Source of the DNA: an uncultured Candidatus Micrarchaeota archaeon
GTDB taxonomy: Archaea; Micrarchaeota; Micrarchaeia; Burarchaeales; Fermentimicrarchaeaceae
Assembly: GCA_903884505.1 (NCBI GenBank)
Contig: CAISET010000030.1
Span: 29,701 to 93,700 of the forward strand
Direction of reading: 5' to 3'
Length of the DNA stretch: 64,000 nt
This document shows positions 1 through 64,000 of this stretch, piece after piece. The notes beneath the pieces were generated by a model. The model had not been told where the DNA came from and did no database searches. It was given only the letters and a program-made list of their open reading frames with translations. A program made the position numbers and the translations under genes. How positions within the stretch are numbered: position 1 is the stretch's first letter; the number at the start of each line of letters is the position of its first letter.

Positions 1-17
1 TGACTGCCCAGAACAGC

Positions 18-575
18 GTGCTGCTTTTGGTGGATTACCAGCCTGCGATGTTCAAGGGAGTGGAGTCGGGAGACAGGACCATCATGAAGAATTGCGCGGT
101 TGGCGCGGCAAAGGCCGCAAGCATCCTGCAGATTCCGGTGGTCTTGACTTCCATCGGCCCCAAGCTAAACGGGGAGTTCATCAAGGAAATCACGGACCTT
201 TTCCCGGGGCAGGAGGTGTTTGCGCGCAAGGTGCCGGGCTTTGACGCCTTGGAGGACGAGCGTGTCTTGGCCGCCATCAAAAAAACCGGGCGCAAGAAAG
301 TGATTGTATCCGGCCTGTGGACGAGCATGTGCTTTGCGTTCACCGCCATCCACGGAGTGCGTGAGGGGTTCGATGTGTACGGTCTGATTGACGCTTCGGG
401 CGACGCCTCGCACGACGCACACAAGTACGGCGTGAAGCGCATGACGCAGGTCGGTGTCGTGCCGGTTACGCTGCTGCAGGTAGTGTCGGAATGGATGCAC
501 GATTGGGCAAATCCGAAGGCGGGCGACCTTGTAAAAGAGGTATACTCCAAGTTCGACGCAATGCTTGGGATGTAA
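18..575 (+). CDS. Isochorismatase-family cysteine hydrolase. The ORF is open to the window edge, so the N-terminus may begin upstream.
   Basis: Translation has the isochorismatase-like beta-strand 'LLLVDYQ' and a conserved Cys region 'SGLWTSMCF'. GTG at position 18; no upstream in-frame stop before position 1. Confidence 0.6.
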   Translation: MLLLVDYQPAMFKGVESGDRTIMKNCAVGAAKAASILQIPVVLTSIGPKLNGEFIKEITDLFPGQEVFARKVPGFDALEDERVLAAIKKTGRKKVIVSGLWTSMCFAFTAIHGVREGFDVYGLIDASGDASHDAHKYGVKRMTQVGVVPVTLLQVVSEWMHDWANPKAGDLVKEVYSKFDAMLGM

Positions 576-666
576 CCCGGGTTCGCCGGCTTCGCGCACG
601 GGCTTGTCGCGCATAAGCCAGCTCATCCTAAAGCAAAAAATCTAGGGCCTGCAGACGTGAAGTGGC

Positions 667-1632
667 TCACAATCTAGCTATCTTTCTTATCTCGCCGGCC
701 GATTTCGCCTTCATGATTTTCCGCCGCATCCCAACGGCGCCTTCAAACCCCTTTGCGAAATAAGCCGCATGAGCCCTGGTCACGGCAATCGGCGCTCCCC
801 GTGCGTAATCCAGAAACCGCAGGAGCATCCCAATCCTCCCGCTCCTGTCCGGAATAACATATTCCCCGTCCCGGAAATATTCGGCCATCTGCCGGAATAT
901 GGAGGGGTTTCCCAGCGCCCCCCTGCCCACCATCACGCCGTCGCACCCTGTTTTCTTGAGCATCCTTTCCGCATCCTCCGGCGTGAAAATGTCCCCGTTC
1001 CCAATGACTGGAATCGAAAGCGCCTTCTTTATCCTGCATATTGCGCCGAGGTCGGCCTTCTCGGAATAGTTCTGCTTCGCCGTCCTCCCGTGGACCGTGA
1101 GCGCAGCCGCGCCTCCCTGCTCGATAAGCCGGGCAATCCCAACGCACCCTGCCTTAGTGGCGAACCCGAGCCGCATTTTCACAGTAACCGGGATTTTCAG
1201 CGTTGTGAGGGCATCGAAAATCCCCCTGATTTTCGCGGGCTTCCCCAGAAGCGCGGCGCCGCCCCCCTGCTCCGTTATGCGGTGCATAGGGCAGCCCAGA
1301 TTTATGTCGATGATTTCGCATCTTTTCTCCAGCGCCTCCGCGGCTAGCGCAATCCTTTTCGGTTCGCTTCCGAAGACCTGGATTGCGAAAGGCTTCTCGT
1401 TCCTTGCGCGGGCCACAAGCCTTTCCGTCTTCCAGTTCTCGTGGATGGCAGCCTCGCAGGAGACCATCTCGCTTGTGGTCAGCCCCGCGCCATGCTCCCT
1501 GCACAGCCGCCTGAATGGGGCTGTGGAAAAATTTGCCATCGGCGCGAGGAAAAATCCGTTTTTGAGCCGAATCCTGCCTATGTGCATCTCCTCACTCTCT
1601 GAATTTCCTGAACAGAGTATGAAATGGCTCAC
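667..1632 (-). CDS. dus: tRNA-dihydrouridine synthase (Dus family, FMN TIM-barrel)
   Basis: 321 aa with motifs 'LAPMANFST', 'DINLGCP' and 'KMRLG', typical of DusB-like enzymes. Confidence 0.8.
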   Translation of the reverse strand: MSHFILCSGNSESEEMHIGRIRLKNGFFLAPMANFSTAPFRRLCREHGAGLTTSEMVSCEAAIHENWKTERLVARARNEKPFAIQVFGSEPKRIALAAEALEKRCEIIDINLGCPMHRITEQGGGAALLGKPAKIRGIFDALTTLKIPVTVKMRLGFATKAGCVGIARLIEQGGAAALTVHGRTAKQNYSEKADLGAICRIKKALSIPVIGNGDIFTPEDAERMLKKTGCDGVMVGRGALGNPSIFRQMAEYFRDGEYVIPDRSGRIGMLLRFLDYARGAPIAVTRAHAAYFAKGFEGAVGMRRKIMKAKSAGEIRKIARL

Positions 1633-1669
1633 AAGCTACTCCGTCAATCATGACCTTTCGGTTCATCCT

Positions 1670-1991
1670 GGGACGGTGCGATCATCGCCGGCTAATACTC
1701 TGATTCGCAACTTTAAAAACAAGCCGGAAGCCGTGGAGGTTCAGGAACCAAGGATGTCCGACCGAGGAGCGAAGCGACGACCGAGGACACCATTGGTTCT
1801 GATGGGACGGTGCGATCATCGCCGGCTAATACTCTGATTCGCAACTTTAAAAACAAGCCGGAAGCCGTGGAGGTTCAGGAACCAAGGACGTCTGCGGGAG
1901 GAGCCCGCGACAAGCTTCGCCCCGTGGGGCGAAGGTGTCCCTTTGCGCTGAAGCGCAAAGAGGACGACCAAAGACACCATTGGTTCTGATG
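1670..1991 (+). repeat. Tandem duplication of an ~88-bp unit. Each unit carries a TTTAAAAA promoter-like box and is followed by a hairpin-module cassette closed by GAACCAAGG...CCATTGGTTC.
   Basis: Unit copies sit at ~1670-1758 and ~1804-1892 and are near identical. Cassette 1 is ~1745-1803 and cassette 2 is ~1878-1991. Cassette 2 contains the palindromes cttcgccccgtggggcgaag and ctttgcgctgaagcgcaaag. Both end with gacaccattggttctgatg. Confidence 0.7.
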
Positions 1992-2026
1992 CAGGCTTTT
2001 AAATTCCCACCGAGAATTAACCGCCC

Positions 2027-2512
2027 GTGGCAAGGAAACTGAAGGCCGGGTTCTTCTCATTCACAGGCGACGAGGGCTGCATGATAGTCCTGCTGGAGCT
2101 CATAAGCGACAGGTTCGACGAGCTCTCGCAGAAGATGGAGATAGCCTACTGGCACGTGCTCCGCTCGAAGAAGTGGCGGGACATAAATGATTTCGACGTG
2201 GCGATTATCGAGGGCGCGGTTTCCACCAACGGCGAGGTGGAGAGGCTGAAGGACATACGTTCCCGCGCGAAGAAGGTGGTTGCGGTCGGCTCTTGCGCAA
2301 CAACCGGCGCGCCATCGAACCACAGGAACTTCTTCGATGAGAGGAGGCTCGGGGAGATAGACAGCGTCATCCGCAGGTTCGGCTACAGAGAGAAGGTGCA
2401 GCCTCTCAAGGATTTTGTGAAAGTTGATGACGAGGTGCCGGGCTGCCCGGTAATGGAGGAGCCTTTCCTCCAGGTCATGCAGAAATATTTCAAGGAGTTC
2501 GGAGTGGGATGA
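2027..2512 (+). CDS. [NiFe] hydrogenase small subunit with proximal cluster only (HoxY / sulfhydrogenase-delta-like, group 3)
   Basis: 161 aa with 'GDEGC', 'GSCATTG' and 'PGCP' Cys motifs. GTG start ~25 bp after a TTTTAAATT box. Confidence 0.75.
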   Translation: MARKLKAGFFSFTGDEGCMIVLLELISDRFDELSQKMEIAYWHVLRSKKWRDINDFDVAIIEGAVSTNGEVERLKDIRSRAKKVVAVGSCATTGAPSNHRNFFDERRLGEIDSVIRRFGYREKVQPLKDFVKVDDEVPGCPVMEEPFLQVMQKYFKEFGVG

Positions 2513-3799
2513 ATGCACGACGCTGACTTTGAGATAGCGGTCGAGAGCCTCTCGAAGATTGAGGGGCACGCCAACCTAGTGGTCTCCGTGCACGAGGACC
2601 GCGTGGTGGATGCGAGGCTGGAGATAGACGAGAGCAAGAGATTCTACACGCAGGCGATACGGGGGAAGCCCTACGCCGCGCTCCCGCAGATGGTCTCGAG
2701 GATATGCGGAACCTGCAGCACGGCGCACCTCCTCTGCTCGATGGAGGCGGTCGAAGAGGCGGTCGGCATAGTGCCCTCAGAGCAAGTGATGACTGTCAGG
2801 AAGCTCGCCATGTATGCCGCGTGGATAAGGGACCACGCGATGCACCTTTACTTCTTCTCCCTGCCGGACCTTCTCGGGAAGGACTCTGCGCTCGAGTTCG
2901 ACGGCAAGGAGCACGAGCTCCTCCACGATGCGCTCAAGGTGAAAGGGGCAGGGAACAGGTTCGCCAAGCTCATAGGCGGAAGGGCCGTGCACCCCACCTA
3001 CTTCCAGCCCGGGGCCGTCACGAGGCTGCCGAAGAAGGAGGAGGCGAAGGCAACCATCAAGGAGCTGCGGGAGATAAGGCCGATGGTCCTCAAGCTCATA
3101 GACCTGTTCTACCATTCTGGGCAGGAATTCCACAGGACCACGCACTTCGCTGCGGTGGTAAATAACGACTACAGCTTCTGCGGAGAGGAGATAATGCTGT
3201 CGAGCGGGATGTCCGTGAAGGAGGACGACTACTTCAACCACCTGATGCGCGTTGTCCTTCCCTACTCGACCGCCACTGGGTTCGCCTTCGAGGGCTCGGC
3301 ATTCATGGTAGGCGCGCTCGCGAGGATGGATCTGAACAGGGGAAGCCTTCATCCAGACACGAAGAAGGACGCTTCACAGCCGATGAGCGCTTTCCCGACG
3401 AAGAACATCTTCCGCAACAACCTCGCCCAGGCGATAGAAATACTCCACGCGATAGACGCCTCATGCGAAATCCTCGAGCGCACCGACTTCAAGGAGGAGC
3501 AGCCAGCGAAGCCGCAGAGGAAGGGAGGCGTTGGGATGGCGGCGATCGAGGCACCGCGCGGAATTCTTTTTTACCAGGTTGATGTTGGCGAGGACGGGCT
3601 CGTGCGCGACGGCACGCTCGTAATCCCCACGCAGCAGAACCAGATAAACATGGTGAAGGACATGAAGACGGTCGTGCAGGCGAACATCAGGAAGGACCAT
3701 GAGGAGATAAGGAAGGAGCTCGAGGCTTTGATACGCGCCTACGACCCTTGCATGAGCTGCGCCTCCCACTTCCTGAAGATAAAGTGGGTAAAAGCCTAG
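2513..3799 (+). CDS. [NiFe] hydrogenase large (catalytic) subunit
   Basis: N-terminal 'RICGTCSTAH' and C-terminal 'DPCMSCASH' Ni-Fe ligand motifs. Start overlaps the small-subunit stop (TGAATG). Confidence 0.85.
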   Translation: MHDADFEIAVESLSKIEGHANLVVSVHEDRVVDARLEIDESKRFYTQAIRGKPYAALPQMVSRICGTCSTAHLLCSMEAVEEAVGIVPSEQVMTVRKLAMYAAWIRDHAMHLYFFSLPDLLGKDSALEFDGKEHELLHDALKVKGAGNRFAKLIGGRAVHPTYFQPGAVTRLPKKEEAKATIKELREIRPMVLKLIDLFYHSGQEFHRTTHFAAVVNNDYSFCGEEIMLSSGMSVKEDDYFNHLMRVVLPYSTATGFAFEGSAFMVGALARMDLNRGSLHPDTKKDASQPMSAFPTKNIFRNNLAQAIEILHAIDASCEILERTDFKEEQPAKPQRKGGVGMAAIEAPRGILFYQVDVGEDGLVRDGTLVIPTQQNQINMVKDMKTVVQANIRKDHEEIRKELEALIRAYDPCMSCASHFLKIKWVKA

Positions 3800-4160
3800 C
3801 GAGCTCGGCAAGCGCCTTTTTTTCAGGGTACTCTGGGGGAATTCCCAGGATACGCACCTTCCCCAGCATCCCCATCTTCGCCAGAATCTTCAGGTCCAGC
3901 GCCAGGTCAAAATCATGCATCGATGCGGAAGGAGGAAGCTCGAGCCGGCCGATGTCCTTGTTTGTGAGCATCCTGACCTTCCTTATCCCATAAACCGCAT
4001 CAATCGCCACGAACCCTTTCGCGCCCTCCTCTTCGATATCCTCATTTGGGTCGAACTCCACGAACTCGATTTTGGGGAATTTCTTCCGCAGCCTGCCTAT
4101 CAGCCTGAGCGGAAGGCTGTCCTCGGGAATGAGCGGGTTGCCGAGGACAAGGACGCGCAT
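3687..4160 (-). CDS. Hydrogenase maturation endopeptidase (HycI/FrhD family). The C-terminus may be shorter than called.
   Basis: 'MRVLVLGNPLIPEDSLPL' and 'FDLALDL' motifs. The called 3' end overlaps the hydrogenase large subunit by ~110 bp with a low-complexity tail, which may indicate a frameshift or read-through. Confidence 0.6.
   Translation of the reverse strand: MRVLVLGNPLIPEDSLPLRLIGRLRKKFPKIEFVEFDPNEDIEEEGAKGFVAIDAVYGIRKVRMLTNKDIGRLELPPSASMHDFDLALDLKILAKMGMLGKVRILGIPPEYPEKKALAELARLLPTLSSGSGRRSSCKGRRRVSKPRAPSLSPHGPS
3811..3825 (+). terminator. Oligo-T archaeal terminator after the hydrogenase genes
   Basis: gcgccttttttt, located 12 bp after the large-subunit stop. Confidence 0.4.
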
Positions 4161-4173
4161 GCAACCACTCCGC

Positions 4174-7100
4174 TCAGTTGAACGGCACAAGCGCCCAGTA
4201 GCTCTGGCATGGGTCGCCGTCGCCCGCGCACATCTCACCAGGATATGCGATTTCGGTTTTCACCACAAGGTATTTGGTGCCGTCCCAAACATCAACCGGT
4301 ATGTCAAGCCCTGAAAGCGTCGTGGTGACCGGCGATTCGCTTGGGCTCAGGTGCGGGCCGCCCGGAATCTCCTGGACCGCATGCTGATTGGCGTCCCTTA
4401 TCACTATTGAGTTAACCTGCAGTGCGGTGCCCCCTTCGCCCGAGGCGGCAGTAATGTCCTGGAACATCGACTCCGCGTCCGCGTCGCTCACAGCATCGAT
4501 GAGTGCAGGGCCCGAGTGCAGGGTGTAGCTTATCTGGTGGATTACATGGTCGTCTGTGTACTTTATCTCATAATCGACCCTGAAGAACCCGTACCAAACA
4601 GCAGCGCACGGGCACCCCTCTCCTGGCTCGTAGACGTGGAGGTGCGCATAGAAGACCGAGCTGCCGGTCTTCGTTCTCATGGCCGGCGCATTCGTGACAC
4701 TCACGGTCGCAGTATCACTCGCGACCGCGCCATTGTCATCGGTCACAATCACGCTTACTGTGCGCGTTCCTGTGCTTGAGTAGGCATGGGATGCGCCTTC
4801 AGGCCCGGTCGTGGCGGTCTGCCCGTCCCCGAAGTTCCAGACCATGGAAACGATGTGTCCGTCCGGGTCGGAGGCGTAGACTGGGAAGGTGCTTTCAACA
4901 TTAGTGTACATGCTCGTGTCCTCAAGCTGGACGGTTGGGGCGACATTCTGCGCTATTTCGATTGTCGAGCTCGCAGTGTCGGTTCCGCCGTCAGTGTCAG
5001 TGACAGTCACCTCAATCGTGTGCGTGCCCGGGGTTGTGAACTGGTGGTCGATGGCCTGCCCAGTGTAGTCGTATCCCTCCGAGTCCTTTGAAACCCCGTC
5101 GAACTTCCATGCGCAGCTGAACCAGGCGAAGTCAGGGTAGTCCGGGTCGGTTGACCTCTCGCAGCTGAACTGCACCGGCTGATTCCGCAAGGCATCCGTT
5201 GCGCTCTGGTTGATGACCGCATTAGGAAGCTGGTTCGCGTACAAGGTGGCGGTTGCCTGGGCCGCGTTGTTGTCATCGGTAATCTCGGTAACGGTGTTGT
5301 CCGGGTCCACAATCGCATTGAAGGTGTAGCTGCCCGCAGGGGTGCTGGAGTTGAACAGGTACCCGAACCTGGCACTGGAGTTTGCGCCGGCATTTATGGA
5401 GGGGATGGCCAGTTCCCCGAAGGTGGCGCCGTTCACAAGAAGCCTTACGGGAACGTTCTGCGCCCTGTCCGTGCCGCCGTTGTATACCGCAACATACACG
5501 CTCATCTCCTTGTTGCGGCCAGGATTGCTCGGGATTATCGGGTGCCGCGGGGAGGTGGTTATGGAAGCCGAGAGGTCGGGAAGCCTTGCGTTAAGGGCAA
5601 GCGCCCCCTGGTTGTTGCTGAAGTCGGACTCGTAAATCGCCTCATCCTCGTTCGCCTTCACTATTATTACGGGGTTCGCGCTTATCCCTGCGGGGACCGT
5701 CCAGGTGATGGTTGCAGTTGTCTTTCCGCCCGCGTTGAGGGTCACGTTCTTCTCCCCGATGAGGGTCTCGCCCTCGGTCGGGTGCCTGCTGTAGAACCTG
5801 ATTACCGCGCGCTGCGCCTTCGCGTTGCCGATGTTGCTCACGTTCGCCTTGATTGTCACCTGGCTGCCCACCGCGACGTTGCCGGTCACCGAGATGTCGT
5901 TCCCGGAAAGCTCCAGGTCTGGCAGGAAAACAGTGACGTTCTTCTGCGCCTCGTTGTTCGTCTTGTTCAATTCGCCGATTGCGTTCCAGGGGTCGACCCT
6001 AACTAGGAATGTCGCCATCTGCACACCGGCAGGGATGGTCCAGTTCACCGCTACCTGCGAATTGGTCTTCGCGCTAATCTTGCGCACGGTGATGTTGGCG
6101 AGCGATGAGAATGGCCCGCCATCCTGCGAGATGTAGAATGCCACAAGAACATTTTCCGCAGCGAGCGTGCCGCTGTTCCGAACAGCTGCCTTCACACTCA
6201 CCTTGTCACCCACCGCAGGGCTCGCGGGGTTGTAGGTTATGCTGCTGCTGTTGATCGAAAGGTCGGGGTAGAGCAAGTCGACAGGAATAGTCTTCATTGC
6301 GATGTTGTTGTCCTCGTTCGTCTCGCCTATTTCATTCTCAGGGTCAACGGTCACCCCTATCGGGAGTGCGCTGGTTCCCGCAGGCACGATGAAAGTCACC
6401 CTCACGGTCTTGGATGTTCCGGGCGCGATTGACGCAATCGTTGCGTTCCCTATCACCGGGCCGCGGATGGTCGTCCTGTGCCTGCGCATCAGCTCCTCAA
6501 TCAGCAAGGCCCCTGCGCCATGCCCGGGCACAACCTCCTGGTCCGAGCCCTGCGCCGTGTCCCTGTACTCGTCTGCGTTCTCCACAATCTGGAATATCAC
6601 CCTCACGTTCTGCGCGGTCACTGCGCCGTTGTTGTAGACCTTTGCTGTGATTGCAACCGTGCTTCCCGTTCTTACAGATGAAGGTGCGTAGGTTATTCCG
6701 GATGCGTTGATTGAAAGGTCGGGCGCCATGCCTTCGGCTGAAACCGTGTGGTGCGCGGCATTGTTCCCCTCGTCCGCTTCGCTTATCCTGTTCTCCGGGT
6801 CAACGGTGACTGTGAACTGCGTGTTTCCGGCAGCGGGCAGCGTTACACTCACAAGGCCCCTGCCTCCCGCGGAGATGGAGGAGATGGTCTTGGTGGTTGT
6901 CGTGCTCTCGCTCTGCACCTTCACCTTCACGCTTGTCGCCTTCGCGGTCCCGGTGTTGCTGACGTAGATGTTCAGCGTCACCTTCATCACGCCGCTTGTT
7001 TCCTTCAGCGTGTGCGTGATATCCGCATCGGTAATCACAAGCTCCGGCCTGGGCGCAGTGCCATAGGCAACAGTCGAATTCAGGAGGTTGTTGGATTCGT

Positions 7101-7707
7101 CTGACTCACTGATTGCATCCGCCGGGTCAACATCAGCAATAATCTGGTATGCGCCGGCTGCGGCTGGCGGAGGACACGTTATCGAAACGGTGGAGGAGCC
7201 CGATGCGCTTATGGAGGAGATAGTCTTGCTCTGCGTGACGCCGTCGGCGCACGTGAACTTCACCAGCACGTTCTGCGCTGTCGCATCCCCCAGATTCTTA
7301 ACATACGCCTTCACGGAAACGTTCTTGTCGAGCGTAGTATTATTGGGGGTGACGGTCAGCTTTGTTATTGTGAGATCCGGGAATGAAACCAAAGTGGCGA
7401 ATGTGTAGTCAGTCGAGTTTTCGGAGTATGTCGAGTTAACCTGGCACATGAGCTTGTAGTGATAGGTGCTGTTCGCGGTGAGGCCTGAGATTGAGAGGCT
7501 GTGCGCAGTTGTTTTCGCGCTCTTCAAAGAGGTCTTGCCGTAGCTCGTGTTAATGCCATAAACGAGCTTCGATGAGCAGTTGATGTCCGTGCTCCAGGTG
7601 ATGTTCGCCTTGGTGGTTGACGCATTGGCCGCGACATCAGAAAATGTGACTGCGAACGCGGAGGTTGCAAGCGCGATTAAGGCGACAAAAGCAATCAGTT
7701 TCTTCAT
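4174..7707 (-). CDS. Large secreted surface protein with FN3-like, multiple CARDB-like and PKD domains
   Basis: Signal peptide 'MKKLIAFVALIALATSAFA'. Repeated 'PDL..SxxxItxxP....G..VTI.A.V.N.G...A' CARDB-like units. PKD-like 'WNFGDGQTATTG...VTDDNG'. Confidence 0.7.
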   Translation of the reverse strand: MKKLIAFVALIALATSAFAVTFSDVAANASTTKANITWSTDINCSSKLVYGINTSYGKTSLKSAKTTAHSLSISGLTANSTYHYKLMCQVNSTYSENSTDYTFATLVSFPDLTITKLTVTPNNTTLDKNVSVKAYVKNLGDATAQNVLVKFTCADGVTQSKTISSISASGSSTVSITCPPPAAAGAYQIIADVDPADAISESDESNNLLNSTVAYGTAPRPELVITDADITHTLKETSGVMKVTLNIYVSNTGTAKATSVKVKVQSESTTTTKTISSISAGGRGLVSVTLPAAGNTQFTVTVDPENRISEADEGNNAAHHTVSAEGMAPDLSINASGITYAPSSVRTGSTVAITAKVYNNGAVTAQNVRVIFQIVENADEYRDTAQGSDQEVVPGHGAGALLIEELMRRHRTTIRGPVIGNATIASIAPGTSKTVRVTFIVPAGTSALPIGVTVDPENEIGETNEDNNIAMKTIPVDLLYPDLSINSSSITYNPASPAVGDKVSVKAAVRNSGTLAAENVLVAFYISQDGGPFSSLANITVRKISAKTNSQVAVNWTIPAGVQMATFLVRVDPWNAIGELNKTNNEAQKNVTVFLPDLELSGNDISVTGNVAVGSQVTIKANVSNIGNAKAQRAVIRFYSRHPTEGETLIGEKNVTLNAGGKTTATITWTVPAGISANPVIIVKANEDEAIYESDFSNNQGALALNARLPDLSASITTSPRHPIIPSNPGRNKEMSVYVAVYNGGTDRAQNVPVRLLVNGATFGELAIPSINAGANSSARFGYLFNSSTPAGSYTFNAIVDPDNTVTEITDDNNAAQATATLYANQLPNAVINQSATDALRNQPVQFSCERSTDPDYPDFAWFSCAWKFDGVSKDSEGYDYTGQAIDHQFTTPGTHTIEVTVTDTDGGTDTASSTIEIAQNVAPTVQLEDTSMYTNVESTFPVYASDPDGHIVSMVWNFGDGQTATTGPEGASHAYSSTGTRTVSVIVTDDNGAVASDTATVSVTNAPAMRTKTGSSVFYAHLHVYEPGEGCPCAAVWYGFFRVDYEIKYTDDHVIHQISYTLHSGPALIDAVSDADAESMFQDITAASGEGGTALQVNSIVIRDANQHAVQEIPGGPHLSPSESPVTTTLSGLDIPVDVWDGTKYLVVKTEIAYPGEMCAGDGDPCQSYWALVPFN

Positions 7708-7708
7708 T

Positions 7709-8254
7709 TCAATCACCCTCAATCTTCTGCCCGCTGGTCGCATTGACCTCGCAGACCGTTGCGCCTGATATGAATGTCCAGACCGGTGTCCCATCCCTCA
7801 TCTCAATTGAGCAGTCACTATCACTCATCCTGCAGGCTGAGGCGGCCTGCGTGCTGTCAACCCACTGCCCGCCGAGCGGCTGGCTGAAAGAGAACGTTGC
7901 GTCGCGCATGCTTGCTGCGCCCCCTGGCACGCTGACGACGTAGCCCCTGCCCGCTGCAACGGAATCGAAGTGGTAGTCCCACTGCGGCGCTTTCCCGTCC
8001 CCACCGCATGCGCCCTGAACTCCCACAAGCTGCGCATCGCCCCTCAGCCAGGTTATTCCACCGGCAGCAGCCGTGCGGCCTTCCGAAGCGGAAAATGGCG
8101 CCATCTCAGGCGTCTCGTTTTCCAGTGGCGTTTCCGTGGGTGTAATTTCGGGGGTTGGGCTCCCTCCAGTTGGCGGCTGCGGAGGGGTTATGCAGCATCC
8201 CGAAAAGATAACGCATGCGCAAATAAGCGCTAGTAGTAAATGCTCCGGCTTCAT
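7709..8254 (-). CDS. Putative lipoprotein (lipobox-like FSGC)
   Basis: 'MKPEHLLLALICACVIFSGCCITPPQPPTGGSPTPEITPTETP', followed by a globular domain. Confidence 0.5.
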   Translation of the reverse strand: MKPEHLLLALICACVIFSGCCITPPQPPTGGSPTPEITPTETPLENETPEMAPFSASEGRTAAAGGITWLRGDAQLVGVQGACGGDGKAPQWDYHFDSVAAGRGYVVSVPGGAASMRDATFSFSQPLGGQWVDSTQAASACRMSDSDCSIEMRDGTPVWTFISGATVCEVNATSGQKIEGD

Positions 8255-8291
8255 GTCTCGACCACCTTTGATTGTTATGCGTGCGCGCCCG

Positions 8292-9212
8292 TTAAAAAGG
8301 TAGCTTTGTGGGCTTTGGGGCAGGAATCTTCTTCGGCAGGAAGGTTATTGCGACAACTCCGCAAATCACCGCGCCCGCGGCAGCCATCTCAATCATTCCA
8401 GGCATCTTCCCGGCGGTTGCAGCGAGTGCCGTGGTGACCACCGAGCCGAAAACAAGCATGGCGGTCGCCTCGCCCACCTTCAGCCTTGAAAGGCCAGAAT
8501 AGAAGGTGAGGTTGTAGCCGAGCAGCAGAAGTGATGTGGCAAGGAGCCAGAGGTAGTGGTTCGGAGTGAATGCAGCGAAGTTTGGAAGCTGGGAAGTGGC
8601 TGCAAGAAACGCAACCATCACTAGTGAGCCGAAGAACATCCTTCCGAAAACAACCGTGCTCGGCGAGAGATTGCGCAAAACATATCTGGAGATCACATCC
8701 TCGATGCTCCAGAGGAGGACTGCGGCTATGATGGCGATGTCGCCTGTCGCCAATGCAGTGAAATTCACGCCCGCGTACAATGCCGCGCCAATGAACAGCA
8801 AGCCAGCGCCGAGCAGCTGCACCCTGCTGAGTTTTTCCTTCAGGAACAGGAACGCGAGCGCTGATGCGGGAATGAAGAGCGACTTCTGCAGCAGCGAGCC
8901 GTTCGCTGCCGAAGTCTGGGAAAGCCCCCAGAAGAAGAGCAGGAAAGGAATTGAGCCTCCGATGATTCCGATCGCGAGAAGGTTGCGCCAATCCTTCAGC
9001 TTCAGCCTCAGCAATTCGCCGTATCGCGCTGTGAGGAGCACTCCCGAAATGACAAATATCGCGACGACCGAGTTCTTCAGCGTAGTAAATACGAACGGGT
9101 TGAAGGAGGCGAGCGCATACTTGTTGAGGAAGATGGAGACCCCTGAAATCACCGCGGTCGCGAACACGAAAAGCAATCCCTTCTCCCTTTCGTTCATTTT
9201 TTCACCTTCCAC
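8292..9212 (-). CDS. DMT/EamA-family membrane transporter
   Basis: 306 aa, ~10 TM helices, two EamA-like halves. Confidence 0.65.
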   Translation of the reverse strand: MEGEKMNEREKGLLFVFATAVISGVSIFLNKYALASFNPFVFTTLKNSVVAIFVISGVLLTARYGELLRLKLKDWRNLLAIGIIGGSIPFLLFFWGLSQTSAANGSLLQKSLFIPASALAFLFLKEKLSRVQLLGAGLLFIGAALYAGVNFTALATGDIAIIAAVLLWSIEDVISRYVLRNLSPSTVVFGRMFFGSLVMVAFLAATSQLPNFAAFTPNHYLWLLATSLLLLGYNLTFYSGLSRLKVGEATAMLVFGSVVTTALAATAGKMPGMIEMAAAGAVICGVVAITFLPKKIPAPKPTKLPF

Positions 9213-9895
9213 AAGCGGTCGAAGTCATCCTTCCCAATCTTCTCGCAGGCATATTGGTAATGGATTGCCAGCAAATCTCCCGGCTTTACTTTGTCAACCA
9301 TCGAAATATTAACGTTTCTCAGGCCAAGCGGGGTGGAGACTAGCGCGTTGGAGCCGTCAATCTTCAGGGCCTTCGCCGGGAGGATGCGGCAGTTCGCCCT
9401 GTCCTCAACAACATCGTCGTGGTCGAACCAGAAATGCCGGCGGATTGAGGATTCATCCATGAGCGGAAGGCTGAGGCGCGAGGCAGTGATGCCGAGCCGC
9501 TCAACCGCTTTCTCAAAAAGGAGCGGTGATTCCCTGGGAACTCCGCCATTGAGGAGTGACTTGCGGACAGATGCGAGCTGCGCGGGTTTTATTCTTCCCT
9601 TCGCAACTAAAACTTCGCCGCAGGGATGCGCGTAGAGGAAGAAAAGGCGGAGCGGGGAGGCAGATGCCTTTTCGCCATTGCCTTCTTGCTTCAGCGCCGC
9701 CTTCCAAGCGGAAAGGGCCTCTTTCGCCTCCTTTACGCCAGCTTTGTCTACTACGAAGCCGCCCTGTACGTAGACATAATCGCCAGGCTTCAGCTTAATG
9801 CCGTCAGTTCTCGCAATTCTTTTCTCGCCGAAATAGTCTATGGTCGCAAGGTTTCCGCTGACTTTCTCCACTTTTCCCGGAATCGACTGGCACAC
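9194..9895 (-). CDS. Tandem HypC/HupF-like hydrogenase maturation chaperone (two HypC-like domains fused)
   Basis: N-terminal 'MCQSIPGKVEKV...PGDYVYVQGGFVV' (HypC signature with MC start). Second half 'CRILPAKALKIDG...VKPGDLLAIHYQYACEKI' repeats the fold. Confidence 0.55.
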   Translation of the reverse strand: MCQSIPGKVEKVSGNLATIDYFGEKRIARTDGIKLKPGDYVYVQGGFVVDKAGVKEAKEALSAWKAALKQEGNGEKASASPLRLFFLYAHPCGEVLVAKGRIKPAQLASVRKSLLNGGVPRESPLLFEKAVERLGITASRLSLPLMDESSIRRHFWFDHDDVVEDRANCRILPAKALKIDGSNALVSTPLGLRNVNISMVDKVKPGDLLAIHYQYACEKIGKDDFDRLWKVKK

Positions 9896-9940
9896 GGCAT
9901 TCCTTTCGGCAGCCGGCTATTAATTGGTTTGGGGGTAGAG

Positions 9941-10060
9941 GGAACCAGCGATGTTGCCGAGCAGGGCGAGGCAACAGGCAGTCGCCAACGAAGTTGGCGA
10001 TGCGCAACGTGAGTTGCGTAGTTGTCGCCGAAGGCGACTTGAAGCCATCGGTTGGTTCCT
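9941..10060 (+). repeat. Hairpin-module MITE-like element (copy C), with GAGGGAACCAGCGATG...CATCGGTTGGTTCCTC inverted termini
   Basis: ~100 bp near-identical to the reverse complement of 20975-21072. Contains the hairpins gtcgccaacgaagttggcgat, gcgcaacgtgagttgcg and tcgccgaaggcga. Confidence 0.75.
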
Positions 10061-10546
10061 CTAAATTCTGTCCCCGAAGAAGTCGATTAACAGGTGAAGG
10101 AGGTAGCCAAGGGCGGCGAAAACGCCCACGAGCAGCGAATCATCTACTGAGAGATTGAGAAGAAGAAGGAAGGCGAAAACCAAAATTCCCCAGAGGAAGG
10201 CCGCTGACCACGAATGCATGACGCCGCGGTGGCCCGGGATGGAGAGTTCGGCAAGGGCGAGCAGCAGGAAGGGAAGGAAGAGCGCAAGGAGCGGGGAGAT
10301 TGCCGAGAATGTGGAGTAGAAGAGGACTACAATCAGGATTCCGAGCAAAAACACGGCAAGCCGGAAAGCCCTCCTGGGTTTTGATTTCCTGCTGTCTATG
10401 TCAGGCAGGAGCGAGCTGATGATGAAGACGAGCGAGGCAACGGCAGCGGTGGGGACTGGAAAGCCATGCATCTCGGCGATGAACGCGGATATGAATACTG
10501 CGCCAAGTATTCCGCCGATGAAATGCTCCCGAAACCCGGTCTCCAC
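10061..10546 (-). CDS. Membrane-bound metal-dependent hydrolase-like protein (DUF457/YdjM family)
   Basis: 161 aa polytopic, with conserved His/Asp 'LLPDIDS' and 'HLLIDFFGD'. Confidence 0.5.
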   Translation of the reverse strand: METGFREHFIGGILGAVFISAFIAEMHGFPVPTAAVASLVFIISSLLPDIDSRKSKPRRAFRLAVFLLGILIVVLFYSTFSAISPLLALFLPFLLLALAELSIPGHRGVMHSWSAAFLWGILVFAFLLLLNLSVDDSLLVGVFAALGYLLHLLIDFFGDRI

Positions 10547-10575
10547 GAACTCTTGTCACGGTGTGTCTAAATAAG

Positions 10576-11568
10576 CTATTCCTTCGGGGTGAGGACCTTC
10601 CTGAGCCTTTCCCCAACGCTCTCAATCTGGTGCGTTGACTCGGCCTTTCTCATCGCATCGAATTTGCCCATTCCGCTTTCATATTCGCGTATCCATTCCC
10701 TAGTGAAAGTGCCGTCCTTCACCTCATCGAAAATTTCCTGCATCTTTTTCCGCGCCTTCTCATCAACAACGAGCTTCCCCCGGGTCATGGCGCCGTAGCC
10801 GGCTGTGCGCGAAACGCCGTAAATGGTCTTCTTCAGCCCGTCCCTCTCAATGAGGTCGAGCATGAGCCTCGAAACCCCGATGCATTCGAAATAGGCGATT
10901 TCCGGCGGGATGCCGTTCTTCACCATGGTCTCGAAGCCGGCCTTCAGGAGCGCAAGCTGGCCCCCGACCGTGACGCCCTGCTCGGCGAATAGGTTCGCGT
11001 AGGTCTCCTGGTCGAAGGTGCACTCGAAGACCGCCTTGCGCGTGAGCCTCATCGCCTTTGCGAGCGCGAGCGCAACCTGCCTCGCCTTGCCCGTGTAATC
11101 CTGGTGCACGGCCATAAGCCCGGGCACGCCCTCCTCGTGCAGGTAAGCCTCCCTGAGCCTGCTGCCCGTGGATTTTGGCGCGAGGAGCACCACATCGACG
11201 TTCTTCGGGGGCCTGATGAGCTTATAGGTTATGTTGAAGCCGTGCGAGAAGCAGAGAACCTTCCCCGGTCTGAGGTTCTTCGCGATGAATCGCTCATAAA
11301 CTTCGCGCTGCGCCATGTCAGGCACGAGCATGCAGACGATGTCCGCCTTCTCCGCTGCCTCGGCAATGCCCATCACGGCCATGCGGTCGTCCTCCGCGGC
11401 CTTGAGCGAGTTGCCTGGGCGCACCCCGACTATGACATTCAGCCCGGAGTCACGGAGGCACTTCGCCTGTGCGCTCCCCTGGTTGCCGTAGCCGATAATC
11501 CCTATCATCTTCCCTGAAATAGGCGCAGTCGAAATCCCCTCATCATGGTACATCCTGGTGTGCGGCAT
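10576..11568 (-). CDS. ilvC: Ketol-acid reductoisomerase, class I
   Basis: 'IGIIGYGNQG' Rossmann motif, 330 aa, strong family resemblance throughout. Confidence 0.9.
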   Translation of the reverse strand: MPHTRMYHDEGISTAPISGKMIGIIGYGNQGSAQAKCLRDSGLNVIVGVRPGNSLKAAEDDRMAVMGIAEAAEKADIVCMLVPDMAQREVYERFIAKNLRPGKVLCFSHGFNITYKLIRPPKNVDVVLLAPKSTGSRLREAYLHEEGVPGLMAVHQDYTGKARQVALALAKAMRLTRKAVFECTFDQETYANLFAEQGVTVGGQLALLKAGFETMVKNGIPPEIAYFECIGVSRLMLDLIERDGLKKTIYGVSRTAGYGAMTRGKLVVDEKARKKMQEIFDEVKDGTFTREWIREYESGMGKFDAMRKAESTHQIESVGERLRKVLTPKE

Positions 11569-11583
11569 CCTGCGGTCCCTCCG

Positions 11584-12774
11584 TTATCTGGCTGAGATTA
11601 GCCTCGCGCCCCGCACCGTGACGTTCGCGACGGACGCGACATCATCTCCGATGCTGGCGTTTAGGGGCAGGGCCCCGACTACCGTCATTCCAGGGGATGC
11701 TATGAACTCCTTCCCTCTTATCTCGACCAGCCTGCCGAGTTCCAGCGTGCCCACCCTCCTTACGGTTGCGTTTTCCCCAAGGATTCCGCTCACGGCGCTC
11801 TCGTTAATATCGGGTGAGTTGATGTTCGCGAGCAGCTGGCTTTCGGGGAATATTATGGAAGCGTTCGCGGCTATACCGGTTATGTCCGCCTCGGCCCTGC
11901 TCCTGTTCGCGAAGTCATCCTCGACGTAAAAAGTCTCGCCAATGGCAAAGGTGACATAGGTCAGGTTCTGAACCAGCGCTGCCTGCTCCGCGCTAAGGCC
12001 CGTGACCTGGATGTAGCTGTTGGCTCTGTATGATACGCTCGAATTGGGATACTTCGCCTTAAGGTTCGCCCCGAGCACCGTGGCGTTCACCGCCCTCGCC
12101 TCCCACGGATACGTCGCATTCACCCGCCAGCTATCGCTCAGCGCGGCCACTGTCGCGTTTATCGGGACAACCCCCGACTTCTCCGCAACCTGCACCTCGA
12201 ACCCGGATGCCGTGCCGTTCGCAACCATTGCGCCCACAAGCACGTCGAAGCTGGCATTGGTAGGCACGAGCGGCTCCATATAGATGAAAATCCTTGCGCT
12301 GGCCGGGGCGGTAACATTCCCGGCATCGGTCTGGAAAGTCAGGTTTCCTAGCGGCAGGGAAAGCTGCGCCTTTGATGAGAGCGAATAGCTCGGGAAAGCG
12401 AGCGCCAGGCCAGTCGCGATTTCACTGATGTTCGCGCCCTGCGCAAGGACCGCGCTCACGCTGTCCTGCCCCGAGGCATCGAAATATGAGACCTTGCCCT
12501 CCCGCTGCAGCGCGGAGAGGCTCGCCGAGAGGTTCGCATCAGCGCCAGCCCCGGTGCCGCTCACCGCTATCACGCCGTCGGGGTAGGAGACGACGGTCGC
12601 GTTCGCCGCAGCGGTCCCGAACAGCAGCCCTCCGGGCGTCGGGCTTTCCACGGGCGTGGGCCCTGTCCCGCCCTGATTCAGGTATCTCTGCGCCCCCGAG
12701 ATCTGGAACATCTCGAGCATGAATACTAAGACTATTACCGTAACTGCTATCTGTATTAAAACCTTTTTCTCCAT
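11584..12774 (-). CDS. N-terminally anchored secreted hypothetical protein
   Basis: 'MEKKVLIQIAVTVIVLVFMLEMF' TM/signal, then a Ser/Thr/Asn/Ala-rich extracellular region. The upstream part of the longer ORF lacks support. Confidence 0.5.
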   Translation of the reverse strand: MEKKVLIQIAVTVIVLVFMLEMFQISGAQRYLNQGGTGPTPVESPTPGGLLFGTAAANATVVSYPDGVIAVSGTGAGADANLSASLSALQREGKVSYFDASGQDSVSAVLAQGANISEIATGLALAFPSYSLSSKAQLSLPLGNLTFQTDAGNVTAPASARIFIYMEPLVPTNASFDVLVGAMVANGTASGFEVQVAEKSGVVPINATVAALSDSWRVNATYPWEARAVNATVLGANLKAKYPNSSVSYRANSYIQVTGLSAEQAALVQNLTYVTFAIGETFYVEDDFANRSRAEADITGIAANASIIFPESQLLANINSPDINESAVSGILGENATVRRVGTLELGRLVEIRGKEFIASPGMTVVGALPLNASIGDDVASVANVTVRGARLISAR

Positions 12775-12847
12775 AAAATACCCCGAGGAAGGTATTTTTG
12801 CCAGCGAAGGCTTATAATTAGAAATCCTTGTTTGGGGTTTTGGTGAT

Positions 12848-13531
12848 TTGATGGTGAATGAAAAAGTGGCTGCAGGGGACTTTGTGCGCATAGCATACAC
12901 TGCGCGGCAGGGAAGCACCGGCGCGGTCGTCGACACGACCGATGGGGCCGTGGCGAAGGAGGCGAAGATATACGATGAGAAGTACGCCTACGGCCCGGCG
13001 CTCGTGGTAGTGGGCAAGGGCATGGTCGTGAAGGGCCTGGACGAAGCGCTCGCGGGCATGGCTGTCGGCGAGGAGAAGAAGCTGGAGCTGCAGCCCGAGA
13101 ATGCATTCGGTCCCAGGAACCCGAAGCTCGTGCGCGTGCTTCCGCTTGCGGAGTTCAGGAAGCGCGACCTCAATCCGGCTCCGGGAATGGTCATGGAGCT
13201 CGACGGCAACCCCGCGCTAATACGCAGCGTGACCTCGGGCCGCGTGATGGTCGACATGAACCACAGCCTCGCGGGCGAGAAGATAAGCTATGATGTCAAG
13301 ATTGCTGAGAAGCTCTCCACAACCGACTCCAAGATAGCCGCGCTCCTCGAGAGCAACGGCCTGAAGGGCGCGGGCGTGAAGGTGACGGAGGGCGCGCTTG
13401 AGCTCTCGTTCCCCAATTCCATCGAGAAGGACGCAAGGTATTTCGTGGGCAAAACCGCGGCCGTGCGCGCGATAAAGGAGCTCATCCCGGAAGTGAAGAA
13501 GATCGAGGTGAAGGAGGAATACCTGGCCTGA
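12848..13531 (+). CDS. FKBP-type peptidyl-prolyl cis-trans isomerase (archaeal long type with IF/chaperone insert)
   Basis: 'FVRIAYTAR...GAVVDTT', 'LVVVGKGMVVKGLDEALAGMAVGEEKKLEL', 227 aa. A TATA-like 'gcttataatt' lies upstream. Confidence 0.8.
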   Translation: MMVNEKVAAGDFVRIAYTARQGSTGAVVDTTDGAVAKEAKIYDEKYAYGPALVVVGKGMVVKGLDEALAGMAVGEEKKLELQPENAFGPRNPKLVRVLPLAEFRKRDLNPAPGMVMELDGNPALIRSVTSGRVMVDMNHSLAGEKISYDVKIAEKLSTTDSKIAALLESNGLKGAGVKVTEGALELSFPNSIEKDARYFVGKTAAVRAIKELIPEVKKIEVKEEYLA

Positions 13532-13539
13532 GGCGCCGC

Positions 13540-14346
13540 ATGTGCAAGCTCTGCGAGTACGCAAGGACGAACGCGGCCTTCCGCAGTGACATGGCCAAGG
13601 GCGCGCTCGCGGACCTGGACCGTTTCTTCAAGACGAAGGCCCATGCGCCCGAGAGCACATCCCTCTTCTCGAACATGCCGGGCTGGGCCGCGCTGAAATC
13701 CGACTTCGCGCTCTTCGAGCCCCTTGCGGCATTTCCCAACCCCCAGTCTTACTACCAGCCCCTATATATAAACGGAGAGAAGCTGCGGAACGACTGGCAG
13801 AGCGGCTGGACCCGCAGCATCGGCTTCCTCCCGAACGGCAACCTCCTGCTCTTCGCGAAGGCTGTCGAGCGCGGGAGGTTCGCAGCCGCGCTGGAGACCT
13901 TCCAGCACCTCTTCATCGTCGAATTCAGGCCGGATGAGCTGCAGGTGGAATACTCGCCCCCGCAGTTCACCCTCCGCGCGGAAGAGGTCACGAAGGAGGG
14001 CACAACTCTCATTAGCGGTGCCAAGGTTTCGCACACATTTTCGTTCGCCTTCTCCCACCTCGCTGCGGAGAAGAGCGCTATGCGCGCAGATGCGATCAAG
14101 CAGAGCGCGTTCCTCCGCCAGGTCCTGCGCAGGGGGAAAACCGAGGAGGAGGCTGCGAAGGACAGGGGCATCACGGACGCCCCGAAGTCTGACTTCGAGA
14201 AGTTCATCATCACAACCCTCCATTATGCCCCCCACCCGCTCCTAATGAGGGGGTTCAAGGAGATGGGCTACGAGAATCGGTTCGCCCTGCAGATGGACGT
14301 GCCGAAATTCCTTGATGAGCACTTCAAGAGGCTGAAAGGGGCTTAG
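13540..14346 (+). CDS. Hypothetical protein
   Basis: 268-aa ORF with coding-like composition and no recognised motifs. Confidence 0.4.
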   Translation: MCKLCEYARTNAAFRSDMAKGALADLDRFFKTKAHAPESTSLFSNMPGWAALKSDFALFEPLAAFPNPQSYYQPLYINGEKLRNDWQSGWTRSIGFLPNGNLLLFAKAVERGRFAAALETFQHLFIVEFRPDELQVEYSPPQFTLRAEEVTKEGTTLISGAKVSHTFSFAFSHLAAEKSAMRADAIKQSAFLRQVLRRGKTEEEAAKDRGITDAPKSDFEKFIITTLHYAPHPLLMRGFKEMGYENRFALQMDVPKFLDEHFKRLKGA

Positions 14347-14362
14347 AGCTTCTTCTCAACCG

Positions 14363-14600
14363 AGAAACCCCCGATGCGCAGGTTTGAGTCGCCTTCGGCG
14401 ACAGCTGCGCAACTTCTGTTGCGCATCGCTCTTCGTTGCCAACGCGATTTGCGCTCGTTGCGCAACAAGCATCGCCCTTTGGGGCGATGATGCCCCCTTG
14501 TGCTTTCGCACAAGGAGGGATGCGTCGCTGTTCGCCCGCTGGCGAACATGCGAACGAACTCGCTCGCCGCGCATATCGTCGGTTTCTACGTTACTTCCGG
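14363..14600. mobile_element. Hairpin-module MITE-like element (copy D) flanked by an 18-bp direct repeat that duplicates the AMMECR1 gene 3' end
   Basis: Direct repeat TYAGAGYTTCTTCTCAAC at 14343-14360 and 14601-14618. Start of D matches the reverse complement of the 3' part of copy C (agtcgccttcggcgaca...gcgcaact...gttgcgcatcgc). Confidence 0.7.
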
Positions 14601-15200
14601 TCAGAGTTTCTTCTCAACTACTTTTCCGCCAGGCGTTTCCTCAGAGAAGATTTGCGCCTGGAATTTCAAAACCCTTACCCCTGGCTTCAGCCACGAATCC
14701 GGCGGAAGCCCTGCCTTCCAGCAGGCCTGGCAAAGGAATTCCTCGCTCCCCCATTTCTGCTCGACAGGCACCTGGGGGAGAAGCAATCCGGATTGCCGTC
14801 CTGCCTCAATAATCAGCCCGTCCCTGCCAACCTTCACCTGCTCAACGAGCTTCTTCCTGTCCTTCGCCTCAATAGGCTCGGGCACGGTCAGCACCGAGAC
14901 CTCAATCATGATGTTTTTCAATTCTTCCGCAGTCACTTCCGGGAACCTCGGGTCGCCTGTCGCAGCCTCAACCGCCATCTCAACAACCGATTCAGCGAGC
15001 GGCCCCTGCGGCCTGGGATAGCCTATGCAGCCCTTCAGCTCGCGCTCAGGGTAGCTTTCAAGAGTCACGAACACGCCCCTCGGTTCCATCAGGTGCTTCG
15101 GCGCGCCGCCGGGTGGCAGCCTGCTTCCGTTCTCAAGGTACGCGGCTATCGCCTTTCTCGCGAGCCGCACGAGGAATTCGCCGTCCGAAATCTTGAGCAT
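14601..15200 (-). CDS. AMMECR1-domain protein
   Basis: 'GCIGY', 'PRGVFVTL' and 'LLLPQVP' motifs, 199 aa, typical archaeal AMMECR1. Confidence 0.8.
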   Translation of the reverse strand: MLKISDGEFLVRLARKAIAAYLENGSRLPPGGAPKHLMEPRGVFVTLESYPERELKGCIGYPRPQGPLAESVVEMAVEAATGDPRFPEVTAEELKNIMIEVSVLTVPEPIEAKDRKKLVEQVKVGRDGLIIEAGRQSGLLLPQVPVEQKWGSEEFLCQACWKAGLPPDSWLKPGVRVLKFQAQIFSEETPGGKVVEKKL

Positions 15201-15388
15201 GCTTAGGATGAAGTGCAGCCTGCTAAATAAACATTAGCTCGCATTTTACTCAACTACAAGACAATAGATTTAAATATATTTCGGCACAAAACGATTCCGC
15301 TGGTTCTTCGTCTTTTGAGGTGGTTGCACCACCTCAGCTGTGCGGGAACTGTGAAAAGACTGGTTCTGTAAATTCTGAGGTGGTGTGG

Positions 15389-18300
15389 ATGTCGACTTCC
15401 GTGAACTCCGCGAAGTGGTTCCTGCTGGCAGCGCTGCTGCTGGCAGGCATGGCATGCGCAGCGGGCAATTCGGACATACCCGAAAGCTACAACAGGTTCT
15501 GGGAAGGCCCGAACACGGGATTATTTCCATGCATAACCAACCTCCCGCTTCTCAACCTCGAGAAAACCGATGTGATGGATGCGCCGGCAATTGCACGGCT
15601 TGAACTTCCAGCGGGCTTCTCGGCGGTGAGGGAAAAGATGCAGAACGCAAGCGAAAAAATCAAGGCGGCCAAGGAAGGCTCCGTGCGTTTTCTCGGCATA
15701 TCGTTCTTAATCTTCGAGGTCGGAGAGAAAGTCCGCCTTTATGCAGATGGAAATCCCTACCCGATGTTGGCGAGCACGACATTTTGCGGGATGTCGGAAG
15801 AATCAGCGGATATATGGATAATAACCGAACCAGCCATGTACTGGAAGTGCCATGAGCTTTGGCAGGCGAACGAACAGGCCTGCAAGGCAATGGGCGATTC
15901 CCTTGACGCGCTGCAGGCGGCGGCATACGCCTCAAACGATGCGCGGGATGCAGCCGCTTCGCACCTTGAAACCCTCGGGAGGATGGGCGCCGATTACGGG
16001 AACTACTCCGGCTCCGCGAGAGGCGTTTATTCCGATTCAAAGGAAGCCCTGGAGGCTGACCCAATCATCGCTTTTAACGGCTCGCGGGAGATAACGCTGA
16101 GATACGATGACCAGGCGCCTAGGTTCGCTGCCGCATACGTTTCCGCATACGATGTGAAGACGGCATTCGAGAACGGCTCTGCCCAGTTCGAACGGCCGGA
16201 TTCCTACGCCGCGGCGATAGACCTTATGGCGGGGAGGGACGAGAACCTGGTGACCGGCTGGGCCGCAGTCTACTGGAACATCGATTCCGCAATCTCCGGC
16301 ATGGAAAGCGAATGGAACGGCAGTGAACGGGCGGCGGATGCGGAATATAGCGACGCGGATTCGGCCGTGGCCGCACTGGAGGAAGACGGTTACTCCAAGA
16401 TTACCGCAGACCTCATCTCGAATTTCAGCGAGGCAGCCACGGGCCCAATCCACGGCTCATTCAACGCGGCGCCTCCTGATGAGCGGGTGGCGAACGCAAG
16501 GGCGATGCTGCAGGGCGCAAATGCGAACATAACGGAAGCGCGCCGCCTTTCAAATGCGGAGTACGAAGAGGATTACCTCGCGCGGGCGATTGAAACTAGC
16601 CAGCGGGCGCACAGCTCCATCACGTCCGCGAAAAGCATGGCTGAGGAGGCGAAGGCGGAGGTTGAGGAGATAATCTCGGCAGCAGACGGGCTCTATGGCC
16701 TGAAGAGCAGCGAGGTGAGGAGCGCAATCGATTCCTTCAGCACAGAAACTCCCGGAAGCGCGAGGCTGAAGGCGAATGCCGAAACGGACTACCGAGAAGC
16801 GGTTGGGCTCGCGGCTACAGCGAGAGCCGGAACTTCCGGAAAGCACCTTGCCGGCCTTGCAGCTGCGCTTGGGAAGCTCGAATCCGCAAAGCTCTGGCTC
16901 AGCGATGAGAACGTGAGCATCGCAATCAGAAGGGATGCGGCCCGCGATGAACTGGCGAGGCTGAATGCAACGCTGAACAAGGCGGAGCATGACGGGATTG
17001 GCGTCACCTCCGAGCGGGACTGGCTCAACAATGCCATGCAGGGGCGTGACTCCGGGACTGCAGAAGATATGGAAAACTTCAAGGAGAAGGCGGAGCTGGC
17101 TGAGGAGGAGGTTTATGCGAAGGCAGCTGCGCAGTTCGGCTATCTTGACTGGCAGGTCTCCGCGCTTGACTCGACAATCTCCGCAATCCGCAGCTACCGC
17201 TCCATCCTGGGGAGCGCTGCCGAGCTCGAGGCGAAGTTCCGCGAATTCGACGAGCTGAAGAGGAATTACGCGAGTGGGGGGACGCTGGTTCCCGAGAAGG
17301 CGCTTGGCCATTATCTAGAGATAGCGGACAAGCTTGATGCGATTTCGCAGGAAGTGGAAAGCAACAAGGCGAAGATGATCCAGGAAATGATGGAGAAGAG
17401 CGCCAGATATGATGTGGCCTGGGAGGGCGAGCCAATCCTCGATGAAGAGATGTCGGCGCTGGTCTCGGTAAGGCTCGCGAACGAGCTTCCGTTCGGCACA
17501 AACAGCTCGCTCAGCGTTTCCATTCCCGGAGATTTCCCATCGGGCCTTTCCGTGGTCTCAAAAGATGCGGCAATCTTCTCCGTTGATGCGACCGGCACGA
17601 AGATTACGGCCTACTTTACCTCGGTTTCCGCAGGCAGCGCATATTCCATTTCGCTGAAGGGAAGCGGCGCGGAGCCGGCACGCAGCGTCGGAAGGCAGCA
17701 GGGGAACATAACCTCCCTCCACGAGCAGGAGCTTGTTGGCAGCGAAACGCTGGAGTTCGAGGCCCTGCGGGACCTTGACCGCCTGGCAATTCCTATGGAA
17801 ATCCCGGAAGGCACGGGCAGGCTTTCCGCGGAGATGGAGAACGGCAGGGTTGCGGAAGTGGTGAATTCCGATGGAATGGCACTTGTCTCCGCCGAAAGGG
17901 TGCGCAAGGGAAGAGGTAGCGTCACACTGGCATACCACATCCCGAACCCCTACTTAGTAACCGAGGGCGATGCGGAAGTGCGGAAAATAGACAACCTGAC
18001 CGCACGCATCACCTACAATGTTACGGTATCTTCGCGCGCCATGGACCTTTCGGACGTTCCAGTCCTCATATTCGTCCAGAACGTGAGCGGCGAGGAAGGC
18101 GTTTCCGTCCGCGGGCTGGATGGCGCATCGCTGCGTAACTTCGAGCAGCAGCCTTCGCAGGGAGGCGTGTCAGTCTCCTGGAGCATCAGGAGTCTTGGCA
18201 AGGGGGAGAGCGCAACCTACGAAGTCTCTTACGCGATAAGCGACCCCGGCGAATATGCCGAGTGGTTTTATTCGCAGGATGCTTTGCTCATCAATTCGCT

Positions 18301-19612
18301 TGATGAGGCCGGTCTCATTCCCGAGGCGCGCTTGGATGCTTTGAAGGGAAAGCTCGCGGACGCCCGCGGCCTGCTCGACAGCCAGAAATGTATGGAGGCG
18401 ATAGCGGAACTGAAGGGGCTCAGTGCGGACGCGCAGAAAGCAGCCAAAGACTCGCAAATTCAGGAGACTGCGAGGGCAGGTTACTACGATGAATTGGCGC
18501 AGTTTAAGAAGGAGAAGGCGGCGCTCGGGAATCTGCACGATGGGCTCTTCTCCGCGGGCTTGGACAGCGAGGCACGCAAAGTACAAACTGCGCTCGATGC
18601 TGCGGGCGAATCCGAGGATGAGGCGGCAGGGCTTGCGGACGATTTGAATTTTGGCTCCGCAAAGGCGAAAATTTCCGACGCGCGCAAGTCGCTCCATGTC
18701 GACCTTTCGGGCCCGCTCAACAACAGGGTGGAGTCGCTTTCCAAGGAGGCTGACCTGCTGAATAAGCGGGGCCATGCCCTTTCGCTCCTGGACAATGAGG
18801 CAAACCTCAGCGATTTCCAGGTGGAACTCGCGGGAATCCGCTCGTCCATCTCCGATGCGGACTATTCTTCGGCAGCAACCGGCATCGCGGGACTGAACCG
18901 CTCGCTTTCGGCAAAGGAAGGCGAAACGGACGCGGGCTTCGGCCGGCTTGTCCCGGAGTTCGAAGGCTATGCGCGCGAAGTCTCCGAATTGAAGATAGTA
19001 TTCGGGGCGAACTTGGTGGAATTCTCAAAATCTTCGAAAAACGAGACCATCCTGGGGCAGGCGAGAAACGATTTGGCCGAGCTCGGCAGGCTCGATTCCC
19101 TGCTCTCAAACTTCTCGAGCTCCCCGGAGAAGCCGAAGTTCCTAGAGGCGAACGCAGAGAAGCTCGCAGGGATAAGCGCGGAGATCGCCACGCTGAACGG
19201 CACGAGCGCCAGCCTCGCCCAGGCAACGCAGGCCTACGCCAAGCTCGCGAACAGCTCCTTCTCGGAGGCCAGCCTGAAGCTCGAGCAGGCGCGGAAAATA
19301 GTCCCTGCAAGCGGGCAATACGCGGATAGGCTGCAGAACCTCACCTCAATCCTCAGCGATGCCGAGTCCGCACTCACTGCAAACAATTACGCGGATGCGG
19401 CAGTCCTTTCGGAGAAGGTAAGGGCGGGGGCGGAGCTGCTGCTTTCCGCAGCCTCGCAGGTCGAGCAGAAGGAGGCGGGCGCCGGCTTTTCGTTCCAGCC
19501 GGTCTATCTCCTTCTTCCGCTCCTCTTCTTCCTCGCGCTCGGCTACGTCTTCCTGAAGAAGAGGCCCGAGAAACCGCAAGAGGCCAAGCCAATCCAGCGC
19601 CTAGAATTCTAA
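15389..19612 (+). CDS. Giant alpha-helical, coiled-coil-rich surface protein with signal peptide and C-terminal TM anchor
   Basis: Probable start 'MSTSVNSAKWFLLAALLLAGMACAAG'. C-terminus 'FSFQPVYLLLPLLFFLALGYVFLKKRPEK'. AT-rich TATA region upstream contains the palindrome gaggtggttgcaccacctcag. Confidence 0.65.
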   Translation: MSTSVNSAKWFLLAALLLAGMACAAGNSDIPESYNRFWEGPNTGLFPCITNLPLLNLEKTDVMDAPAIARLELPAGFSAVREKMQNASEKIKAAKEGSVRFLGISFLIFEVGEKVRLYADGNPYPMLASTTFCGMSEESADIWIITEPAMYWKCHELWQANEQACKAMGDSLDALQAAAYASNDARDAAASHLETLGRMGADYGNYSGSARGVYSDSKEALEADPIIAFNGSREITLRYDDQAPRFAAAYVSAYDVKTAFENGSAQFERPDSYAAAIDLMAGRDENLVTGWAAVYWNIDSAISGMESEWNGSERAADAEYSDADSAVAALEEDGYSKITADLISNFSEAATGPIHGSFNAAPPDERVANARAMLQGANANITEARRLSNAEYEEDYLARAIETSQRAHSSITSAKSMAEEAKAEVEEIISAADGLYGLKSSEVRSAIDSFSTETPGSARLKANAETDYREAVGLAATARAGTSGKHLAGLAAALGKLESAKLWLSDENVSIAIRRDAARDELARLNATLNKAEHDGIGVTSERDWLNNAMQGRDSGTAEDMENFKEKAELAEEEVYAKAAAQFGYLDWQVSALDSTISAIRSYRSILGSAAELEAKFREFDELKRNYASGGTLVPEKALGHYLEIADKLDAISQEVESNKAKMIQEMMEKSARYDVAWEGEPILDEEMSALVSVRLANELPFGTNSSLSVSIPGDFPSGLSVVSKDAAIFSVDATGTKITAYFTSVSAGSAYSISLKGSGAEPARSVGRQQGNITSLHEQELVGSETLEFEALRDLDRLAIPMEIPEGTGRLSAEMENGRVAEVVNSDGMALVSAERVRKGRGSVTLAYHIPNPYLVTEGDAEVRKIDNLTARITYNVTVSSRAMDLSDVPVLIFVQNVSGEEGVSVRGLDGASLRNFEQQPSQGGVSVSWSIRSLGKGESATYEVSYAISDPGEYAEWFYSQDALLINSLDEAGLIPEARLDALKGKLADARGLLDSQKCMEAIAELKGLSADAQKAAKDSQIQETARAGYYDELAQFKKEKAALGNLHDGLFSAGLDSEARKVQTALDAAGESEDEAAGLADDLNFGSAKAKISDARKSLHVDLSGPLNNRVESLSKEADLLNKRGHALSLLDNEANLSDFQVELAGIRSSISDADYSSAATGIAGLNRSLSAKEGETDAGFGRLVPEFEGYAREVSELKIVFGANLVEFSKSSKNETILGQARNDLAELGRLDSLLSNFSSSPEKPKFLEANAEKLAGISAEIATLNGTSASLAQATQAYAKLANSSFSEASLKLEQARKIVPASGQYADRLQNLTSILSDAESALTANNYADAAVLSEKVRAGAELLLSAASQVEQKEAGAGFSFQPVYLLLPLLFFLALGYVFLKKRPEKPQEAKPIQRLEF

Positions 19613-19662
19613 CAAGAGCATTCGCATCCCGCAAAGAATTCGCGGGCAGCGCATTCGCGAGC

Positions 19663-19832
19663 TCAGCAGGAAAACTCGCATAACCTTTCTTTGGTGTCGC
19701 CCTTCGGGACGAATTCGCCTTCGGGCGAAATGTCCGCGTCCGAGACGCGGACGCTCCTCGCCATCCAGCAGGGGCTCGTCGCTCGACATCCTAAGAAACG
19801 TTAACGAAAGAATTCAGCAGGAAAACTCGCAT
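19663..19832. mobile_element. Small hairpin-rich element (G) flanked by the 19-bp direct repeat TCAGCAGGAAAACTCGCAT, which duplicates the 3' end of the Cas4-like gene
   Basis: Direct repeats at 19663-19681 and 19814-19832; both encode 'CEFSC*' on the minus strand. Internal hairpins tcgccttcgggcga and gtccgcgtccgagacgcggac. Confidence 0.55.
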
Positions 19833-20494
19833 CCTTCCCTGAATTCACAGACAAGGCATTTCGCAGGCTCCCCGCACGCGAGCTCCCTCCGCTCGAATCT
19901 TCCCTCAAGTATTCCCGCAAACCTTTCAAGCCTGGAAGCCACAAACCCCGCGTCGAACGGCTTGGGCTCTCCTTTTCCAAGTGGATGCCTTCCCAGCAAA
20001 TCCCGCTCGATTATCCGGTAGTAGATATCGAAGCCGCGCAGGACTCCCTCCCCGAGTTCCCTTCCCCTCACCCTCATAATCCCGTTCGCCAGCCCGTTGC
20101 AGTAAGCGGACAGCTGGCATTCGTATTTCCCCGAGAACAGCCCGCCAGCCCTCGATGTGAATTTCTCATCGCAGACAACAACCGACCTTCCGAATTTCAG
20201 CAGCTTGTCGAGCCTTCCGGAGAAGGTGAGGCCGCCAAACGCAAATCTCACGCTCACCGCCTCATTCGGGAACTCGAGCGCGCTTCCCTCGTCCTGCAGC
20301 CGGCGCAGCAGTTCATCAACGCTGACAGCCTCGTATTCCTTCTCCGCATCCTCCTCCGCGGAGATGGCATGCTGCCTAGTGCCAATTGCCACGCAGGGGC
20401 GGAAGTGCGGCCTCCTTTCCTCAAGAAAATGATAGACGGGCTTGAGGCCGCAGAACTCCACGTCCGCGAATTTGGAGATAGGGACGGCTCTCAT
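19814..20494 (-). CDS. Cas4-like / RecB-family PD-(D/E)xK nuclease with Fe-S Cys cluster (DUF83-like), standalone
   Basis: N-terminal Cys ('FCGLKP'), 'GRLDKLL', 'VVVCDEKF', QxxxY motif ('QLSAY'), C-terminal 'CGEPAKCLVCEFREGC'. Confidence 0.65.
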   Translation of the reverse strand: MRAVPISKFADVEFCGLKPVYHFLEERRPHFRPCVAIGTRQHAISAEEDAEKEYEAVSVDELLRRLQDEGSALEFPNEAVSVRFAFGGLTFSGRLDKLLKFGRSVVVCDEKFTSRAGGLFSGKYECQLSAYCNGLANGIMRVRGRELGEGVLRGFDIYYRIIERDLLGRHPLGKGEPKPFDAGFVASRLERFAGILEGRFERRELACGEPAKCLVCEFREGCEFSC

Positions 20495-20497
20495 AGC

Positions 20498-20623
20498 CTA
20501 TCCGACCTTCAGCTCAAGCCGCGCCCCATTCCGCTGTATGACGGCTCCGGTGCTCACCCTTTCCAGCCTCGCAATCAGCTCCTCCAGCTGGTCGAACGTC
20601 AATTCGGTCACATCCATTTTCAT
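20498..20623 (-). CDS. Small 41-aa protein immediately upstream of the Cas4-like nuclease
   Basis: 'MKMDVTELTFDQLEELIARLERVSTGAVIQRNGARLELKVG'. RBS gaggtgagggca precedes the ATG. The longer ORF call runs through repeat element E and is unlikely. Confidence 0.4.
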   Translation of the reverse strand: MKMDVTELTFDQLEELIARLERVSTGAVIQRNGARLELKVG

Positions 20624-20627
20624 TGCC

Positions 20628-20780
20628 CTCACCTCGGAACCCCGGTTGGCGCTGCGCTCGCTTGCGCGACCACGCAACACCTTCGGTGTTGCGCAAACGC
20701 ACCTTCGCTTGCGCCATATCCAGTCGCCTCCGGCGACTGCCTGTTGCGCGTTGCGCAACATCCTCGGTTCCTGAACCTCC
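20628..20780. repeat. Hairpin-module MITE-like element (copy E)
   Basis: GGAACCCCGGTTGG...CCTCGGTTCC termini. Modules gcgcaacaccttcggtgttgcgc and gtcgcctccggcgac. Ends ggttcctgaacctcc, as copy F does. Confidence 0.7.
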
Positions 20781-20829
20781 GTGAGCTGGTGCTGGACTGC
20801 TTTTAAAGAAGGGGAAGCGCACGTGGTTT

Positions 20830-21080
20830 CCAGTAAGAACCAATGGTTGGCATCCTCGCTGGCGCTCGTTGCCATATCCGGTCGCCTCCGGCGATTGATT
20901 TCGCCTTGCGGCGAAAGCTGTCGCTTTGCCGCGGGCAAAGCGCCATTGAGTCGCCTTCCGGCGACAGCTCAAATCGCCTGCGGCGATAACTGCGCAACTC
21001 ACGTTGCGCATCGCCAACTTCGTTGGCGACTGCCCGTTGCCTCGCGCTGCTCGGCAACATCCTTGGTTCCTTAACCTCCA
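20830..21080. repeat. Hairpin-module MITE-like element (copy F, longest; about seven tandem hairpin modules)
   Basis: GAACCAATGGTTGG...CCTTGGTTCCTTAACCTCC termini. 20975-21072 is the reverse complement of copy C. Modules gtcgccttccggcgac, gctttgccgcgggcaaagc, tgcgcaactcacgttgcgca and tcgccaacttcgttggcga. Confidence 0.75.
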
Positions 21081-21087
21081 CGCAAAA

Positions 21088-21597
21088 TCAGGGCTCTGCG
21101 CTGAACTCGTCCGCCTCGGTCAAATCAACGACTTCCCCAGCGCTCTGCAAGCCTTTCCCAACATAGACGAGCGAGGATGAGAACACGATGCGGTAAACGC
21201 CGTTGAACTCCTCAATCTCGCTCTTCATCATCCTCAAATATTTGTGTAGGGTCTGCGGGGAAATCTTAGTCTCCTTCTGTATCTCGTTGAAGGTCTTGGC
21301 GCGGGACTTGAGGCAGTTCCTCACCATCTGCTTCATGTCCTCGTCAGAAACAATATACTCCTCGGTCGCGAACTGCAGCTTCTCCTGCACGGACTCTATC
21401 CTCTTCGTTATCTCGTCCCTGCTCAGCACATCGCAACTTTTCAGCTCGCGCAGCTCCCTGAGGATGTGGTGCGCGCTCTCCCTCTGCGCGCCATCGAGCC
21501 GCTTAACATGCGCGGAAAGCTCCTCCAGCTTCCCGGAGACGCCGTCATTCCCGTTATTTTCCTTTCTCGCGCCGAACAGAATGTCCAATAAACCCAT
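21088..21597 (-). CDS. Hypothetical protein with C-terminal winged-helix-like region
   Basis: 169 aa; 'KTFNEIQKETKISPQTLHKYLRMMK' HTH-like segment. Confidence 0.4.
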   Translation of the reverse strand: MGLLDILFGARKENNGNDGVSGKLEELSAHVKRLDGAQRESAHHILRELRELKSCDVLSRDEITKRIESVQEKLQFATEEYIVSDEDMKQMVRNCLKSRAKTFNEIQKETKISPQTLHKYLRMMKSEIEEFNGVYRIVFSSSLVYVGKGLQSAGEVVDLTEADEFSAEP

Positions 21598-21861
21598 AAT
21601 AAAGTCGCCTAGGGCGCATATTAGATGCCGAAAATATTTAAAGAGTGCGGTAATTCGGTTTCGCAGCCTGTCAGCCGGCGGCTTCCCCGAAGCCCCTTCG
21701 CAAAAAGCAGGCGCTCGCTTCCGCTATTCGTCCGAAGTGGCGCCATCTCACTTTAAAAAGGGTTCAAACAAAACCACTGTCCCCAAAACATCAAGTATCT
21801 GCGCCTGGTCCGCGCGGACGCCGGAAAATTCTTGGGGAAAAGGGAAGCAATCGGAGGGGTG

Positions 21862-22077
21862 ATGGCGATGTTCGAGTTGCCGATTCTAGAAGTTGAGAGG
21901 TTCATCAGGAATGCAGGGGCGCAGCGCGTCACGGAGGCCGCTGGGAAGAAGCTCACGAGGCTGCTTGAATGCCGCGCAGAGAAGATAATAGAGAATGCGG
22001 CGATGATTTCGAGGTATGCCGGCAGGAAGACAATTACAAGGGAAGACATCATCCTCGCGCTTGAATTCGAGAATTAG
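21862..22077 (+). CDS. Archaeal histone (HMf family). The 3' end lies in a 25-bp direct repeat.
   Basis: 'MAMFELPILEVERFIRNAGAQRVTEAAGKKLTRLLE...AGRKTITREDIILA'. GGAGG RBS. Ends with an atypical 'LEFEN*'. Confidence 0.85.
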   Translation: MAMFELPILEVERFIRNAGAQRVTEAAGKKLTRLLECRAEKIIENAAMISRYAGRKTITREDIILALEFEN

Positions 22078-23469
22078 GATTCAACTTGATTTGCGGAACA
22101 GTTTTATTCTTCCTCCACCAAAATCCATGCATGCCAACGACCGTGGCCCCAAACCAAACTAAGACTAAAACCGGCAGCGAAGCGGCTCTGGAGAATAGGG
22201 CGAAAGGGCTTCTCAATCGCTTTGGAGATGCGATGGCAGAACTTCGTGGGCCTGAGTTTTACAGTTCAGCCCATTGGCTGTTCAAACTCCATGATGAAGA
22301 CCCCGCCCTCTTCAATCTTGTCTGGTACCGCTACACGGAGAAGATGGGACGCGTCGAGCCGACCAAGACGCTCACCGTTCCCCAGCAGCGCGTGGACCTC
22401 GAACGGGCATGCCCTCCAACAGAAAGAGAAAAGATGAAATCCGAATGCGATGCTTTAGGCGAAGCGCTGACGCAGAGGATTCCGAGCCGCCGCTTCGCCT
22501 CCATAATCTTCTCCCTCCGGTCTCATTTTGTGATTGGAGATTTATTTATCCAACATCATCCTTTGTGGGAAGATAATGACTCAAAGCTTGCTGCGAAGGT
22601 CATGCGTCTTCTAGCCAGCACCGATAATTTAGCGCATCGTGACCTAATCATGCGCGCGCTGTCAAACGGCGCCGAATTCAAGGGGGATGTGCTCAACGAG
22701 GATATGCTTGCGGGGCGGATTCATAGGATTGTGAATGGGAACAAGGAACTGCGGCTGTTCATAATCTGGGGCGGAGTAAAATGGAGCGAGGAGGGGACCG
22801 CGGACCTTTGGGATGAAAAGGCGGTGGAAACGCTGAAGGCAATCCAGGGGCGCGTCCGCGCCGTCTACCCGAACACCTCGGTGGAGCTTATTATCTGCGA
22901 CGTCCATGCCGCCGACTTTGCGGGCAAGCCGCTGGAACACGTCTACCGCTACGCCGGAAACCAGGGCTCAGCCGCGGATGCGAAGACGCTCCACGCCCTC
23001 GCAAAAAAGCACGGGCTTAAGATGGTGCCGCTTTCGGAGATATATGACTATTTCAAAGGAAGAGGGATGCAGGGGGAGCTTGCGAGAGCTGAGCGCAAGG
23101 AATATCTGAAGTCGCGCGAGATACTGAAAAGAGACGTGGCGTATGCGCGTCTCCTCGACGATGCGGCAGAGAAGCATTCAGATCTTGTCAGGGAAGGAAT
23201 CAAGAAGAAGGAGCAGGCGGCATTGGACTACTTGGCAAGGAGGCGCTTCGAGGCGAAGCTCTTCCAGATGTGGTGTCCGGATGCAGTTTTCTTGAGCTTT
23301 GCCGGTGATACGGAGAGAGAGAAATACATCATCAGCTCGCCAATTCCCGTAATTTGTATCTATCCATACAGGAAGAGCACGAAGAGCGACCTGCCCTGGT
23401 TCAGGGACATGCGCACAGAGGACCGAGAGTCGTTCCCACCTCAAGAATTCGAGAATTAGGATTCAACTT
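22063..23469. mobile_element. 1.38-kb insertion between convergent histone genes, bounded by a 25-bp direct repeat GAATTCGAGAATTAGGATTCAACTT
   Basis: Direct-repeat copies at 22063-22087 (histone 3' end) and 23445-23469 (3' end of the 457-aa ORF). Both encode 'EFEN*'. Confidence 0.6.
22086..23459 (+). CDS. Hypothetical 457-aa protein (cargo of the direct-repeat-flanked insertion); alternative start at 22131
   Basis: Long ORF with coding-like composition and no recognised catalytic motif. The C-terminus 'QEFEN*' is encoded by the direct repeat. Confidence 0.5.
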   Translation: MICGTVLFFLHQNPCMPTTVAPNQTKTKTGSEAALENRAKGLLNRFGDAMAELRGPEFYSSAHWLFKLHDEDPALFNLVWYRYTEKMGRVEPTKTLTVPQQRVDLERACPPTEREKMKSECDALGEALTQRIPSRRFASIIFSLRSHFVIGDLFIQHHPLWEDNDSKLAAKVMRLLASTDNLAHRDLIMRALSNGAEFKGDVLNEDMLAGRIHRIVNGNKELRLFIIWGGVKWSEEGTADLWDEKAVETLKAIQGRVRAVYPNTSVELIICDVHAADFAGKPLEHVYRYAGNQGSAADAKTLHALAKKHGLKMVPLSEIYDYFKGRGMQGELARAERKEYLKSREILKRDVAYARLLDDAAEKHSDLVREGIKKKEQAALDYLARRRFEAKLFQMWCPDAVFLSFAGDTEREKYIISSPIPVICIYPYRKSTKSDLPWFRDMRTEDRESFPPQEFEN

Positions 23470-23479
23470 ATTTCTTTCT

Positions 23480-23686
23480 TTAGTCTGCCAGCCGGATATC
23501 TTCTTCCGTTACTGTCTTTCTCCCGGCGTGTTTCGCCAGTTTCGCGGCCTTTGCCGCGATGCGGCCCGCCTGCTCCTCAAGAACGTCGCGGAGAGCCGAG
23601 GCTGCCTGCGGAGAGACGCGCGTCGCGCCGGATTTCCTGATGAGCCGCTCGACGGCGGCTATCGGAAGTTCTGCCATAAGAAGCAC
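23480..23686 (-). CDS. Archaeal histone (HMf family), second copy
   Basis: 'MLLMAELPIAAVERLIRKSGATRVSPQAASALRDVLEE...AGRKTVTEEDIRLAD'. Confidence 0.85.
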   Translation of the reverse strand: MLLMAELPIAAVERLIRKSGATRVSPQAASALRDVLEEQAGRIAAKAAKLAKHAGRKTVTEEDIRLAD

Positions 23687-23696
23687 CTAACAGAAT

Positions 23697-23777
23697 CTAC
23701 TCGAACTCCTCCTCTTCCTCCTCTTCGTACTCCTCCTCATCCCAGTCTTCCTCTTCCTCCTCGTCATCGTCAAACAT
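23697..23777 (-). CDS. Ultra-acidic 26-aa micro-protein (MFDDDEEEEEDWDEEEYEEEEEEEFE), 10 nt upstream of histone 2
   Basis: ATG preceded by a gaggtga RBS at appropriate spacing. Uninterrupted GAG/GAA run. Not in the ORF track (<60 aa). Confidence 0.35.
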   Translation of the reverse strand: MFDDDEEEEEDWDEEEYEEEEEEEFE

Positions 23778-23847
23778 TTAGGGCTCACCTCGTTGAAAGC
23801 GCGTTTCTTATTGCCCATGTGGTTAATAAGGCTATCGCCGCCCCCTT

Positions 23848-24465
23848 TCAGCTGACGCGGCTCTTCTGCGGCTTTTTCGGGGTTTCCGGGCTTTCCGTTA
23901 TCTTCCGGAGGGCTTTCTCACTAATCTTCTGATAACTATTTAGGCGGAAGAGCAAGTTCTCCAGCGTCTGCTTCGGGACGAGCCACTCGTTCTCGTGCTC
24001 CCTGCGCCAAGCGGCAATCTCTCCGCCTGCCTCTTTGTGGATAATGCTTGACACTTCCACCGCGCCGTTCATCTTCACCATGGTCCAGGCCTTCTTGTTG
24101 AGCACCTGCCAGAGCTTGAGTCCGGGCTTTTCCCCAAGAATGAGATTGGAATCGCCAATTGGCGCAACCGCATAAACTTCAACCCCGCGGAACTTGGGTG
24201 CGACATACATCCAGCCGATTGCGCCGGCCTTCAGGTCAGCGATTGAGAAGCCAGCAGGCTTATCGATTCCATAGGCCGCGACAACCGCGAGCTTTAGCCC
24301 GCCCTTTATCTGCCTCTCCATCTCTTCGAGCGTTTCGCCTCCCTTCACCGCCGCCTTCCATTCCTTGTAAAGGCTCCGGAAATCATCCCAGTCAAAGTCG
24401 TCGCCGACGTCGCCGCAGAGTATGCGGACGCGGACCTTTTTGGCCTCATTTTCTGCCATGCCCAT
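23848..24465 (-). CDS. Hypothetical protein
   Basis: 205-aa ORF with no recognised motif. Confidence 0.4.
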   Translation of the reverse strand: MGMAENEAKKVRVRILCGDVGDDFDWDDFRSLYKEWKAAVKGGETLEEMERQIKGGLKLAVVAAYGIDKPAGFSIADLKAGAIGWMYVAPKFRGVEVYAVAPIGDSNLILGEKPGLKLWQVLNKKAWTMVKMNGAVEVSSIIHKEAGGEIAAWRREHENEWLVPKQTLENLLFRLNSYQKISEKALRKITESPETPKKPQKSRVS

Positions 24466-24699
24466 ATTTTCACAAGAGCAGTATAAAAGCTATTAAACTT
24501 GAACCGAGCGGTAAAAAGGGGCTGATTTGGAATGACTGGGCGTGGCGCTAAAACGAGAGAAATGAAACAGAAACCGGAACTAACAGATGCGGCGAAGCCG
24601 CCTGCGCCGCAACAGGCTGGCGATACCCACCGACAACCACCGTGGCACAACAATGCCTACTGGCAGGAGCAGTGGAATCAGGGCTTGGGCGGGAAGGAG

Positions 24700-26304
24700 A
24701 TGGTGGAGCTCTTCCAAACGCTCCTGAGGATTGATACGACCACTGTGCCGGATGATGCCACTTCATTGCCCGTGCCAAAGGAGAACTACGAGGCATTCGT
24801 AAATGCCGTTACGAGATTCGCAGAAAAAGAGGGATTCCAAGCCGACGTCTTTTACGCCCTGGGAGGAAGAACAAAACACGGAGCCCGGATGGGGAACATC
24901 CTGATTGCGTTCGATTGCGGTGCTAAAGAGACAATCGCCATCATAGACCACTGGGACAAAATGCCGTATGATGCCAACCACTGGAACAAATTGACCCCTC
25001 CCCTCGGGGGCGTGATTGTCGCGGAGAGGCTGTACGGCAGGGGGGCTTCCGACAACATCGGCGGTTTCATGGCCGCGTTCCAGGCCCTGAGGGAGTTGAA
25101 AAAAAGTGGAAACTCCAAGGTGAACATAGACCTCTGGCTGACCTGGGGCGAAGAGGCGCAGTGCGAAAGCGGCCTGCATTACGTTGCGAACAACAAGCTG
25201 AGCGGGTTCGACGGCTATTCCGGGATACTTATGCCCGATGTGGCGCCGGACCCGATAATGGTGGGCTCGAGCGGGGTGTACTGGAATACCGCGACATGCA
25301 AGGGAACAATATCAAGCATCGCGGGATTCACTGAAGCCCTGGCTTCCTACCACGCCGAGGCCTTGAAGGATGTATCGAGATTTGTGCCTCCGGACGGCTC
25401 GCCTTACAAGCACGTGCCCGGGCAGTTCTCGGTCGTGAAGATTGAATTCAAGCCGGAACTGAAATCCGGCAGTAAGTTCCAGGTGACCAGAATCGCCACC
25501 GGCCTGGTTGAAGACGAAACGGGCAAAGTGGCCGGAACAAAACCGTTCAAGGACATTCCGCACAACACAATCCCGGGAAAGTGCGGCATCTTCTTCATGC
25601 TGGAGGCGGACAGGAAAAAGGAATTCAATGGCTTGTTCGGCAAGCTCAACGATGCAAACGGAGGGAAAGCAAAACTGTCATTCGACCCGGCCGAAGGCGG
25701 CAAAGTGACCGGGGTAATCGAGGTGAACGGCAAGCCAACCCATTCCAGCAGGCCTTATCTCGGCGAGAACGCGCTCCTGAACGCAATCCCCTACTTGAAG
25801 GGTCTCGCCGCATATGGGGAGACCGAGGGAGAGGCAACGCTCGGCTTCGACATGCGGACAATCCCCGAACGCAGGGGAGATGGATACTGGGAGGCGGTGC
25901 GGAATTTTGAAAGCTGGTTCAATGCAGAGGTAAGGCCCAGATTCAAAGGATGCGAGGTAAATACGCACGTGAATGCGAAGGGCGCAAAGGAGCCGGTAGT
26001 CGAGCTGCAAGGCTCGTTCTCGGACCCCGACTCCGTTCTCGCGCAGCTGATTGCCAGGAAGACGGGCAGGCCGTTCGGCGCGGAGCTCGGCGGAACGGAC
26101 GCATCCGTCATCGAGGGGGCCGGAATAAAAACCCCGCGCGGCAAGCCGGTTCCGATAGTGCTCTGCGGTTGCGAGGTGGACGAGGATAACGGCCACGGCG
26201 ACAACGAAAGCGTATCCCTCACCGGCCTGGTGGACGTGAAGGACACAATCGCATATGTGGCGGAGAACTGGGAAAACGCCAAAACAGGAAAACGCGGGCG
26301 TTAG
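24700..26304 (+). CDS. M20-family metallopeptidase (dipeptidase / ArgE-DapE-like)
   Basis: 'YGRGASDNIGG' metal-ligand motif and dimerisation-domain architecture. GGGAAGGAG RBS before ATG 24700. The upstream ORF extension 24532-24699 is low-complexity. Confidence 0.65.
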   Translation: MVELFQTLLRIDTTTVPDDATSLPVPKENYEAFVNAVTRFAEKEGFQADVFYALGGRTKHGARMGNILIAFDCGAKETIAIIDHWDKMPYDANHWNKLTPPLGGVIVAERLYGRGASDNIGGFMAAFQALRELKKSGNSKVNIDLWLTWGEEAQCESGLHYVANNKLSGFDGYSGILMPDVAPDPIMVGSSGVYWNTATCKGTISSIAGFTEALASYHAEALKDVSRFVPPDGSPYKHVPGQFSVVKIEFKPELKSGSKFQVTRIATGLVEDETGKVAGTKPFKDIPHNTIPGKCGIFFMLEADRKKEFNGLFGKLNDANGGKAKLSFDPAEGGKVTGVIEVNGKPTHSSRPYLGENALLNAIPYLKGLAAYGETEGEATLGFDMRTIPERRGDGYWEAVRNFESWFNAEVRPRFKGCEVNTHVNAKGAKEPVVELQGSFSDPDSVLAQLIARKTGRPFGAELGGTDASVIEGAGIKTPRGKPVPIVLCGCEVDEDNGHGDNESVSLTGLVDVKDTIAYVAENWENAKTGKRGR

Positions 26305-26319
26305 GCAACCCGCCAGCGC

Positions 26320-26459
26320 CGCGAGGTTTATAAATTCCCACTTCCCCAATACAGTCCTGCTCATTTTACTGTCGTAGATGAGCTTGATGAACCCCCAACG
26401 GGGGATTCGCAACATGCGAGCATGTTGCGGGTTTGCACGGGGGGCGAGGGTGATTTCAA
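26320..26459 (+). promoter_or_regulatory. Promoter (TTTATAAATT) plus structured 5' leader of the L7Ae operon, with a tandem GATGA...GATGA (C-box/K-turn-like) motif and palindromes
   Basis: TATA at 26327-26336. gtaGATGAgcttGATGAacc at 26374-26393. Hairpins cccccaacggggg and gcaacatgcgagcatgttgc. Confidence 0.4.
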
Positions 26460-26978
26460 ATGGCAAAGGGTTACGTGGAATTCGAGACTTCGAAGGAGCT
26501 CCAGGAGAAGGCCTATCAGGCCATAGAGATGGCCAAGGACACTGGAAGGCTCAGGAAGGGGATGAACGAGGCGACTAAGGCCGTTGAGAAGACCGGCTGC
26601 GCACTAGTCGTAATCGCCGAGGACATTGACCCGCCTGAGGTCGTGATGCACCTGCCAGGGCTCTGCAGGGAGAAGAAGATTCCCTTCATGTATGTTGCTG
26701 GGAAGAAGGAGCTCGGCAAGAGCGCGGGCCTAACTGTTCCCTGTGCTGCTATCGCGATCGAGAAGCCGGGGAACGCTCAGGACCTTGTGAACGAGATAGT
26801 CGCGGGCCTGGGCGGAAAGGGCAAGAAGGCCGAAAAGAAGGAGGAGGCCCCGGTTGAGGCGCCTGCGGCAGAGGCTCCAGCGGAGAAGCCCAAGAAAGAA
26901 AAGAAGCCCCGCGTGAAGAAGGAGAAGCCCGCTGAGGCGAAGCCAGCAGAGATTAAGCCTGAGGAGGCAAAGGCCTAA
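26460..26978 (+). CDS. rpl7ae: Ribosomal protein L7Ae with an unusual C-terminal K/E/A/P-rich ~50-aa tail
   Basis: '[51 protein letters not shown]', followed by '[44 protein letters not shown]'. Confidence 0.85.
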
Positions 26979-27000
26979 GGGCTTCAGCTAGGTGTTGATT

Positions 27001-27288
27001 ATGGCTGAGAAAGGTGGAAGGCCCAAGAAGGAAGAGGTCCAGCAGAAGGGCAAGGAGGAGCGCCCGGTCGCAAAGGGCGTTCCGGCGCAGGGCTTCGCAG
27101 CCGAGGTCGTGCAGGTGCTCGGGAAGACCGGAATCTACGGCGAGGTCTACCAGACGATGTGCAAGATTCTCGAGGGTAGGGACAAAGGCCGCGTAATCCG
27201 CAGGAACATTAAGGGGCCTGTGAAGCGCGGGGACAAGCTCATGCTGCTCGAGACCGAGCGCGAGGCCAAGGCCATCAAGGCAAGGTGA
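27001..27288 (+). CDS. rps28e: Ribosomal protein S28e
   Basis: '[56 protein letters not shown]'. Confidence 0.85.
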
Positions 27289-27292
27289 TGAG

Positions 27293-27457
27293 ATGAACTG
27301 CAGCTTTTGCAACTCGGACATGGAGAAGGGGACGGGCGTCATGTACGTGAAGCGCGACGGCTCCGTGACTTACTTCTGCTCCAACAAATGCAGGAAGAAC
27401 AAATTGAAATTGGGAAGGAACCCAAGGAAGTTGAAGTGGACCGGAAAGGGCGTCTGA
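27293..27457 (+). CDS. rpl24e: Ribosomal protein L24e (zinc-ribbon), 54 aa; missed by the ORF track
   Basis: '[36 protein letters not shown]'. Confidence 0.8.
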
Positions 27458-27467
27458 GGCGCGTTGA

Positions 27468-27935
27468 ATGGCACTCGAAAAAACCTTTGTGATGCTGAAG
27501 CCGGATGCGCTCCAGAGGGGCCTTTACGGGGAAATCATCTCGCGGATTGAGAGGAAGGGCTTCAAGATCGCGGCCGTGAAGATGTTCCGCTTCACGCCTG
27601 AGCTCTGCAAGGCGCATTACGCGCACCACGCGAGCAAGCCATTCTTCCCGAGGCTCATGGAGTTCATGTGCTCGGCGCCGGTCCTCGCGATGGTAATCGA
27701 GGGAAAGGACGCCGTGAACCAGCTGAGGAACTTCTGTGGCGCAACCGACTGCGGGAAGGCGGCTGCTGGGACGATCAGGGGAGACCTCGGCTTGAGCGTC
27801 CAGTCGAACCTCATCCACGCTTCCGACTCAAAAGAAACTGCTGAGGCTGAGATTAAGAGATTCTTCAAGCCCGAAGAGATCCAGAAGTATGACAGGCTCA
27901 CCGAGCCCGCAGTTCACTCGAAGGATGAGCTTTAG
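27468..27935 (+). CDS. ndk: Nucleoside diphosphate kinase
   Basis: 'TFVMLKPDALQRGL', 'NLIHASDS' active-site His. Confidence 0.9.
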   Translation: MALEKTFVMLKPDALQRGLYGEIISRIERKGFKIAAVKMFRFTPELCKAHYAHHASKPFFPRLMEFMCSAPVLAMVIEGKDAVNQLRNFCGATDCGKAAAGTIRGDLGLSVQSNLIHASDSKETAEAEIKRFFKPEEIQKYDRLTEPAVHSKDEL

Positions 27936-27957
27936 GTTAACCAAAAGGTGATACAAA

Positions 27958-28242
27958 ATGGCAATTGAGGAACCAATGGCAAGCGCGGCGCCCAGGACGG
28001 GAAGGCCGCCAAGGGAAGAGTACGAGACCATCAAGGTCGAAACCGTGAACTACGGGACCAACAACTTCATCGAGGTCTCGAAGAAGAAGGCGCCGAACGG
28101 CAACCTCTTCATCTCCGTGTCCAAGGGCTGGTACCCTACGGGGAGCACCGAGAAGAGGTACAGGGCGGGCGTCGGCTTCCCGAACGAGAAGGAGCTCATT
28201 GACCGCATAATGGCGGCATTCGACACCGTCCTGACGGAGTAA
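27958..28242 (+). CDS. Small hypothetical protein (94 aa)
   Basis: ORF in operon position after ndk, followed by an oligo-T tract. Confidence 0.4.
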
Positions 28243-28246
28243 ATCC

Positions 28247-28266
28247 CTTTTCATTTTTTATTTTCA
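28247..28266 (+). terminator. Oligo-T terminator (cttttcattttttattttc)
   Basis: T-rich run immediately after the stop of the 27958-28242 ORF. Confidence 0.45.
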
Positions 28267-28343
28267 ATTCTGCGCATTTTCCGAATTTAGCTGCGGCGCT
28301 TTGTCCGCAAGTTTCAAATATACTGCATCACAATACGCATAGC

Positions 28344-29486
28344 ATGGCTAAATCGTATTCCGCATTAATAGTATTGTGCCTAGCTTGTCTCGTGTTCACA
28401 ACAGGTAGCGCATTCGGCAATGTAATCCAGATTGATCTTGGCGTGCCAGTGAATGGCTCGGTAAGCGCATCGCAACGTATCATCAATTATTCGTACCACG
28501 TACATGCCGGCGAGGAATACGAGTTCATATTCGAACCGCATCTTGCAGATGCCCGGATAATAACCGTTGGATATGCAACCGCTGCGTCCGCAGGTCACGA
28601 AAATAGAGGGCGCGTGACTGCAGAGCGGACAGGGTTGCAGTACTTCCAGATTGCATTCGAAGACCCATACTCTACGACGTATACGGTCACTGTAAACCAG
28701 ACCACCCACTATGGCTGCAGTACGCACACAACATGCGGAACGTGTGTTCAGGTATCGTCCTGCGGCTGGTCAAAATTTGAAGGATGCGTGCATAATAGCT
28801 CGGGCGAACTGGACTGGTTAGTTTTTTCAGCCTCACAATGCCCCACGTCAAGCCCGGTTGATTGCGCCAGTTCAGATGCGGCAGTACAAATCGAAGCCAA
28901 TTCCCTGACAAATGGTTTCCTTGGTCGGGACAATGTGCAGGCGTGCTACGGGTTTGCCACAATCGGCAGTGGGACGTATACCGTTATGCTTATCACAGAT
29001 GCACAAAACATCGCGCTCGCAGTTTACGACGCGGACGGCTATATAATCTCGGCCGGACCCGGAATAACCGGTTCCGTTTTCGGCGCTTCTGGCGGCAGCC
29101 ATTATTCAATTGCAGTATGGAAGAACAATTCCAATCCTGCGGCGTTCAACCTTTCAGTCGCGCAGGGGCTCAATGCGATATTCACGCCTACCCCTACACC
29201 TTCGCCAACCGCAACTCCGACACCAACTCCGACGCCGAACTCGACTCCTACCTCTGCGCCGACCGCAACTCCATCTCAAACGCCCTCACCTGTGCCATCT
29301 CCATCACCGACTCCCAGCAGCACTGCGACTCCGCTGGTGATAGCAACTCCTGGCGGGAATGCGCGCGATTCACATAACGGAAGCGTGCTGCTGGTTGCCG
29401 GTGGGGCTTTGCTGGCCGTGGTACTCGTTGCACTGGCGGCCATTCTAGCCTATTTCCTGCTTAGGAGGCGTCGAAAGCACCTGTGA
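28344..29486 (+). CDS. Secreted protein with PT-rich linker and C-terminal TM anchor plus basic tail (archaeosortase-signal-like)
   Basis: Signal '[25 protein letters not shown]', '[23 protein letters not shown]...', C-terminus '[32 protein letters not shown]'. Confidence 0.65.
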
Positions 29487-29546
29487 GCTTGCGTTTAGGC
29501 AGGCGCCCCTGGAAGGCCTATTAAGCCTTATCGACAAAAGCAATTC

Positions 29547-30038
29547 ATGATTCTTCCGAAGCATGAGCTCCAGGAGCGGAAGGCAGTCTCTGGCTTCCTC
29601 TCGGACTCCCAGTTCCAGCCCGCGGGCGTCGATTTGACGCTCCGCGAGGCCTTTTCCTTTTCTTCAGAAGGCAGCGTAGATTTCGACAACTCGGAGAGGA
29701 AGTTAGCGGAGACAAAACCGCTGGCATTCGATGAAAAAGGCTGGCTCCATCTTCCGAAGGGCGCATACAAAGTCGTATATAATGAAATAGTTTCCATCCC
29801 TTCCGACTGCGCGGGCCTTGCATACCCGCGCTCAACTCTTCTGAGGTGCGGCGCGTTCCTCCATTGCGCGGTCTGGGACCCGGGCTACAAGGGGAGGAGC
29901 GAGAGTTTGCTTGTGGTGGAGAATGAAAAGGGCATAAGGCTGAAGAAAAATGCAAAGTTGGTCCAGCTAATCCTCATCAAGCTGACCTGCGATGCGAAGG
30001 AAACCTACAAGGGCAAATACCACAACGAGAACCTCTGA
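29547..30038 (+). CDS. dCTP deaminase / dUTPase-family protein
   Basis: 'AGVDLTL' and 'VWDPGYKGRSE' motifs. Confidence 0.65.
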   Translation: MILPKHELQERKAVSGFLSDSQFQPAGVDLTLREAFSFSSEGSVDFDNSERKLAETKPLAFDEKGWLHLPKGAYKVVYNEIVSIPSDCAGLAYPRSTLLRCGAFLHCAVWDPGYKGRSESLLVVENEKGIRLKKNAKLVQLILIKLTCDAKETYKGKYHNENL

Positions 30039-30088
30039 GCGCAATCTGATTTTAAAACCATCGCCCCAAACGTACTTCGGGTGTCACC

Positions 30089-31033
30089 ATGAAGTATGTC
30101 CTCGTCCTGCTAACTCTTGCCGTTTTCCTGCTGCCTGCCTTCGCGATCATGCCGAGCCCAACGCCGGTTGATTCGGACCACGATGGCATTCCTGACAGCA
30201 CGGACAATTGCGTGCTCGTCCCCAACCCCACACAGGCGGACAGGGACCTCGACGGGATAGGCGATGCCTGCGACACGTGCATACGCGTCTCCAATCCCGG
30301 CCAGGAGGACCGCGACGGCGACGGCGTTGGCGACGTTTGCGACAATTGCGTGGATATCTCCAACGCAAACCAGAATGACGGCGATGGCGATAACATTGGT
30401 GATTTGTGCGACAACTGCATTCTCGTTCCCAACCCGGACCAGCTGGACAGCAACGGAAACGGGATAGGCGATGCCTGCGAGGCCGCGGCGCCAACCCCAA
30501 CGCCTACGCCAACTGCAATCCCGACACCTACTCCCACTGCAACGCCAACCCCAACACCAACCCCAGTTGCCTGCGGCAACTACTGCGAGTACGGCGTCCT
30601 TTATAGCGGCGGCTACTACGATGCTGGACAGATGAAATGCGTTTATCAGAACAGGTATGGCTGCCTCACCATCTGCAATGCGAACGGTACGGCTTGCGCG
30701 ACAGCCACATCAACTCCGGCACCAACGCCCACTCCTACGTCCGCGCCAAGCCCGACTTCCACTTCGGAGCCGACTGCAACGCCAACCCCGACATCTGCTC
30801 CAACTCAGACGCCGGCGCCAGAGCCAACTGCAACTCCAACTCCGGTTCCAACGCCTACTCCGGCACCCACGCCCGTTCCAACTCCTACGCCAACCCCCAC
30901 ACCATACAGTGCTACGCCAACGGCAACGCCAGCCGCATCCCCCACCCCGCAGCCCAGCGCATGCCCGCTATTCTTCGTGCTGCCGCTCTTCGGGAGTGCG
31001 GCTGCGCTGTTTGCGCTGAGAAGAATGGAATAG
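30089..31033 (+). CDS. Secreted Ca-binding thrombospondin type-3-repeat protein with PT-rich linkers and hydrophobic C-terminus
   Basis: Repeated 'D.D.DG..D..DNC' units (DSDHDGIPDSTDNC; DRDLDGIGDACDTC; DRDGDGVGDVCDNC; DGDGDNIGDLCDNC; DSNGNGIGDACE). C-terminus 'CPLFFVLPLFGSAAALFALRRME'. Confidence 0.7.
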   Translation: MKYVLVLLTLAVFLLPAFAIMPSPTPVDSDHDGIPDSTDNCVLVPNPTQADRDLDGIGDACDTCIRVSNPGQEDRDGDGVGDVCDNCVDISNANQNDGDGDNIGDLCDNCILVPNPDQLDSNGNGIGDACEAAAPTPTPTPTAIPTPTPTATPTPTPTPVACGNYCEYGVLYSGGYYDAGQMKCVYQNRYGCLTICNANGTACATATSTPAPTPTPTSAPSPTSTSEPTATPTPTSAPTQTPAPEPTATPTPVPTPTPAPTPVPTPTPTPTPYSATPTATPAASPTPQPSACPLFFVLPLFGSAAALFALRRME

Positions 31034-31043
31034 CCCGCTAGCA

Positions 31044-31793
31044 TCAGATGGGCAGGCCGTAAAGCAAGTAGCTTAATCCTACGATAAGAATGAACGCGGC
31101 GAGGAATGCGGGAACGAGTGCGATTGTGCGCCTAAGCTCGAGCTCGCGCGGAATTTTGCCCTGCACGGCCAGGCTTATCAGCTTCAAAATCTCCTCCTTT
31201 GACAGCCCATCCGCGCTCCAGCCGACCACGCAATCCGCGTCGGCCATCCGTTCATACATGTTCCGCGTGTTGTTGAACGAGCTGAACGGGCTGTGCAGCC
31301 AGTGCATCGGGGTCGAAGGAAGGAATTCCTCGACTTTGCCTCCTTTCACAATGAACTGGCGAACAGGCACGTCTCCTTCCGCGAGTTCCTCCACTTTTTT
31401 GGTTTCCCTGAAGATATTCCTGCGCTGAAGTGATAATGTCATCACATAGGTTGCGGCTATTCCAAGCGTAACCCAAATCAGCAGCAGCGGGAACGGCGGG
31501 AACGCAAGCCAGGGGAGGGCGGGGATAAGCATTCCGATTGCCACGAGAAGCTTGATGTCCCCGGATGCGATGGCGCCGAGTACGTAAAGCAAAAGCCCTG
31601 CGGTCAGCGAAGTGATAAATCCGTAAGCCATTAGTGGAACAGAACCCTGAATGATGTGGTAGCCGATGGCAAGCGCAAGCAACGCGATGATGAGCAGGTT
31701 GGGCACCGTCCTATTTCTTACGTCAGTATATGATGCGACGGCAAGGCCCAGGAAGCCGATTGCGATGTTGATGAACTGAAAGGAGTCCGCCAA
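31044..31793 (-). CDS. A24-family prepilin/preflagellin peptidase (FlaK/PibD-like) with C-terminal extension
   Basis: Two catalytic Asp contexts: 'ASYTDVRNRTVPN' and 'ASGDIKLLVAIGML'. Polytopic. Confidence 0.65.
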   Translation of the reverse strand: MADSFQFINIAIGFLGLAVASYTDVRNRTVPNLLIIALLALAIGYHIIQGSVPLMAYGFITSLTAGLLLYVLGAIASGDIKLLVAIGMLIPALPWLAFPPFPLLLIWVTLGIAATYVMTLSLQRRNIFRETKKVEELAEGDVPVRQFIVKGGKVEEFLPSTPMHWLHSPFSSFNNTRNMYERMADADCVVGWSADGLSKEEILKLISLAVQGKIPRELELRRTIALVPAFLAAFILIVGLSYLLYGLPI

Positions 31794-31798
31794 GCAAA

Positions 31799-32566
31799 TT
31801 ACCTCAGCTTTACCTTACCGAAAAGCTGCCTTATCCCCTGCCCCATCAGGCCGAGCCTTAGCCTCACCCTTTTGGCGAGTGTCTTCGGGAGCCTTGCGGC
31901 TTTTTCCGCCTCAAGCTTCTTCTTAATCATCTCCCTTCTGCGCAGCTGCTCAAGCTTTCGAAGCTTCTCGGCCTCGCGCTCCTTCTCCTCAAAAGTCGGG
32001 GGGCGCCTTATCCGCGTTCGCTCAGTCCCCTTGGCCTTCTCCTTCTTTGCCTTGACTCGTTTCCTCTCTTCCCCGAACTTCTCCCCCTTCGCCTTTTCCT
32101 CCTGCCGCACGCGCTCCTCTAGGGCGCGTTCCCTAACCTCTGCGGTCTTCGACTCGAGCCTGAACTCGTCGCGCCGGACCTCTTCGGGCAGCTTCTGCTC
32201 GGAAGCTTTTATGCGCGAAGCCTCCTCTTCAAGCTGGAGCGACTTCTCGGGCCTGCTCTCCTGCACCTCGCCCTTGTGCTCGGGAATGCGCTCCTTCTCC
32301 TGGCGCACCGCATCTTTCTGCTCCTCCTGCTTCTCCTGCCCCTTCCGCCCGCGGACCTCCTCCTTCTTTTCTTCTGCAATCTTCTCGGAAGCAACCTTGT
32401 TTATCTCCCGCTTAAGGTCCTCCCTCTCGACTTCCAAAGAATGCTTCGCTATCTCGCGCTTCAGCTCCTGCTTTTCCACGGGAGGTTTCGCCTTCTCCTT
32501 CGGCTCTTCTTCGAGCTGCCGCTTTCGGGCCTCCTTTTCCGCAAGTTCGCCGCTTCCGCTGCCCAT
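31799..32566 (-). CDS. Highly charged E/K/R-rich coiled-coil protein
   Basis: Start assumed at 'MGSGSGELAEK'. Low-complexity charged sequence. The longer ORF would overlap the corA start. Confidence 0.4.
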   Translation of the reverse strand: MGSGSGELAEKEARKRQLEEEPKEKAKPPVEKQELKREIAKHSLEVEREDLKREINKVASEKIAEEKKEEVRGRKGQEKQEEQKDAVRQEKERIPEHKGEVQESRPEKSLQLEEEASRIKASEQKLPEEVRRDEFRLESKTAEVRERALEERVRQEEKAKGEKFGEERKRVKAKKEKAKGTERTRIRRPPTFEEKEREAEKLRKLEQLRRREMIKKKLEAEKAARLPKTLAKRVRLRLGLMGQGIRQLFGKVKLR

Positions 32567-32613
32567 GCTACGCTTTCCTTCCTCGGAACATTTAAATATG
32601 CGGGCAAGGTATA

Positions 32614-33594
32614 GTGAGGCCGATGGGCAAGACGAGGGCATTCACTTTCGACAAGGGCAAGGTCTCAAAGGTCTCGATTGATGAGGTGGTCAGGCTTAGG
32701 GGCAAGGCCGGAACCATGACATGGGTGGACATCGAGGACCCGACAAGGAAGGAGCTACAGTCCATCGGCAAGAAATTCAAATTCCATCACCTCGCGATAG
32801 AGGATGCGAGCAATACGAACCAGCGCTGCAAGGTGGAGGAGTACGAGGGCTTCGCGTTCATCGTCCTGCACGTCTTCCCCAAGGGGGAATGCATGGAGCA
32901 GACGCAGCTCAACCTTTTTCTTGACGGCAACCTGCTCGTGACCGCCCATTTCAAGTGCGTTGAGGCGATTGACGAGGTTGCCAAAACGGTTGAAGAGAAT
33001 CCATCCATCCTTGAGCGCGGGCCCGACTTCCTTGCCTACCAGATAATGGACCTCGCAGTCGACAGCCTCTTTCCCCACCTCGATGAGGTGGAGACTGGCA
33101 TAGACGACTTCGAGGACAGGATGCTCAAGGCGACCTCGCCCGAGCAGATTACCGCGACGCTTGGGGGCCTCTTCGACCTCAAGAGGAGGAACCTCGCCAT
33201 AAGGAAGATCGCATGGCCGATGCGCGATGTCCTAACAGTCTTCTCCCACAGGGATTCCAAATATGTCAGGCCGGAGAACACAGTCTACTTCCGCGACGTC
33301 TACGACCACATGCTGCGCATCACGGACATGACCGAAATGAACAGGGAGGTCCTCTCCGCATCCATGGAGGCCTACCTGGCGGTAATCTCGAACAATCTCA
33401 ACGTTGCGATGAAGAAGCTCGCCGCGCTTGCCGGCATATTCGCGGTTCCGATGCTCATATCGTCAATCTACGGGATGAACTTCCACGTCATGCCCGAGCT
33501 CGATGACTTATACGGATTTTACGTAGCGGTCTGCGTGATGCTGCTCGGCGCTGTGCTCACCTTCGCATTCTTCAGGATAAACAAGTGGATTTAG
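32614..33594 (+). CDS. corA: CorA-family Mg2+/Co2+ transporter
   Basis: 'YGMNF' signature and two C-terminal TM helices. Confidence 0.85.
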   Translation: MRPMGKTRAFTFDKGKVSKVSIDEVVRLRGKAGTMTWVDIEDPTRKELQSIGKKFKFHHLAIEDASNTNQRCKVEEYEGFAFIVLHVFPKGECMEQTQLNLFLDGNLLVTAHFKCVEAIDEVAKTVEENPSILERGPDFLAYQIMDLAVDSLFPHLDEVETGIDDFEDRMLKATSPEQITATLGGLFDLKRRNLAIRKIAWPMRDVLTVFSHRDSKYVRPENTVYFRDVYDHMLRITDMTEMNREVLSASMEAYLAVISNNLNVAMKKLAALAGIFAVPMLISSIYGMNFHVMPELDDLYGFYVAVCVMLLGAVLTFAFFRINKWI

Positions 33595-36518
33595 CCGGCC
33601 GGGTAAATCGTCCTGATTATGCTGACGACCTTCTCCACTATCTCAAGCGCCTGCTTCGTCTCCTCGAGAACTTCCTTTCTCTTCTCCTTCGTCTCATTGC
33701 GCATCCGCAGCCTTTCAAGCACCATCTCAAAGTCGCGGTTGTAGGTCTTTCCCACCCTGTCCAGGTGATTCAGCTGGTGAATTATACCCCAAGGGGCGAC
33801 TTCGTTTTTCAGCGCGTTGAAAACTACCTCGGCCCCGTGCCTGCCAATGGCATCCCGGATATAGTTTGAAAGGCTCCACATCGTGGAGGCGCTGCGCGTG
33901 TACTGGTACCCCTTCTGATTAGCAATTGCCTGCGCCTCGTCAGTAACCATCTTGCTGTCCTCGATAAGCTTGCGCTTGATGCTCTTCTTGAAAGCTTCAG
34001 CGCACTTGTCTTTGCTGGCAGGGTCGGGATTACGGCCCTTTGCCATCCTCATGCACTTTTCGGTAATGGTAATATCATTCGGATTTCGAGGCCGGACAAA
34101 GTCCCTGAATTCATCGAATTTCAGGTACTCGGTATATGAAGAAATCCCCTCACTTTCGGATTGATTTGCAAAGGCTGCCTGGCGCAGCTCCTTGACCCTG
34201 TTATTGAGCTGCAATATGTGAGTAGGCGCTTCTATTCCCAGCGCCTTCATGTAAATCCTTAGCACCTTGTGTTTTGCCTTGGTGGGATTGGTTATCTCCT
34301 TTAGGCGCAGCGCCCAAAAATCCGCAACAAGCGCCTTCTCCTCTTCGGTTGCGCTTCCCAAGCCCGCGGCCTTCTCCGCCCAATACCCCCTGATTCTCTC
34401 CCTTGAGTACGCATGCGTCACAACGTGTATCAACGCGTCGAACACTTCCTGCTTCCCGATGAATTCGAGCTTCTCCCTCTGCCGCTCGCTCAAAGGCCCC
34501 TCAAGCCTCCATCCCGGGGCTGGAAGGTCGCGCATTGCCTCGTAGGCCTTCTCGCCATATCGCCGTCTTATGTGCTCGCTTGGCCTAGAGCTGCGCCATG
34601 CAAGCTGCAGTTCCCTGAACATGAATCCTTTCTCATCGAGCTCATGGTATGCCTGCGCGAGTACGTCCATGCCTATCTTGCCGAAGTCGTTCTCCCTTAT
34701 CGCATCGATGACTTTTGGATGGATGAGGATTACGGACACCGTTCCGCACTCTTTTGTCGGAAATTGGAACAGCAGCGCAAGGCGCCCGTTCGGCTTCTCT
34801 TCAGTCTCTAAAACAATCGTGTTCTCGGGTATCATGCTGTTCGCAGGGTGGTTCTTCTTTATGGCGCCATTGAGCGCGAGGAATGTGCTCATCGGCAGCA
34901 CTTTTCCCGGTATGTTGCCCAGGAAGGGGTGCTTGAGGATGGCTTCGCATGCTCCAGTCTCGCGGTCTGTCCTTCTTATCTCAAGGAACGAATCGTGGGC
35001 GAGCGCATCCCTTAGCTGTGCGATTCGCTCCGCATTGTGCCTGCTGGCCTCTTCGAAGGTTGCAGGCTCCCACTCCGCCGGCTCCAGCGCCAGCTTTGCA
35101 AGGTATCTTTCGGCAGGCCCGCACTGCTTCCGTGCCCTCTCGAGGATTCGGTTGAAATCCAGGTGGATTTCCTCCTTCTCGCCAAGTTCGGGCTCGCGCT
35201 CAAACCTGCAGGCTATTGCATTGAAGTTCTTGATGAGCTTCTCGCCTTCCTCCCCAGTAACCACCTTGCCTTTCCTGTCAAGTATGGCACAGCTGATTGC
35301 ATCGCCCGTTGGGACCGTGAACAGCCAATTGCCCTCCGCATCCCCGACCAGCACCTTCGCGCCCTTCTCATCGTAAAGCACAGTGTTCCCGTCCACATCC
35401 CTCATCTGGCGCAGCCGCCCCTTCGGGTCGTATATCGCGTCCTCGCCGAGCTTGTTCACGACGAGAGTGTAGTTCTTCGAGAAGACGACGTCGCTGCCAT
35501 CCATGCATATCTCCAGCACATTTGTGCCATCCGCATTGGAAGTCACCCCGTATCCGTCAATCGAGAAGCGCGTCTTCATGCCCGGCGCGCGCACGGATTC
35601 GGTCGTGACCGGCGCTCCCTTCTTCGCATTCTCCTCCACCATCTGTATGTCCGCTTCAACTAGCCCTGCGAATTCCGGCCTTGCGTCCCTCTTCCTGGCC
35701 TCAAGGAAATCCAGCGCCTTGTTCCAGGAGCCGGCATAGGACCCGTAGTCGCGCACAAGGGAGACCAGGCTTTCCATCGCCTTCTCGCGAATCTTCGGCC
35801 CGGTATCCCTGCCGGTGACGATTGCAAGCGGCAATTTCGCCCCATGCCTCAGTGAATTCGAAATGTAATGGTAGCCAAGCTCGTACTCCAATTTCAGCGT
35901 GAGCTTATTGAACTGCTCGACAATATGCAACTGTTTCGCGTCAAATGTGGCGAGCCCTATCTCCTTTTCCAACCGTTTTTTCTCGCGCAAATATGCCTCT
36001 TTTGAAATCTTCCCTTCGTCGCACGCCCTCTTGCACTCCTCAATCTTCTTTTCAAGTTCGGGTATGCATTTCTCGAGCAGGTATGCCTCGGCATTCGCCG
36101 CAGTGGAAGCGACTTTGGCATATTCCTCCTCAAGCTTGCCGAACGCCTCCCCAGTTTTCCGCTCGTAATCCCCTTCGCTCTCCTCAATCGCCGCGGCCCT
36201 TTCGTGTTCATTCCTGAATTTTGCTTTCCCTATCTCCGCCTTCTCCGCCTTCAACTCCTCTTCATACCTCGTCTTTATCCCGCTCCTCTCAGCAATATAC
36301 CTGTCCTTGAGGTATTTGGAACGCGCATTCAGGTCGTTCCACATGTCGCTCATGGCCTTCCTTTCCGTATATTCCTTGAAGCTTTCCTTGGGAGCCAGGG
36401 CTACCGATTTCTGGGGTTCCTTGCTCTTTTCGGTCTCAGCGGGCGCCATGCTATTCTCACGATTTTCAGGTATATAATGCAGTCGCTTCGGCGGAGGCTT
36501 TAAATTCCGCACCGGCAA
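33591..36518 (-). CDS. Large cytoplasmic hypothetical protein (975 aa; alternative leaderless start at 36449), with YD-repeat-like segment
   Basis: No signal peptide. N-terminal coiled coil. 'YDPKGRLRQMRDVDGNTVLYDEKGAKV' resembles the RHS/YD consensus. TATA-like cattatatacc lies ~30 bp upstream of ATG 36449. Confidence 0.5.
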   Translation of the reverse strand: MPVRNLKPPPKRLHYIPENRENSMAPAETEKSKEPQKSVALAPKESFKEYTERKAMSDMWNDLNARSKYLKDRYIAERSGIKTRYEEELKAEKAEIGKAKFRNEHERAAAIEESEGDYERKTGEAFGKLEEEYAKVASTAANAEAYLLEKCIPELEKKIEECKRACDEGKISKEAYLREKKRLEKEIGLATFDAKQLHIVEQFNKLTLKLEYELGYHYISNSLRHGAKLPLAIVTGRDTGPKIREKAMESLVSLVRDYGSYAGSWNKALDFLEARKRDARPEFAGLVEADIQMVEENAKKGAPVTTESVRAPGMKTRFSIDGYGVTSNADGTNVLEICMDGSDVVFSKNYTLVVNKLGEDAIYDPKGRLRQMRDVDGNTVLYDEKGAKVLVGDAEGNWLFTVPTGDAISCAILDRKGKVVTGEEGEKLIKNFNAIACRFEREPELGEKEEIHLDFNRILERARKQCGPAERYLAKLALEPAEWEPATFEEASRHNAERIAQLRDALAHDSFLEIRRTDRETGACEAILKHPFLGNIPGKVLPMSTFLALNGAIKKNHPANSMIPENTIVLETEEKPNGRLALLFQFPTKECGTVSVILIHPKVIDAIRENDFGKIGMDVLAQAYHELDEKGFMFRELQLAWRSSRPSEHIRRRYGEKAYEAMRDLPAPGWRLEGPLSERQREKLEFIGKQEVFDALIHVVTHAYSRERIRGYWAEKAAGLGSATEEEKALVADFWALRLKEITNPTKAKHKVLRIYMKALGIEAPTHILQLNNRVKELRQAAFANQSESEGISSYTEYLKFDEFRDFVRPRNPNDITITEKCMRMAKGRNPDPASKDKCAEAFKKSIKRKLIEDSKMVTDEAQAIANQKGYQYTRSASTMWSLSNYIRDAIGRHGAEVVFNALKNEVAPWGIIHQLNHLDRVGKTYNRDFEMVLERLRMRNETKEKRKEVLEETKQALEIVEKVVSIIRTIYPAG

Positions 36519-36527
36519 AACAACTTC

Positions 36528-38051
36528 ATGAAGAAGGAGGCTCCGAGGGGAGACGCCGCAGCATTCCTGCTTATCTTCGTGATTGCGGCAGCCGCATTGG
36601 CATTGCTCCCCAGCCTCTTCCTTACCAAATGGTTCATCGATGACAAGGACCCTTCCTCATTCGCGGGCATAGTGCTCCTTATGGCGCTCCTGCAACTGGT
36701 GTTCTTCTTCACAAAGGAGGCTACGCCTTCCATTGACTGGAGGGGCTGGGCTGCGGCCTTGGTCCTTTTCGCCCTTGGCGCGTCCGTCCTCCTCTTCCTT
36801 CCGTTCGAGCTCTCCTTGGGCTTCTGGTATTTCAGGATGGACATGCTTGCGCTTTCCTTCTTCCTCGCGGGCGCGCTCGCCCTTCTCTTCGGCGCTGAAG
36901 CCCTCTGGAGGATGCGCTTCCTCCCGATATACTCCCTCCTCGCCTGGCCCGTCATCGCCTTGCCGCTCATCTGGCTCGAGCCCCATCTGACGAGTTTCAC
37001 CGCAGACTTCCTGCAATTCTTCGCATCCACGTTCGGGCTTGCGATAACCCGCGGGGCCGGCAACGTATTCACGACGCCTGCCAGCGAGATACCGATAATA
37101 ATCGCGCCGGCATGCGCGGCCCTTGCGGCAATCCTCGGCTTCGCGGCCTTCGTCCTGCCGTTCGCCTACCACCTTCGCGGGAAGCTCAACAAGAGGGTGA
37201 CCTGGCTCGCACTCGGAGTCGTGCTTGTGGGGCTGCTCAACCTTGCGAGAATCGCAATCGTGGCCCTGCTCTGGAGCTACTTCGGACTCACGAGCGCGGT
37301 TTCGTTCTTCTACAATTTCAGCGGAACCATGCTCTTCAACATCTCGGTCCTCGCGGTGCTGCTCCTCATCCCCGTCTTCGGGCTCTCCTTCCCGCCCCTG
37401 CGCGGCGCATCGGTTTTCAGGGAAGGAATACATGCATCATTCTCCAAGTCCATCCGCAGCCTGCGCGCCTCCGCCAAAATGCTTGCGCCGCCCATTCTCG
37501 CGCTCGTAATCCTGACCGCGGGCTTCTATCTGCTCGATTCGAGCGTGATGGTGAATTACTCCTGGCTTGAAAATTTCGGCGGGCAGCAGTTCTCCACGGT
37601 CCAGGCGAACCCTGACGAGCTCCCATACCCTGACGACTGGGACTTCATCGCCTCGGACACCGGCTTCTCCGCAAACTACACTGTGAGCAGGTTCATCTTT
37701 GAAATGCCGGACGGCAGCCAGGTGCAGGCCATGGCCTTCTCCTCTTCGAACTCCTCCGCGCTCTCATTTAGCGCTGAGGATAAGTTGCGCTCGGAAGGCT
37801 ATACACTCCAGCGCGAAACCCTCACGCCAATCGGGTACGGAATAACCGGGAGGGGCGTTTCCTACTATAAGAACGGCACCTACTACTCGACATTCTACTG
37901 GACGCAGCCCGCGGTGTTCGGCGGAAGCCCCACCTATGCCGCCTTCCTCTTCACAATGGGCGATGATGAAAACTACTCCCATGCCTCCAGCCTGCTGCCT
38001 ATCGCACGGGAGTTCAGGAGAAGGCTCAACACAATGCCGGAACCCGCCTGA
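36528..38051 (+). CDS. Exosortase/archaeosortase-like polytopic membrane protein with ~200-aa C-terminal extracytoplasmic domain
   Basis: ~8 TM helices. Candidate catalytic Cys in 'IIAPACAAL', followed by an 'LLNLARIAIV' N..R motif, in the order expected for exosortases. Confidence 0.45.
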   Translation: MKKEAPRGDAAAFLLIFVIAAAALALLPSLFLTKWFIDDKDPSSFAGIVLLMALLQLVFFFTKEATPSIDWRGWAAALVLFALGASVLLFLPFELSLGFWYFRMDMLALSFFLAGALALLFGAEALWRMRFLPIYSLLAWPVIALPLIWLEPHLTSFTADFLQFFASTFGLAITRGAGNVFTTPASEIPIIIAPACAALAAILGFAAFVLPFAYHLRGKLNKRVTWLALGVVLVGLLNLARIAIVALLWSYFGLTSAVSFFYNFSGTMLFNISVLAVLLLIPVFGLSFPPLRGASVFREGIHASFSKSIRSLRASAKMLAPPILALVILTAGFYLLDSSVMVNYSWLENFGGQQFSTVQANPDELPYPDDWDFIASDTGFSANYTVSRFIFEMPDGSQVQAMAFSSSNSSALSFSAEDKLRSEGYTLQRETLTPIGYGITGRGVSYYKNGTYYSTFYWTQPAVFGGSPTYAAFLFTMGDDENYSHASSLLPIAREFRRRLNTMPEPA

Positions 38052-38109
38052 TAATTGCCCTCGGTGCCCAGCTATCCTTCGCTTCCCGGCAGCAGGGAAT
38101 TCGCAGCGC

Positions 38110-38709
38110 TCAGCGCTCTTCGTAAATGCGCCCATGCGCCGAACTGACGAATTCCCAGTCTATGTTCTTCATGAAGGCCTCGATATACTTCTTCCTCGCG
38201 GTCCCGTAATCGAGGAAGTAGGCATGCTCGTAAACATCGAGCACGAGCAATGGTGTGGCATTCCAAACCCCGTGCGTGTGGATGTCCAGCGAGTAGTTGT
38301 GCAGCTTCCTGTCATTCCAGTTGTAAGCCAGCACCACCCAACCGCGCGCAGCAAGCCCGGAAGCCTTGAAGTCCTCCTCCCATTTCGCATAGGAGCCGAA
38401 GTCCCCCCCAATCATCCCCTGAATCTTTCCCTTCGGCTTCCCGTCCCCTCCGAGAGAATCGAAGTAGGCCTCGTGGAGCAGGATGGCGTTCGTGGCGAAA
38501 GCCTCCTCCCTCCAAAGCTCGCCGACAAGACTGTAGGTCGCGTTCGCCTCGCTCCTGTCCGCAGCCGCGAGCTTCGCCTCGATCTCGCCCAGCTTCTTCA
38601 CATAGCCGGCATAGAGCACATCGTGGTGCTCCTGAAGCTGCCTCAGGGAAAGCCCCTCGATTCCCTTCTGCAATGCCGCTTTCAGCGGCTTAACTACTCT
38701 TTCCACCAT
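38110..38709 (-). CDS. sod: Fe/Mn superoxide dismutase
   Basis: 'DVYEHAYFLDY' signature and N-terminal His pair region. Confidence 0.85.
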   Translation of the reverse strand: MVERVVKPLKAALQKGIEGLSLRQLQEHHDVLYAGYVKKLGEIEAKLAAADRSEANATYSLVGELWREEAFATNAILLHEAYFDSLGGDGKPKGKIQGMIGGDFGSYAKWEEDFKASGLAARGWVVLAYNWNDRKLHNYSLDIHTHGVWNATPLLVLDVYEHAYFLDYGTARKKYIEAFMKNIDWEFVSSAHGRIYEER

Positions 38710-40957
38710 GCCACCACCTCATCAACAGAGAATTGCCTACGACTGAAAACGAGCTGAATGCCATCGCGGCGCCAGCAATCATCGGGTTCAGCAGGAAGCC
38801 TGAGAACGGATAAAGAATGCCTGCCGCAACCGGAATCGTGATTATGTTGTAGAAGAAAGCCCAGAAGAGATTCTGCCTTATCTTCTTCATCGTATATCTG
38901 CTCAAATCAATCGCAGCAACCACGTCGCGCAAATCGTCCTTGATCAGCACGATATTTCCGGTCTCGAGCGCCACGTCGGTTCCGGAGCCAATCGCGATGC
39001 CCACGTCCGCCTGCGCGAGCGCGGGCGCATCATTAATTCCGTCGCCGACCATCGCCACAATCTCCCCTTTCTTCTGCAGCTCCTTCACCCTCTTCTCTTT
39101 CTCTTCAGGCAGCACGTTCGCCATGACTTCCGTTATCCCCGCTTCGTGCGCAACCGCCATCGCGGTCTTCTCATTGTCTCCGGTAATCATTGCCACCTTA
39201 AGACCCATTTTTTGCAGCGCCAGAACGGCTTCCGCTGAGCCTGGCTTGAGCGCATCCGCGACCCCAAGCACGCCAACCAGCTTTCCGCCAACCGAAACGA
39301 GCACGGCCGTCTTGCCTTCCTCCTCCAGTTTAGTAACCTCGTTCCCAGCCCTCGCCGCAACTTCTACCTTCTCCTTCGCCATCAGCGCGCGGTTCCCAAC
39401 AGCAACGCGCCGCCCCCCAACCTCAGCAAGCACCCCTCTTCCCGGAACCGCCTTGAAATTTCTCGCCTTCTCCACTCGCACCTTTCTCTTCTCCGCCCCG
39501 CCCACAATCGCCTCGCCAATGGGGTGCTCGGACCCCTTCTCAGCCGAAGCAGCGCAAGCCAGCAGCTCCTTCTCGCTGAGGGTGCCGAGTGGCATGATGT
39601 CAATCAGTTCAGGCTTGCCCGTAGTCAGCGTCCCTGTCTTGTCCAGGATTACAACGCTGATTTTCCCGGCGGCCTCGAGCGCCTCTCCGCCCTTAATCAG
39701 GATTCCATTCTCAGCGCCCTTCCCTGTCCCGACCATTATCGCGGTAGGCGTAGCCAGCCCCAATGCGCACGGGCAGGCGATAATCAGCACGGAAACTAGG
39801 ATTGACATCGCAAAAACCAGCGGTGGCGCACCGAGTACCATCATCGCTGGCGCAACAAAATACCAGAATCCGAAGGCGAGAAGCGCAATCGCAATCACCA
39901 CGGGCACGAAATACGCGGCAACAACATCAGCGAGCCGCTGTATCGGCGCCTTGCTGCCCTGCGCTTCCTCAACCAGGCGTATTATCTGCGCGAGCGTAGT
40001 GTCCTTGCCCACTTTCGTTGCCTTCATCCTGAAAGAGCCCAGCTTGTTCATCGTTGCGCCGATCACTTCGCTTCCCTTCCTCTTCCCAACAGGCCTGCTC
40101 TCCCCGCTAATCATCGACTCGTCAACATGGGATTCGCCTTCGACTACGATTCCATCGACAGGAATTCGCGCTCCTGGCCTGATTACAAGGATGTCGCCCA
40201 TCCGTACATCCTCAGCAGCCACCTCAACCTCTCTCCCACTCCTAACAATTCTCGCGGTCTTCGGCTGCAGGCTGATGAGCCTTTTCACAGCCTCGCCTGT
40301 CCTCCCTTTCGCAGCCGCCTCAAGGTATTTGCCGAGCAGGATGAAGGTGATGATGACCGCCGCGCCGTCGTAATACGTCACCGCAAGCGCAGGCCCGAGA
40401 AAGGCAGGCGCGAAGGTGGCGACAGCGCTATACAGGTAGGCTGCGCTAGTGCCCATCGCAATCAGGGTGTCCATGTTTGCGGAAAGCGACCTGAGCGCTG
40501 CCAGGGTTCCCCGGTAGAATCTCCAGCCCGCGATGAACTGCACCGGCGTCGCCAGGATGAAGAGAAGCAGGTTCGTGGTTCCCGCGTCCGCAATCCTCGC
40601 CCCGAAAATCTCCGGGAAGGAGAGGATGAAAATCGGGATGGCGAGCGCGGCGGCGAGAACGACGTCCATCTCGAGCCTGCCCATCTCCTTCTCCCGCATA
40701 TGGTGCGCGTGCTCACCAGCACCCATGCCTTCCATGAGCGGCTCCGCATCATATCCGGCGTTCCTTATCGCCGCAATCAGCTTCCCGGGCCCGACATGCT
40801 GCTCTGCCTCGATATATGCCTTCTCGCTTGCGTAATTCACATTAGCAGAAGAAACTCCCGGCACCTTCCTCAGCCGCTTCTCAATAGTAGCCGCGCAGCC
40901 GGCACAGTCCATTCCGGAAACGCCGAGAATGATGCGCCTACCTTTCGTCCCAGCCAC
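38690..40957 (-). CDS. copA: Copper-translocating P1B-type ATPase
   Basis: HMA 'GMDCAGCA', 'CPC', 'DKTGTLT', 'GDGINDAP'. Confidence 0.9.
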   Translation of the reverse strand: MAGTKGRRIILGVSGMDCAGCAATIEKRLRKVPGVSSANVNYASEKAYIEAEQHVGPGKLIAAIRNAGYDAEPLMEGMGAGEHAHHMREKEMGRLEMDVVLAAALAIPIFILSFPEIFGARIADAGTTNLLLFILATPVQFIAGWRFYRGTLAALRSLSANMDTLIAMGTSAAYLYSAVATFAPAFLGPALAVTYYDGAAVIITFILLGKYLEAAAKGRTGEAVKRLISLQPKTARIVRSGREVEVAAEDVRMGDILVIRPGARIPVDGIVVEGESHVDESMISGESRPVGKRKGSEVIGATMNKLGSFRMKATKVGKDTTLAQIIRLVEEAQGSKAPIQRLADVVAAYFVPVVIAIALLAFGFWYFVAPAMMVLGAPPLVFAMSILVSVLIIACPCALGLATPTAIMVGTGKGAENGILIKGGEALEAAGKISVVILDKTGTLTTGKPELIDIMPLGTLSEKELLACAASAEKGSEHPIGEAIVGGAEKRKVRVEKARNFKAVPGRGVLAEVGGRRVAVGNRALMAKEKVEVAARAGNEVTKLEEEGKTAVLVSVGGKLVGVLGVADALKPGSAEAVLALQKMGLKVAMITGDNEKTAMAVAHEAGITEVMANVLPEEKEKRVKELQKKGEIVAMVGDGINDAPALAQADVGIAIGSGTDVALETGNIVLIKDDLRDVVAAIDLSRYTMKKIRQNLFWAFFYNIITIPVAAGILYPFSGFLLNPMIAGAAMAFSSFSVVGNSLLMRWWHGGKSS

Positions 40958-41008
40958 GCAGATAATGGCGCCGCAACCTGTTTATATATTTGCGGGCAAA
41001 TCCCGTTT

Positions 41009-41845
41009 ATGGTCTGGATACTGAACGCGGGCGGGCTGAGGGAGGAGTTCGACCAGCTCAAAGTGCAGCGCACCTGCCTGCGTGCAGGCGCTGAAAAGGA
41101 GACTGCGGAGAGGATTGCAGCCGAGGTCGCATCCAGCGTGCGCGATGGCATGACTACCAAGCACATACTCAAGCTCACGCTCAAGCTGCTCGAGAAGCTG
41201 GAGGCGCCGCACGTCGTCGCCCGCTACGACCTGAAAGGCGCAATCATGAGGCTCGGCCCGGCGGGCTTCCCGTTCGAGACCTTCCTGGGCGAGGTGCTCG
41301 GGGAATTTGGCTACAAGACCAGGCTGAGGCAGATTCTCCAGGGGTTCTGCGTCACCCACGAGATTGACGTAATCGCGGAGAAAGACGGCGCAAGGGGAAT
41401 GATAGAGTGCAAGTATCGCAACTCCTCAGGAGACTACATCGGAATAAAGGATGCGCTCTACACCTACGCCCGCTTCCTCGACCTGGTAGATGGCCACAAA
41501 GCGGGCAAGTGCGAGGAGTTCGGTCAGGTCTGGCTCGCGACCAACACCAAGTTCTCCGAGGAGGTGCTCAAATACGCGACATGCAAGGGGATGAGGCTTA
41601 TAGGATGGAGATACCCGAAGGGCGGAAGCCTGGAGGAGATGGTTGAGTCTAAGCGCCTCTATCCCATAACAGTCCTCCGCACCCTCGATCCCCTTTCCCA
41701 GCGGAGGTTCGCCGCGGCCGACCTGATGCTCTGCACGCACGCGGCCCGGCTCTCCCTCGATGAGCTGCACGATAAAACTGCGCTCCCAACGAGGAAGCTC
41801 GCAATAATAATGGACGAGATAGCACAGGTCTGCGGAGGGGACTGA
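41009..41845 (+). CDS. ATP-cone domain fused to Mrr-like restriction-endonuclease-fold (PD-(D/E)xK) domain protein
   Basis: N-terminal ATP-cone-like helix pattern. 'IDVIAEKDGARGMIECKYR' D...E.K core. The annotated long ORF 40127-41845 is antisense to copA and rejected upstream of 41009. Confidence 0.5.
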   Translation: MVWILNAGGLREEFDQLKVQRTCLRAGAEKETAERIAAEVASSVRDGMTTKHILKLTLKLLEKLEAPHVVARYDLKGAIMRLGPAGFPFETFLGEVLGEFGYKTRLRQILQGFCVTHEIDVIAEKDGARGMIECKYRNSSGDYIGIKDALYTYARFLDLVDGHKAGKCEEFGQVWLATNTKFSEEVLKYATCKGMRLIGWRYPKGGSLEEMVESKRLYPITVLRTLDPLSQRRFAAADLMLCTHAARLSLDELHDKTALPTRKLAIIMDEIAQVCGGD

Positions 41846-41851
41846 AGGCAT

Positions 41852-43003
41852 ATGGCAATGTACGACGTGATTGTTGTCGGCGCCGGCCCTGGCGGCTCGA
41901 GCGCGGCCCGCGCATGCGCGAAGAAGGGGCTGACGGTGCTCCTCATTGACCAAGCGGAATTCCCGCGCTACAAGCTGTGCGGGGGCGGCGTAACTGAAGC
42001 GGCGAGGCGCCTCCTCGGCTTCAACATCCCGAAGGAGATTGCCGAGAGGGAGGCGCGCGGGATGAGGTTCATCCACGAAAATGTCTCCCTTGAATTCAAA
42101 TCCAGCAGGCGCGTGGTCACCATGGTGATGCGCGACGCCTTTGACAATTTTCTCGCGGAGAAAGCCGTTGATGCGGGCGCTGAATTCGCCCAGGGCGAGA
42201 GGGTGCTCGGAATGAAGAAAGGCAGCAACTGCGTCGAACTCGCCACCTCAAAAGGCATGAGAAAGGCGCGCTGCGCAATCGGCGCGGACGGGATAACCAG
42301 CGTGCTTGCCAGCTCCGTCCGCCCGCCATTCCACAGGGACGAGATTGGCGCGACCGTCGGTGCGGAGATCCCGGCGAAGGAGAAAGAGATAGACCGTGAA
42401 TTCGGTGACATGGTAGAGATAGAGACCGGCATGCTCGGGTTCGGCTACGGCTGGATATTCCCTAAAAGGCGCACGCTCTCCTTCGGCTACGGCGCATACC
42501 TTGACAACTCCGCGGGAGTCCGCGGCGCGCTCATAGGCTATCTGGGGAGGCACGGTTTCCGCAGCGGCTACAAGATAACCGGGCACATGATTCCGTTCGG
42601 CGGAACCATGAAGCGGTGCTGGGGCAACCGCATCCTGCTCGCAGGCGATGCCGCGGGCTTCGCGGACCCGTTCCACGGGGAGGGGATAAGATATGCCATT
42701 CGCTCGGGCCAGATAGCGAGCGAGGTCCTTGCGACTGCGCTCGAGGACAGCGACCTTTCGGAAAAATCCCTCGCCCACTACGGCGCGCGCTGCTACGACG
42801 AGTTCGGCAGGGAGCTGAAATGGGCGCGCAGGCTCGCGAGGGTCGTATACCGCGACTTCGGCCTCTTCTTCCACCTCGCGAAGAAGAACCCGTCCGTCCT
42901 CGAGAACTACTGCAAGACCATTTTCGGCGAGCTCGGCTACAAGGAGTTCTTCCTCTGGTCCGCGCCCCGCTTCCCCATGTTCGCGCTCAAGAGCGTAGTC
43001 TGA
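41852..43003 (+). CDS. Geranylgeranyl reductase-family FAD-dependent oxidoreductase
   Basis: 'YDVIVVGAGPGGSSAA' FAD motif and 'LLAGDAAGFADPFHGEGI'. Confidence 0.8.
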   Translation: MAMYDVIVVGAGPGGSSAARACAKKGLTVLLIDQAEFPRYKLCGGGVTEAARRLLGFNIPKEIAEREARGMRFIHENVSLEFKSSRRVVTMVMRDAFDNFLAEKAVDAGAEFAQGERVLGMKKGSNCVELATSKGMRKARCAIGADGITSVLASSVRPPFHRDEIGATVGAEIPAKEKEIDREFGDMVEIETGMLGFGYGWIFPKRRTLSFGYGAYLDNSAGVRGALIGYLGRHGFRSGYKITGHMIPFGGTMKRCWGNRILLAGDAAGFADPFHGEGIRYAIRSGQIASEVLATALEDSDLSEKSLAHYGARCYDEFGRELKWARRLARVVYRDFGLFFHLAKKNPSVLENYCKTIFGELGYKEFFLWSAPRFPMFALKSVV

Positions 43004-43032
43004 GCATAAGGTTTAAAGGCGGGCCAAAATAA

Positions 43033-43416
43033 GTGATACCTGTGAGACGGATGAAAAGTTCCGCATATCTGCTCGTGGGCGCTTTGTTAGCCGCTACCGT
43101 GCTTCTCTTCGGGTGCCTTGGGCAAAACTCAAAACAGGCCAGCTTCACCGGCGGCGGAGGGTGCGTAAGAACGGGCAGCGCCGTGGACGGATGCAAGGTC
43201 TTTTGCAACGGTACCATCACGAACAGCGGTGGCGCGCCCGGGTCCGCAAGAATGAGCTTTGACATTGTCGAGGACAACGGTTGGCACAAATCGTATACGC
43301 TCGGCCCATATCCCCTGCAGCCCAACCAGACCCAGCGTTGGAGCATGACCATGTTGTATGCCGACTGCAACAGGGCATATGGCATCGGCGGTGTTAGCAT
43401 ACAGGGCGTGGATTGA
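43033..43416 (+). CDS. Small putative lipoprotein (lipobox-like LFGC)
   Basis: 'MKSSAYLLVGALLAATVLLFGCLGQ'. Confidence 0.45.
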   Translation: MIPVRRMKSSAYLLVGALLAATVLLFGCLGQNSKQASFTGGGGCVRTGSAVDGCKVFCNGTITNSGGAPGSARMSFDIVEDNGWHKSYTLGPYPLQPNQTQRWSMTMLYADCNRAYGIGGVSIQGVD

Positions 43417-43640
43417 AAGAAGAAGGGCTTTTTGGAAGCAACCGGTTTCAGAAATTATTCCTAATTTCTTTCTTCCGTCAGGCCCTGGCATGCAACTGTT
43501 GGCCTCCAACGCACGTTTTTGCCTTTTTTTTGCGCTTTCGTCGTTGCATTCCAGCGTTTTTCCCACCGGATGCTTCCGTAGGTAATTACGCAGTACTTAT
43601 ATAAATACTTACGCTTCCTAGGCGTAATGAAATAATAAAT

Positions 43641-43668
43641 TCGGAAAAAGAAAAGGAAAACTGAAACG
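43641..43668 (-). terminator. Oligo-T terminator for the minus-strand SPFH operon
   Basis: The minus strand reads ccgtttcagttttccttttctttttcc just after the SPFH stop. Confidence 0.35.
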
Positions 43669-43670
43669 GT

Positions 43671-44633
43671 TTATTTCTTCCCTTTTTTCGCAGGACCGAA
43701 TTTCGCCCCACATTCAGGGCAGAATTTCGCGTCCTTTGCGATGAGCGCGCCGCATTTCACGCAAGCTTTCTGCCCGCCTCCTGCGGCTGGCTGCTGGCCC
43801 GCCTGCTGCGCCATCCCTGCGCCCATGGTCGGAATCATCGCGATTCCTGCGCCGAACGCAGCGCCGCCTCCGCCGCCTTTCGCGAGCTCGCGGCTGCTCT
43901 GCACCATCATGTCCTTCGTCAGGACCATCTCGCTGCGCGCGCCGCTCTTGATGTAGAATAGCCGCTCCTGCCACTCTTTCCAGGTAGCCTCATCCTCTGG
44001 CCTCAGGCTAACTCCTGAAATCTTCAGGTCAATCAGCCCGATTCCGAACCTTGAGAGCTCCTCACCAATCTTGCTCTTCACTTCCGCGCTCGTCTCATCG
44101 AGCTTCGTGTAAATCTCGTCGAACGGGAAGCCCGCGAGCGTGTCCATGAACTTCTCCAGGAAGAACCCGTTCAGGTAGTCGCGGATTTCCTGCGCGCCAT
44201 ATCCCGGCTTCGTTCCCACAACTCCGATAACGAAAAGCTTGGGGTCATCAATTTTGAACCAGAATTCACCGAAAGCCCGGATTCCGACCTGGACAAATTT
44301 CGGCACCTGCGGGTCGTTCGAGAGCTTCAGCATAACGGGCTGGGGCGTCCCGAATTTCCCCTGCGCCTTCCGTACAGTCACGAACACCACTTTGCACTGG
44401 AACGGCGACTTCCCGAAAACGAGCTTGAACGCCTTCGTCAGCAGCGGCAGGTTCGCAGTCGTGAGGGTGGTCCTTCCAGGCCCAATCACGTCGTATGCCT
44501 TCCCATCGCGGTAGAAGACCGCCTGCTGGCTCTCGTCAACTATCAATTGCGAGCCCCACTGGAACTCCGTCCCCGGGTAGGTGTAGACTATCTCGTCGTC
44601 GGTCGTCTGGTCCCATTTGATTACATCAACCAT
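43671..44633 (-). CDS. SPFH/Band-7-family protein (Band_7_1 / T7 gp14-like) with C-terminal zinc ribbon
   Basis: 'VDESQQAVFYRDGKAYDVIGPGRTTL' and C-terminal 'CVKCGALIAKDAKFCPECGAKF'. Confidence 0.6.
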   Translation of the reverse strand: MVDVIKWDQTTDDEIVYTYPGTEFQWGSQLIVDESQQAVFYRDGKAYDVIGPGRTTLTTANLPLLTKAFKLVFGKSPFQCKVVFVTVRKAQGKFGTPQPVMLKLSNDPQVPKFVQVGIRAFGEFWFKIDDPKLFVIGVVGTKPGYGAQEIRDYLNGFFLEKFMDTLAGFPFDEIYTKLDETSAEVKSKIGEELSRFGIGLIDLKISGVSLRPEDEATWKEWQERLFYIKSGARSEMVLTKDMMVQSSRELAKGGGGGAAFGAGIAMIPTMGAGMAQQAGQQPAAGGGQKACVKCGALIAKDAKFCPECGAKFGPAKKGKK

Positions 44634-44643
44634 TCATCTCACC

Positions 44644-45177
44644 TCATTCAAGCCTCAGAAGAACATCCTTTCGCTGGTCGAACTTCTTGTCAAAATCATT
44701 CACGGCACCCTTCAGCTCCTTCACCGTTTTCGGGATGCCGGCGGAGTCGTCAGTTATTTCACTCGCAAGCCCGTCAACAATCTTGCCCATCTCATTCGCA
44801 TCCTTGAAAAGGGCCATGTCGAACTCATAGACCTCATCCAGCGCATCCTCCTTGATTTTAATTGCGCTGAAGAAGCCGGCATAGCCGTAATCGGCCATCT
44901 CCACCTTCCCGATAATCTTGTCCATCAGCGCGGTTATGGCATTCATGGCGGAATACTGCGCAGCCATCTTCGAGTCCACCATGTCCCCATAAGCAGCATC
45001 AATCTTCGAATCAACCTCTTTCAGCTGCCCTGCAAGCTTCATCCTCAGGAGCTTGTCCGCCTCCCTTCTCAGCTCCTTCTCCTTGTAGCCGGCGAACCCG
45101 GGAACCCATGTCTCGAGTTGCTCTAAAAATCGCTTGTTTCCCATTACCCTTCCCTTGACATCCTTAGGAGCGGCCAT
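44644..45177 (-). CDS. Hypothetical protein, probably co-transcribed with the SPFH protein
   Basis: 177-aa helical ORF, 10-bp spacing. Confidence 0.4.
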   Translation of the reverse strand: MAAPKDVKGRVMGNKRFLEQLETWVPGFAGYKEKELRREADKLLRMKLAGQLKEVDSKIDAAYGDMVDSKMAAQYSAMNAITALMDKIIGKVEMADYGYAGFFSAIKIKEDALDEVYEFDMALFKDANEMGKIVDGLASEITDDSAGIPKTVKELKGAVNDFDKKFDQRKDVLLRLE

Positions 45178-45224
45178 CTGTCCACCTCCAAATCCTTCTG
45201 TTCCCGCTCGTTATTAAACGTTTT

Positions 45225-47300
45225 CTATCTTGCCTTTTTCACATCTCCCTTAATCAGTTCCCAGAGAACCGGCCTGAGCTTCTCCCCGAGCAGTTCGGAC
45301 TGCCTCGCCTCCTCGATCATGTCCCCGTCTTTCGGCTTCAGCTCTGAGTATATCGCCCCTGCGATGTTGTAAGCCATCATCGAGAGCTCGGTCATTTCGC
45401 CGCTGTATTCGGCTGGAAACGCGTCCGACTTCTTCCTGCAGACATATTCCAAGTACTCGTAATGCGATTCGTTCCTTGCAATCCTCCCGAGCTTCTCCAT
45501 GTCAATCCTCGCCATCAGCCCGGACACGGTTTTCTCCCGTTCTGCATTATTGTGCATCCCGGTGACAATCGGGGGCATGCTCGTCTCCTGCTGCGGTGCC
45601 GAAGCCTTGCCGTTTATGCGCGTGACGAAAACATGCGCGCCCTGCAGCTTCCCGTTCTGAAACACGGATTGCGGAACGCAGTAGAACTCGAGCTCCCCAT
45701 ATTTCACAAAGTAGCTGCCATTACTTCCCCGCGTTACGTTTCCGGAGAGTATGGCGCCTATAGCCTCATCCTTTGAGAGCATTTCCCTGCAGTTCTTGTT
45801 TATCTTTATCAGCAGCTTCATTTCCCTGACCTCTTTCTTCATCTCATCGGGCTCCAGCTCCAGATTCTTGAATTCCACCTTATCCCCATTCTGCTGCTGG
45901 CCCACTACATCCATACGCCGCGGCCTCAGCCTTCCGAGCTCCCTTCGGATTTTCTCCTTTGAGCCCCCGTCGTTCACAGCCACCAGCCCCTTCCCAAGCG
46001 CGTCCATTGCCCTGTATTCCTGCCCCCACTCCATGTAAATCGCCGCAGCCCCGAGCCATCCTTCCCCGTCATCGGGCCTTACCTCGGCATAGGCGATGAA
46101 ATCCTTCAGCGCTTCTTCGGGCCTTCCCATCCGCTTCCTCACCTCGCCTCTCCTCCTCAAGGCAGGCGGAAAGGCCGGGCTTGCCTTAAGAAGTTCGTTA
46201 AGCGCCATCTCAGCCTTCGGAAAGTTCCCCGCGTCCTGGTAAATTTCCGCCTTCCTCAGCCGCAGGAAAAGATATTCCGGATGCTGCGCAAGCTCCCTGT
46301 CGATGAGCAGAAGTCTCCGTTCCTTCGACTCCTCGCCATTTAGCCTATCCATCGCCTTCTTCTCATCTTCAGCAAGCCTGAAGGCAGGCACCGCATTTGG
46401 CTTCTCGCAGCCCATCTTATCCACGGCGTTCCTCTCGTTCCCGGTCAGTGTTAAGACTGGCGCCGCACTTCTCTGCAGCTCGGCAGCAGGCGCAGCTTCC
46501 GCCTTTTTTTCCGTTCTAACCCGCGCAGACTTGGGCTGGTCCATGAACCTTCCTTTAAACCAGTCTTCCATCCCCGGGACGCGCGCCAGCTCCCGTTGCA
46601 GGTCCGAGAGGAATACTTCCTTGCTCTGGGTTGATGCGCGGGAAGCTGCCACCAGCAGCATGCAGGCCCTGAACGGCTCCTCCTCCACCATCTTGTCGAA
46701 GCGCCCGTCCCCAAGCAGCCTCCTGGCAGTCTTGAGCCTCTCGACCCCGAGCGTTTCCACGGCCTCGCAAAATGATTTGAGAATGAACTGGTTGTTCAGC
46801 AGCTCCAGCTCCAGCACCCACTCCTTCCCGAAAACACCCTCTTCCACAAGCTCGCACATCACCCTTCCCTTCTTCCCGACCTTCGCCGTGCCGATCTGGA
46901 CCGCAAATGCCCAAGAGAACCATTCCCGCGTCCCCACGAAATAGTTGCTCAGCTCTTCCAGCATCTTCGGGAAAAAGACATCGGGCTGCTCCACCGGCAC
47001 CTTGTATGCCGCGTACAGGATGCTGCACATGACCGACGGTGTCTCATCCATCTCCCGCATGAAGCTCTTCTTCCCGAGGTGCTCAAGCACCTGGCCGAAC
47101 GAATGGATGCCGAGCCTGTCCGCCGATTCGCAGAACTCGGCAAAATACCTGCCGCCTTCCAGCCTTATCAGCCATTCCTTCGTGAACATTCCGTTATCAA
47201 CGAGCCCGCTAAGCATCTTGTCGTGCTTTCCGTTCCTCTTAAGAAGCCCCTGCCACGCATCCGTTTCCTTCGGCGGCTGCACCTGGTGCGGTTTGAACAC
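45225..47300 (-). CDS. TPR-repeat-containing hypothetical protein (691 aa)
   Basis: TPR-like helical repeats around 'AEIYQDAGNFPKAEMALNELLKASP...ALKDFIAYAEVRPDDGEGW'. Confidence 0.5.
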   Translation of the reverse strand: MFKPHQVQPPKETDAWQGLLKRNGKHDKMLSGLVDNGMFTKEWLIRLEGGRYFAEFCESADRLGIHSFGQVLEHLGKKSFMREMDETPSVMCSILYAAYKVPVEQPDVFFPKMLEELSNYFVGTREWFSWAFAVQIGTAKVGKKGRVMCELVEEGVFGKEWVLELELLNNQFILKSFCEAVETLGVERLKTARRLLGDGRFDKMVEEEPFRACMLLVAASRASTQSKEVFLSDLQRELARVPGMEDWFKGRFMDQPKSARVRTEKKAEAAPAAELQRSAAPVLTLTGNERNAVDKMGCEKPNAVPAFRLAEDEKKAMDRLNGEESKERRLLLIDRELAQHPEYLFLRLRKAEIYQDAGNFPKAEMALNELLKASPAFPPALRRRGEVRKRMGRPEEALKDFIAYAEVRPDDGEGWLGAAAIYMEWGQEYRAMDALGKGLVAVNDGGSKEKIRRELGRLRPRRMDVVGQQQNGDKVEFKNLELEPDEMKKEVREMKLLIKINKNCREMLSKDEAIGAILSGNVTRGSNGSYFVKYGELEFYCVPQSVFQNGKLQGAHVFVTRINGKASAPQQETSMPPIVTGMHNNAEREKTVSGLMARIDMEKLGRIARNESHYEYLEYVCRKKSDAFPAEYSGEMTELSMMAYNIAGAIYSELKPKDGDMIEEARQSELLGEKLRPVLWELIKGDVKKAR

Positions 47301-47323
47301 GGGCTATTCCGCTCAGTTCAGGA

Positions 47324-48511
47324 TTAATACCTTATCCTCTCGACGAACCCCTCAACCAGCCTGACTGCATTCCGCGCCCCGTTCTCCGAATCCCTTGCCA
47401 GTTCCGCAAGCTTCCCCAGCTTCCCGTTGTGCTTCCTCTCGTTCTCCCGCAATCTTCTCAGCGCGCCCCCCAGGCTCCCGATTTCATCGACCGTAAGCAT
47501 TCTCCCCAAACCCAATTTCTCATACTGCCTCGCATTGCTCTCCTGCTCGGGCTGCCCCCTGTCCGGGACAACGACCGCGGGCTTCTCGAGAAGGATTGAT
47601 TCCATCACCGATGAATGGCCGGCGGGAATAACGAGGAAATCGGCCGCAGCGGCATAGGGGAGCACCTCGGGCAGGAACCTTCTCAGCTTCAGGTTCCCGA
47701 TATCCGCATCCTTCTTCACGAAAAAGCTCGCAACCATGAACTCGAACTCGGGCATCCTCTTCGCGGCCTTCACGACCTCTCCGAGCAGCCCTCCCCTGAA
47801 CCGCTGCCCCCCGAAAGTCACCAAAACCTTCGGCTTCCCCGATTCCCATTTTGCAGGCCTTGCTTTCCTGAAGCACAACTGGTTCATCGGGCCCGTGAAA
47901 AATGTCTTCTTCCTCATCTCCATGCCCTTCGAAAGCAGGGGCAGGCAAATGGTGTTCGGCGGGCTGAAATCGGGTATGAGCACCTCATCGGAAAAGCCGT
48001 AGGGCATGGAGAGCGGCATGTCCACCAGCCGCCTCACCGCTTCCGCAGGCACCCTCGCCCTCGCAAGGATTCTCAGCGCCCTCAGCCTCCTGCTCCCCAT
48101 GACCGGCAGGCGCGAGAACTGGAATTCGCTCTGGTTGGTTACGTAGAAGGTAGGCAGCCCCGCAATCGAGCCCGCAATGACCGTTGAAAGCCTCGAATCC
48201 GAGATTACGGCATCCGCCCCCATCTGCCCTATCTTCCATCTCTCCCTCCCATAAGAGCGCATCAAATCCAGCGGAGTGTCATAGCTCTTTATGATGCTGG
48301 AGACGATGTCGAACCTTCCGCCTTTCCCGGTCATCCTTATCTCGGGGAAAGTCTCGAAGGTATTCATCCCCTCCTTCTTCATGACTTCCAGCGAATCCCC
48401 ATAACCCGCAAAAACAGCCTCGTGCCCCCTCTCCTTGAGCGCGTGGTGGAGGCCAATCATCCTGCTTGTATGCCCGAGCCCTTCACCGCAGAGAGAAATG
48501 AAGAAACGCAT
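47324..48511 (-). CDS. GT1/GT28-like glycosyltransferase (MGT/MurG-like)
   Basis: 'FFISLCGEGLGHTSRMIGL' N-terminal motif. C-terminal donor-binding region 'FGGQ...'. Confidence 0.65.
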   Translation of the reverse strand: MRFFISLCGEGLGHTSRMIGLHHALKERGHEAVFAGYGDSLEVMKKEGMNTFETFPEIRMTGKGGRFDIVSSIIKSYDTPLDLMRSYGRERWKIGQMGADAVISDSRLSTVIAGSIAGLPTFYVTNQSEFQFSRLPVMGSRRLRALRILARARVPAEAVRRLVDMPLSMPYGFSDEVLIPDFSPPNTICLPLLSKGMEMRKKTFFTGPMNQLCFRKARPAKWESGKPKVLVTFGGQRFRGGLLGEVVKAAKRMPEFEFMVASFFVKKDADIGNLKLRRFLPEVLPYAAAADFLVIPAGHSSVMESILLEKPAVVVPDRGQPEQESNARQYEKLGLGRMLTVDEIGSLGGALRRLRENERKHNGKLGKLAELARDSENGARNAVRLVEGFVERIRY

Positions 48512-48628
48512 GGAACGGATTAGCCTCAGGCGGATATTTAAAATGCAGTCTTCTTGCGCGACCGGCCCTACCCGGAGATGTTCTCGATTCTAGAACGGTA
48601 TCCGTATCCGAATCCCAGATGCGCCTGC

Positions 48629-49711
48629 CTATCTCTTCCACGCGATTGCCATTCCCGCGGCTAGCGCCAGCGCGATTCCCGGGATGCATTGCTGCGAGGG
48701 CGCAGGGGTGGGCGTCTCGATTGGAGACGGGCAGGGCGCGAAGTTGCAGTCAGGCGGAATCCTTCCCACCGCACTCCCATCCGGGCAAATCAGCGCATCG
48801 ACGGTGCAGGCAACCGGGGTTTGCGTCCCCTCAGGGGTTGGCGTAATCTCAGGAGTCTGCGTGGGTTGCGGGGTTGCGGTTGGCGCAGGCGTCGCTGTTG
48901 GGGCGAGTGTCGGAGAGCTGACTGGCGTTGGCGTGATGGCTGGCGAGGAGGTTGGCGAAGGCGTTGCTATCGGCGTAGGCGTTGGAGTCGGAGCGGGAGT
49001 CGGCGTCGCCTCTGGAGTCGGCGTTGGCGTTGCTGTTGGTGACGGAGTCGGCGTAGGCGTGGGTGTCGACAGCTCGCTAGCCCTCAGTAGGATGAACGGC
49101 TTATTAGTGCCCGTCCCTGAAGTGATATTCACGGCCCCGGAAGTGTAGACATAGCCGTCAGCACTCACACCCATTGAGCCAGTGCCAGGGGGGACGCCTG
49201 GAAACACATAATAGCCCGCGCTGTCCGTGGTGGTGCTCAGCACAGTCGAAGGCGGCACGGTTATCGCCACGTGCGCACCCTCTATTCCTGCCCCACTGCT
49301 GTTCAGCACATGGCCGTAGACGCTGCCAGAAAGGGTTTCGCCAGCCCTCAGAAGGACGAAATCCTTCCTACTACTTCCGTTCGGGGTGACGTTCACATTG
49401 TCGGAAATCACCAGATAGCCGTCCTTGCTCACGCCCATCAGGCCCATGCCTGCGGGGACATTTTGAATCCTATAAAAGCCCGTACTGTCCGTGGTGGCAT
49501 ACAGCGTCGGTCCAGATGTGTGGAGTGATACGCTCACACCTTCCACCCCAGTTCCACTGTTGTTAGTAACAGTGCCGTAGACCTGGCCCGGAAGGGGCGT
49601 TGGCGTAGGAGTTGGCGTGTTCGGGTTGAACGGAGTCGGCGTTGCGGCAAAGGCCGCTGCAGATGCCAGTACTACCAGCAGAAGAATCGGATATGCTTTC
49701 ATAACACTCAC
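48629..49711 (-). CDS. Secreted protein with two carboxypeptidase-regulatory-like domains, PT-rich linkers and C-terminal TM anchor
   Basis: Signal 'MKAYPILLLVVLASAAAFA'. 'SDSTGFYRIQNVPAG' and 'TDSAGYYVFPGVPPG'. C-terminus 'CIPGIALALAAGMAIAWKR'. Confidence 0.65.
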   Translation of the reverse strand: MSVMKAYPILLLVVLASAAAFAATPTPFNPNTPTPTPTPLPGQVYGTVTNNSGTGVEGVSVSLHTSGPTLYATTDSTGFYRIQNVPAGMGLMGVSKDGYLVISDNVNVTPNGSSRKDFVLLRAGETLSGSVYGHVLNSSGAGIEGAHVAITVPPSTVLSTTTDSAGYYVFPGVPPGTGSMGVSADGYVYTSGAVNITSGTGTNKPFILLRASELSTPTPTPTPSPTATPTPTPEATPTPAPTPTPTPIATPSPTSSPAITPTPVSSPTLAPTATPAPTATPQPTQTPEITPTPEGTQTPVACTVDALICPDGSAVGRIPPDCNFAPCPSPIETPTPAPSQQCIPGIALALAAGMAIAWKR

Positions 49712-49807
49712 CGCATCTTGTTCGTAGCCGCTGTTTAAAATTGTTTTGGGGCTATCTCTCCACGCGCTTACCCGGGACTATTTATATCCGAATCTCATAA
49801 AATCAGC

Positions 49808-50743
49808 ATGACTGGTGAAAGGGCAGAGGGCGCCTCCGCTGAATTTCTCGCAGCGCCCGTCAAATCGGCCCTTATCGTCCGCAACCCCAAGAAGACGGAG
49901 TTCGCGGAAATCGAATCCTCGGTCCGCCACTACCTGAAAACGCACAAAATCGCGATAGCCAGGAACGCTGCGGACGCGGACTTCCTCATTACGCTTGGCG
50001 GGGACGGGACTATCTTCTACGCCCATGCGAAATACCGCGATGCCAACCTGCCCATTTTCGGCATCGGCACGGTAAAGAGCTACATCTGCCAGGCCACCAA
50101 TGAGAACTGGGCGCAGAAGCTCAGTGAGATGCTAAAGGGCGCTGAACTGGAGAAACGGTACCTTCTTTCCTACACGCTCGGCAGCTTCAAGGGCACGGAC
50201 GCGCTCTGTGACATCGTGCTCGTGCGGAGCATCCACAACAAGCACCTCCAAAACCCCTACCGCATCATACCCTTCCAGATAACGGTTGATGGAGAGCCGG
50301 TGCAGATGCGCGCCGACGGCCTCATCTTCTCGACCGCAACGGGCTCCACGGCATACAACAGCTCGGTCGGCGGCCCGGCCCTTCCGATGGATTCCACCAA
50401 CTACGTAATGGCAGGCATAGCGCCATACCGGGTTCCGGAACGGTTCCGCATCCTTTCGGGAAAATGCACCTGCCGGGTGGAGGCCTGGCCCGAAATCAAC
50501 CTTGCGCTCGTGGTTGACGGCATGGTTGCCAAGGACCCTGCTTACGACTGCACCAAAAGCCGCAATCCGCCTCCGCTCGAAATCTTCCAGAGCAAGGATG
50601 CGGCGAAATTCCTCAAATCGGAATCCCCTTCCCACGTCAGAGGCTTAGAAGGCAAGGACCAGTTCTTCGCCTACCATTTCAATAAGCGCCCGCGCATTGC
50701 CCCGGTATGCGAGACAAAGAAGAGGTGCCCGGATGCACGTTGA
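49808..50743 (+). CDS. nadK: NAD+ kinase
   Basis: 'GGDGT' motif and 'DGLIFSTATGSTAYNSSVGGPAL'. Confidence 0.8.
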   Translation: MTGERAEGASAEFLAAPVKSALIVRNPKKTEFAEIESSVRHYLKTHKIAIARNAADADFLITLGGDGTIFYAHAKYRDANLPIFGIGTVKSYICQATNENWAQKLSEMLKGAELEKRYLLSYTLGSFKGTDALCDIVLVRSIHNKHLQNPYRIIPFQITVDGEPVQMRADGLIFSTATGSTAYNSSVGGPALPMDSTNYVMAGIAPYRVPERFRILSGKCTCRVEAWPEINLALVVDGMVAKDPAYDCTKSRNPPPLEIFQSKDAAKFLKSESPSHVRGLEGKDQFFAYHFNKRPRIAPVCETKKRCPDAR

Positions 50744-51761
50744 GGTCAAGTCCAACAACCTCACGAAGGACAGGGTTCCCGCATTAGAATCGCCCTTCCG
50801 CAGGATACCCGCCTTCGACGTCACGATTTCCGCCCTTGACAAGGAAATTCCCTATGTCCTGGGGCGCAACGCAACGGGCAAATCGCAGCCGGGCGGGTTC
50901 GAGACCGCAAAAGTCCACACAATCCGCAACGCCTTGCTGATGAAGGATTTCGCATGGGTCTCCCCTTCCCTTACACAAGAAGGCAAGACCACCCTTCGCG
51001 ACACAATCTTCAACCTCTACGAATACGCCAGGCGCGTCTACTCCTACGATAAGATGGACCTCCACTTCGACTCCACGAAATATGGCGCGGTCTGGGCCCC
51101 GAGCATAGACACATTCTTCGTCGTGGACGGGCTCAAGGCATACGCAAAGAAGCTGCTCGGCGATACCGTCCACAAGGCGATTGAGCTTGGAAGCGGCTCC
51201 GGCTTCATCTCCAAATACGTGCTCAGCAGTGCGCGGAAGCTCAAGGAGCTCCATGCCATTGACCTGGACCCGGATGCGGTCAGGTGCAGCGCGGACAACA
51301 TCCGCCCCCTTGCGGAGAAAAAGGGCGTCTATGACGTTGAGGCGCGGGCTGATGGCCTGGAATACATAATGAAGAATGGCGGGCAGTTCGACCTGGTTAT
51401 ATCCAATCCCCCTTACGTTCCCAGGCATTTCACTGAGGAGGGCAACCCCTATTCCGGCACCGGCCTTTTCATGGGGCTCGTGGAGAACTGCAATTCCTTC
51501 CTCTCATCCGGCGGAATCCTGCTTCTTAACGTCTCCAGCCTCGCGGAGCCCGAGCGCCTCACCGCAATCAGGAAGGCGGAGGCTGGCGGACTGAAATGCT
51601 ACCAGATTTCCGAAATGACCGTCCCCTTCAAGGTGATGCCGGTCCAGAACGATTCGCAGTGGATGCAGTTCCTCCAGCAGAAGCGCGGGCTGCAAACCCA
51701 GTTCCACGATGGCTACGACTACTGGCACAAGCTCAATCTTTTTGCCGTGAAGAAGAGATAA
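50733..51761 (+). CDS. SAM-dependent methyltransferase with NPPY motif (HemK/PrmC-like or N6-adenine MTase family)
   Basis: 'LGSGSGFIS' motif I and 'VISNPPYVP' motif IV. 11-nt overlap with the nadK end. Confidence 0.6.
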   Translation: MHVEVKSNNLTKDRVPALESPFRRIPAFDVTISALDKEIPYVLGRNATGKSQPGGFETAKVHTIRNALLMKDFAWVSPSLTQEGKTTLRDTIFNLYEYARRVYSYDKMDLHFDSTKYGAVWAPSIDTFFVVDGLKAYAKKLLGDTVHKAIELGSGSGFISKYVLSSARKLKELHAIDLDPDAVRCSADNIRPLAEKKGVYDVEARADGLEYIMKNGGQFDLVISNPPYVPRHFTEEGNPYSGTGLFMGLVENCNSFLSSGGILLLNVSSLAEPERLTAIRKAEAGGLKCYQISEMTVPFKVMPVQNDSQWMQFLQQKRGLQTQFHDGYDYWHKLNLFAVKKR

Positions 51762-51790
51762 GTGTGGCCAGTTGGCAGTCAATACGGCGG

Positions 51791-52210
51791 CTACCTAATC
51801 TTCTGCAGCGGCTTCTTCACCTTTTCTACTATGACATCCACTTTCTCAAGTCTAGCTCTGGCTAATACTATAACATCGCTCCATTTCGCTTCATTGCGTA
51901 TCTCGTCCAGGTCAATCGACCTAGTAGCAACCGCAAACTGGATAACCTGATTCTCGTTTATTCTGACACCTCTGAGCACCGTCCCCCCCGCATCCATGAG
52001 GTCGACGCGTTCCAGCAGCCGGGGGTCAGCACCCCTGAGATCAGCGCCTGCGATAACGCAATGCGTGAGATCGAATCCGATTGCCATCAGATCTTCCCTG
52101 AACTTCTTGTTATCGGGTTTGTCAGTCCCAAAGCCGTAAACACCATTCTTGATATTTGCAATCACTTGCCACTTAGTCAGTTCTTCATTCGACCCCATCC
52201 GTATCACCAC
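51791..52210 (-). CDS. Hypothetical protein (139 aa)
   Basis: ORF with coding-like composition only. Confidence 0.35.
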   Translation of the reverse strand: MVIRMGSNEELTKWQVIANIKNGVYGFGTDKPDNKKFREDLMAIGFDLTHCVIAGADLRGADPRLLERVDLMDAGGTVLRGVRINENQVIQFAVATRSIDLDEIRNEAKWSDVIVLARARLEKVDVIVEKVKKPLQKIR

Positions 52211-52400
52211 ACATTTTTTTGCATTAAGAAGAATATATACCTCTGCCCTTCAGCTTCCCGTAAGCATCGAACAGCTTTTGGTCAACAAAGCGTACCCGCC
52301 TCACGCGTAAGTCGTCCTTCATGCTTCCACGCCCTCGCGTTTCACACGCTTCAAGAGCTTCGGGTTCCAGATCCACACGATTGTCTGGCCGGCGAATGAA

Positions 52401-52802
52401 TCATTCCACGTTTCCTTTCAGGTACTTGATGGCAAGCTCCCTGTAACGCCGTGCTTCCGTGTCATCCGGATTTATTTCAAGCGCCTTGTCGAAAGCAGCT
52501 ATTGCTTCCTCAAACCTGCCCAAATCGCCCAGAACGTTTCCCTTGCTATAATACGCATCCGAATTTCTTGGGTTTCTTTTTATCTCCTCATTAAAACATT
52601 CGATGGCGTCCTCATGGCGTCCCAGGGCACGAAGGGAGTTGCCCTTGTTTATCCGTGCAGCACTATTCGGGTTCAGTTTGAGAGCCTTATCAAAAGTTAT
52701 GATTGCCTCCTCATGCCGGTTTGCGTGCTGAAGCTCAACGCCAGTCTCGTTCAACGCAAGCGCGGCCTGGAAAGCTGTTTTCTGCGCCAGTTTCACTGCC
52801 AT
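52401..52802 (-). CDS. TPR-repeat protein (133 aa)
   Basis: Three or four TPR units ('AIECFNEEIKRNPRNSDAYYSKGNVLGDLGRFEEAIAAFDKALEINP'). Confidence 0.6.
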   Translation of the reverse strand: MAVKLAQKTAFQAALALNETGVELQHANRHEEAIITFDKALKLNPNSAARINKGNSLRALGRHEDAIECFNEEIKRNPRNSDAYYSKGNVLGDLGRFEEAIAAFDKALEINPDDTEARRYRELAIKYLKGNVE

Positions 52803-52956
52803 GCCCTGACTTGCTCACGCGGAGAATATAATTATGCATCCTGGAGGAAGGGTTTCTTTCTAATGCTCATTGCTATTTCTTCGCCTTCCTCTCGCTCCGA
52901 ACGCCCACCCAGATGCCGTCCGGGTCCTTCACGAAGCCCGTGGGCATCTCCCTGCC

Positions 52957-54363
52957 TCAGGACCAGTATTGCGATGGCAGCCCGGTCCGCTTAATCTCGT
53001 CCTGCGTCAGCAGCCCGAGCTTGTTCATCTCTCTAAGCACGCTAATGCTTCCGTTGATGGCAATGTTAAGCTCCTGGATTTCCGCTTTTTCGGCAATGTT
53101 TCTTGCAGCGCGCGCCGACATTTTCTCTGGAAATGCCGACTTAAGGAAGTCATATACTCCTTCCTGCACAAAGTTCCGAAGATCCTTTTCATTGATTTTG
53201 GCCCTTTCAACGCATCCGTTAACTATCTCGTCCCTTTCCGCCTTGCCGACAAGGCCATCCCTTGCCAGCAGCGCAATGAGCTGGACGCAGTTCTCCCTGA
53301 CATAAGTATAGCCAGCATCGTCACCGCCTGAGTGGAGCGCACTGTTCATCACATCGCGAATAAGCGTTTCAGGCATGTAGTCCTGTTTTATCATCCCTTT
53401 GCGTGCAAGTTCCAAAAGCATGCCGCTATACTTATAACGTCGGCTAGAATCGATTGTGAAACCCGAGGCCAGGGTTTGGACGAGGGCAGGACAACGTGCC
53501 TCTCCGATAAGGTTTGCCTTCACCAAAGGCTCGAGCACCTTAAACGCGTTGTACCAATCATCGGGCTTCAGCTTAGGCAGGATGGCCTGCACCAGCTCAT
53601 CAGCCTTCCCGGCCTCAATCGGGTGCGCCTCCACTGAATTTACAAAGAGCTCCAAGGCAGGTCCAGCAGTATAGGTATCGTACTCAAGCGACTTGGCTGC
53701 AATCTCAGCCAGTATTCCCCTAATCTTGGCTTCCGGTAGGATGGTGAACGTTATTCTCAAAAACGCGGCGCTTCTTTTCCTGTGATGCTCGTCTTTATCA
53801 TAGAGAGAACGAGTGAATTCGGATGGCAGCGTGCCGGAGATGTCATCCATCTTGAGCACCTTGGTTTCAACGAGCTTGCTGAACAGCGAGAGTGCATGGT
53901 CTCCGGTCACGGAGTCATAAATGCCCATGTTTCCCTCCAAGTAATTGATAAAGCCCTTCACGTGCTTGCTCTCGAATAGGCTTTTGCCAGCTAGGTCATT
54001 GAGGCACTTGAACAGGTACTTGGAAATAGGCGCGGCAGAAAGCCCCTGCATCAGCTTTTCCGATGCAATTTTCGAAGAAGCTTCATCGAGCAGGTCCTGC
54101 TTTGCCAGGGAAGAAAAAACGTTCGCAGCCTCGAAATCCCAGTCTCTATCTTTGTTGGTGATATCGAAAACAACTCCCTCAACCAAGTCCTTGGAAACCA
54201 GCGTTTTGGTCAATTTCTCTTCTTTTATCAAATTGCCTAGGGAAGTCAAAGCGTTTCCCCGTATGATCATATCCGGGTCCTTAAGGTCCAGTTCCAATAG
54301 CTTGACCTGCTGTTGCGTGCGCTTATCAGGTGCGAATCTAGTGTGCATGCATAGATTGCTCAC
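52957..54363 (-). CDS. Alpha-helical-repeat (HEAT/ARM-like) hypothetical protein
   Basis: 468 aa, helical repeat composition, no catalytic motifs. Confidence 0.4.
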   Translation of the reverse strand: MSNLCMHTRFAPDKRTQQQVKLLELDLKDPDMIIRGNALTSLGNLIKEEKLTKTLVSKDLVEGVVFDITNKDRDWDFEAANVFSSLAKQDLLDEASSKIASEKLMQGLSAAPISKYLFKCLNDLAGKSLFESKHVKGFINYLEGNMGIYDSVTGDHALSLFSKLVETKVLKMDDISGTLPSEFTRSLYDKDEHHRKRSAAFLRITFTILPEAKIRGILAEIAAKSLEYDTYTAGPALELFVNSVEAHPIEAGKADELVQAILPKLKPDDWYNAFKVLEPLVKANLIGEARCPALVQTLASGFTIDSSRRYKYSGMLLELARKGMIKQDYMPETLIRDVMNSALHSGGDDAGYTYVRENCVQLIALLARDGLVGKAERDEIVNGCVERAKINEKDLRNFVQEGVYDFLKSAFPEKMSARAARNIAEKAEIQELNIAINGSISVLREMNKLGLLTQDEIKRTGLPSQYWS

Positions 54364-54441
54364 TTCCCGAATAATAAGCTAATCCCTAAGGCGGCGGGCT
54401 GCCTTTTAAATTCTGCCCGCTTAACCTTCTTCGCCTGACTT

Positions 54442-55275
54442 GTGGCCCGGCCGGCGGCGATTTCCGATGGCCGAAGTGCGCAGGATAATGGTGTGTGGCT
54501 GATGGGGAAGATTCCGACTCTGAACTGCAGGCAGTGCGGGGCTGAGATAAAGCTGCCCGAGCAGGCGGGGCAGATAACGTGCCCATACTGCGGGACGCCC
54601 CAGGTCCTCGACACTGGAGGCCTGCTTTTCCACTATTACATGCCCCCGGGTCTGAATGCCGCCGAAGGGAAGAAGGTCCTGATGGAGTGGATGAGCCGCC
54701 CGGACAAGGCTAAGAACCTCAACCTCAAGGCAGGCATCTCGAAGTTTGAGCTCAAGTTCGCGCCAATCTGGCTCTTCAAGTTCGTGCAGGGCGGAAAGGA
54801 GGAGGTCATCCTCGAGACCGCCAACCCCGAGTTGCACTGGTGCCCGCAGAAGCTGCCGCCCGGCGAGCTGAAGTTCTTTGATGAAACGAAGGTGAAGAAC
54901 GCCGTCGAACCGTCAATCAAGGCGGATAACGCGCTGACCAGGATGGAGACAAGGCTCGGCTTCGGGGAGCAGGCAGGGCATGGCGAGGCCGTGGAGAAAG
55001 AGCTCGTCCACTTCCCGATGTACCTCGCCTCCTATGGGTTTGGCGGCACCGAGTATACCGCAGCGGTTGACGCCTCCTCGGGCGAGGTGTTCGCCACGTC
55101 CTTCCCAAGGCGGGGAGAGCACCCCTTCATACTCCTCGGCGCAGGGACGGTCGTGCTGCTTACTATCATCCATTCGCTCACGGTCTTCGGGATTTACGAT
55201 GCCACCTGCACGCTTCTCCCGATAGGGATTCTGCTCACGTTTGCCGCCGCGATGCTGGTGGCGGAGAGGTACTGA
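54442..55275 (+). CDS. Zinc-ribbon protein paralog 1 (C-terminal 2 TM); alternative start 54502
   Basis: 'CRQCGAEI...CPYCGT', 'KFAPIWLFKF', 'VHFPMYLASYGF', TM tail. Confidence 0.55.
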   Translation: MARPAAISDGRSAQDNGVWLMGKIPTLNCRQCGAEIKLPEQAGQITCPYCGTPQVLDTGGLLFHYYMPPGLNAAEGKKVLMEWMSRPDKAKNLNLKAGISKFELKFAPIWLFKFVQGGKEEVILETANPELHWCPQKLPPGELKFFDETKVKNAVEPSIKADNALTRMETRLGFGEQAGHGEAVEKELVHFPMYLASYGFGGTEYTAAVDASSGEVFATSFPRRGEHPFILLGAGTVVLLTIIHSLTVFGIYDATCTLLPIGILLTFAAAMLVAERY

Positions 55276-56231
55276 TGGCAGGAATCACCTCGCTCCTGTG
55301 CCCGTCCTGCGGCGCGCCCCTCCCAATGGAAGAGGGCGACCTGATTGCAGAATGCGCGCATTGCGGAACGAATTCCTATCTAGCGGAGGAGGAAGACTAC
55401 CCGAAGTTCATGGTGCGCAACTGCGTCGGCGCGCAGAGCGCGCGGGAGATTTGCAAGGAGTGGTGGGGCGGGCTTAACAAAGCTAGGGACATCGCAAAGG
55501 TCGCAGCCATAGACGATGTGCGGCTCGTCTACCTGCCGTTCTGGAATGTGAAGAGCAGCATCTTTGCCTGGTTCACCGGCTATACTAGGGGAAGCAAGGG
55601 TGCGATACATCCCCGTGAGGCCGTGACGGCGGACGGGATGAAATGGAACGGGCTCGCATGCAACGCCGGCGACCTGGGAGTTGAGAGCCTGCCGAGCCTC
55701 GAAGGCGATATGGAACCGTTCGACGCATCGAAGCTTGAGCCCTTTGCGATTCCCTACGCGGTGACGGAATCGCTCACGGCTGCCATTTCCGATGCAAGGA
55801 GCGCAATGATGACAAGGGTGCGAAAAGAAATCCAGATGAGCGGCATCTACCAAGAGGAATCGTATATGATTGGGAAGGGAGCAGGCATCGTGTATTACCC
55901 CGTCTGGATAGTTGACTATTCCTACAAGGGCAGACTTTACAAAGTGCTTCTCGATGGCTTCTGGGGCAGGGTGATATTCGCCAAGGCACCGGGCAGCGCG
56001 CTCTACCGCTCGGCGGTATTCACGGGCGCGGCAACAATAGGCACATTCCTGGTTCCACTTGGATTAAAGGCGCTGTCGGTCTGCACTGGAAGGAATTGCG
56101 GAGGAACGCTGGGTATTTCCCTGCTGGGGCTGGGGATATGCCTCGCGGGCTATGCCGCTTTCAGGGCGTTGAGCATAATACAGGATGGGAAGGCGATAGG
56201 CGCCACGGGCATCGAAAAGGTGAGGATATGA
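55275..56231 (+). CDS. Zinc-ribbon protein paralog 2 (C-terminal TMs); start overlaps the paralog-1 stop
   Basis: 'CPSCGAPL...CAHCGT', 'LVYLPFWNVK', 'IVYYPVWIVDYSY', TM tail. Confidence 0.6.
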   Translation: MAGITSLLCPSCGAPLPMEEGDLIAECAHCGTNSYLAEEEDYPKFMVRNCVGAQSAREICKEWWGGLNKARDIAKVAAIDDVRLVYLPFWNVKSSIFAWFTGYTRGSKGAIHPREAVTADGMKWNGLACNAGDLGVESLPSLEGDMEPFDASKLEPFAIPYAVTESLTAAISDARSAMMTRVRKEIQMSGIYQEESYMIGKGAGIVYYPVWIVDYSYKGRLYKVLLDGFWGRVIFAKAPGSALYRSAVFTGAATIGTFLVPLGLKALSVCTGRNCGGTLGISLLGLGICLAGYAAFRALSIIQDGKAIGATGIEKVRI

Positions 56232-56836
56232 AGCTTGTCCCGCTCGTATGCAGAAAGTGCAATGGAAAGTTGAACGGCAAAGGCGCACTTGCCGGGGTAG
56301 TCTGCCCTTCCTGCGGCTCCGCGTACCTGCTTGGGAAGGATGGGCTTGAGCCTGTTCCTGCGAAGTATACTGCGGATTCTGCCCCGGAGGGCGCGGACGT
56401 TGTCTATGTGCCGTTCTGGCGCGAAACTTTCGACTTCAAGATAACCAGTGAGAAATCCTCAGGCATTTTCTCGCCTAACTATGCGGGGCCGCACACCGAG
56501 CCTTACGATATGAAGATTCCGGCGTTCGAGCTGCGCGCGGAGGCGTTGCAGGGGATGGCAGAGGATTCCGTATCCTGGAGCCAGAAGCTGACGGATAAGC
56601 CGCCAGCAGGCGCCAGGTTTGCAAACATCTCGCTTTCCGAGACGGACGCGAGAAAGCTCGCCCAGTTTGTGGCCTGCAGCATCGAGGTCAAAAAGTCGGG
56701 CACAATGCAGGCGCTCTCCTATGAAACGGCCTTCCAGAAGCCGGAACTCGTGTTTCTTCCCTTCCGCTGGAAGGACAAGCAGCTCTTCGACCTGGAGGAC
56801 AGGAGCTGGACTGATGCGGTTTTGTCAATTCCCTGA
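56228..56836 (+). CDS. Zinc-ribbon protein paralog 3 (soluble); ATGA overlap with paralog 2
   Basis: 'CRKCNGKL...CPSCGS', 'VVYVPFWRETFDF', 'LVFLPFRWKDK'. Confidence 0.55.
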   Translation: MKLVPLVCRKCNGKLNGKGALAGVVCPSCGSAYLLGKDGLEPVPAKYTADSAPEGADVVYVPFWRETFDFKITSEKSSGIFSPNYAGPHTEPYDMKIPAFELRAEALQGMAEDSVSWSQKLTDKPPAGARFANISLSETDARKLAQFVACSIEVKKSGTMQALSYETAFQKPELVFLPFRWKDKQLFDLEDRSWTDAVLSIP

Positions 56837-56877
56837 GTAGGCTTTATATCCGGCGCTTCGCAAAGCCTTTTTCAGCG

Positions 56878-56968
56878 GATTGTGACACACTGCCACGCTT
56901 GGACGCGTGGCTGGTGTGCTGCTGCCAGTAAGCGTGGCAGTGTGCGTCCGGCGGTGATTTCTGTGGTT
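56878..56968 (+). repeat. Upstream copy of the duplicated rtcB 5' region (GGATTGTGA...CGTCCGGCGGTGATTTCTGTGGTTGAACTGAA), interrupted by a 60-bp perfect-arm palindrome
   Basis: Matches 58466-58510. Palindrome cacactgccacgctt...aagcgtggcagtgtg at 56888-56947. Confidence 0.6.
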
Positions 56969-57068
56969 GAACTGAAGACTTTGCCCACAGAAAGGCGGTT
57001 TTGAAGCAAACATTTATAATATACAAATTGTTTATTATTGCGTGTTTTCTGAAAGTGTGACGCAGAGG

Positions 57069-57644
57069 ATGTTGAAGGCTGTCGAGGGCTCCCCATCAGG
57101 GATTGCCCGGCTCGACGTCTTGGAGAGCCTGGGCTTGTGCAGCCCTGCCACCCTGAAGATAACATTGAGCAGGCTCGGAAGGAGCGGGAGGATTATCCGG
57201 CTGAAGCGGGGTGTGTACTCTGCAAGCCCCATCCGTGACGCATTCGCCTCCGCGCAGGCGGTTTTCAACGGGTACGTCGGCTTTTCGGCCGCCCTCTACC
57301 TGCATAGGCTCATAAGCGAGGTGCCCTTCACTGTGGCCGTGGTCACGGGGAGGAAGTCAGGCGTGAAGCGCATCGGGAACTACGAATTCAGGGCAGTTGC
57401 CCTGGGCGGCAAGGCAGTTGGCTTTGAACGGAACGGGCCATACGTGGTATCGACCCGCGCGAAGACGTTGTTTGACTGCCTTTACCTGCCTAAATATTCG
57501 GTCGAGCAGGAGAAGCTTGTCGCGGCATTTCGGGAAGCGCGCCTTGGGGCGGAAGAGCGGCGCGAGTTCACGGGCTATGTGAAAAAGTTCGCCTCGGGGA
57601 AGACCCGCGCAAAGATGCTGAAGGCAGCAAAGCTGTTGTGGTGA
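57069..57644 (+). CDS. abiEi: AbiEi-like antitoxin / transcriptional regulator (type IV toxin-antitoxin)
   Basis: N-terminal wHTH, C-terminal AbiEi_4-like region. Alternative GTG start at 57042. AT-rich promoter catttataatatac upstream. Confidence 0.55.
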   Translation: MLKAVEGSPSGIARLDVLESLGLCSPATLKITLSRLGRSGRIIRLKRGVYSASPIRDAFASAQAVFNGYVGFSAALYLHRLISEVPFTVAVVTGRKSGVKRIGNYEFRAVALGGKAVGFERNGPYVVSTRAKTLFDCLYLPKYSVEQEKLVAAFREARLGAEERREFTGYVKKFASGKTRAKMLKAAKLLW

Positions 57645-57648
57645 TGGA

Positions 57649-58434
57649 ATGGTTGAAATCAATCTGGAGGCTTGCAGGGTGTTGGCAATACAGCACGGGC
57701 TCCCGCTGCAATTCCTTGTGAAGGAGTTCTGCGTGTTCGATGTGCTGGGCCAGGTTGTGATGTTCACGGCTCCGTCGAAACGCCTCATCTTCAAGGGTGG
57801 CACCGCGCTGAACAAAGTCTACCTGGGCGGCATGCAGCGGTTCTCCGAGGACCTGGACTTCGATTTTGATACTGAGAATATAAGCGAAGCCCGTGCGGAA
57901 GCGCAGCGAATCTCCGAGCACATCGAAGGGTATCGCATCTCGGATTTCAGAACGGTCAGGCGAACGGTGCAGTTCGATTGCGAGTATGACAGCCCGCTGG
58001 GCGGAAAGGACCACGTGCGGATTGATGTGGCTGCGAAGAGAATAATTACGGAAAAGCCTCCGCTGGTAAAGCCAGCCGTTTCTGCCTACACGCAGCGTTT
58101 CGTAACCGGATTTTACGTGTATGCTCTCGAAGACTTGGTTGCGAGGAAGCTTCACGCGCTCCAGACCCGGGGCGAAGGGAAAGACATCTATGATGCTTCC
58201 AATGCCCTTCCGCTGTGCGGCAAGATGGAGCACGCGCTCCAGAAGATGCTGGAATCGGAAAAGCGGCCGGACACTCCGACTGAGTTCATTAGAACGACCA
58301 TCAAGAAGGTTCAAGCGGCAGACCCTAAGAGGCTCCGCAACCTGGCAAACCCTTTCATCCCTGCGGGCAACCGCCCGAAGGACTGGCTCGAACTGAAAAA
58401 TGACCTCCTGCTTAGGCTCGAAAAGCTGGTATAG
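57649..58434 (+). CDS. abiEii: AbiEii-like nucleotidyltransferase toxin (DUF1814)
   Basis: 'FKGGTALNKVYL...QRFSEDLDFDF' NTase signature. 4-nt spacing from abiEi. Confidence 0.65.
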   Translation: MVEINLEACRVLAIQHGLPLQFLVKEFCVFDVLGQVVMFTAPSKRLIFKGGTALNKVYLGGMQRFSEDLDFDFDTENISEARAEAQRISEHIEGYRISDFRTVRRTVQFDCEYDSPLGGKDHVRIDVAAKRIITEKPPLVKPAVSAYTQRFVTGFYVYALEDLVARKLHALQTRGEGKDIYDASNALPLCGKMEHALQKMLESEKRPDTPTEFIRTTIKKVQAADPKRLRNLANPFIPAGNRPKDWLELKNDLLLRLEKLV

Positions 58435-58487
58435 GTTATTAATCCTCACTTCCAAACCTCTTTCGCCTGGATTGTGAACGTCCGGCG

Positions 58488-59930
58488 GTGATTTCTGTGG
58501 TTGAACTGAAAGCTCTTGGGCCTGCGAAGTGGGAGATTCCCCACGAGGGCAAGATTCCTGTCTGGCTTTACGCGAACAAGCAGCTAGCGGAGAACATGGG
58601 GAGGGACCGGACGCTCTGGCAGGCGCAGAACGTGGCGAAGCTGCCGGGAATCATAAAGGCAAGCGAAGTGATGCCGGACGGGCACGAGGGGTATGGCTTT
58701 CCGATTGGAGGGGTAGCCGCCTTTGACATGGAAGAGGGAATCATCTCGCCCGGCGGAGTCGGTTATGACATCAACTGCGGAGTTAGGATGATTCTGACGA
58801 ATCTGACTGCCGCAGATGTAAAACCGAAAATCGGAGAGCTGATGAGCAAGCTTTTCCAGAATATTCCTTCCGGGGTCGGAAGCAAGGGGAGAATCAGGCT
58901 TACAAGGGAGGAGCTGGCTGCGCCGCTCATGGAAGGCGCGCAGTGGGCAATTGAGAAAGGGTACGGATGGAAGGAGGATTCGGAGAGAATTGAAGAGAAC
59001 GGAAGGATGGAGGGCGCGGACCCGGCCAAATGCTCGGATATGGCGATGAAAAGGGGAGCGCCGCAGTTCGGAACTCTGGGAGCGGGAAACCACTTCCTTG
59101 AAGTGCAGAAGGTGACCGAGATTCTGGACGAGAAGGTGGCGAAGGCGTTCGGAATCACGGCGAAGGACCAAGTCGTGGTGATGCTGCATTGCGGAAGCAG
59201 GGGATTCGGGCACCAGGTCTGCGACGACTATATCCGCGTGATGCTGCAGGCTTCCGAGAAGTATGGCATCCCGCTTCCTGACAAGGAGCTATGCTGCGCG
59301 CCTATCAATTCCAAGGAGGCGCAAGATTATGTGGGCGCCATGTACGCGGCAGTGAACTATGCCTTCTGCAACAGGCAGGTCATGACGCACTGGATTAGGG
59401 AGACGTTCCAGGACGTGTTCAAGAAGGCGCCGGATGCGCTCGGGATGCATGTTGTTTACGACGTCTGCCACAATATTGCGAAATTCGAGGAGCACAAGGT
59501 TGATGGCGGAGTGAAGAAGGTCTGCGTGCACAGGAAGGGCGCGACAAGGGCTTTTGCAGCGGGAAGGAAGGAGATTCCGCAAATCTACCGCAGCGTTGGG
59601 CAGCCGGTCATCATCCCAGGAAGCATGGGGACTGCAAGCTATCTTCTCGTGGGAACCGAGGGAGCGATGGTGGAAAGCTGGGGAAGCACGTGCCACGGCG
59701 CGGGAAGGACGATGAGCAGGCATGAGGCAATCCGGAGATACCCTGCGCAGATGGTTGAGGGCGAACTGGAGAAGAAGGGAATCGTTCTCAGGGCGACTGG
59801 GAAGGAGATTATTTCCGAGGAGGCGAGCGGCGCATACAAGGACGTTTCCGCAGTCGTCTCCAGCGTGCAGGAGGCAGGCCTTTCAAGGATAGTCGCAAGG
59901 GTCGAGCCGATGGGAGTCGCGAAGGGATAA
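58488..59930 (+). CDS. rtcB: RNA-splicing ligase RtcB
   Basis: 480 aa with 'GYDINCGVRM', 'GAGNHFLEVQ', 'HCGSRGFGHQV', 'STCHGAGR'. Confidence 0.9.
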   Translation: MISVVELKALGPAKWEIPHEGKIPVWLYANKQLAENMGRDRTLWQAQNVAKLPGIIKASEVMPDGHEGYGFPIGGVAAFDMEEGIISPGGVGYDINCGVRMILTNLTAADVKPKIGELMSKLFQNIPSGVGSKGRIRLTREELAAPLMEGAQWAIEKGYGWKEDSERIEENGRMEGADPAKCSDMAMKRGAPQFGTLGAGNHFLEVQKVTEILDEKVAKAFGITAKDQVVVMLHCGSRGFGHQVCDDYIRVMLQASEKYGIPLPDKELCCAPINSKEAQDYVGAMYAAVNYAFCNRQVMTHWIRETFQDVFKKAPDALGMHVVYDVCHNIAKFEEHKVDGGVKKVCVHRKGATRAFAAGRKEIPQIYRSVGQPVIIPGSMGTASYLLVGTEGAMVESWGSTCHGAGRTMSRHEAIRRYPAQMVEGELEKKGIVLRATGKEIISEEASGAYKDVSAVVSSVQEAGLSRIVARVEPMGVAKG

Positions 59931-60185
59931 TCACTTGCCTTTTTCGCCTTTCCGTGGTTCCTTTTTGCCCTGTTCTGCAACGTAGTCTTCGAACTTTATG
60001 AGTGGCGGCGGAAAGGGTGGGCTATCAGCTGTCTTGTCGCCGCCTTTCCTTTTCTCGGCTGCCATGAAAACCACCCGGCAGGATTATGCGGCTCGCCCTA
60101 TAAAAGGGTGGGCGAGGCGGCAGCTCAGCTCAAGTCGGAATGGAAAATGAAAAAAGGAACAAAAAGAAAGGAGAATCGGTGCCGC

Positions 60186-60908
60186 TCAGGATGAGTATGT
60201 CACCAATTCCATGGTCGCGTTCGCTGCGGTCATCTTGACCGGCACGCTTATTGACGGAGCAACCCACACATCAGACGTGTAGCTGCCGTCCGCACCGACC
60301 ATATGGTACCTGACCGCAGGCCCGCTGTATGCCGGAACGCTGACTTGTTCGGTCCCAATGGTCGTTATGGTCGGGTTCGCGCCGCCCCCTCCGCCTCCCT
60401 GCGCAGCGCTCGGGCATTGCCCGGGTATCGTCTGCCCTGCATATACTGACTCAACCTTCACGCAGCTGCAGCCGACTCTCGCGTTCCATGTGTGCGTGAC
60501 CATCTGCACCCCACCCGTGCTTAGGGTCACGGTTTGGAGCACGGTGGCAACACCGCTCACCATCCCGCCGTCGCTGGTCGCATACTGCATGTCCATCGCG
60601 GTCCCCTGCACCGTTGTGCGGTAGGTGTAGCTCAGGCCTGCCCTGTCGCAGCCCGTCAAGCTCGCCCAGGTCGCATTGCTTCCCGGCGTGGGCGTGGCAG
60701 CCGCTGCAGTCCCTGTTGGCGCAGGCGTTGGCGTCGCGCTCGCTGCCGGAGTCGCAGTCGGCACCGGCGTCGCTGTGCTCACTGGCGTTGGCGTCTGCAC
60801 TGGTGTCGCAGTCGGCACAGGAGTCGGCGTAGCTACGCCTCCTCCGCTTATGCATCCGAAGAGCACGGCAGCCGCTATCAGCAGCACGATTATTCCTGTC
60901 AATCTCAC
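60186..60908 (-). CDS. Putative lipoprotein with PT-rich linker
   Basis: 'MRLTGIIVLLIAAAVLFGCISGGG', followed by a TPTPVPTATPV linker. Confidence 0.5.
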   Translation of the reverse strand: MRLTGIIVLLIAAAVLFGCISGGGVATPTPVPTATPVQTPTPVSTATPVPTATPAASATPTPAPTGTAAAATPTPGSNATWASLTGCDRAGLSYTYRTTVQGTAMDMQYATSDGGMVSGVATVLQTVTLSTGGVQMVTHTWNARVGCSCVKVESVYAGQTIPGQCPSAAQGGGGGGANPTITTIGTEQVSVPAYSGPAVRYHMVGADGSYTSDVWVAPSISVPVKMTAANATMELVTYSS

Positions 60909-61015
60909 TTAACCACCTCGCTATTCCTTCTTTTTCGCCTATTCTTATAAAGATGAGCCATCAAGCTGCCGGCGGGATGCTGGGCCCGGCAAAACTTTAA
61001 TTAACCGCGTGGCAA

Positions 61016-61321
61016 ATGTCTTTGGAGGCTGAGACTATGGTTTGCTATGCAGTTCCGCTGGTTGGCGCAATCATCTGCTCCGTGTGGAGGGCGCACGGGC
61101 ACGAGAAGAGGCCGAAGTACCTCTGGCTGAACCTTATGCTCATGGGCGGCGCGATTTTCGGCGTTGTCGACCACATCTGGAACGGGGAGCTCCTTCTCAT
61201 CGGGCCCAACATAGTATCGGATTTGGCCCTGGGTGTTGTGATAACCATAGCTATAGTCGCCACCTGGGCGGTTGTGGCAAGGATGAGTGCGGTTGTTCCG
61301 CGGCCAGCTGAAGCGGCTTGA
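61016..61321 (+). CDS. Small membrane protein (2 TM)
   Basis: 101 aa with two hydrophobic helices. Confidence 0.35.
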   Translation: MSLEAETMVCYAVPLVGAIICSVWRAHGHEKRPKYLWLNLMLMGGAIFGVVDHIWNGELLLIGPNIVSDLALGVVITIAIVATWAVVARMSAVVPRPAEAA

Positions 61322-61602
61322 GGCGTGCCCCGATGACCTGCTGGCTCCGCTACCTCCAAAGGGTTGCGGATGGGCTGAAGCCTCTTGAGCCGAACCTCGC
61401 AAATAGGAAGCGCCTGGGGATAGAGATTCTGAAGAACCTTGAGCGGGAGAAGGGCCACGATGTTGTGAAGATAGGGAAGGCATTAGACGAGCTGGGAGAG
61501 GAAGGCCTGCTGAAGCGGGGCGAGGCAAAGCTCGGGAAGAAGAAAAGGCGGCGCACGTGGATTGCTGAAGGCGAGAAGGAAGAGGCAACCGCCCAGGAGT
61601 GA
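61318..61602 (+). CDS. Small basic hypothetical protein
   Basis: 94 aa. Overlapping starts/stops link it to the neighbouring genes. Confidence 0.35.
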   Translation: MRRAPMTCWLRYLQRVADGLKPLEPNLANRKRLGIEILKNLEREKGHDVVKIGKALDELGEEGLLKRGEAKLGKKKRRRTWIAEGEKEEATAQE

Positions 61603-62462
61603 AGGTTATGCCGGAACTAGATGCCACTTCGCTTCTCCTCAATGGATTCTCAAAAGTGATGCTTCAGGAAAACCGCATCACAGGTCTCCTTTTCCTTATC
61701 GGAATAGGCATTAACTCGCTCCCGCTTCTAGGGTTCGCAATCCTCGGCCTGCTGGCCGGCACAATATTCGCGGTGCTTGCGGGCTATGGCAGAAGGCAAA
61801 TCAACGCAGGAACGTATGGGTATAATGGCGTGCTCGTGGGCATAGCCTGCGGCCTGTTCATCACAAACATGCCCGCAGCCGCACTGCTCACAATCTTCTT
61901 CGGAGCGCTATCGTCCTTGATTACCAGATTATGGCCGGGATACGGGCTGCCTGCTTTGACTGCGCCTTTCTGCATCATGGGCCTGACCGCCTATTGCATC
62001 TCCCTGCTCTTCGGCCTTGCCAACCCAGGCGGCGCGGGCATTGCGGCGAGCCAGCTGGACCCTGCAGCAATCCTGTTCAAGGGAATCGCCCAAGTGATGT
62101 TCCAGAACAACATTGCGACAGGCATTCTCTTCTCCCTGGGCCTCGCCGCAAACGGTATTCCAGTTTTGTATGCGATTCTGGGTTCCGCCATCGGTTCCCT
62201 TGTCGCGAGTCCATTCATAGATGCGGGAACGCTCAATGCGGGGACATACGGATTCAACGGAGCGCTCTGCGGAATCGCGCTTGGAAGCGGGGAGGGCAAA
62301 ACTCCGGTGCGCAAGGCAGTAGCGGTTCTGGGTGCGGTCGCATTCTCCTCTGTTCTCTCCTATCTTTTCATTCAGGGCAGCATTCCGCCGCTCACGATGC
62401 CTTTCGTGATTTCGACCTGGGCTTTTCTGCCCCTGAAGAGTGGGAAGCGGAAAACGAAGTGA
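61599..62462 (+). CDS. Urea transporter (UT family)
   Basis: Duplicated 'NAGTYG(Y/F)NG(V/A)L(V/C)GIA' motifs. Confidence 0.7.
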   Translation: MKVMPELDATSLLLNGFSKVMLQENRITGLLFLIGIGINSLPLLGFAILGLLAGTIFAVLAGYGRRQINAGTYGYNGVLVGIACGLFITNMPAAALLTIFFGALSSLITRLWPGYGLPALTAPFCIMGLTAYCISLLFGLANPGGAGIAASQLDPAAILFKGIAQVMFQNNIATGILFSLGLAANGIPVLYAILGSAIGSLVASPFIDAGTLNAGTYGFNGALCGIALGSGEGKTPVRKAVAVLGAVAFSSVLSYLFIQGSIPPLTMPFVISTWAFLPLKSGKRKTK

Positions 62463-62466
62463 AACC

Positions 62467-62949
62467 ATGCCGACCATCGGACACGCAATCTTCCCGTTTC
62501 TCACCTTCCGCAGGCAGAAGATGGAGCTTTTCGGCTGGGGGATTCTCATCTTCTTCTCGCTCCTTCCTGATATAGACGTGATAATAGGCTTCCTGGCGAC
62601 CGGCAATCTCTTCGGCTTCCACAGGATGCTCACGCACTCGTTCCTCTTCATCCTCTTCTTTGCAGCCATATACGTTTTCATCAAGCGCATCGAGGTTGTC
62701 CTCGCATTCATCGGCGTTTCCGGCCACATCTTCCTCGATTCGCTGGACACGCACGGCGTGCCGTTCCTCTGGCCGTTCTCCCAGAAATTTTACGGCCTTG
62801 GCCTGTGGTCATCCTCCGACCTGCGCAACCTGAATCCCGAGGGGCTGCTCAATCCGGCGAACTTCGTTCCTGACAAGATTCTACTCGCTTTATTAATTCT
62901 GTGGCTCATCTACTACTTCGGCTCAAGGTGGTACAATGGCAAGCGTTGA
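62467..62949 (+). CDS. Membrane-bound metal-dependent hydrolase-like protein (DUF457), second paralog
   Basis: 'LLPDIDVIIGF' and 'HIFLDSLDTHG'. Confidence 0.5.
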   Translation: MPTIGHAIFPFLTFRRQKMELFGWGILIFFSLLPDIDVIIGFLATGNLFGFHRMLTHSFLFILFFAAIYVFIKRIEVVLAFIGVSGHIFLDSLDTHGVPFLWPFSQKFYGLGLWSSSDLRNLNPEGLLNPANFVPDKILLALLILWLIYYFGSRWYNGKR

Positions 62950-63829
62950 TTGGATTTACACGAAGCGGACTATTCTGATTCTGGCCATAGTGCTTGCTAT
63001 TGTTTCAGTTTCTATCTACGTGTATGGGACGACAACTAAATACTACTGGAATTACCCATCCATATCGCTTGGCGTATTTTTCGGTGGCATGATCGTCTTC
63101 CTCATATTCATCTGGCTTCCTGGGAGGGCAAGGCATAGAACGGAGTCGCTCGCTAAATCACTAGGTGGAACTTTTGTGAAAACGGGAGACGAGGAGCTTG
63201 TTTCCGTGGTTTTCAATGGTTTAGATATTGAGGCGGGCTTCTCACAATCGCTGCGCAGGGAAACCACGCCGAGCGGGCACACTTACCGCTTTGCCGCAAG
63301 CCCCAGATCTCCTTCGAATATGCCCCCTATCGTAATTATTATCCCGGGAAGGCCACCGAACGCAAGGTATACGGCGAAACTTTACTTCCAAAGGACATTT
63401 GTTGATACGGGAGCATTCAATCTCCATGTCAGAAAGAGGTCGGGTGCGCTGGACAAATTCCAGGCGCTAATCCAATCTTCCCCCAAAGTCGATCCGACGC
63501 CGGAAGTCTCGAAGGAGGAACTCCAGCAGAAATTTACGGATGAGTTCAGAACCGGCGATACGGAATTTGACAATGAATTCCAGGTGTTTGTAACCGATCA
63601 GCGCAAGGCATCCGAAATGCTCGATTTTGAGGTGAGGCGGAAAATCCTGGAATTCAGCCACAGCCTTGGGGTTGCCGGGCTCAGGGAGATTATGATAGAT
63701 TTCGGACAGGTGTATTTTGATGCCTCTGAGCCAAGGGCAATTACAAATGCCGCTGATCCGAACCGCGCACGCAACGGCATGGCGTTATTGTCACTTCTCG
63801 CAGAGCGCCTAAGGAGGTCGATGAAGTGA
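62936..63829 (+). CDS. Hypothetical membrane-anchored protein
   Basis: Two N-terminal TM helices, then a soluble domain. Confidence 0.4.
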   Translation: MASVDWIYTKRTILILAIVLAIVSVSIYVYGTTTKYYWNYPSISLGVFFGGMIVFLIFIWLPGRARHRTESLAKSLGGTFVKTGDEELVSVVFNGLDIEAGFSQSLRRETTPSGHTYRFAASPRSPSNMPPIVIIIPGRPPNARYTAKLYFQRTFVDTGAFNLHVRKRSGALDKFQALIQSSPKVDPTPEVSKEELQQKFTDEFRTGDTEFDNEFQVFVTDQRKASEMLDFEVRRKILEFSHSLGVAGLREIMIDFGQVYFDASEPRAITNAADPNRARNGMALLSLLAERLRRSMK

Positions 63830-64000
63830 TTCTTTCAAACGAAGACGTTGAGAATTATCTTAAGAGGGGAGTCATCCGCATAACTCCCCAGCCGACACCG
63901 GAGCAGATAGGCCCGGGCTCGGTTGATTTGACGCTTTCGAACGAATTCTGGAGGTTCAGCGGGAAGGCGAAGGGCAAGACCTTTGATTTGGATGAGATAG
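63826..64000 (+). CDS. dcd: dCTP deaminase (Dcd), 5' fragment running off the window
   Basis: GTG start; 'ILSNEDVENYLKRGVIRITP...QIGPGSVDLTL'. Confidence 0.7.
   Translation, partial: MILSNEDVENYLKRGVIRITPQPTPEQIGPGSVDLTLSNEFWRFSGKAKGKTFDLDEI

Follow-up and report, generated by a model that had tools for sequence, protein, structure and literature searches.

BOX elements of Streptococcus pneumoniae and S. suis, which are composed of boxA, a variable number of boxB and boxC, are small intergenic composite repeats enriched downstream of genes (PMC3049150). Their conserved 5' and 3' modules pair with each other and their internal stem-loops fold independently of these; BOX elements are regarded as non-autonomous and presumably mobile, and no enzyme has been proven to mobilise them (PMC3049150). 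In the archaeon Pyrobaculum calidifontis, MITE-like C/D box sRNA elements are present in about 15 copies; this lineage-restricted family has an RNA-like core, imperfect inverted repeats and modular rearrangement (PMC6009581). Insertion sequences of the IS1634/IS1549 type, a family seen mainly in Euryarchaeota, generate long, variable direct repeats of 8–514 bp upon insertion (PMC2266710).

The window, meaning the whole 64,000-nt stretch of DNA analysed here, derives from a Micrarchaeota-type genome and contains a family not described before: insertions of 60–250 bases, each a string of short hairpins with one long closing stem. The likeness to BOX is architectural only, in that both have paired terminal modules and a variable number of internal stem-loops. 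The host here is an archaeon, and no sequence similarity is claimed. BOX contains tandem copies of one 45-nt boxB, whereas the present elements contain many distinct hairpins of 15–26 nt, and they show 18–19-nt target duplications and a strong purine bias in the loops of one strand. The P. calidifontis elements are likewise a restricted archaeal family with a core flanked by inverted repeats and modules rearranged between copies. In place of a guide RNA, the core here consists of a hairpin cassette, and a C box (RUGAUGA) and D box (CUGA) at the spacing of guides are both absent.

REP/BIME and REPIN sequences, which RAYT (Y1 HUH) transposases mobilise, are also GC-rich mosaics of extragenic palindromes, often at gene 3' ends, where REP/BIME affect mRNA stability. 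REP are single hairpins in alternating orientation without target duplication, whereas here one closing helix surrounds co-oriented hairpins. Assignment to REP/BIME or REPIN was rejected, as the purine loops show the hairpins of one copy to be co-oriented, target duplications are present, and the window contains no Y1 transposase. Copies C and D start with GTAGA, which resembles the 5' GTAG of REP (PMC2817692). Classical MITEs (Correia, RUP, Sulfolobus SM1–4) are similarly short, non-coding, multi-copy, intergenic and heavily base-paired, with inverted termini and duplications at some copies. They are AT-rich, whereas the present elements are GC-rich, have termini that vary in sequence within one genome, show a duplication of 18–19 bp that is not universal, and have no known parent IS.

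Copies and their anatomy

The original prediction named at least six loci with shared modules and about six copies in 64 kb. All six are real and present as described; the count becomes seven with a diverged copy, G. Copy E starts at 20634 and not at 20628. The seven copies, 68–246 nt in size, all lie within the first 21 kb. The features are as follows.

1669–1734, no strand: left arm of a 66-nt direct repeat around copy A (1669–1770 against 1803–1904 at 95%; 0 of 200 shuffles attain the score)
1710–1718: TATA-like box CTTTAAAAA in the left 66-nt repeat of copy A
1735–1802, plus: copy A, near-minimal form (83.9 bits, itself used in model building)
1803–1868, no strand: right arm of the 66-nt direct repeat, between A and B
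1869–1989, plus: copy B
9936–10063, plus: copy C, variant termini TAGAGGGAACCA...TGGTTCCTCTA
14343–14360, no strand: left 18-nt direct repeat of D, TTAGAGCTTCTTCTCAAC (0 of 200 shuffles attain the score)
14361–14600, minus: copy D, termini AGAAACC...GGTTTCT, 5' leader of about 11 nt (7 hairpins predicted by RNAfold)
14601–14618, no strand: right direct repeat of D, TCAGAGTTTCTTCTCAAC, the last codons and stop of AMMECR1
19663–19681, no strand: left 19-nt direct repeat of G, perfect, TCAGCAGGAAAACTCGCAT (100% identity)
19682–19813, minus: copy G, not in the first reading (folding z = −3.4)
19814–19832, no strand: right 19-nt direct repeat of G, the last codons and stop of a PD-(D/E)XK nuclease gene
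20634–20780, minus: copy E (model E = 0.019, left out of model building)
20781–20833, minus: native promoter segment in the F–E interval, ACTGGAAACCAC...CTTTAAAAG, outside the elements and present in the empty site of the relative L007
20834–21079, minus: copy F, the largest of the window (model E = 2.4e-6, left out of model building)

Each copy has a short 5' leader (about 6–14 nt; GGAGGTT in four copies), followed by an imperfect closing helix of about 15–18 bp, TCAGGAACCAAGGATGTC ... GACACCATTGGTTCTGA, which is formed by both ends of the element. The enclosed cassette contains about one to eight GC-rich hairpins. Between like closing helices, A, L4a and L5b have about one hairpin and D and F seven or eight, in agreement with the variable module number reported at first. 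The termini are always complementary, and their sequences vary by copy: TCAGGAACCAAGG, TTAAGGAACC, TAGAGGGAACCA, AGAAACC and AACGTTTCTT. Relative to the closing termini GGAACC...GGTTCC proposed earlier, C (TAGAGGGAACC...GGTTCCTCTA) and D are variants.

Copy A contains the GGAGGTT leader, the closing helix TCAGGAACCAAGGATGTCC/GGACACCATTGGTTCTGA and the core motifs GAGGAGC and GCGACGACC. Copy B is the minimal form with a 54-nt insertion of two hairpins, CTTCGCCC-CGTG-GGGCGAAG and CTTTGCGC-TGAA-GCGCAAAG, and is near-identical to the L002 copy upstream of radA. The expected resemblances among C, D and F were recovered: the interior of C matches the 5' part of F, in reverse complement, at 92% over 102 nt, and a part of C matches D at 88% over 43 nt. 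The closing helix of G has the same architecture, with an outer TTTCTT/AAGAAA in place of AACCAA/TTGGTT and the inner GG/CC and TGTCG/CGACA retained; its hairpins include GTCCGCGTC-TCG-GACGCGGAC and TTCGCC-CGAA-GGCGAA. By reading the sequence, F has about eight hairpins, six of them with perfect stems of at least 6 bp, and loops that include GAA, GTGA, GCA, GGAA, CGC, GCAA and GGA. Elements tend to pair up (A/B, E/F, L4a/L4b, L5a/L5b).

Only the origin of the sequence from a metagenome assembly speaks for chance similarity or an assembly artefact, which is hardly credible: the family is seen in independent ENA, JGI and GTDB MAG assemblies, motif counts are far above the shuffled expectation, and the model finds held-out copies. 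The 20-nt 5' motif GGAGGTTNAGGAACCAAGGA occurs four times in the window at up to three mismatches, against 0.01 expected. E and F, left out when the covariance model was built, are both found by it with the right strand and ends, and its unfiltered run over the window gave no additional confident copy. The six copies of the first reading make up 978 nt, 1.5% of the window. Perfect hairpins with a stem of 6 bp or more number 71 in the window, and 20 of them lie in these copies; at 8 bp or more the copies hold 13 of 19, which bears out the description as hairpin strings. Folding z-scores are −3 to −8 for element-bearing intergenic regions and mostly near 0 for element-free spacers, four of which lie between −2 and −3.7. 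ORFs cross the elements solely where the gene caller ran on through hairpins; a 125-aa ORF is called through copy E in the source assemblies.

A search for more copies in related genomes, proposed with the original prediction, found six at four distinct loci, on six contigs of one Micrarchaeota MAG and JGI metagenomes (one lake-sediment pair), and none elsewhere. About 60 kb of sequence from relatives contains no copy. Rfam covariance models, including those for tRNA-like RNAs, C/D sRNAs, omega-RNAs and ribozymes, gave no match over the window at gathering thresholds, and only chance-level matches (E above 3) on the elements themselves. No match was obtained in plasmid and phage collections, or in viral contigs scanned with the 5' motif. 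The literature yielded nothing specific on elements of this kind and no small interspersed repeat family described for DPANN or Micrarchaeota, with few in archaea overall. A CRISPR array was rejected: the hairpins abut and differ, and a repeat search shows no regularly spaced identical repeats in the element regions. Archaeal C/D box sRNAs have a C box RUGAUGA, a D box CUGA and guides of about 12 nt. On inspection of their sequence, the elements have GCGACGA and a terminal CUGA, separated by 18 nt, and lack a 5' C box; this candidate was also rejected. Judged by these searches, the elements belong to no known family, as was supposed when no described family was recognised in them.

Insertion at gene boundaries

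The elements entered as DNA insertions at gene boundaries, either right behind a stop codon or, close to the transcription start, in the interval from TATA box to ribosome-binding site. The E/F site is 464 nt in the window and a 78-nt spacer in the syntenic relative L007 (AMMECR1 84% identical). The native promoter between F and E is intact and collinear with this empty site, and a second, more distant relative also has a 78-nt gap there (gene calls only). Copy F starts 8 nt past the stop codon of a 169-aa gene. Copy E, at about the predicted transcription start, separates the native TATA box of a 41-aa ORF (20498–20623, minus) from its ribosome-binding site. Copy C has the YdjM stop codon (10061–10063, within its 3' arm) on one side and the conserved HypC TATA box on the other. 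The left repeat of D includes the stop codon of a 268-aa gene, and D is immediately 3' of AMMECR1 in sense orientation. By reading the sequence, excision of D with one repeat leaves convergent genes with overlapping stop codons, CTTAG.

Several insertions duplicated 18–19 bp of the target. Direct repeats of local target sequence flank G (19/19 nt), D (16/18), L4b on a related metagenome contig (16/19) and A (66 nt), with p of about 0 to 0.005 in shuffle tests for D, L4b and A. Compared with the empty site of L007, neither E nor F has a target duplication, and E replaces 7 nt; the remaining copies have no significant flanking duplication. The A/B unit of 66 nt plus element could be a plain tandem duplication instead of a transposition footprint. 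The empty site and these direct repeats, together with the paired changes and one-strand purine loops described below, support the initial proposal of a mobile non-autonomous element, a structured RNA or both.

The duplication lengths (0, 18, 19, 19 and 66) match no single known enzyme. The 64-kb window encodes no transposase, integrase or reverse transcriptase, with no RAYT, TnpA or Cas1 gene found there, and no long element bearing the same termini is present in any sequence examined. Because the duplications are long and variable, a wide-stagger integrase or transposase, for example of the IS1634/IS1549 type, is suggested over a classical short-stagger enzyme. This likeness concerns the mechanism only, as the sequences examined contain no such transposase or IS ends. 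Casposons have TIRs, a 14–15-bp target duplication and a Cas1 integrase gene, and the 18–19-bp duplications of the present elements may recall them, as may their insertion beside tRNA genes and at the 3' ends of genes. IS200/IS605-type elements do not duplicate their target and insert on the 3' side of a fixed tetra- or pentanucleotide. An origin from IS200/IS605-derived palindromes was rejected, as the left flanks differ (GCCGT, TGCGT, CTCAC, CCGGC, CTCAT, GAGGC, GGCGC, GAGAT) and duplications exist.

SINE-like mobility is another explanation, in which the folded sense RNA is recognised by a reverse transcriptase from elsewhere and copied into nicked targets. The strand-specific structural features and the asymmetric 5' leader would fit it, as would target duplications of variable length with occasional small deletions at the sites, both typical of the target-primed reverse transcription of non-LTR elements. 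Neither the window nor any locus contains a reverse transcriptase, however, a 3' A-tract and 5'-truncated copies are absent, and three of the four duplications fall tightly at 18–19 nt, more like a fixed stagger. An RNA intermediate is therefore quite improbable.

Probable selection for the fold of one strand

The closing helices diverge between copies yet remain complementary, and pairwise differences are compensatory, wobble or in loops. Covariation, a check suggested at the outset, appears as paired changes that keep the helices intact. A C:G pair is changed to A:U in L2 and F, and a U:A pair to C:G in three of six sequences. The outer helix, mostly AACCAA/TTGGTT, reads GAACCA/TGGTTC in C. 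For hairpin 1, E has GTTGCGC/GCGCAAC and L1 has GTTGCAC/GTGCAAC; the hairpin GTCGCC/GGCGAC of C corresponds to ATCGCC/GGCGAT in F, and the eight differences between the interiors of C and F break no pair.

The loops (GAA, GCA, GGA, GTGA, GGAA and GCAA on the sense strand) contain 80% purines on the leader-bearing, sense strand against 16% on the antisense strand, and 13 of 32 against 0 of 33 have the form G..A; these statistics and the covariation are not independent samples, because there are only 13 copies (seven in the window, six in related contigs), many of them related by descent. Helix mismatches on the sense strand are G.T eight times and A.C three times. The fold of one strand, rather than its sequence, seems to be preserved by selection. 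Purine loops on the leader strand only indicate a single-stranded form, most likely RNA. Since most copies are sense-oriented in the 5' or 3' untranslated region of the adjoining gene (C is antisense to both neighbours), the leader-bearing strand is most likely read as RNA, as judged from position.

Alternatively, the copies could function as DNA, as recombination hot spots or as cruciform or protein-binding sites of the kind that bacterial REP/BIME provide for gyrase or IHF. Perfect palindromes fold equally on either strand, elements occur in pairs, and copies lie at synteny breakpoints (Dus and Maf are separated in this genome only, and two additional genes stand in L007 where the window has G). 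A role in double-stranded DNA leaves the purine asymmetry and the preference of G.T over A.C on one strand without reason, and no candidate binding motif is common to all copies. We consider such a function very unlikely.

The copies could also be independent multi-copy genes for structured sRNAs with their own promoters, acting in trans, for example as a protein or ribosome sponge that shows GGAGG and purine loops, and spread by ordinary gene duplication. Such genes would give discrete transcripts of about 70–250 nt with 5' ends at GGAGG and 3' ends at GGUUCUGA. TATA-like boxes precede GGAGG by 25 to 30 nt in A, B, E and L4a, the GNRA or GNA loops are purine-rich on one strand only, helices are kept by compensatory change, and the leader GGAGGU is complementary to the anti-Shine-Dalgarno sequence. 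Since the empty site also has the TATA box that precedes E, however, this box is the native promoter of the ORF downstream, and that beside C is the conserved HypC promoter. L5b abuts L5a without a spacer and so lacks its own promoter; a stop codon lies 3–20 nt before the start of D, F, G and L5a, and these have no TATA box. The copies are not followed by an oligo-T terminator, about one to eight hairpins with poor sequence conservation suit one trans function badly, and target duplications mean insertion, not gene duplication. Independent sRNA genes are thus unlikely.

Nature of the family and its implications

With a probability of roughly 60%, the copies are a family of small non-coding, non-autonomous insertion elements of a narrow Micrarchaeota lineage, resembling in their behaviour MITEs and the BOX, BIME or Correia-type repeats of bacteria. 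"MITE-like" refers to behaviour and not to demonstrated class membership, because the termini vary in sequence with only complementarity kept, the duplications are long (18–19 nt) and not universal, and no partner transposase was found. Such an element inserts at a gene boundary, in some cases with duplication of 18–19 bp of target, and its sense strand would be transcribed within the 5' or 3' UTR of the neighbouring gene. There the transcript would be stabilised or insulated by the cassette, a compact structural module resistant to nucleases. Hairpin number changes as modules are gained, lost and exchanged between copies.

It can be speculated further, as a doubtful extension, that this is a mobile structured-RNA element specific to a DPANN lineage, in which the selected unit is the sense-strand RNA fold. 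Integration at transcript boundaries (transcription start sites, stop codons and tRNA ends) would involve a stagger of about 19 bp and an enzyme new to small non-autonomous elements, either a reverse transcriptase or an integrase of Cas1/casposase-like or IS1634-like type, and the host would use the cassette to stabilise or insulate UTRs.

Because these genomes are tiny and tightly packed, insertions exactly at stop codons and transcription starts reveal positions that tolerate extra sequence. Such insertions can also mislead gene callers, as in the ORF called through copy E. Duplications of 18–19 bp, ends conserved in structure and variable in sequence, and purine loops of GNA/GNRA type on one strand are unusual for a MITE-like repeat. 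As far as sequence can tell, these features point to a mobilisation mechanism other than a classical short-stagger one, and to a role at the RNA level.

Copies and anatomy of the hairpin family

The six loci of the original prediction (copies A–F) all read as described, and copy E is present with its bounds corrected to 20634-20780. The proposed sharing of modules was also recovered: C and the reverse complement of F agree over 102 nt at 92%, and part of C matches D (43 nt, 88%). The sense strand is defined here as the strand bearing the 5' leader. The 20-nt 5' motif GGAGGTTNAGGAACCAAGGA occurs four times in the window with at most 3 mismatches, where 0.01 occurrences are expected. The window has 71 perfect hairpins with a stem of 6 bp or more and 19 with one of 8 bp or more; the six copies, in 978 nt (1.5% of the window), contain 20 and 13 of these, respectively. 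Folding z-scores are −3 to −8 for spacers with elements; those of spacers without elements are mostly near 0, with four between −2 and −3.7. One copy is newly added to the family:

19682-19813, minus strand: copy G, the seventh copy, diverged

All seven copies are confined to the first 21 kb of the window. Foreign copies (L1, L2, L4a, L4b, L5a and L5b) are those on contigs of relatives or related metagenomes. A covariance model was trained on A, B and four of the foreign copies. Run without filters, it detects F (E = 2.4e-6) and E (0.019), each on the correct strand and with the correct ends; no other confident copy emerges in the window.

The leader GGAGGTT is seen in A, B, E, F, and every foreign copy. 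In the copies bounded by flanking repeats, the leader takes 10–14 nt before the closing helix, and 0–4 nt follow the helix. The closing helix is long and imperfect, with 5' UCAG-G-AACCAAGG-A-UGUC paired with GACA-CC-A-UUGGUU-CUGA 3'. It encloses a cassette of GC-rich hairpins in a row, each 15–26 nt, numbering about one in the minimal 57-nt form and seven or eight in D and F. The core motifs of the minimal form, GAGGAGC and GCGACGAC, are both purine-rich, and in copy B a 54-nt hairpin pair interrupts GCGACGAC. The combinations are mosaic: E and L1 have the 5' 60 nt in common, L1 and L5a the 3' 90 nt, and C and F the 5' 100 nt, the ends of the last two being different.

A solitary hairpin similar to one family module is found elsewhere in the window. 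At 26326-26459, a 172-aa L7Ae-family gene is preceded by a TATA box and then a structured leader of ~100 nt. The hairpin in this leader (26408-26429), CGCAACATG-CGAG-CATGTTGCG, resembles the module CGCAACACC-CGAG-GGTGTTGCG, with two compensatory pairs. The leader also contains GATGAGC and TGATGAAC, which resemble kink-turn or box-C motifs and through which L7Ae could regulate its own expression. Two other kinds of repeats are present. A 37-nt direct repeat, GTG(T/A)(G/A)CGTCCGGCGGTGATTTCTGTGGTTGAACTGAA, at 56940-56976 and 58474-58510 (95% identical) encloses ~1.5 kb with two ORFs without Pfam match and stops directly ahead of the RtcB gene (58488-59930); possible readings of this unit are a small integrated cassette and a module of toxin-antitoxin-like type. 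Coding low-complexity repeats in predicted surface proteins (29193-30949, 48851-49644, and 60693-60832) are Pro/Thr-rich linkers with a 12-nt period, with four 69-nt thrombospondin type-3 repeats at 30203-30480. They have no relation to the hairpin family.

Empty site and flanking duplications

The contig L007 of a relative keeps synteny with the window over a 169-aa gene, a 41-aa ORF, a PD-(D/E)XK nuclease, a large protein, and AMMECR1 (84% identity). The spacer which holds F and E in the window is 464 nt long; the same spacer is 78 nt in L007. Window sequence on either side of F and E and in the gap between them aligns collinearly with the L007 spacer, ATAACTGGAAACCAGGTGGGCTTCCCCTTCTTTAAAAGCA...GAGGTGAGAGCGATG. 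F was therefore inserted downstream of the stop codon and ahead of the promoter. The insertion point of E is flanked by the TATA box and the ribosome-binding site and lies about at the predicted start site. Upon the insertion of E, 7 nt of the empty site were replaced, and no duplication is seen at E or F. A more distant relative has a 78-nt gap as well, judged from gene calls only.

Other copies are flanked by repeats. Copy G is flanked by perfect 19-nt repeats, which correspond to the last codons and the stop codon of the nuclease gene. The 18-nt repeats of D (16/18 identical) correspond to the end of AMMECR1; when D and one repeat are taken out, two convergent genes are restored whose stop codons overlap (CTTAG), as read from the sequence. 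L4b has 19-nt repeats (16/19 identical) with a TATA box inside, and A has 66-nt repeats. In shuffle tests, the repeats of G, D, L4b, and A give p of about 0 to 0.005; the remaining copies are non-significant. Because repeats of 19, 18, 19, and 66 nt contrast with none at E and F, the insertion footprint is long and not uniform. GGAGGTT is missing from the empty sites and is thus part of the element, not a target sequence. Synteny around A/B and C is not kept in relatives.

These elements are DNA insertions which duplicated the target at several copies and which gained or lost hairpins in a modular manner. The mobile-element reading in the original prediction is supported by the empty site in L007 and the flanking duplications. 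Long, variable duplications of 8–514 bp are generated by IS1634 and IS1549, whose family is common in Euryarchaeota (PMC2266710), and insertion of this type would be a precedent for the present footprint. A Cas1-type integrase or a retro route is another candidate for mobilization. Genes of the Cas1-type, IS1634/IS1549-type, and retro kinds are all missing from the window, and Pfam, NCBIfam, and PADLOC scans revealed no transposase, integrase, or reverse transcriptase among its proteins. No autonomous partner with the same ends was found in any of the sequence examined.

Genomic surroundings of the elements

D, F, G, L1, and L5a follow a co-oriented gene, starting 3–40 nt past its stop codon. 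E is inside a 5' untranslated region; A, B, L2, L4a, and L4b are upstream of co-oriented genes or beside a TATA box. C runs antisense to its two neighbors and abuts a stop codon. Only tandem genes are informative for orientation, and here three loci are co-oriented vs one. The elements also tend to lie together as co-oriented pairs (A/B, F/E, L4a/L4b, and L5a/L5b). The placement at gene boundaries could be explained by selection alone, given spacers of ~50 nt. The TATA boxes near E and C are those of the neighboring genes, and so the elements are not demonstrably promoter-bearing.

L5b ends 1 nt before an intron-containing tRNA gene (L005 1953-2077; Rfam tRNA model, 51 bits), whose long intron-bearing form was missed by ARAGORN. 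L4a adjoins the 3' end of a tRNA-Ala gene; on this contig, L004, the tRNA-Ala gene is on the opposite strand and lies between two small elements. A tRNA scan found no tRNA gene in the window.

At 1588-2026, A and B and a hydrogenase operon are upstream of Dus, and Maf is absent. The relatives L018, L019, and L021 have a Maf-Dus operon, with Dus in second place; A and B are thus at a synteny breakpoint. On a contig with a 98% identical Dus, a co-oriented upstream gene overlaps the Dus start, according to gene calls only. Between its nuclease and large protein genes, L007 contains two extra small genes (1134-1873), HVO_A0114-like and DUF7718, which form a toxin-antitoxin-like pair, and copy G is at the corresponding position of the window (19613-19813). 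The large protein between D and G (1430 aa, 15320-19612) has no confident Pfam, NCBIfam, or PADLOC match, and its synteny with AMMECR1 and the PD-(D/E)XK nuclease gene is conserved in relatives.

The motif ACTGGAAACCAC is seen ~10–20 nt upstream of a TATA box at 20823-20834 in the window, 194-205 in L007, and 6431-6442 in L002. It precedes the operon of the 41-aa ORF and the PD-(D/E)XK nuclease, whether the element is present or absent, and radA in L002; a variant, ACTGGAACGCAC, is upstream of radA in L001 (about 630-645). It may be an operator common to DNA-repair genes. An archaeal origin-recognition box was rejected, the motif belonging to the native sequence upstream of the promoter, which the empty site also has. 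F, L1, and L2 are each immediately 5' of ACTGGAAACCAC, which hints at a target preference. The 41-aa ORF was called as 125 aa through E (20498-20875, minus strand) in some source contigs and as 69 aa in another. Hairpin elements give rise to spurious ORFs in annotations of these MAGs.

Conserved fold and relationship to known elements

The closing termini are complementary as originally described, although their sequence is not constant and differs among copies. Most copies have TCAG/CTGA as the outermost pairs, AACCAA/TTGGTT as the middle helix, and TGTC/GACA as the inner helix. F and L2 carry TTAAG/CTTA at the outer end (C:G to A:U), and the middle helix of G is TTTCTT/AAGAAA. C departs from this both outermost (TAGAG/CTCTA) and innermost (CGATG/CATCG), and L4b has GAG..GC/GC..CTC as its inner helix. 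Among closely related copies, C and F differ at eight positions without any broken pair: one change is fully compensatory (GTCGCC/GGCGAC to ATCGCC/GGCGAT), one converts G-C to G.U, and one converts the loop GAA to GCA. Between B and L2 there are two compensatory pairs and one G.U, and the other differences are mostly in loops. E and L1 differ by GTTGCGC/GCGCAAC to GTTGCAC/GTGCAAC. The helices are thus kept by paired changes. A sequence-specific transposase is expected to keep the terminal bases constant; variable but complementary ends argue for a structural constraint.

The two strands are not equivalent. Purines account for 103 of the 129 loop bases of the sense strand (80%), and 13 of its 32 loops have the form G..A (e.g., GAA, GCA, GGA, GUGA, GGAA, GCAA, and GAAA). 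On the antisense strand, loop purines are 16% and the G..A form is 0/33. Helix-enclosed mismatches on the sense strand are G.T (8) and A.C (3), a small count which includes some alternative helices. The strand asymmetry is suggestive rather than statistical proof, the sample being small and many hairpins being related by descent. A folded transcript would account for it, and single-stranded DNA might do so too. A function as double-stranded DNA offers no reason for it.

For the proteins flanking the elements, the best named relatives are those of Candidatus Micrarchaeota. The window's own contigs belong to ENA lake-metagenome assemblies. When the 5' motif was searched exactly, 185,579 species genomes gave two contigs, both of one MAG (uncultured Micrarchaeota, AlinenSediments bin-2344), and the JGI metagenomes gave four, corresponding to two loci each seen in both of two sister samples. 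Viral contigs contain no exact 5' motif, and their six matches to the 3' 17-mer are by chance, within phage coding sequence of 33–43% GC. No copy is present in about 60 kb of sequence from relatives (65–89% identity in the proteins compared). The distribution of the family is therefore narrow and patchy.

No family in Rfam was matched at gathering or permissive thresholds, blastn against plasmid and phage collections gave no match, and literature searches on archaeal or DPANN hairpin repeats turned up nothing specific. Together with the viral-contig scans, these results agree with the initial view that the family is not a described one. REP/RAYT elements, IS200/IS605 derivatives, CRISPR, and every Rfam family were rejected by the tests applicable to them. 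The box spacing is wrong for a C/D box sRNA. For the closing helix, a bulge-helix-bulge and a kink-turn were rejected, its bulges being of single nucleotides only and tandem G.A being absent. A T-arm or tRNA-like 5' end was rejected as the stem is unpaired. With the classical MITE the family shares only generic features. Among archaea, the nearest precedent is the MITE-like C/D sRNA element of Pyrobaculum calidifontis (PMC6009581); in architecture, pneumococcal BOX elements come closest.

The selected feature is probably the fold of the sense-strand transcript, which would be a structural module in untranslated regions and would protect or insulate the transcript. Bacterial REP/BIME elements have been shown to act in this way, and the same has been proposed of BOX elements (PMC3049150). 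The family is an undescribed small interspersed repeat family of a DPANN-type archaeon. Three of its traits are unusual: target duplications of ~19 bp, ends kept in structure and not in sequence, and purine loops specific to one strand.

Follow-up and report, generated by a model that had tools for sequence, protein, structure and literature searches.

Hairpin-forming cassettes between dus and a hydrogenase gene as probable copies of a dispersed intergenic repeat family in Micrarchaeota

BOX elements have ends that pair with each other (boxA and boxC) around a variable number of independently folding modules, and are co-transcribed (PMC3049150). REP-like palindromes have been reported in archaea too (PMC2817692, PMC3733652, PMC12306157). 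The locus considered here lies between dus and a hydrogenase small-subunit gene, within the 64-kb stretch of Micrarchaeota DNA analyzed (the window). Two cassettes at this locus had been described in an earlier note as candidate small RNA genes, each behind its own TATA-like box. They are very probably copies of a dispersed, hairpin-forming intergenic repeat family of a Micrarchaeota lineage, which fits a BOX/REP/MITE-like element better than a specific small RNA gene. By analogy, the best reading is of a new BOX/REP-like modular repeat family, comparable to the BOX, REP, and ERIC elements of bacteria.

A tandem duplication between dus and the hydrogenase gene

The region 1669–1991 is best explained as a local, copy-number-polymorphic 134-bp tandem duplication (units 1669–1802 and 1803–1991) of ancestral spacer DNA together with one copy of the repeat family. 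Its features are:

1669–1734, + strand: spacer S1, outside the repeat family, with BRE-like CGCAAC at 1706–1711 and TTTAAAAA at 1712–1719
1735–1802, + strand: W1, a short type A copy; 5′ box 1735–1757, terminal helix 1741–1759/1785–1802, interior degenerate
1803–1868, + strand: spacer S2, the duplicate of S1, with TTTAAAAA at 1846–1853
1869–1989, + strand: W2, type A; 5′ box 1869–1891, terminal helix 1875–1893/1972–1989
1996–2005, + strand: hydrogenase TATA-like box CTTTTAAATT, 7 nt after W2 and 22 nt before a GTG start at 2027

The earlier description of two nearly identical units of about 88 bp is borne out: their first 86 nt are identical, at a spacing of 134 nt, and mismatches begin at 1755/1889. 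Overall, 1669–1770 and 1803–1904 are 95% identical over 102 nt, the unit tails (29 nt, 1776–1804 and 1963–1991) are 93% identical, and S1 is identical to 1803–1868. The sequence CGCAACTTTAAAAACAAGCCGGAAGCCG occurs exactly twice, at 1706 and 1840, with 0.00 occurrences expected. Tandem Repeats Finder reported neither the 134-nt duplication nor the hairpin arrays.

The two-unit arrangement is also present in the independent assemblies L001 and L002 and in the gene table of ERZ1426812, where the dus-hydrogenase gene spacing is 394 nt, the same as in the window. A one-unit form with the long cassette only is found in L003, L004, and ERZ1426834, short-read collapse being possible for the one-unit contigs. 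Among all the DNA compared, S1 is present at the dus-hydrogenase locus only. Its left 22 nt are part of a 66-nt segment (1625–1690) which is 86% identical to L018, and the segment containing this end is conserved upstream of dus in a distant relative. The 73-nt spacer was unstructured in a folding test (z +0.98). Comparison of orthologous dus-hydrogenase spacers, which the earlier note had suggested, found that synteny is not kept: relatives with Dus at 70–75% identity have a Maf-Dus order and no element, a strain with Dus at 98% identity has an upstream gene that overlaps, and in KARI-linked relatives (87% and 77% identity) the element is absent from 4.7 and 9.7 kb.

The cassettes proper (GAACCAAGG...CCATTGGTTC) extend from 1745 to 1799 (55 nt) and from 1879 to 1986 (108 nt), or to 61 and 114 nt counting the extra TCAG/CTGA pairs, close to the 59 and ~114 nt first given. 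A third CCATTGGTTC, at 27970, is within a coding region and is a chance match. That the cassettes are closed by a terminal helix, as the earlier note proposed, holds up well; both are strongly folded, with minimum free energies (MFE) of −22.9 kcal/mol for 1742–1802 (W1; z −3.9 relative to shuffled controls) and −59.2 kcal/mol for 1876–1989 (W2; z −5.7). W2 encloses three hairpins, at 1894–1908 (loop AGGAG), 1915–1934 (loop CGTG), and 1941–1960 (loop TGAA), of which the latter two are perfect, with 8 bp each, and correspond to the two palindromes previously seen there. W2 is 93% identical to L006, the copy upstream of radA in Micrarchaeota bin-2344. Their nine differences comprise two compensatory pairs and one GC to GU change, with the others in loops; none is disruptive. 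As had also been seen, the second cassette adjoins the promoter of the hydrogenase gene, which is leaderless.

The repeat family and its copies

Six copies of the family lie in the window, starting at 1735, 1869, and 9931 on the forward strand and at 14596, 20780, and 21079 on the reverse strand, so that orientation is mixed (+,+,+,−,−,−). The 23-mer 5′ box is present at four sites in the window (0.00 expected), and a hairpin scan brought up two diverged copies besides. Besides W1 and W2, the features are:

9931–10062, + strand: W5, type B, with a diverged 5′ box GGGGGTAGAGGGAACCAGCGATG, between ydjM and hypC
14361–14596, − strand: W6, diverged, with ~8 hairpins, closed by AGAAACC/GGTTTCT
20634–20780, − strand: W4, type B, 78% identical to L005, with TTTAAAAG 19 nt upstream
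20781–20833, − strand: W3-W4 spacer, consisting of the block ACTGGAAACCAC, a pyrimidine tract, and TTTAAAAG
20834–21079, − strand: W3, type B, with ~8 hairpins, starting 8 nt past the stop codon of a 169-aa ORF (21088–21597)

W6 begins ~4 nt past the AMMECR1 stop codon, and W4 is directly followed by a Shine-Dalgarno (SD) sequence and the ATG of a 42-codon ORF, and by a gene for a PD-(D/E)XK nuclease. W5 (MFE −64.5 kcal/mol, z −5.4) is antisense to both of its neighbors, and its outer helix reads AGAG[G]GAACC/GGTTC-CTCT, in covariation with the canonical form, TCA[G]GAACC/GGTTC-TGA. In four related genomes, the ACTGGAAACCAC block of the W3-W4 spacer is likewise found behind the radA-upstream element.

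Seven further copies come from four or five related Micrarchaeota genomes or metagenomes (Micrarchaeota bin-2344, metagenome contigs, and radA-linked contigs), where the neighbors are unrelated ones: radA, tRNA-Gly, and tRNA-Ala. Those of all 13 copies are dus/hydrogenase, ydjM/hypC, AMMECR1, the nuclease operon, radA, tRNA-Gly, and tRNA-Ala, and the elements are the sole DNA common to the window and the outside loci. A 15-mer, GGAGGTTMAGGAACC, is invariant across the canonical copies from five sources, and a 67-nt copy is identical at two loci (L008 and L009), at the second of which the order is a gene, two elements, and tRNA-Gly, with no TATA box between. The site upstream of radA is filled in four genomes, with different interior types in different genomes. 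Their RadA proteins are only 82–87% identical, and the filling of this site despite such divergence, together with the invariance of the 5′ box, suggests a stronger functional constraint than for a selfish repeat. The comparison covers just 11 distinct full copies, all of one narrow clade, and because the pattern used to scan genomes and metagenomes required AGGAYGT/AGGANGT, diverged copies such as L025 were missed and the range of the family is underestimated.

Each unit of the family consists of a near-invariant 5′ box (GGAGGTTMAGGAACCRAGGAYGT), a variable interior, and a 3′ box (CCAWTGGTTCTKA). The two boxes pair in a terminal helix of ~16 bp with single-nucleotide bulges, which are conserved on each strand, while the center is variable. 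Over 55–235 nt, the interior holds from zero to eight perfect G+C-rich hairpins with purine-rich GNA/GNRA loops. Copies often occur as tandem pairs, and interiors are swapped, expanded, or shrunk from copy to copy. The 5′ tail GGAGGU is invariant, and a motif GAGGAGC...GCGACGAC is conserved in type A copies. Pairing holds in 83% of the cells of a terminal-helix alignment, and double changes are found in 5 of 12 pairs, a result reached by none of 500 shuffles. These compensatory changes indicate that the terminal helix is under selection. Over the folded copies, z-scores range from −3.9 to −5.7. Many of the triloops are of the form C(GNA)G, including GCGAAGC, a hairpin form that is exceptionally stable in DNA.

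The two strands differ in composition. Of 113 hairpin-loop positions 94 are purines, GGA occurs 54 times and TCC nine times (GGAG and CTCC 25 times and once), and in 9 of 11 copies folding is better for the sense strand. Loops and linkers are purine-rich on one strand only, and therefore a single-stranded form, most likely RNA, appears to matter. The stems, on the other hand, are 96% Watson-Crick, and G·U pairs are symmetric (22 and 22 on the two strands) and do not separate RNA from DNA; this pattern fits DNA palindromes as well as RNA.

Rfam 15 had no match at the gathering score in the 64 kb, with only chance-level ones (E > 0.8) at two loci, and ARAGORN, with introns allowed, found no tRNA, tmRNA, or split tRNA. 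A possible C/D box reading of CTGATG...CTGA was rejected, since the CTGA that follows the 3′ box is paired with TCAG, with covariation between the two (TAAG/CTTA), and so is part of the helix; nor is there a C/D terminal stem, guide layout, or Rfam support. For H/ACA, the lower stem is not followed by an ACA box. A K-turn is not seen, the 3-nt bulge with tandem G·A pairs being absent, and the bulges, of 1 nt each and 7 bp apart, are not the 3-4-3 arrangement of a bulge-helix-bulge splicing or circularization motif. As to a viral origin, three IMG/VR matches to the 5′ motif were chance matches to an SD plus coding sequence, and blastn against plasmids and phages gave no match. Of the ~60 window ORFs scanned, none was recognized as coding for a transposase, integrase, or reverse transcriptase, and no tyrosine recombinase or Y1/HUH protein is encoded in the 64-kb window. 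The flanks of 12 copies have no direct repeat in common; because no target-site duplication is visible, it is from distribution only that we infer mobility.

Promoters, transcription, and alternative readings

At the dus-hydrogenase locus, the box reported for each unit is confirmed as TTTAAAAA, ~25 nt before the closed cassette, and with the BRE-like CGCAAC it is at a suitable distance for transcription to start at the cassette, as had been suggested. It is also nearly symmetric, and on the minus strand a conserved ATG follows 22–25 nt downstream and leads to dus, which the box may equally serve. A fixed BRE/TATA distance of about −26 was not found in the family as a whole: among 13 copies examined, TATA-like boxes precede the 5′ box by 15 nt in W1 and W2, 19 nt in W4, 21 nt in M8a, and 12 nt in M8b, and the element by 32 nt in G6 and 5 nt in W5, while none is present upstream of W3, W6, G5, M9a, M9b, or R25. 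Conservation of the boxes in other copies, on which the earlier note had made its reading depend, therefore fails in about half of them. Five of the box-less copies begin 3, 4, 6, 8, and 32 nt past stop codons, and M9b directly abuts M9a and a tRNA gene. An upstream TATA box does not characterize the family, and because the spacer that carries it here is locus-specific, with a left end conserved upstream of dus, the promoter is outside the repeated entity.

The best overall explanation, a local duplication involving a dispersed repeat that acts as a co-transcribed RNA, seems to us about evenly poised between right and wrong, and its mechanism, a cis-acting RNA made with its neighbors, is put forward tentatively, at even strength or a little below. 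The element would persist and spread at the DNA level, by recombination or some transposition mechanism, as BOX, ERIC, and REP do. It would be transcribed mostly within neighboring transcripts, in the 3′ UTR after stop codons, a 5′ leader, or a pre-tRNA leader, with transcription from the duplicated TATA box possible instead at the dus-hydrogenase copies. The RNA is predicted to fold into an extremely stable closed structure, which most plausibly would protect or delimit transcript ends, as a 3′- or 5′-end stabilizer or as an insulator between packed units, and it would act in cis rather than in trans. Transcription, RNA ends, and effects on neighboring genes are all things that we infer from the DNA.

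It is unlikely, in comparison, that the cassettes are independent small RNA genes transcribed from near the 5′ box by their own BRE/TATA promoters, as trans-acting scaffolds or sponges presenting SD-like GGAGG/GAGGAG and GNRA/GNA loops to a protein or the ribosome. The spacing of CGCAAC and TTTAAAAA 25 nt before GAACC in both units would suit such genes, as would the boxes 12–21 nt before the 5′ box in W4, M8a, and M8b, the TAAAAGCAG common to W4 and M8a, the pyrimidine/T tract behind several copies, and the strand-specific purine-rich loops with the invariant tail and the conserved type A motif. M8a, which lies between a divergent upstream gene and a convergent tRNA downstream, could be transcribed only from a promoter of its own. 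These points are set against the box-less copies close behind stop codons or abutting another element and a tRNA, the variable distance from TATA box to element (5–32 nt), and a promoter spacer that is locus-specific ancestral DNA with a box able to serve dus on the other strand. In addition, the interior, the part that a trans-acting RNA would use, differs between copies, W1 has no directly following oligo-T terminator, and Rfam had no match. What stands of the small RNA proposal is a closed, structured element with a likely single-stranded RNA form; the dedicated, conserved promoter does not, and the cassettes belong to a dispersed family. Discrete small RNAs may still be made from them.

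A purely DNA-level element appears similarly improbable. In this case the helix and hairpins would be a recombinase or transposase substrate in single-stranded or cruciform DNA, like attC, IS200/IS605, or REP-RAYT, and transcription would be incidental. Stems that are 96% Watson-Crick, G·U pairs without strand bias, and C(GNA)G triloops including GCGAAGC are in keeping with this, as are the conserved bulges and variable center, which resemble attC architecture, the tandem pairs and swapped interiors, the position of W5 antisense to both neighbors, and the occurrence of copies where gene order differs between strains. However, no gene for an integrase, transposase, or HUH/Y1 protein was found in the 64 kb, the ends do not fit the attC R″/R′ consensus, orientation is mixed with no cassette array, and target duplications were not found. 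The purine asymmetry covers all unpaired linkers, as RNA negative design predicts, and in tandem-gene contexts four of five copies are co-oriented with transcription.

It is doubtful, though the same features could be read so, that the family is a new archaeal class of structured RNA rather than a selfish repeat, with the bulged helix and SD-like GGAGGU tail as a recognition or processing platform. Such a platform would hold a rapidly evolving array of ultra-stable GNRA/GNA-capped hairpins, and selection would keep the element at particular sites: fused to tRNA genes and, in no fewer than four genomes, directly upstream of the radA promoter. Its role might be that of a protein or ribosome sponge, or of a protector of RNA ends that a DPANN cell could not do without, its RNA-decay machinery being reduced, or the element might carry an outward promoter/operator block, ACTGGAAnnCAC...TTTTAA.

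Two further readings carry very little weight. An assembly artefact as the source of the duplication is highly improbable: the L001 and L002 contigs do break within the repeat and other assemblies have one unit only, but the path S1-E1-S2(-E2) recurs in three independent assemblies (L001, L002, and, by its gene spacing, ERZ1426812), and since E1 and E2 differ in sequence they do not represent collapse or expansion of an identical repeat. Even less credible are small protein-coding genes with GGAGG as SD and a start in AAGGATG (for the minimal copy, MSAGGACDDQRHHWF* ending at the conserved CTGA), for although an SD-like GGAGG and ATG are found in 10 of 12 copies and a 54-nt two-hairpin insertion in W2 and L006 preserves the frame, the ATG is ACG in W2 and missing in M8b, a 1-nt indel between W1 and M9b breaks the frame, the SD-to-ATG spacing is 14 nt, and substitutions are compensatory for pairing, not synonymous.

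Significance and comparison with known repeats

The genomes of Micrarchaeota, as of DPANN archaea in general, are very small and streamlined. In part of this one, family members are found in about one intergenic region per 3–10 kb, and at this density in a streamlined genome they would not be expected to be neutral baggage. If they are co-transcribed as RNA, transcripts have their boundaries at these elements, which could account for the way mRNAs and tRNA precursors are delimited or stabilized in organisms that do not grow alone in culture. Were they mobile or recombinogenic, they would be markers, and possibly drivers, of gene-order differences between close strains. They also have practical effects: several contigs end within elements, which break short-read assemblies, and spurious ORFs of 45–125 aa are called across them.

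Sponge small RNAs of the CsrB/RsmZ type share the arrays of short hairpins, the purine-rich loops of GGA/GAA type, and SD-like sequences, and the 5′ box contains CAAGGAUGU, which we take to resemble the CsrA SELEX consensus. In this family, however, GGA is found in only 3 of 31 loops, AAGGAUG is in a helix rather than a loop, and copies are dispersed rather than being one or two genes; CsrA is bacterial, and a homolog is not expected in this archaeon. Integron attC sites likewise show strand asymmetry, extrahelical bases in their conserved paired ends, and a variable central structure that differs widely in length. The ends here (TCAGGAACC...GGTTCTGA) do not fit R″/R′ (RYYYAAC/GTTRRRY), there is no intI gene in the window and no co-oriented cassette array, and the neighbors are housekeeping genes and tRNAs.

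Elements of the MITE type, such as ERIC and Correia/NEMIS, are closer in having imperfect terminal inverted repeats and a highly base-paired transcript, in lying in either orientation beside genes, and in being able to adjoin or provide promoters; they differ in that the present family has no target-site duplication or cognate IS and is not AT-rich, and its interior varies far more than those of ERIC and Correia. REP/BIME and REP-RAYT sequences are also short, G+C-rich extragenic palindromes, clustered, located in 3′ UTRs, and proposed as mRNA stabilizers (PMC2817692, PMC3733652, PMC12306157). Unlike them, the hairpins here are enclosed by a larger conserved terminal helix, and tandem copies are in the same rather than alternating orientation. 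Their heads vary (GTCGCC, GTTGCG, CTTCGCC, one GTAGCGC), with no consistent GTAG/CGTC, and there is no RAYT gene in the window.

The BOX elements of Streptococcus pneumoniae (boxA-boxBn-boxC) are unrelated in sequence to the family, which belongs to a G+C-rich archaeal host. In place of copies of a single boxB unit, the family has as its modules heterogeneous perfect hairpins with GNA/GNRA loops, an invariant single-stranded SD-like 5′ tail and conserved bulges are present, and no matching IS or transposase was found. In other respects the likeness is extensive: both are dispersed and intergenic, with paired terminal modules and a length that varies by locus and, in BOX and probably here, by strain; both are predicted to form very stable RNA stem-loops, BOX being transcribed with its neighbors and the present family presumably so; and in both new insertions are slow and positions are largely conserved between relatives.

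Tandem duplication between dus and the hydrogenase gene

A head-to-tail duplication with a period of 134 nt lies between dus and the [NiFe]-hydrogenase small-subunit gene:

1587, minus strand: ATG of dus (Pfam Dus)
1706–1719 and 1840–1853: CGCAAC-TTTAAAAA, one per unit
1745–1799: cassette 1, 55 nt
1879–1986: cassette 2, 108 nt
1997–2004: TATA-like box, downstream of cassette 2, of the gene for the hydrogenase small subunit (start codon GTG, 2027)

The first 86 nt of both units are identical and 1669–1770 matches 1803–1904 at 95% over 102 nt, in agreement with the earlier note's description of near-identical tandem units. The tails (1776–1804 and 1963–1991) match at 93%, and the duplication borders have the microhomology GGTTC(A/T) in common. 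One-unit and two-unit forms of the locus are found in independent assemblies, though the one-unit contigs may reflect collapse in short-read assembly.

Each cassette starts with GAACCAAGG and ends with CCATTGGTTC, and 25 nt separate it from its CGCAAC-TTTAAAAA box, so the TATA-like boxes placed ~25–30 bp before the cassettes are present in both units. The two perfect palindromes noted in cassette 2 are perfect 8-bp hairpins, accompanied by a third hairpin (GCGGG-AGGAG-CCCGC), and the cassette does adjoin the hydrogenase promoter, with a gap of 7 nt to the TATA-like box. The cassettes are real, but the lengths first proposed for them (59 and ~114 nt) were slightly generous. Both fold much more stably than shuffled controls (z −3.9 and −5.7), which is not so for the spacer (z +1.0).

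Other copies and their shared build

Lengthened upstream to GGAGGTTMAGGAACCRAGGATGT, the cassette 5′ end occurs four times in the window (0.00 expected); the occurrences at 21079 and 20780 are minus-strand. A perfect-hairpin scan gave two diverged relatives, at 9931–10062 (plus) and 14596–14361 (minus), and profile searches with both element ends found no further copies in the window. All six are in its first 21 kb. These copies, and those outside the window, have the following neighbours:

1735–1802 and 1869–1989, plus strand: W1 and W2, neighbours dus and hydrogenase
9931–10062, plus strand: W5, neighbours ydjM and hypC, antisense to both
14361–14596, minus strand: W6, neighbour AMMECR1
20634–20780 and 20834–21079, minus strand: W4 and W3, neighbours a wHTH-like ORF and an operon of a small ORF and a PD-(D/E)XK nuclease gene
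Outside the window: copies upstream of radA in four genomes
Outside the window: other copies, neighbours tRNA-Gly(CCC) and tRNA-Ala

A scan of GTDB genomes returned two copies, both in the uncultured Candidatus Micrarchaeota MAG bin-2344, and a metagenome scan returned copies on four contigs representing two loci; tracing RadA homologues added a copy at the corresponding site in each of two further genomes. An identical 67-nt copy is present at two loci within one metagenome. The protein neighbours of the window also point to Micrarchaeota, and no DNA other than the elements is common to the window and the outside loci carrying copies. No copy was found in ~45 kb from relatives with Dus or KARI 70–77% identical; since the pattern used in the genome and metagenome scans was strict, the range of the family is underestimated.

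All copies are built alike, from a 5′ box, a 3′ box and an interior between the two. The 5′ box 15-mer GGAGGTTMAGGAACC is unchanged in all canonical copies (five sources) and pairs with the 3′ box CCAWTGGTTCTKA, TCA[G]GAACCAA-GG[AU]GUCY with RGAC[A]CC[A]UUGGUUC-UGA, in a helix of ~16 bp with one bulged base per strand. The interior ranges from almost nothing in the 54–55 nt cassettes (W1 and the outside copy M9b) to ~8 hairpins in W3 and W6. Over 12 copies, 83% of terminal-helix cells are paired and 5 of 12 pairs have changed on both sides, a level of covariation reached by none of 500 shuffles. Such double changes (for example TCAG/CTGA to TAAG/CTTA; GGAACC/GGTTCC to AGAAACC/GGTTTCT; TCA/TGA to AGAG/CTCT, where the bulged G is kept) support closure of the cassettes by a terminal helix. 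W2 and the radA-upstream copy of bin-2344 are 93% identical; their nine differences comprise two compensatory pairs, one G-C to G.U change, and others in loops, with no pair broken.

Internal hairpins have perfect G+C stems of 5–9 bp. The stems are 96% Watson-Crick, with G.U pairs as frequent on one strand as on the other, so that they cannot distinguish RNA from DNA. The relevant form, as loops and linkers show, is one of the two strands, single-stranded: on the strand set by the 5′ box, loops are 83% purine (94/113; GAA seven times, GGA three, GNRA tetraloops six), GGA outnumbers TCC by 54:9 and GGAG outnumbers CTCC by 25:1 across copies, and in 9 of 11 copies the better fold is that of the sense strand.

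In another Micrarchaeota relative (L017, 999–1044), three perfect hairpins that overlap and are based on ACAAGT/ACTTGT form an unrelated intergenic repeat, which suggests that hairpin elements are common in this group.

Promoter-like boxes and gene context

The BRE-like CGCAAC and TTTAAAAA are well placed for transcription starts at ~1742 and ~1876, and to this extent the proposal of promoter-driven cassettes stands for both units. The spacer carrying them is, however, found at the dus-hydrogenase locus only. A 66-nt non-coding segment including its left end (1625–1690) is 86% identical to positions 1–66 of L018, upstream of a Maf-Dus cluster, despite a Dus identity of only 70%; with its left end kept in so distant a relative, the spacer is ancestral flanking DNA caught in the local duplication. 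The box is near-symmetric, and read on the minus strand lies 22–25 nt before the conserved ATG at 1683 that opens a short ORF toward dus, a placement from which it may be a dus promoter, or bidirectional. Nor are TATA-like boxes conserved in other copies, an outcome that the earlier note named as refuting: about half have none, and the distance from box to element varies over the family from 5 to 32 nt. TAAAAGCAG is found ~20 nt upstream of W4 and of the outside copy M8a, which, judging by its surroundings, can have no other promoter than its own; some copies may therefore give discrete transcripts.

On its minus strand, 1625–1690 reads as the short ORF MIAPSQDEPKGHD (VIAPSQDEPRGYDMRSSL in L018, the changes being synonymous), and a hairpin within the segment shows one compensatory change. 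The hydrogenase small-subunit gene and hypC (GTG 9895, minus strand; TATA-like 9919–9927) appear leaderless, each with a TATA-like box ~22–25 nt ahead of its start codon.

The neighbour genes of the copies are unrelated to one another, and tandem pairs occur at three of nine loci. Five copies (M9a, W6, R25, W3 and G5) lack a TATA-like box and begin 3, 4, 6, 8 or 32 nt past the point where a co-oriented gene stops. In L009 two elements in a row start 3 nt after a gene stop and are followed by an intron-containing tRNA-Gly; as nothing promoter-like lies between gene stop and tRNA-Gly, the elements would have to belong to a longer precursor transcript. W4 is a 5′ leader, running directly into a Shine-Dalgarno sequence and ATG. 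The radA-upstream site is filled in all four genomes (RadA 82–87% identical), with the 5′ box intact and interiors of the W1/W2 class (type A) in two and of the W3–W5 class (type B) or degenerate in two.

Several further observations concern the surroundings of the elements. The tRNA-Gly(CCC) of L009 (1952–2078, 52-nt intron) is fused to the element 3′ end and was missed by default ARAGORN, an intron search being needed; in the 64-kb window both searches found no tRNA genes. At 20781–20833 (minus), directly 3′ of the element's 3′ box, an invariant block ACTGGAAnnCAC is followed by a 12–14-nt pyrimidine tract and TTTTAA. Within the window this arrangement precedes the nuclease operon, and in L005, L006, L024 and L025 it precedes radA; it could be a long 3′ element variant carrying an outward promoter or terminator, or an operator common to two DNA-repair loci. 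On the contig of P0001, from a strain with Dus 98% identical, a co-oriented gene overlaps the dus start, replacing the elements and hydrogenase operon, and more distant relatives have a Maf-Dus arrangement, so the element-bearing junction coincides with a gene-order difference. Elements also cause spurious ORFs of 45–167 codons on both strands (1682–1819, 1810–1989, 20498–21017), public gene calls put ORFs of 69–125 aa across W4, and several public contigs terminate within elements.

Other features of the window are as follows:

26376–26459, plus strand: structured leader of an L7Ae-family gene (26460–26978), with a perfect 9-bp hairpin CGCAACAUG-CGAG-CAUGUUGCG within a GGGGG/CCCCC helix (MFE −34.8 kcal/mol, z −3.5); it may be an L7Ae autoregulatory element
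19590–19900: separate repeat cluster between two convergent genes, different from the hairpin family, in which the 19-nt TCAGCAGGAAAACTCGCAT recurs exactly as a direct repeat (19663 and 19814), with three AGMGCATTCGC copies and GC hairpins at 19700–19754
57042–58434: AbiEi/AbiEii toxin-antitoxin pair, adjoining the gene for tRNA-splicing ligase RtcB (58488–59930)

Possible roles and likeness to known repeats

The elements very probably constitute a dispersed repeat family of the small interspersed structured type. At the DNA level, copies would persist and diversify through recombination or conversion among themselves and through gain and loss of hairpins. They would be transcribed together with neighbouring genes, and as RNA would form a very stable closed structure (~−0.5 kcal/mol per nt) that might shield or delimit the ends of transcripts in a densely packed genome; such a role at the RNA level has at best about an even chance of being correct.

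Dedicated genes for trans-acting sRNAs, a version of the explanation first offered for the cassettes, are unlikely: loops that differ by strand, an SD-like 5′ tail that does not vary and the promoter at the dus-hydrogenase locus would suit them, but the interior is variable, some copies have no promoter, and contexts are dispersed. A purely DNA-level substrate for recombination or transposition would account for palindromes that are nearly perfect, for C(GNA)G loops of a kind stable in DNA, for bulges like those of attC and for the association of copies with rearranged neighbourhoods; it is improbable to a similar degree, as no recombinase was found in the 64 kb, the element ends do not match attC, and no target duplications were found. 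A functional RNA in a more novel sense is equally doubtful, and is kept open by the strictly conserved bulged terminal helix, free GGAGGU tail and purine-only loops, and by radA-upstream retention in several genomes with the conserved downstream ACTGGAAnnCAC...TTTTAA. That the duplication is an assembly artefact, or that the elements are protein-coding, is effectively excluded.

The dispersed repeat family has no match in Rfam or among plasmids and phages, and the literature searched holds no description of it; it is a new family of an already known kind of element, such repeats not having been described before in this lineage in that literature. REP-like palindromes have been reported throughout the archaea too (PMC12306157). 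Most similar among known repeats is the BOX element of pneumococci, in which boxA and boxC are conserved and pair, internal modules vary in number and fold independently, length differs between strains, co-transcription with neighbours occurs, and new insertion is slow, with positions mostly conserved (PMC3049150). Since the properties of the present elements match those of small interspersed structured repeats, BOX most closely, 1669–1991 is read as a local tandem duplication with two copies from a BOX-like family that is new and specific to Micrarchaeota.

Follow-up and report, generated by a model that had tools for sequence, protein, structure and literature searches.

The 240-nt segment that separates the AMMECR1 gene from a convergently transcribed gene in a 64-kb stretch of Micrarchaeota DNA (hereafter the window) is probably a non-autonomous, non-coding mobile element, built as an array of hairpins, which inserted between the two genes with an 18-bp duplication of its target. 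This element, D, occupies positions 14361-14600 of the minus strand and runs, in the sense of AMMECR1, from End1 (14600) to End2 (14361). Together with empty sites in relatives, it documents a family of mobile elements in a poorly studied archaeal lineage.

The duplicated end of AMMECR1

The target gene is intact (14601-15200, minus strand) and encodes a 199-aa AMMECR1 protein (PF01871, E=4e-57, residues 11-185); a protein identical to it is present on 11 contigs. Its last five codons (VEKKL) and TGA stop make up the gene-proximal copy of the repeat, TCAGAGTTTCTTCTCAAC, at 14601-14618 on the minus strand. The distal copy, TTAGAGCTTCTTCTCAAC, at 14343-14360 on the same strand, holds the TAG stop codon (14344-14346, plus strand) of the convergent gene, which codes for 268 aa and is functionally unassigned (13540-14346, plus strand). 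These copies directly border D on both sides. The first-pass annotation had reported 18-mers at these positions, each reading ...VEKKL followed by a stop on the minus strand; the coordinates were confirmed, with 16 of 18 bases identical, and translation of either copy yields the expected reading. The two mismatches (AAG to AAA and TAA to TGA) are each silent for AMMECR1, and the end of the gene in relatives reads AAGAAGCTCT(A/G)A at the same place. A search with the 18-mer pattern, allowing up to 2 mismatches, found exactly two sites in the 64-kb window, against 0.03 hits expected from 100 dinucleotide shuffles, none of which reached 2 hits. At a fixed offset, at least 16/18 matches would arise by chance with a probability of 2e-8.

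The open reading frame at 14343-14549 (minus strand) had also been taken for a relic of the gene. It does terminate in GGFSVEKKL, beside the GGKVVEKKL of the AMMECR1 frame at 14601-15200, but the relic proper is limited to the last five codons and the stop: the GG common to both termini comes from the element end, GGGGGTTTCTCG, and not from the gene. The frame has no Pfam match. The duplication regenerates the end of AMMECR1 and also leaves the 268-aa gene its own stop codon. Since each gene keeps its stop in this way, two genes that formerly overlapped or abutted are now separated.

Relatives without the element allow the state before insertion to be seen. In one of them (L019), where AMMECR1 is 75% identical and syntenic, ...GAGAAGAAGCTCTGA runs directly into the ortholog of the 268-aa gene, with a 68-nt overlap between the two reading frames. 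In another (L029), AMMECR1 is 84% identical and ends in GTTGAAAAGAAGCTCTAA, with the following gene 7 nt on. Removal of 14361-14618 renders the window colinear with both. These uninterrupted sites, supplied by the empty-site comparison that the first-pass annotation had proposed, rule out the duplication as a conserved trait of AMMECR1 3' regions, and they uphold its claim of an insertion at the 3' end of the gene with a duplication that regenerates the C-terminus. A scan of a genome collection with AMMECR1 returned relatives that were all at most 53% identical, of no use for empty sites. L029 has no hairpin clusters in 8.1 kb, and the syntenic segment of the window carries D and three further elements, E, C1, and C2. 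By parsimony over the three lineages, all four would be a recent gain in the lineage of the window rather than a loss elsewhere.

The same comparisons bear on the possibility that D is a structured 3' region native to the locus and conserved there, for instance a terminator or an RNA-stabilising array, with the repeat being an unrelated, earlier local tandem duplication. Family copies mostly run in the sense of their neighboring genes, which is also the sense in which they fold more stably, and several lie exactly between convergent genes. Such placement and polarity make a transcript-level role after insertion plausible. As an account of the origin of D, however, a native region is very improbable, given that structure and repeat are both missing in the relatives, that the repeat abuts the element to the nucleotide, and that the pattern recurs at the unrelated gene next to E.

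Architecture and boundaries of D

Immediately 3' of the AMMECR1 stop codon, the fold and a comparison of ends reveal an extension of about 10 unpaired nucleotides at End1 (CCGGAAGTAA, 14591-14600, minus strand), the counterpart of which in other family members is GGAGGTTCA. Next to it is the End1 arm of a closing stem (14571-14590, minus strand), delimited by the fold and an inverted-repeat scan; the End2 arm (14361-14380, minus strand) was delimited by the fold and the boundary seen in contig L013, described below. This stem is formed by an imperfect terminal inverted repeat, in which 14358-14375 pairs with 14575-14592 (78% complementary). The interior contains four hairpins with perfect 8-bp stems and loops of 4 nt, and more stems besides, and the DNA fold energy of the whole element is -77 kcal/mol (z = -8.4 versus shuffles). 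When folded as RNA, the End1-to-End2 strand is the stabler one in 7 of 11 family copies, with a margin above 1 kcal/mol, and the less stable one in 2 of them. A module of 43-54 nt is common to D and to copies B and C2 at 82-88%. The element is non-coding, and the only open reading frames across D match no protein family. Rfam gave no match anywhere in the window at the gathering score, and none at a permissive threshold, the best sub-threshold score within 14300-14660 being 17 bits against a 70-bit cut-off, and a search for tRNA genes found none.

The End2 limit of D is set by L013, a contig of the same species in which AMMECR1 is identical and the element differs from D at 1 of 240 nt. It departs from the window sequence exactly at 14361, after ...GGGGGTTTCTCG, and continues into unrelated DNA. 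This divergence fixes that boundary of D, adjoining the repeat, and the different flank past the element end shows that the 18-bp repeat is not carried along by the element. The contig also implies, as far as its sequence can be taken at face value, a near-identical second copy of D elsewhere. The 42-aa peptide that flanks this copy had no match in a protein search.

These observations speak to whether D is the remnant of a site-specific integration, with the 18-bp repeat as an attachment core that the element brought with it. The repeat does restore the 3' end of a gene, and attL and attR sites at the ends of tRNA or protein genes are the classic form of such restoration. Yet the L013 copy has a different flank right past its end, the repeats at D and E are unrelated, each being the end of its own target gene, and D itself is a non-coding segment of 240 nt. 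An attachment-site origin is thus largely refuted, and we consider it extremely improbable.

Element E and the other copies of the family

A second insertion with a long duplication lies 5 kb away. Element E (19682-19813, minus strand) is a 132-nt hairpin element of D-like design, with 11 unpaired nucleotides at End1, a closing stem, and internal hairpins. It has the same orientation as D, with End1 directly 3' of the stop codon of its target, a gene for a PD-(D/E)XK nuclease (19814-20494, minus strand; PF12705, 5.7e-6). The gene-proximal 19-bp duplicate (19814-19832, minus strand) comprises the last five codons and stop of this gene (CEFSC, TGA), and the distal one (TCAGCAGGAAAACTCGCAT, 19663-19681, minus strand), now non-coding, matches it perfectly; the chance probability of 19/19 matches at a fixed offset is 4e-12. 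E is not present in L029. The duplication at D had been described as unusually long, and the 18 bp there are now joined by 19 bp at E, so that in this genome just two events define the 18-19-bp length.

When aligned, D and E reveal little real homology. Their kinship is suggested by the shared architecture and the End1 motif GT(T)AACG, and since the two are alike in architecture but little in sequence, mobilisation of both by one enzyme is an assumption. A common target motif, CTNCTRA|GC, that D and E together suggested was dropped, as the case of the pilin genes described below lent it no support.

The recurrence of these arrangements across assemblies also addresses the concern that a repeat-induced chimera mimics a duplication. 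Short-read contigs (L014-L016) end inside the element or just before it, L013 itself is either chimeric or rearranged through the element, and a further contig (L033) has rearranged segments around C1 and C2. Against this, AMMECR1 and the 268-aa gene are likewise 254 nt apart in five other contigs of the species, from independent assemblies. The 201-nt spacing at E is found in all seven same-species assemblies that reach far enough, and three of these have E and both of its repeats in identical form. The probability of an assembly artefact is accordingly close to nil.

The family has seven copies in the 64-kb window. Copy C2 (20833-21079, minus strand; 247 nt, End1 GGAGGTTAAGGAACC) lies 8 nt past the stop codon of the gene at 21088-21597 (minus strand), and C1 (20635-20780, minus strand; 146 nt) is an insertion that parts the TATA-like box of a 41-aa gene from its ribosome-binding site. 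Both have clean empty sites in L029, and neither is flanked by a target duplication. Copy B (9930-10062, plus strand; 133 nt) contains the hairpin module of D beside End2, which overlaps the TAG stop codon of the gene at 10061-10546 (minus strand), and likewise has no duplication. Copies A1 (1735-1803) and A2 (1869-1990) stand together at 1735-1990 on the plus strand, with A1 placed between two perfect copies of a 65-nt repeat (86 nt when the shared element start is counted). A short-range direct-repeat scan of the window, coding repeats aside, detected the repeats at D, E, and A1 only. Further copies are found on nine JGI contigs, between genes of operons and between convergent genes. One end of the elements is an unpaired extension of 9-15 nt, and the hairpin interior consists of stems of about 8 bp with loops of 3-4 nt, the sequences of which vary among copies while the design is kept.

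The first-pass annotation had suggested that other copies be checked for flanking duplications of 16-19 bp. This was borne out at E and in metagenome contig L025, where pilin-like genes contain in-frame hairpin inserts with duplications of about 18-19 nt and an uninterrupted paralog adjoins them, but not at A1, A2, B, C1, or C2. An 18-19-bp duplication was likewise not detected at two D/E-like copies (L026 and L028). Putative short duplications at two other loci (L020 and L022; 8/10 and 10/13 matches) were indistinguishable from chance, and direct repeats of 16-19 nt in L024 lie within coding repeats and do not flank elements. Of two viral-collection scans, one was without matches and the other gave two chance matches in AT-rich coding DNA of phages. 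The recurrence at E indicates that an unusually long duplication is a habit of the element family, several copies of which are without duplications.

The range of flanking repeats, from none at C1 and C2 to 65 nt at A1, is among the features that favor replicative template switching without a transposase. Here, a stalled polymerase would switch to a hairpin array at another locus by way of microhomology in the GC-rich stems, copy it, and return about 18 nt behind its point of departure, thereby generating both insert and duplication. In L025, the 3' part of the pilin-gene inserts repeats, in inverted orientation, the first 10-13 nt of the downstream duplicate, and the resulting order of direct, inverted, and direct copies is typical of fold-back or template-switch events. 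Paralogous inserts of 30, 72, and 108 nt in these genes differ in hairpin number, which suggests that arrays grow and shrink in place, and the window is one in which no transposase was detected. On the other hand, three independent events produced duplications of 18, 19, and about 18-19 nt, and a fixed length points to the geometry of an enzyme, not to re-annealing at random. Inverted copies of the flanking repeat within D or E are not above chance, which makes the arrangement a plain duplication. Moreover, D and E are alike in their asymmetric orientation and both adjoin a stop codon, and no clear microhomology is apparent by eye at the junctions of D. Template switching is therefore an unlikely source of these insertions.

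Proposed mechanism and comparison with known systems

In the preferred reading, that of a mobile element, imperfect terminal inverted repeats close the hairpin arrays of the family, and D would have landed where AMMECR1 and the convergent 268-aa gene met or overlapped. The 18 bp of the target would have been duplicated such that one copy kept the end of AMMECR1 and the other the TAG of the 268-aa gene, and both genes survive, now 254 nt apart. Such a duplication could arise when target cuts with a stagger of about 18-19 bp are repaired; the cuts would be made by an integrase or transposase acting in trans, the geometry of which would set the length. The enzyme may recognise the fold of the element and not a conserved sequence, and the copies that persist may be those whose duplication spares the ends of genes. 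Tests of about 34 of the larger open reading frames of the window yielded no transposase, integrase, or Cas1, and the window has no long-range terminal repeats bracketing a gene.

A bolder and more doubtful proposal, which we put forward tentatively, is that the hairpin arrays are substrates of an undescribed archaeal integration system that combines recognition of folded DNA, a fixed 18-19-bp duplication, and placement on the nucleotide after the stop codon. It might employ a ruler-type integrase, casposase-like or other, or be coupled to replication. If this were the case, placement at stop codons would spare the ends of genes where spacer DNA is almost absent from the genome, and the same system would explain the hairpin arrays that sit in frame within pilin signal peptides. 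In this very compact genome, the long duplication lets an element land at the junction of convergent overlapping genes with each keeping its stop codon, and the combination of a fixed long duplication with abutment to the stop codon offers a handle for finding the responsible enzyme.

Among known elements, the MITEs of bacteria and archaea resemble the D/E family in being 130-250 nt long, non-coding, and multi-copy, with imperfect terminal inverted repeats, a target duplication, an intergenic location, and reliance on an enzyme encoded elsewhere. Their target duplications are given as 2-10 bp (PMC11602168), however, and those of D and E, at 18-19 bp, lie beyond this range; surveys that assume it could miss such elements. 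The D/E family also differs from MITEs in being a modular hairpin array, conserved in structure rather than sequence and with an unpaired extension at one end, and no parent insertion sequence is known for it. The abutment of D and E to stop codons distinguishes them from both MITEs and REP arrays.

Bacterial REP, BIME, and REPIN elements, which RAYT transposases mobilise, and palindrome-associated elements derived from IS200/IS605 are likewise arrays of extragenic GC-rich hairpins located past gene ends and between convergent genes, and the strand asymmetry of the D/E family suggests a comparable recognition as a folded single strand. To our knowledge, REP/RAYT and IS200/IS605-derived elements insert 3' of a short conserved target motif and without any target duplication, whereas D and E have duplications of 18-19 bp, and the window showed neither a RAYT nor a TnpA gene. 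More than 65% of Micrarchaeota genomes are reported to contain IS200/IS605 elements (PMC13343696). Integrative elements with attachment sites differ in another respect: the repeats of D and E vary with each copy and are not part of the element.

Unusually long duplications are known from the IS1202 family of DDE transposons, where they are fixed at 15-17 bp in the ISTde1 subgroup and 27-28 bp in the IS1202 subgroup; the authors attribute copies without duplications to recombination between copies (bioRxiv 10.1101/2022.12.17.520857). These bacterial elements are about 1.5 kb long, and the terminal repeats of ISTde1 both begin with 5'-TGT (bioRxiv 10.1101/2022.12.17.520857). In contrast, D and E have the ends CGAG.../...CCGG and AACC.../...GAAT, respectively, and duplications of 18-19 rather than 15-17 bp.

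Casposons share with D and E an archaeal host and a long duplication (at least 14 bp) at the 3'-distal end of a gene, a likeness that we regard as a resemblance only. The length of their duplications is set by the geometry of the integrase, being 14 bp in Methanosarcina mazei and 35 bp in another casposon, and their integration sites lie in the 3'-distal portions of genes, among them a protein-coding one, that for aEF-2 (PMC4779613). The casposase is reported to accept varied DNA substrates (PMC7786333). Unlike D (240 nt) and E (132 nt), which are non-coding and have no Cas1 in the window, casposons are large and encode Cas1 and a polymerase; their targets are also sequence-specific and reused, whereas D and E occupy two unrelated gene ends. 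It is still conceivable that D and E are non-autonomous derivatives of casposons, and casposase-like integrases are the only archaeal precedent found in our literature search for a duplication of such length at the 3' ends of genes.

An 18-bp duplication at the AMMECR1 gene end

Element D, a hairpin sequence present in more than one copy, has entered the junction between the AMMECR1 gene and a convergent gene for a 268-aa protein, duplicating 18 bp of its target. The AMMECR1 ORF (14601-15200, minus strand; PF01871, E=4e-57) ends in GGKVVEKKL, and a 68-aa ORF on the same strand (14343-14549), without a match in a family search, ends in GGFSVEKKL. In each, VEKKL and the stop codon are encoded by a copy of an 18-mer, TTAGAGCTTCTTCTCAAC on the left (14343-14360) and TCAGAGTTTCTTCTCAAC on the right (14601-14618). 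These positions and their shared coding of the protein end, first noticed in the first-pass annotation, are confirmed: with up to two mismatches allowed, the pattern matches only these two places in the 64-kb window, against an expected count of 0.03 from dinucleotide shuffles, none of which (0/100) contained two matches. The copies differ at two positions; judged against relatives, both changes lie in the AMMECR1-attached copy, where they are silent (AAG to AAA and TAA to TGA). The left copy has retained the TTAG that supplies the stop (TAG, 14344-14346) of the convergent 268-aa gene (13540-14346, plus strand).

Element D itself (14361-14600, 240 nt) contains four perfect 8-bp stems with 4-nt loops along with further hairpins, and is closed by an imperfect terminal inverted repeat (AACCGAGAAACCCCCGAT versus ATCGTCGGTTTCTACGTT, 78% complementary). 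In the direction of the AMMECR1 gene, the TGA stop gives way at once to about 10 unpaired bases (CCGGAAGTAA), then to the closing stem and the hairpin array. The single-stranded DNA has a fold energy of -77 kcal/mol (z = -8.4), better than all shuffles, and a search of Rfam families gave no match to D.

Eleven contigs encode an identical AMMECR1 protein; wherever a gene table is available, 254 nt again separate AMMECR1 from the gene for the 268-aa protein, so the locus is no accident of assembly. The AMMECR1 proteins of the nearest relatives are 84%, 79%, and 75% identical. In the syntenic contig of the 75% relative (L019), the AMMECR1 end, ...GAGAAGAAGCTCTGA, passes straight into the ortholog of the 268-aa gene, the two genes overlapping by 68 nt; in the 84% relative (L029/L017), it reads GTTGAAAAGAAGCTCTAA and a different gene starts 7 nt on. 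The comparison with uninterrupted relatives proposed at first pass thus yields empty sites in both, and removal of 14361-14618 from the window restores a colinear alignment with each. On L013, a contig of the same species, the AMMECR1 gene is identical and D differs at one of 240 positions, and beyond ...GGGGGTTTCTCG (window 14361) there follows DNA absent from the window, which includes the 3' end of another gene with its stop 5 nt from the element. L013 is either a chimera or a rearrangement; in either case the repeat adjoins the end of D without a gap, and at a different locus a near-identical copy of D has other DNA beside it. This makes the repeat a piece of the target rather than of the element. 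Other short-read contigs end just within D, as is expected of a repeated sequence.

A parallel insertion at a nuclease gene

A scan of the window for short-range direct repeats, with coding repeats set aside, returned only three cases: that around D, one around the family copy A1, and a perfect 19-mer, TCAGCAGGAAAACTCGCAT (19663-19681 and 19814-19832). Among repeats in coding sequence, the repeated Asn/Pro-rich units of the gene at 30089-31033 account for a direct repeat of 22 nt (30252 and 30459). The 19-mers flank element E (19682-19813), a 132-nt hairpin element that combines a closing stem with internal hairpins and leaves 11 bases unpaired at one end; the right copy comprises the last five codons and stop (CEFSC, TGA) of a PD-(D/E)XK nuclease gene (19814-20494, minus strand). 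As in D, the extended end begins immediately past the stop codon, and element and gene point the same way. In L029 the nuclease ortholog ends in ...TCCTGCTAG and other DNA follows at once, without element E, and E with both repeats is found exactly in three other assemblies. This is a second insertion, parallel to that of D, with a 19-bp duplication. In neither D nor E does an inverted copy of the flanking repeat occur above chance. The stretch at 15320-19612 encodes a 1430-aa protein whose N-terminus is signal-like and whose C-terminus carries a membrane anchor.

Together with the empty sites and the L013 boundary, this parallel event supports the earlier interpretation of D as an insertion at the AMMECR1 end whose duplication preserves that end.

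Family copies in the window and in metagenomes

The family has seven copies in the window: A1 (1735-1803), A2 (1869-1990), B (9930-10062), C1 (20635-20780), C2 (20833-21079), D, and E. A1, A2, C1, and C2 have common ends (GGAGGTTNAGGAACC... and ...CCATTGGTTCT), and D, B, and C2 share a 43-54-nt module near one end at 82-88% identity. The end motif GT(T)AACG is common to D, E, and two copies on metagenome contigs (L026 and L028), all four of which start 0-2 nt from a stop codon; a rough tally of tolerated positions puts the chance of such a start under selection alone at about one in 15 at D and one in 60 at E. The closing-stem arms are unlike between copies (AGAAAC/GTTTCT in D, TTTCTT/AAGAAA in E), which would fit conservation of structure, not sequence, the homology of the compared positions being uncertain. 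Of 11 copies folded as RNA, seven are more stable by >1 kcal/mol, and two less stable, on the strand running from the end with the unpaired extension to the opposite end.

Among the other window copies, the suggestion that 16-19 bp duplications might recur held for E alone. An 18-19-bp duplication was sought without success at A1, A2, B, and the L026 and L028 copies, and the clean empty sites of C1 and C2 in L029 (190-270) are without any target duplication. A search of 8.1 kb of L029 for hairpin clusters found none, against four elements in the syntenic segment of the window.

C1 separates the TATA-like box of a 41-aa gene from its ribosome-binding site, and C2 lies 8 nt beyond a gene's stop. 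On the same-species contig L033 (1-1100, versus window 20554-21857), the segments around C1 and C2 are reordered and differently oriented, whether through a genuine inversion between elements or through chimeric assembly. A1 and A2 stand in tandem (1669-1990), and because an identical 86-nt stretch (1669-1754 and 1803-1888) leads into and includes the start of each, A1 is flanked by two perfect 65-nt repeats. These contain a TATA-like TTTAAAAA and could have arisen by tandem duplication, or be a target duplication of exceptional length. Elsewhere in the window, the 5' leader (26380-26459) of the L7Ae gene (26460-26978) has UGAUGA followed by two hairpins, possibly a K-turn through which L7Ae would regulate its own gene; GC-rich nested inverted repeats at 56880-56960, in an 810-nt stretch without an ORF call, are unlike the hairpin family in style, and no tRNA or Rfam match covers that region.

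A pattern derived from the B/C2/D module matched nine JGI metagenome contigs, with copies between the ATP synthase B and D genes, upstream of purH, and exactly between convergent genes. Some lie within operons in the sense of the genes (L022, oriented, 4919-5026; L023, 2043-2150): one ends in ...GGGTTCTG immediately before the start codon of the ATP synthase D gene, another just upstream of purH, and the closing stem would engage the Shine-Dalgarno-like GGAGGT and GGGGGT of their ends in base pairing. The L026 (~135 nt, after a TAA stop) and L028 (3966-4049) copies begin with an E-like TTTTCCGTTAACGC... and occupy the entire gap between convergent genes, the convergent frame meeting a TAA within the final bases of the element (GGGTTAC). 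In L026 this TAA is the stop of a Lon protease gene; in L028 the convergent gene is seen as a reading frame only, the contig ending too soon to confirm it.

L025 (5105-7100; also L021) carries four paralogous genes with class-III-signal-peptide-like starts, pilin-like by motif only and without a match in a Pfam search. One is uninterrupted (MRKGQSAMEYLMTYGW...); the other three have in-frame hairpin inserts of 30, 72, and 108 nt in the signal peptide, flanked by a duplicated GQ(S/A)A(I/M)E, with nucleotide duplicates of 18-19 nt matching at 14/18, 14/18, and 10/18 positions. Internal modules of B, C2, and D are homologs of these inserts, whose 3' part repeats the start of the downstream duplicate in inverted form, an arrangement more complex than in D and E. 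A tentative target motif common to D and E is not upheld by these genes. Within C2, GGGCAAAGCGCCATTGAGTCGCC (20934-20956) would encode GQSAIE, the pilin signal-peptide motif, and is identical at 21/23 positions to the left duplicate and insert start of one L025 gene; an ancestor of C2 may have carried target DNA along with itself.

Mechanism and known systems

The recurrence of the same duplication length in independent events suggests an enzyme of fixed geometry, which would cut the target with a stagger of about 18-19 bp, the gaps then being filled by repair. This enzyme probably acts in trans, as there is no transposase, integrase, or Cas1 among the tested window ORFs and no gene in the window is bracketed by terminal repeats. 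The main rival is template switching during replication, which would dispense with a transposase; the architecture of the L025 pilin-like genes and flanking repeats ranging from 0 to 65 nt point toward it, but D and E, with their constant duplication length and orientation, speak against it. D is an archaeal element, non-autonomous, whose target duplication is unusually long and spares the gene end, in a family with few dated events.

A literature search for such hairpin elements found no description of them. The bacterial REP/BIME and IS200/IS605 derivatives are similarly built as hairpin arrays; these are not known to duplicate their target. Long duplications of fixed length are made by casposons (14 and 35 bp, at 3'-distal gene ends including that of aEF-2; PMC4779613) and by the IS1202 family (15-17 and 27-28 bp; bioRxiv 10.1101/2022.12.17.520857), yet D lacks Cas1, the defining feature of the former, and the TGT termini of the latter. 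In its manner of working D resembles a MITE, although MITE duplications are usually 2-10 bp (PMC11602168), and that of D is about twice their usual upper limit.
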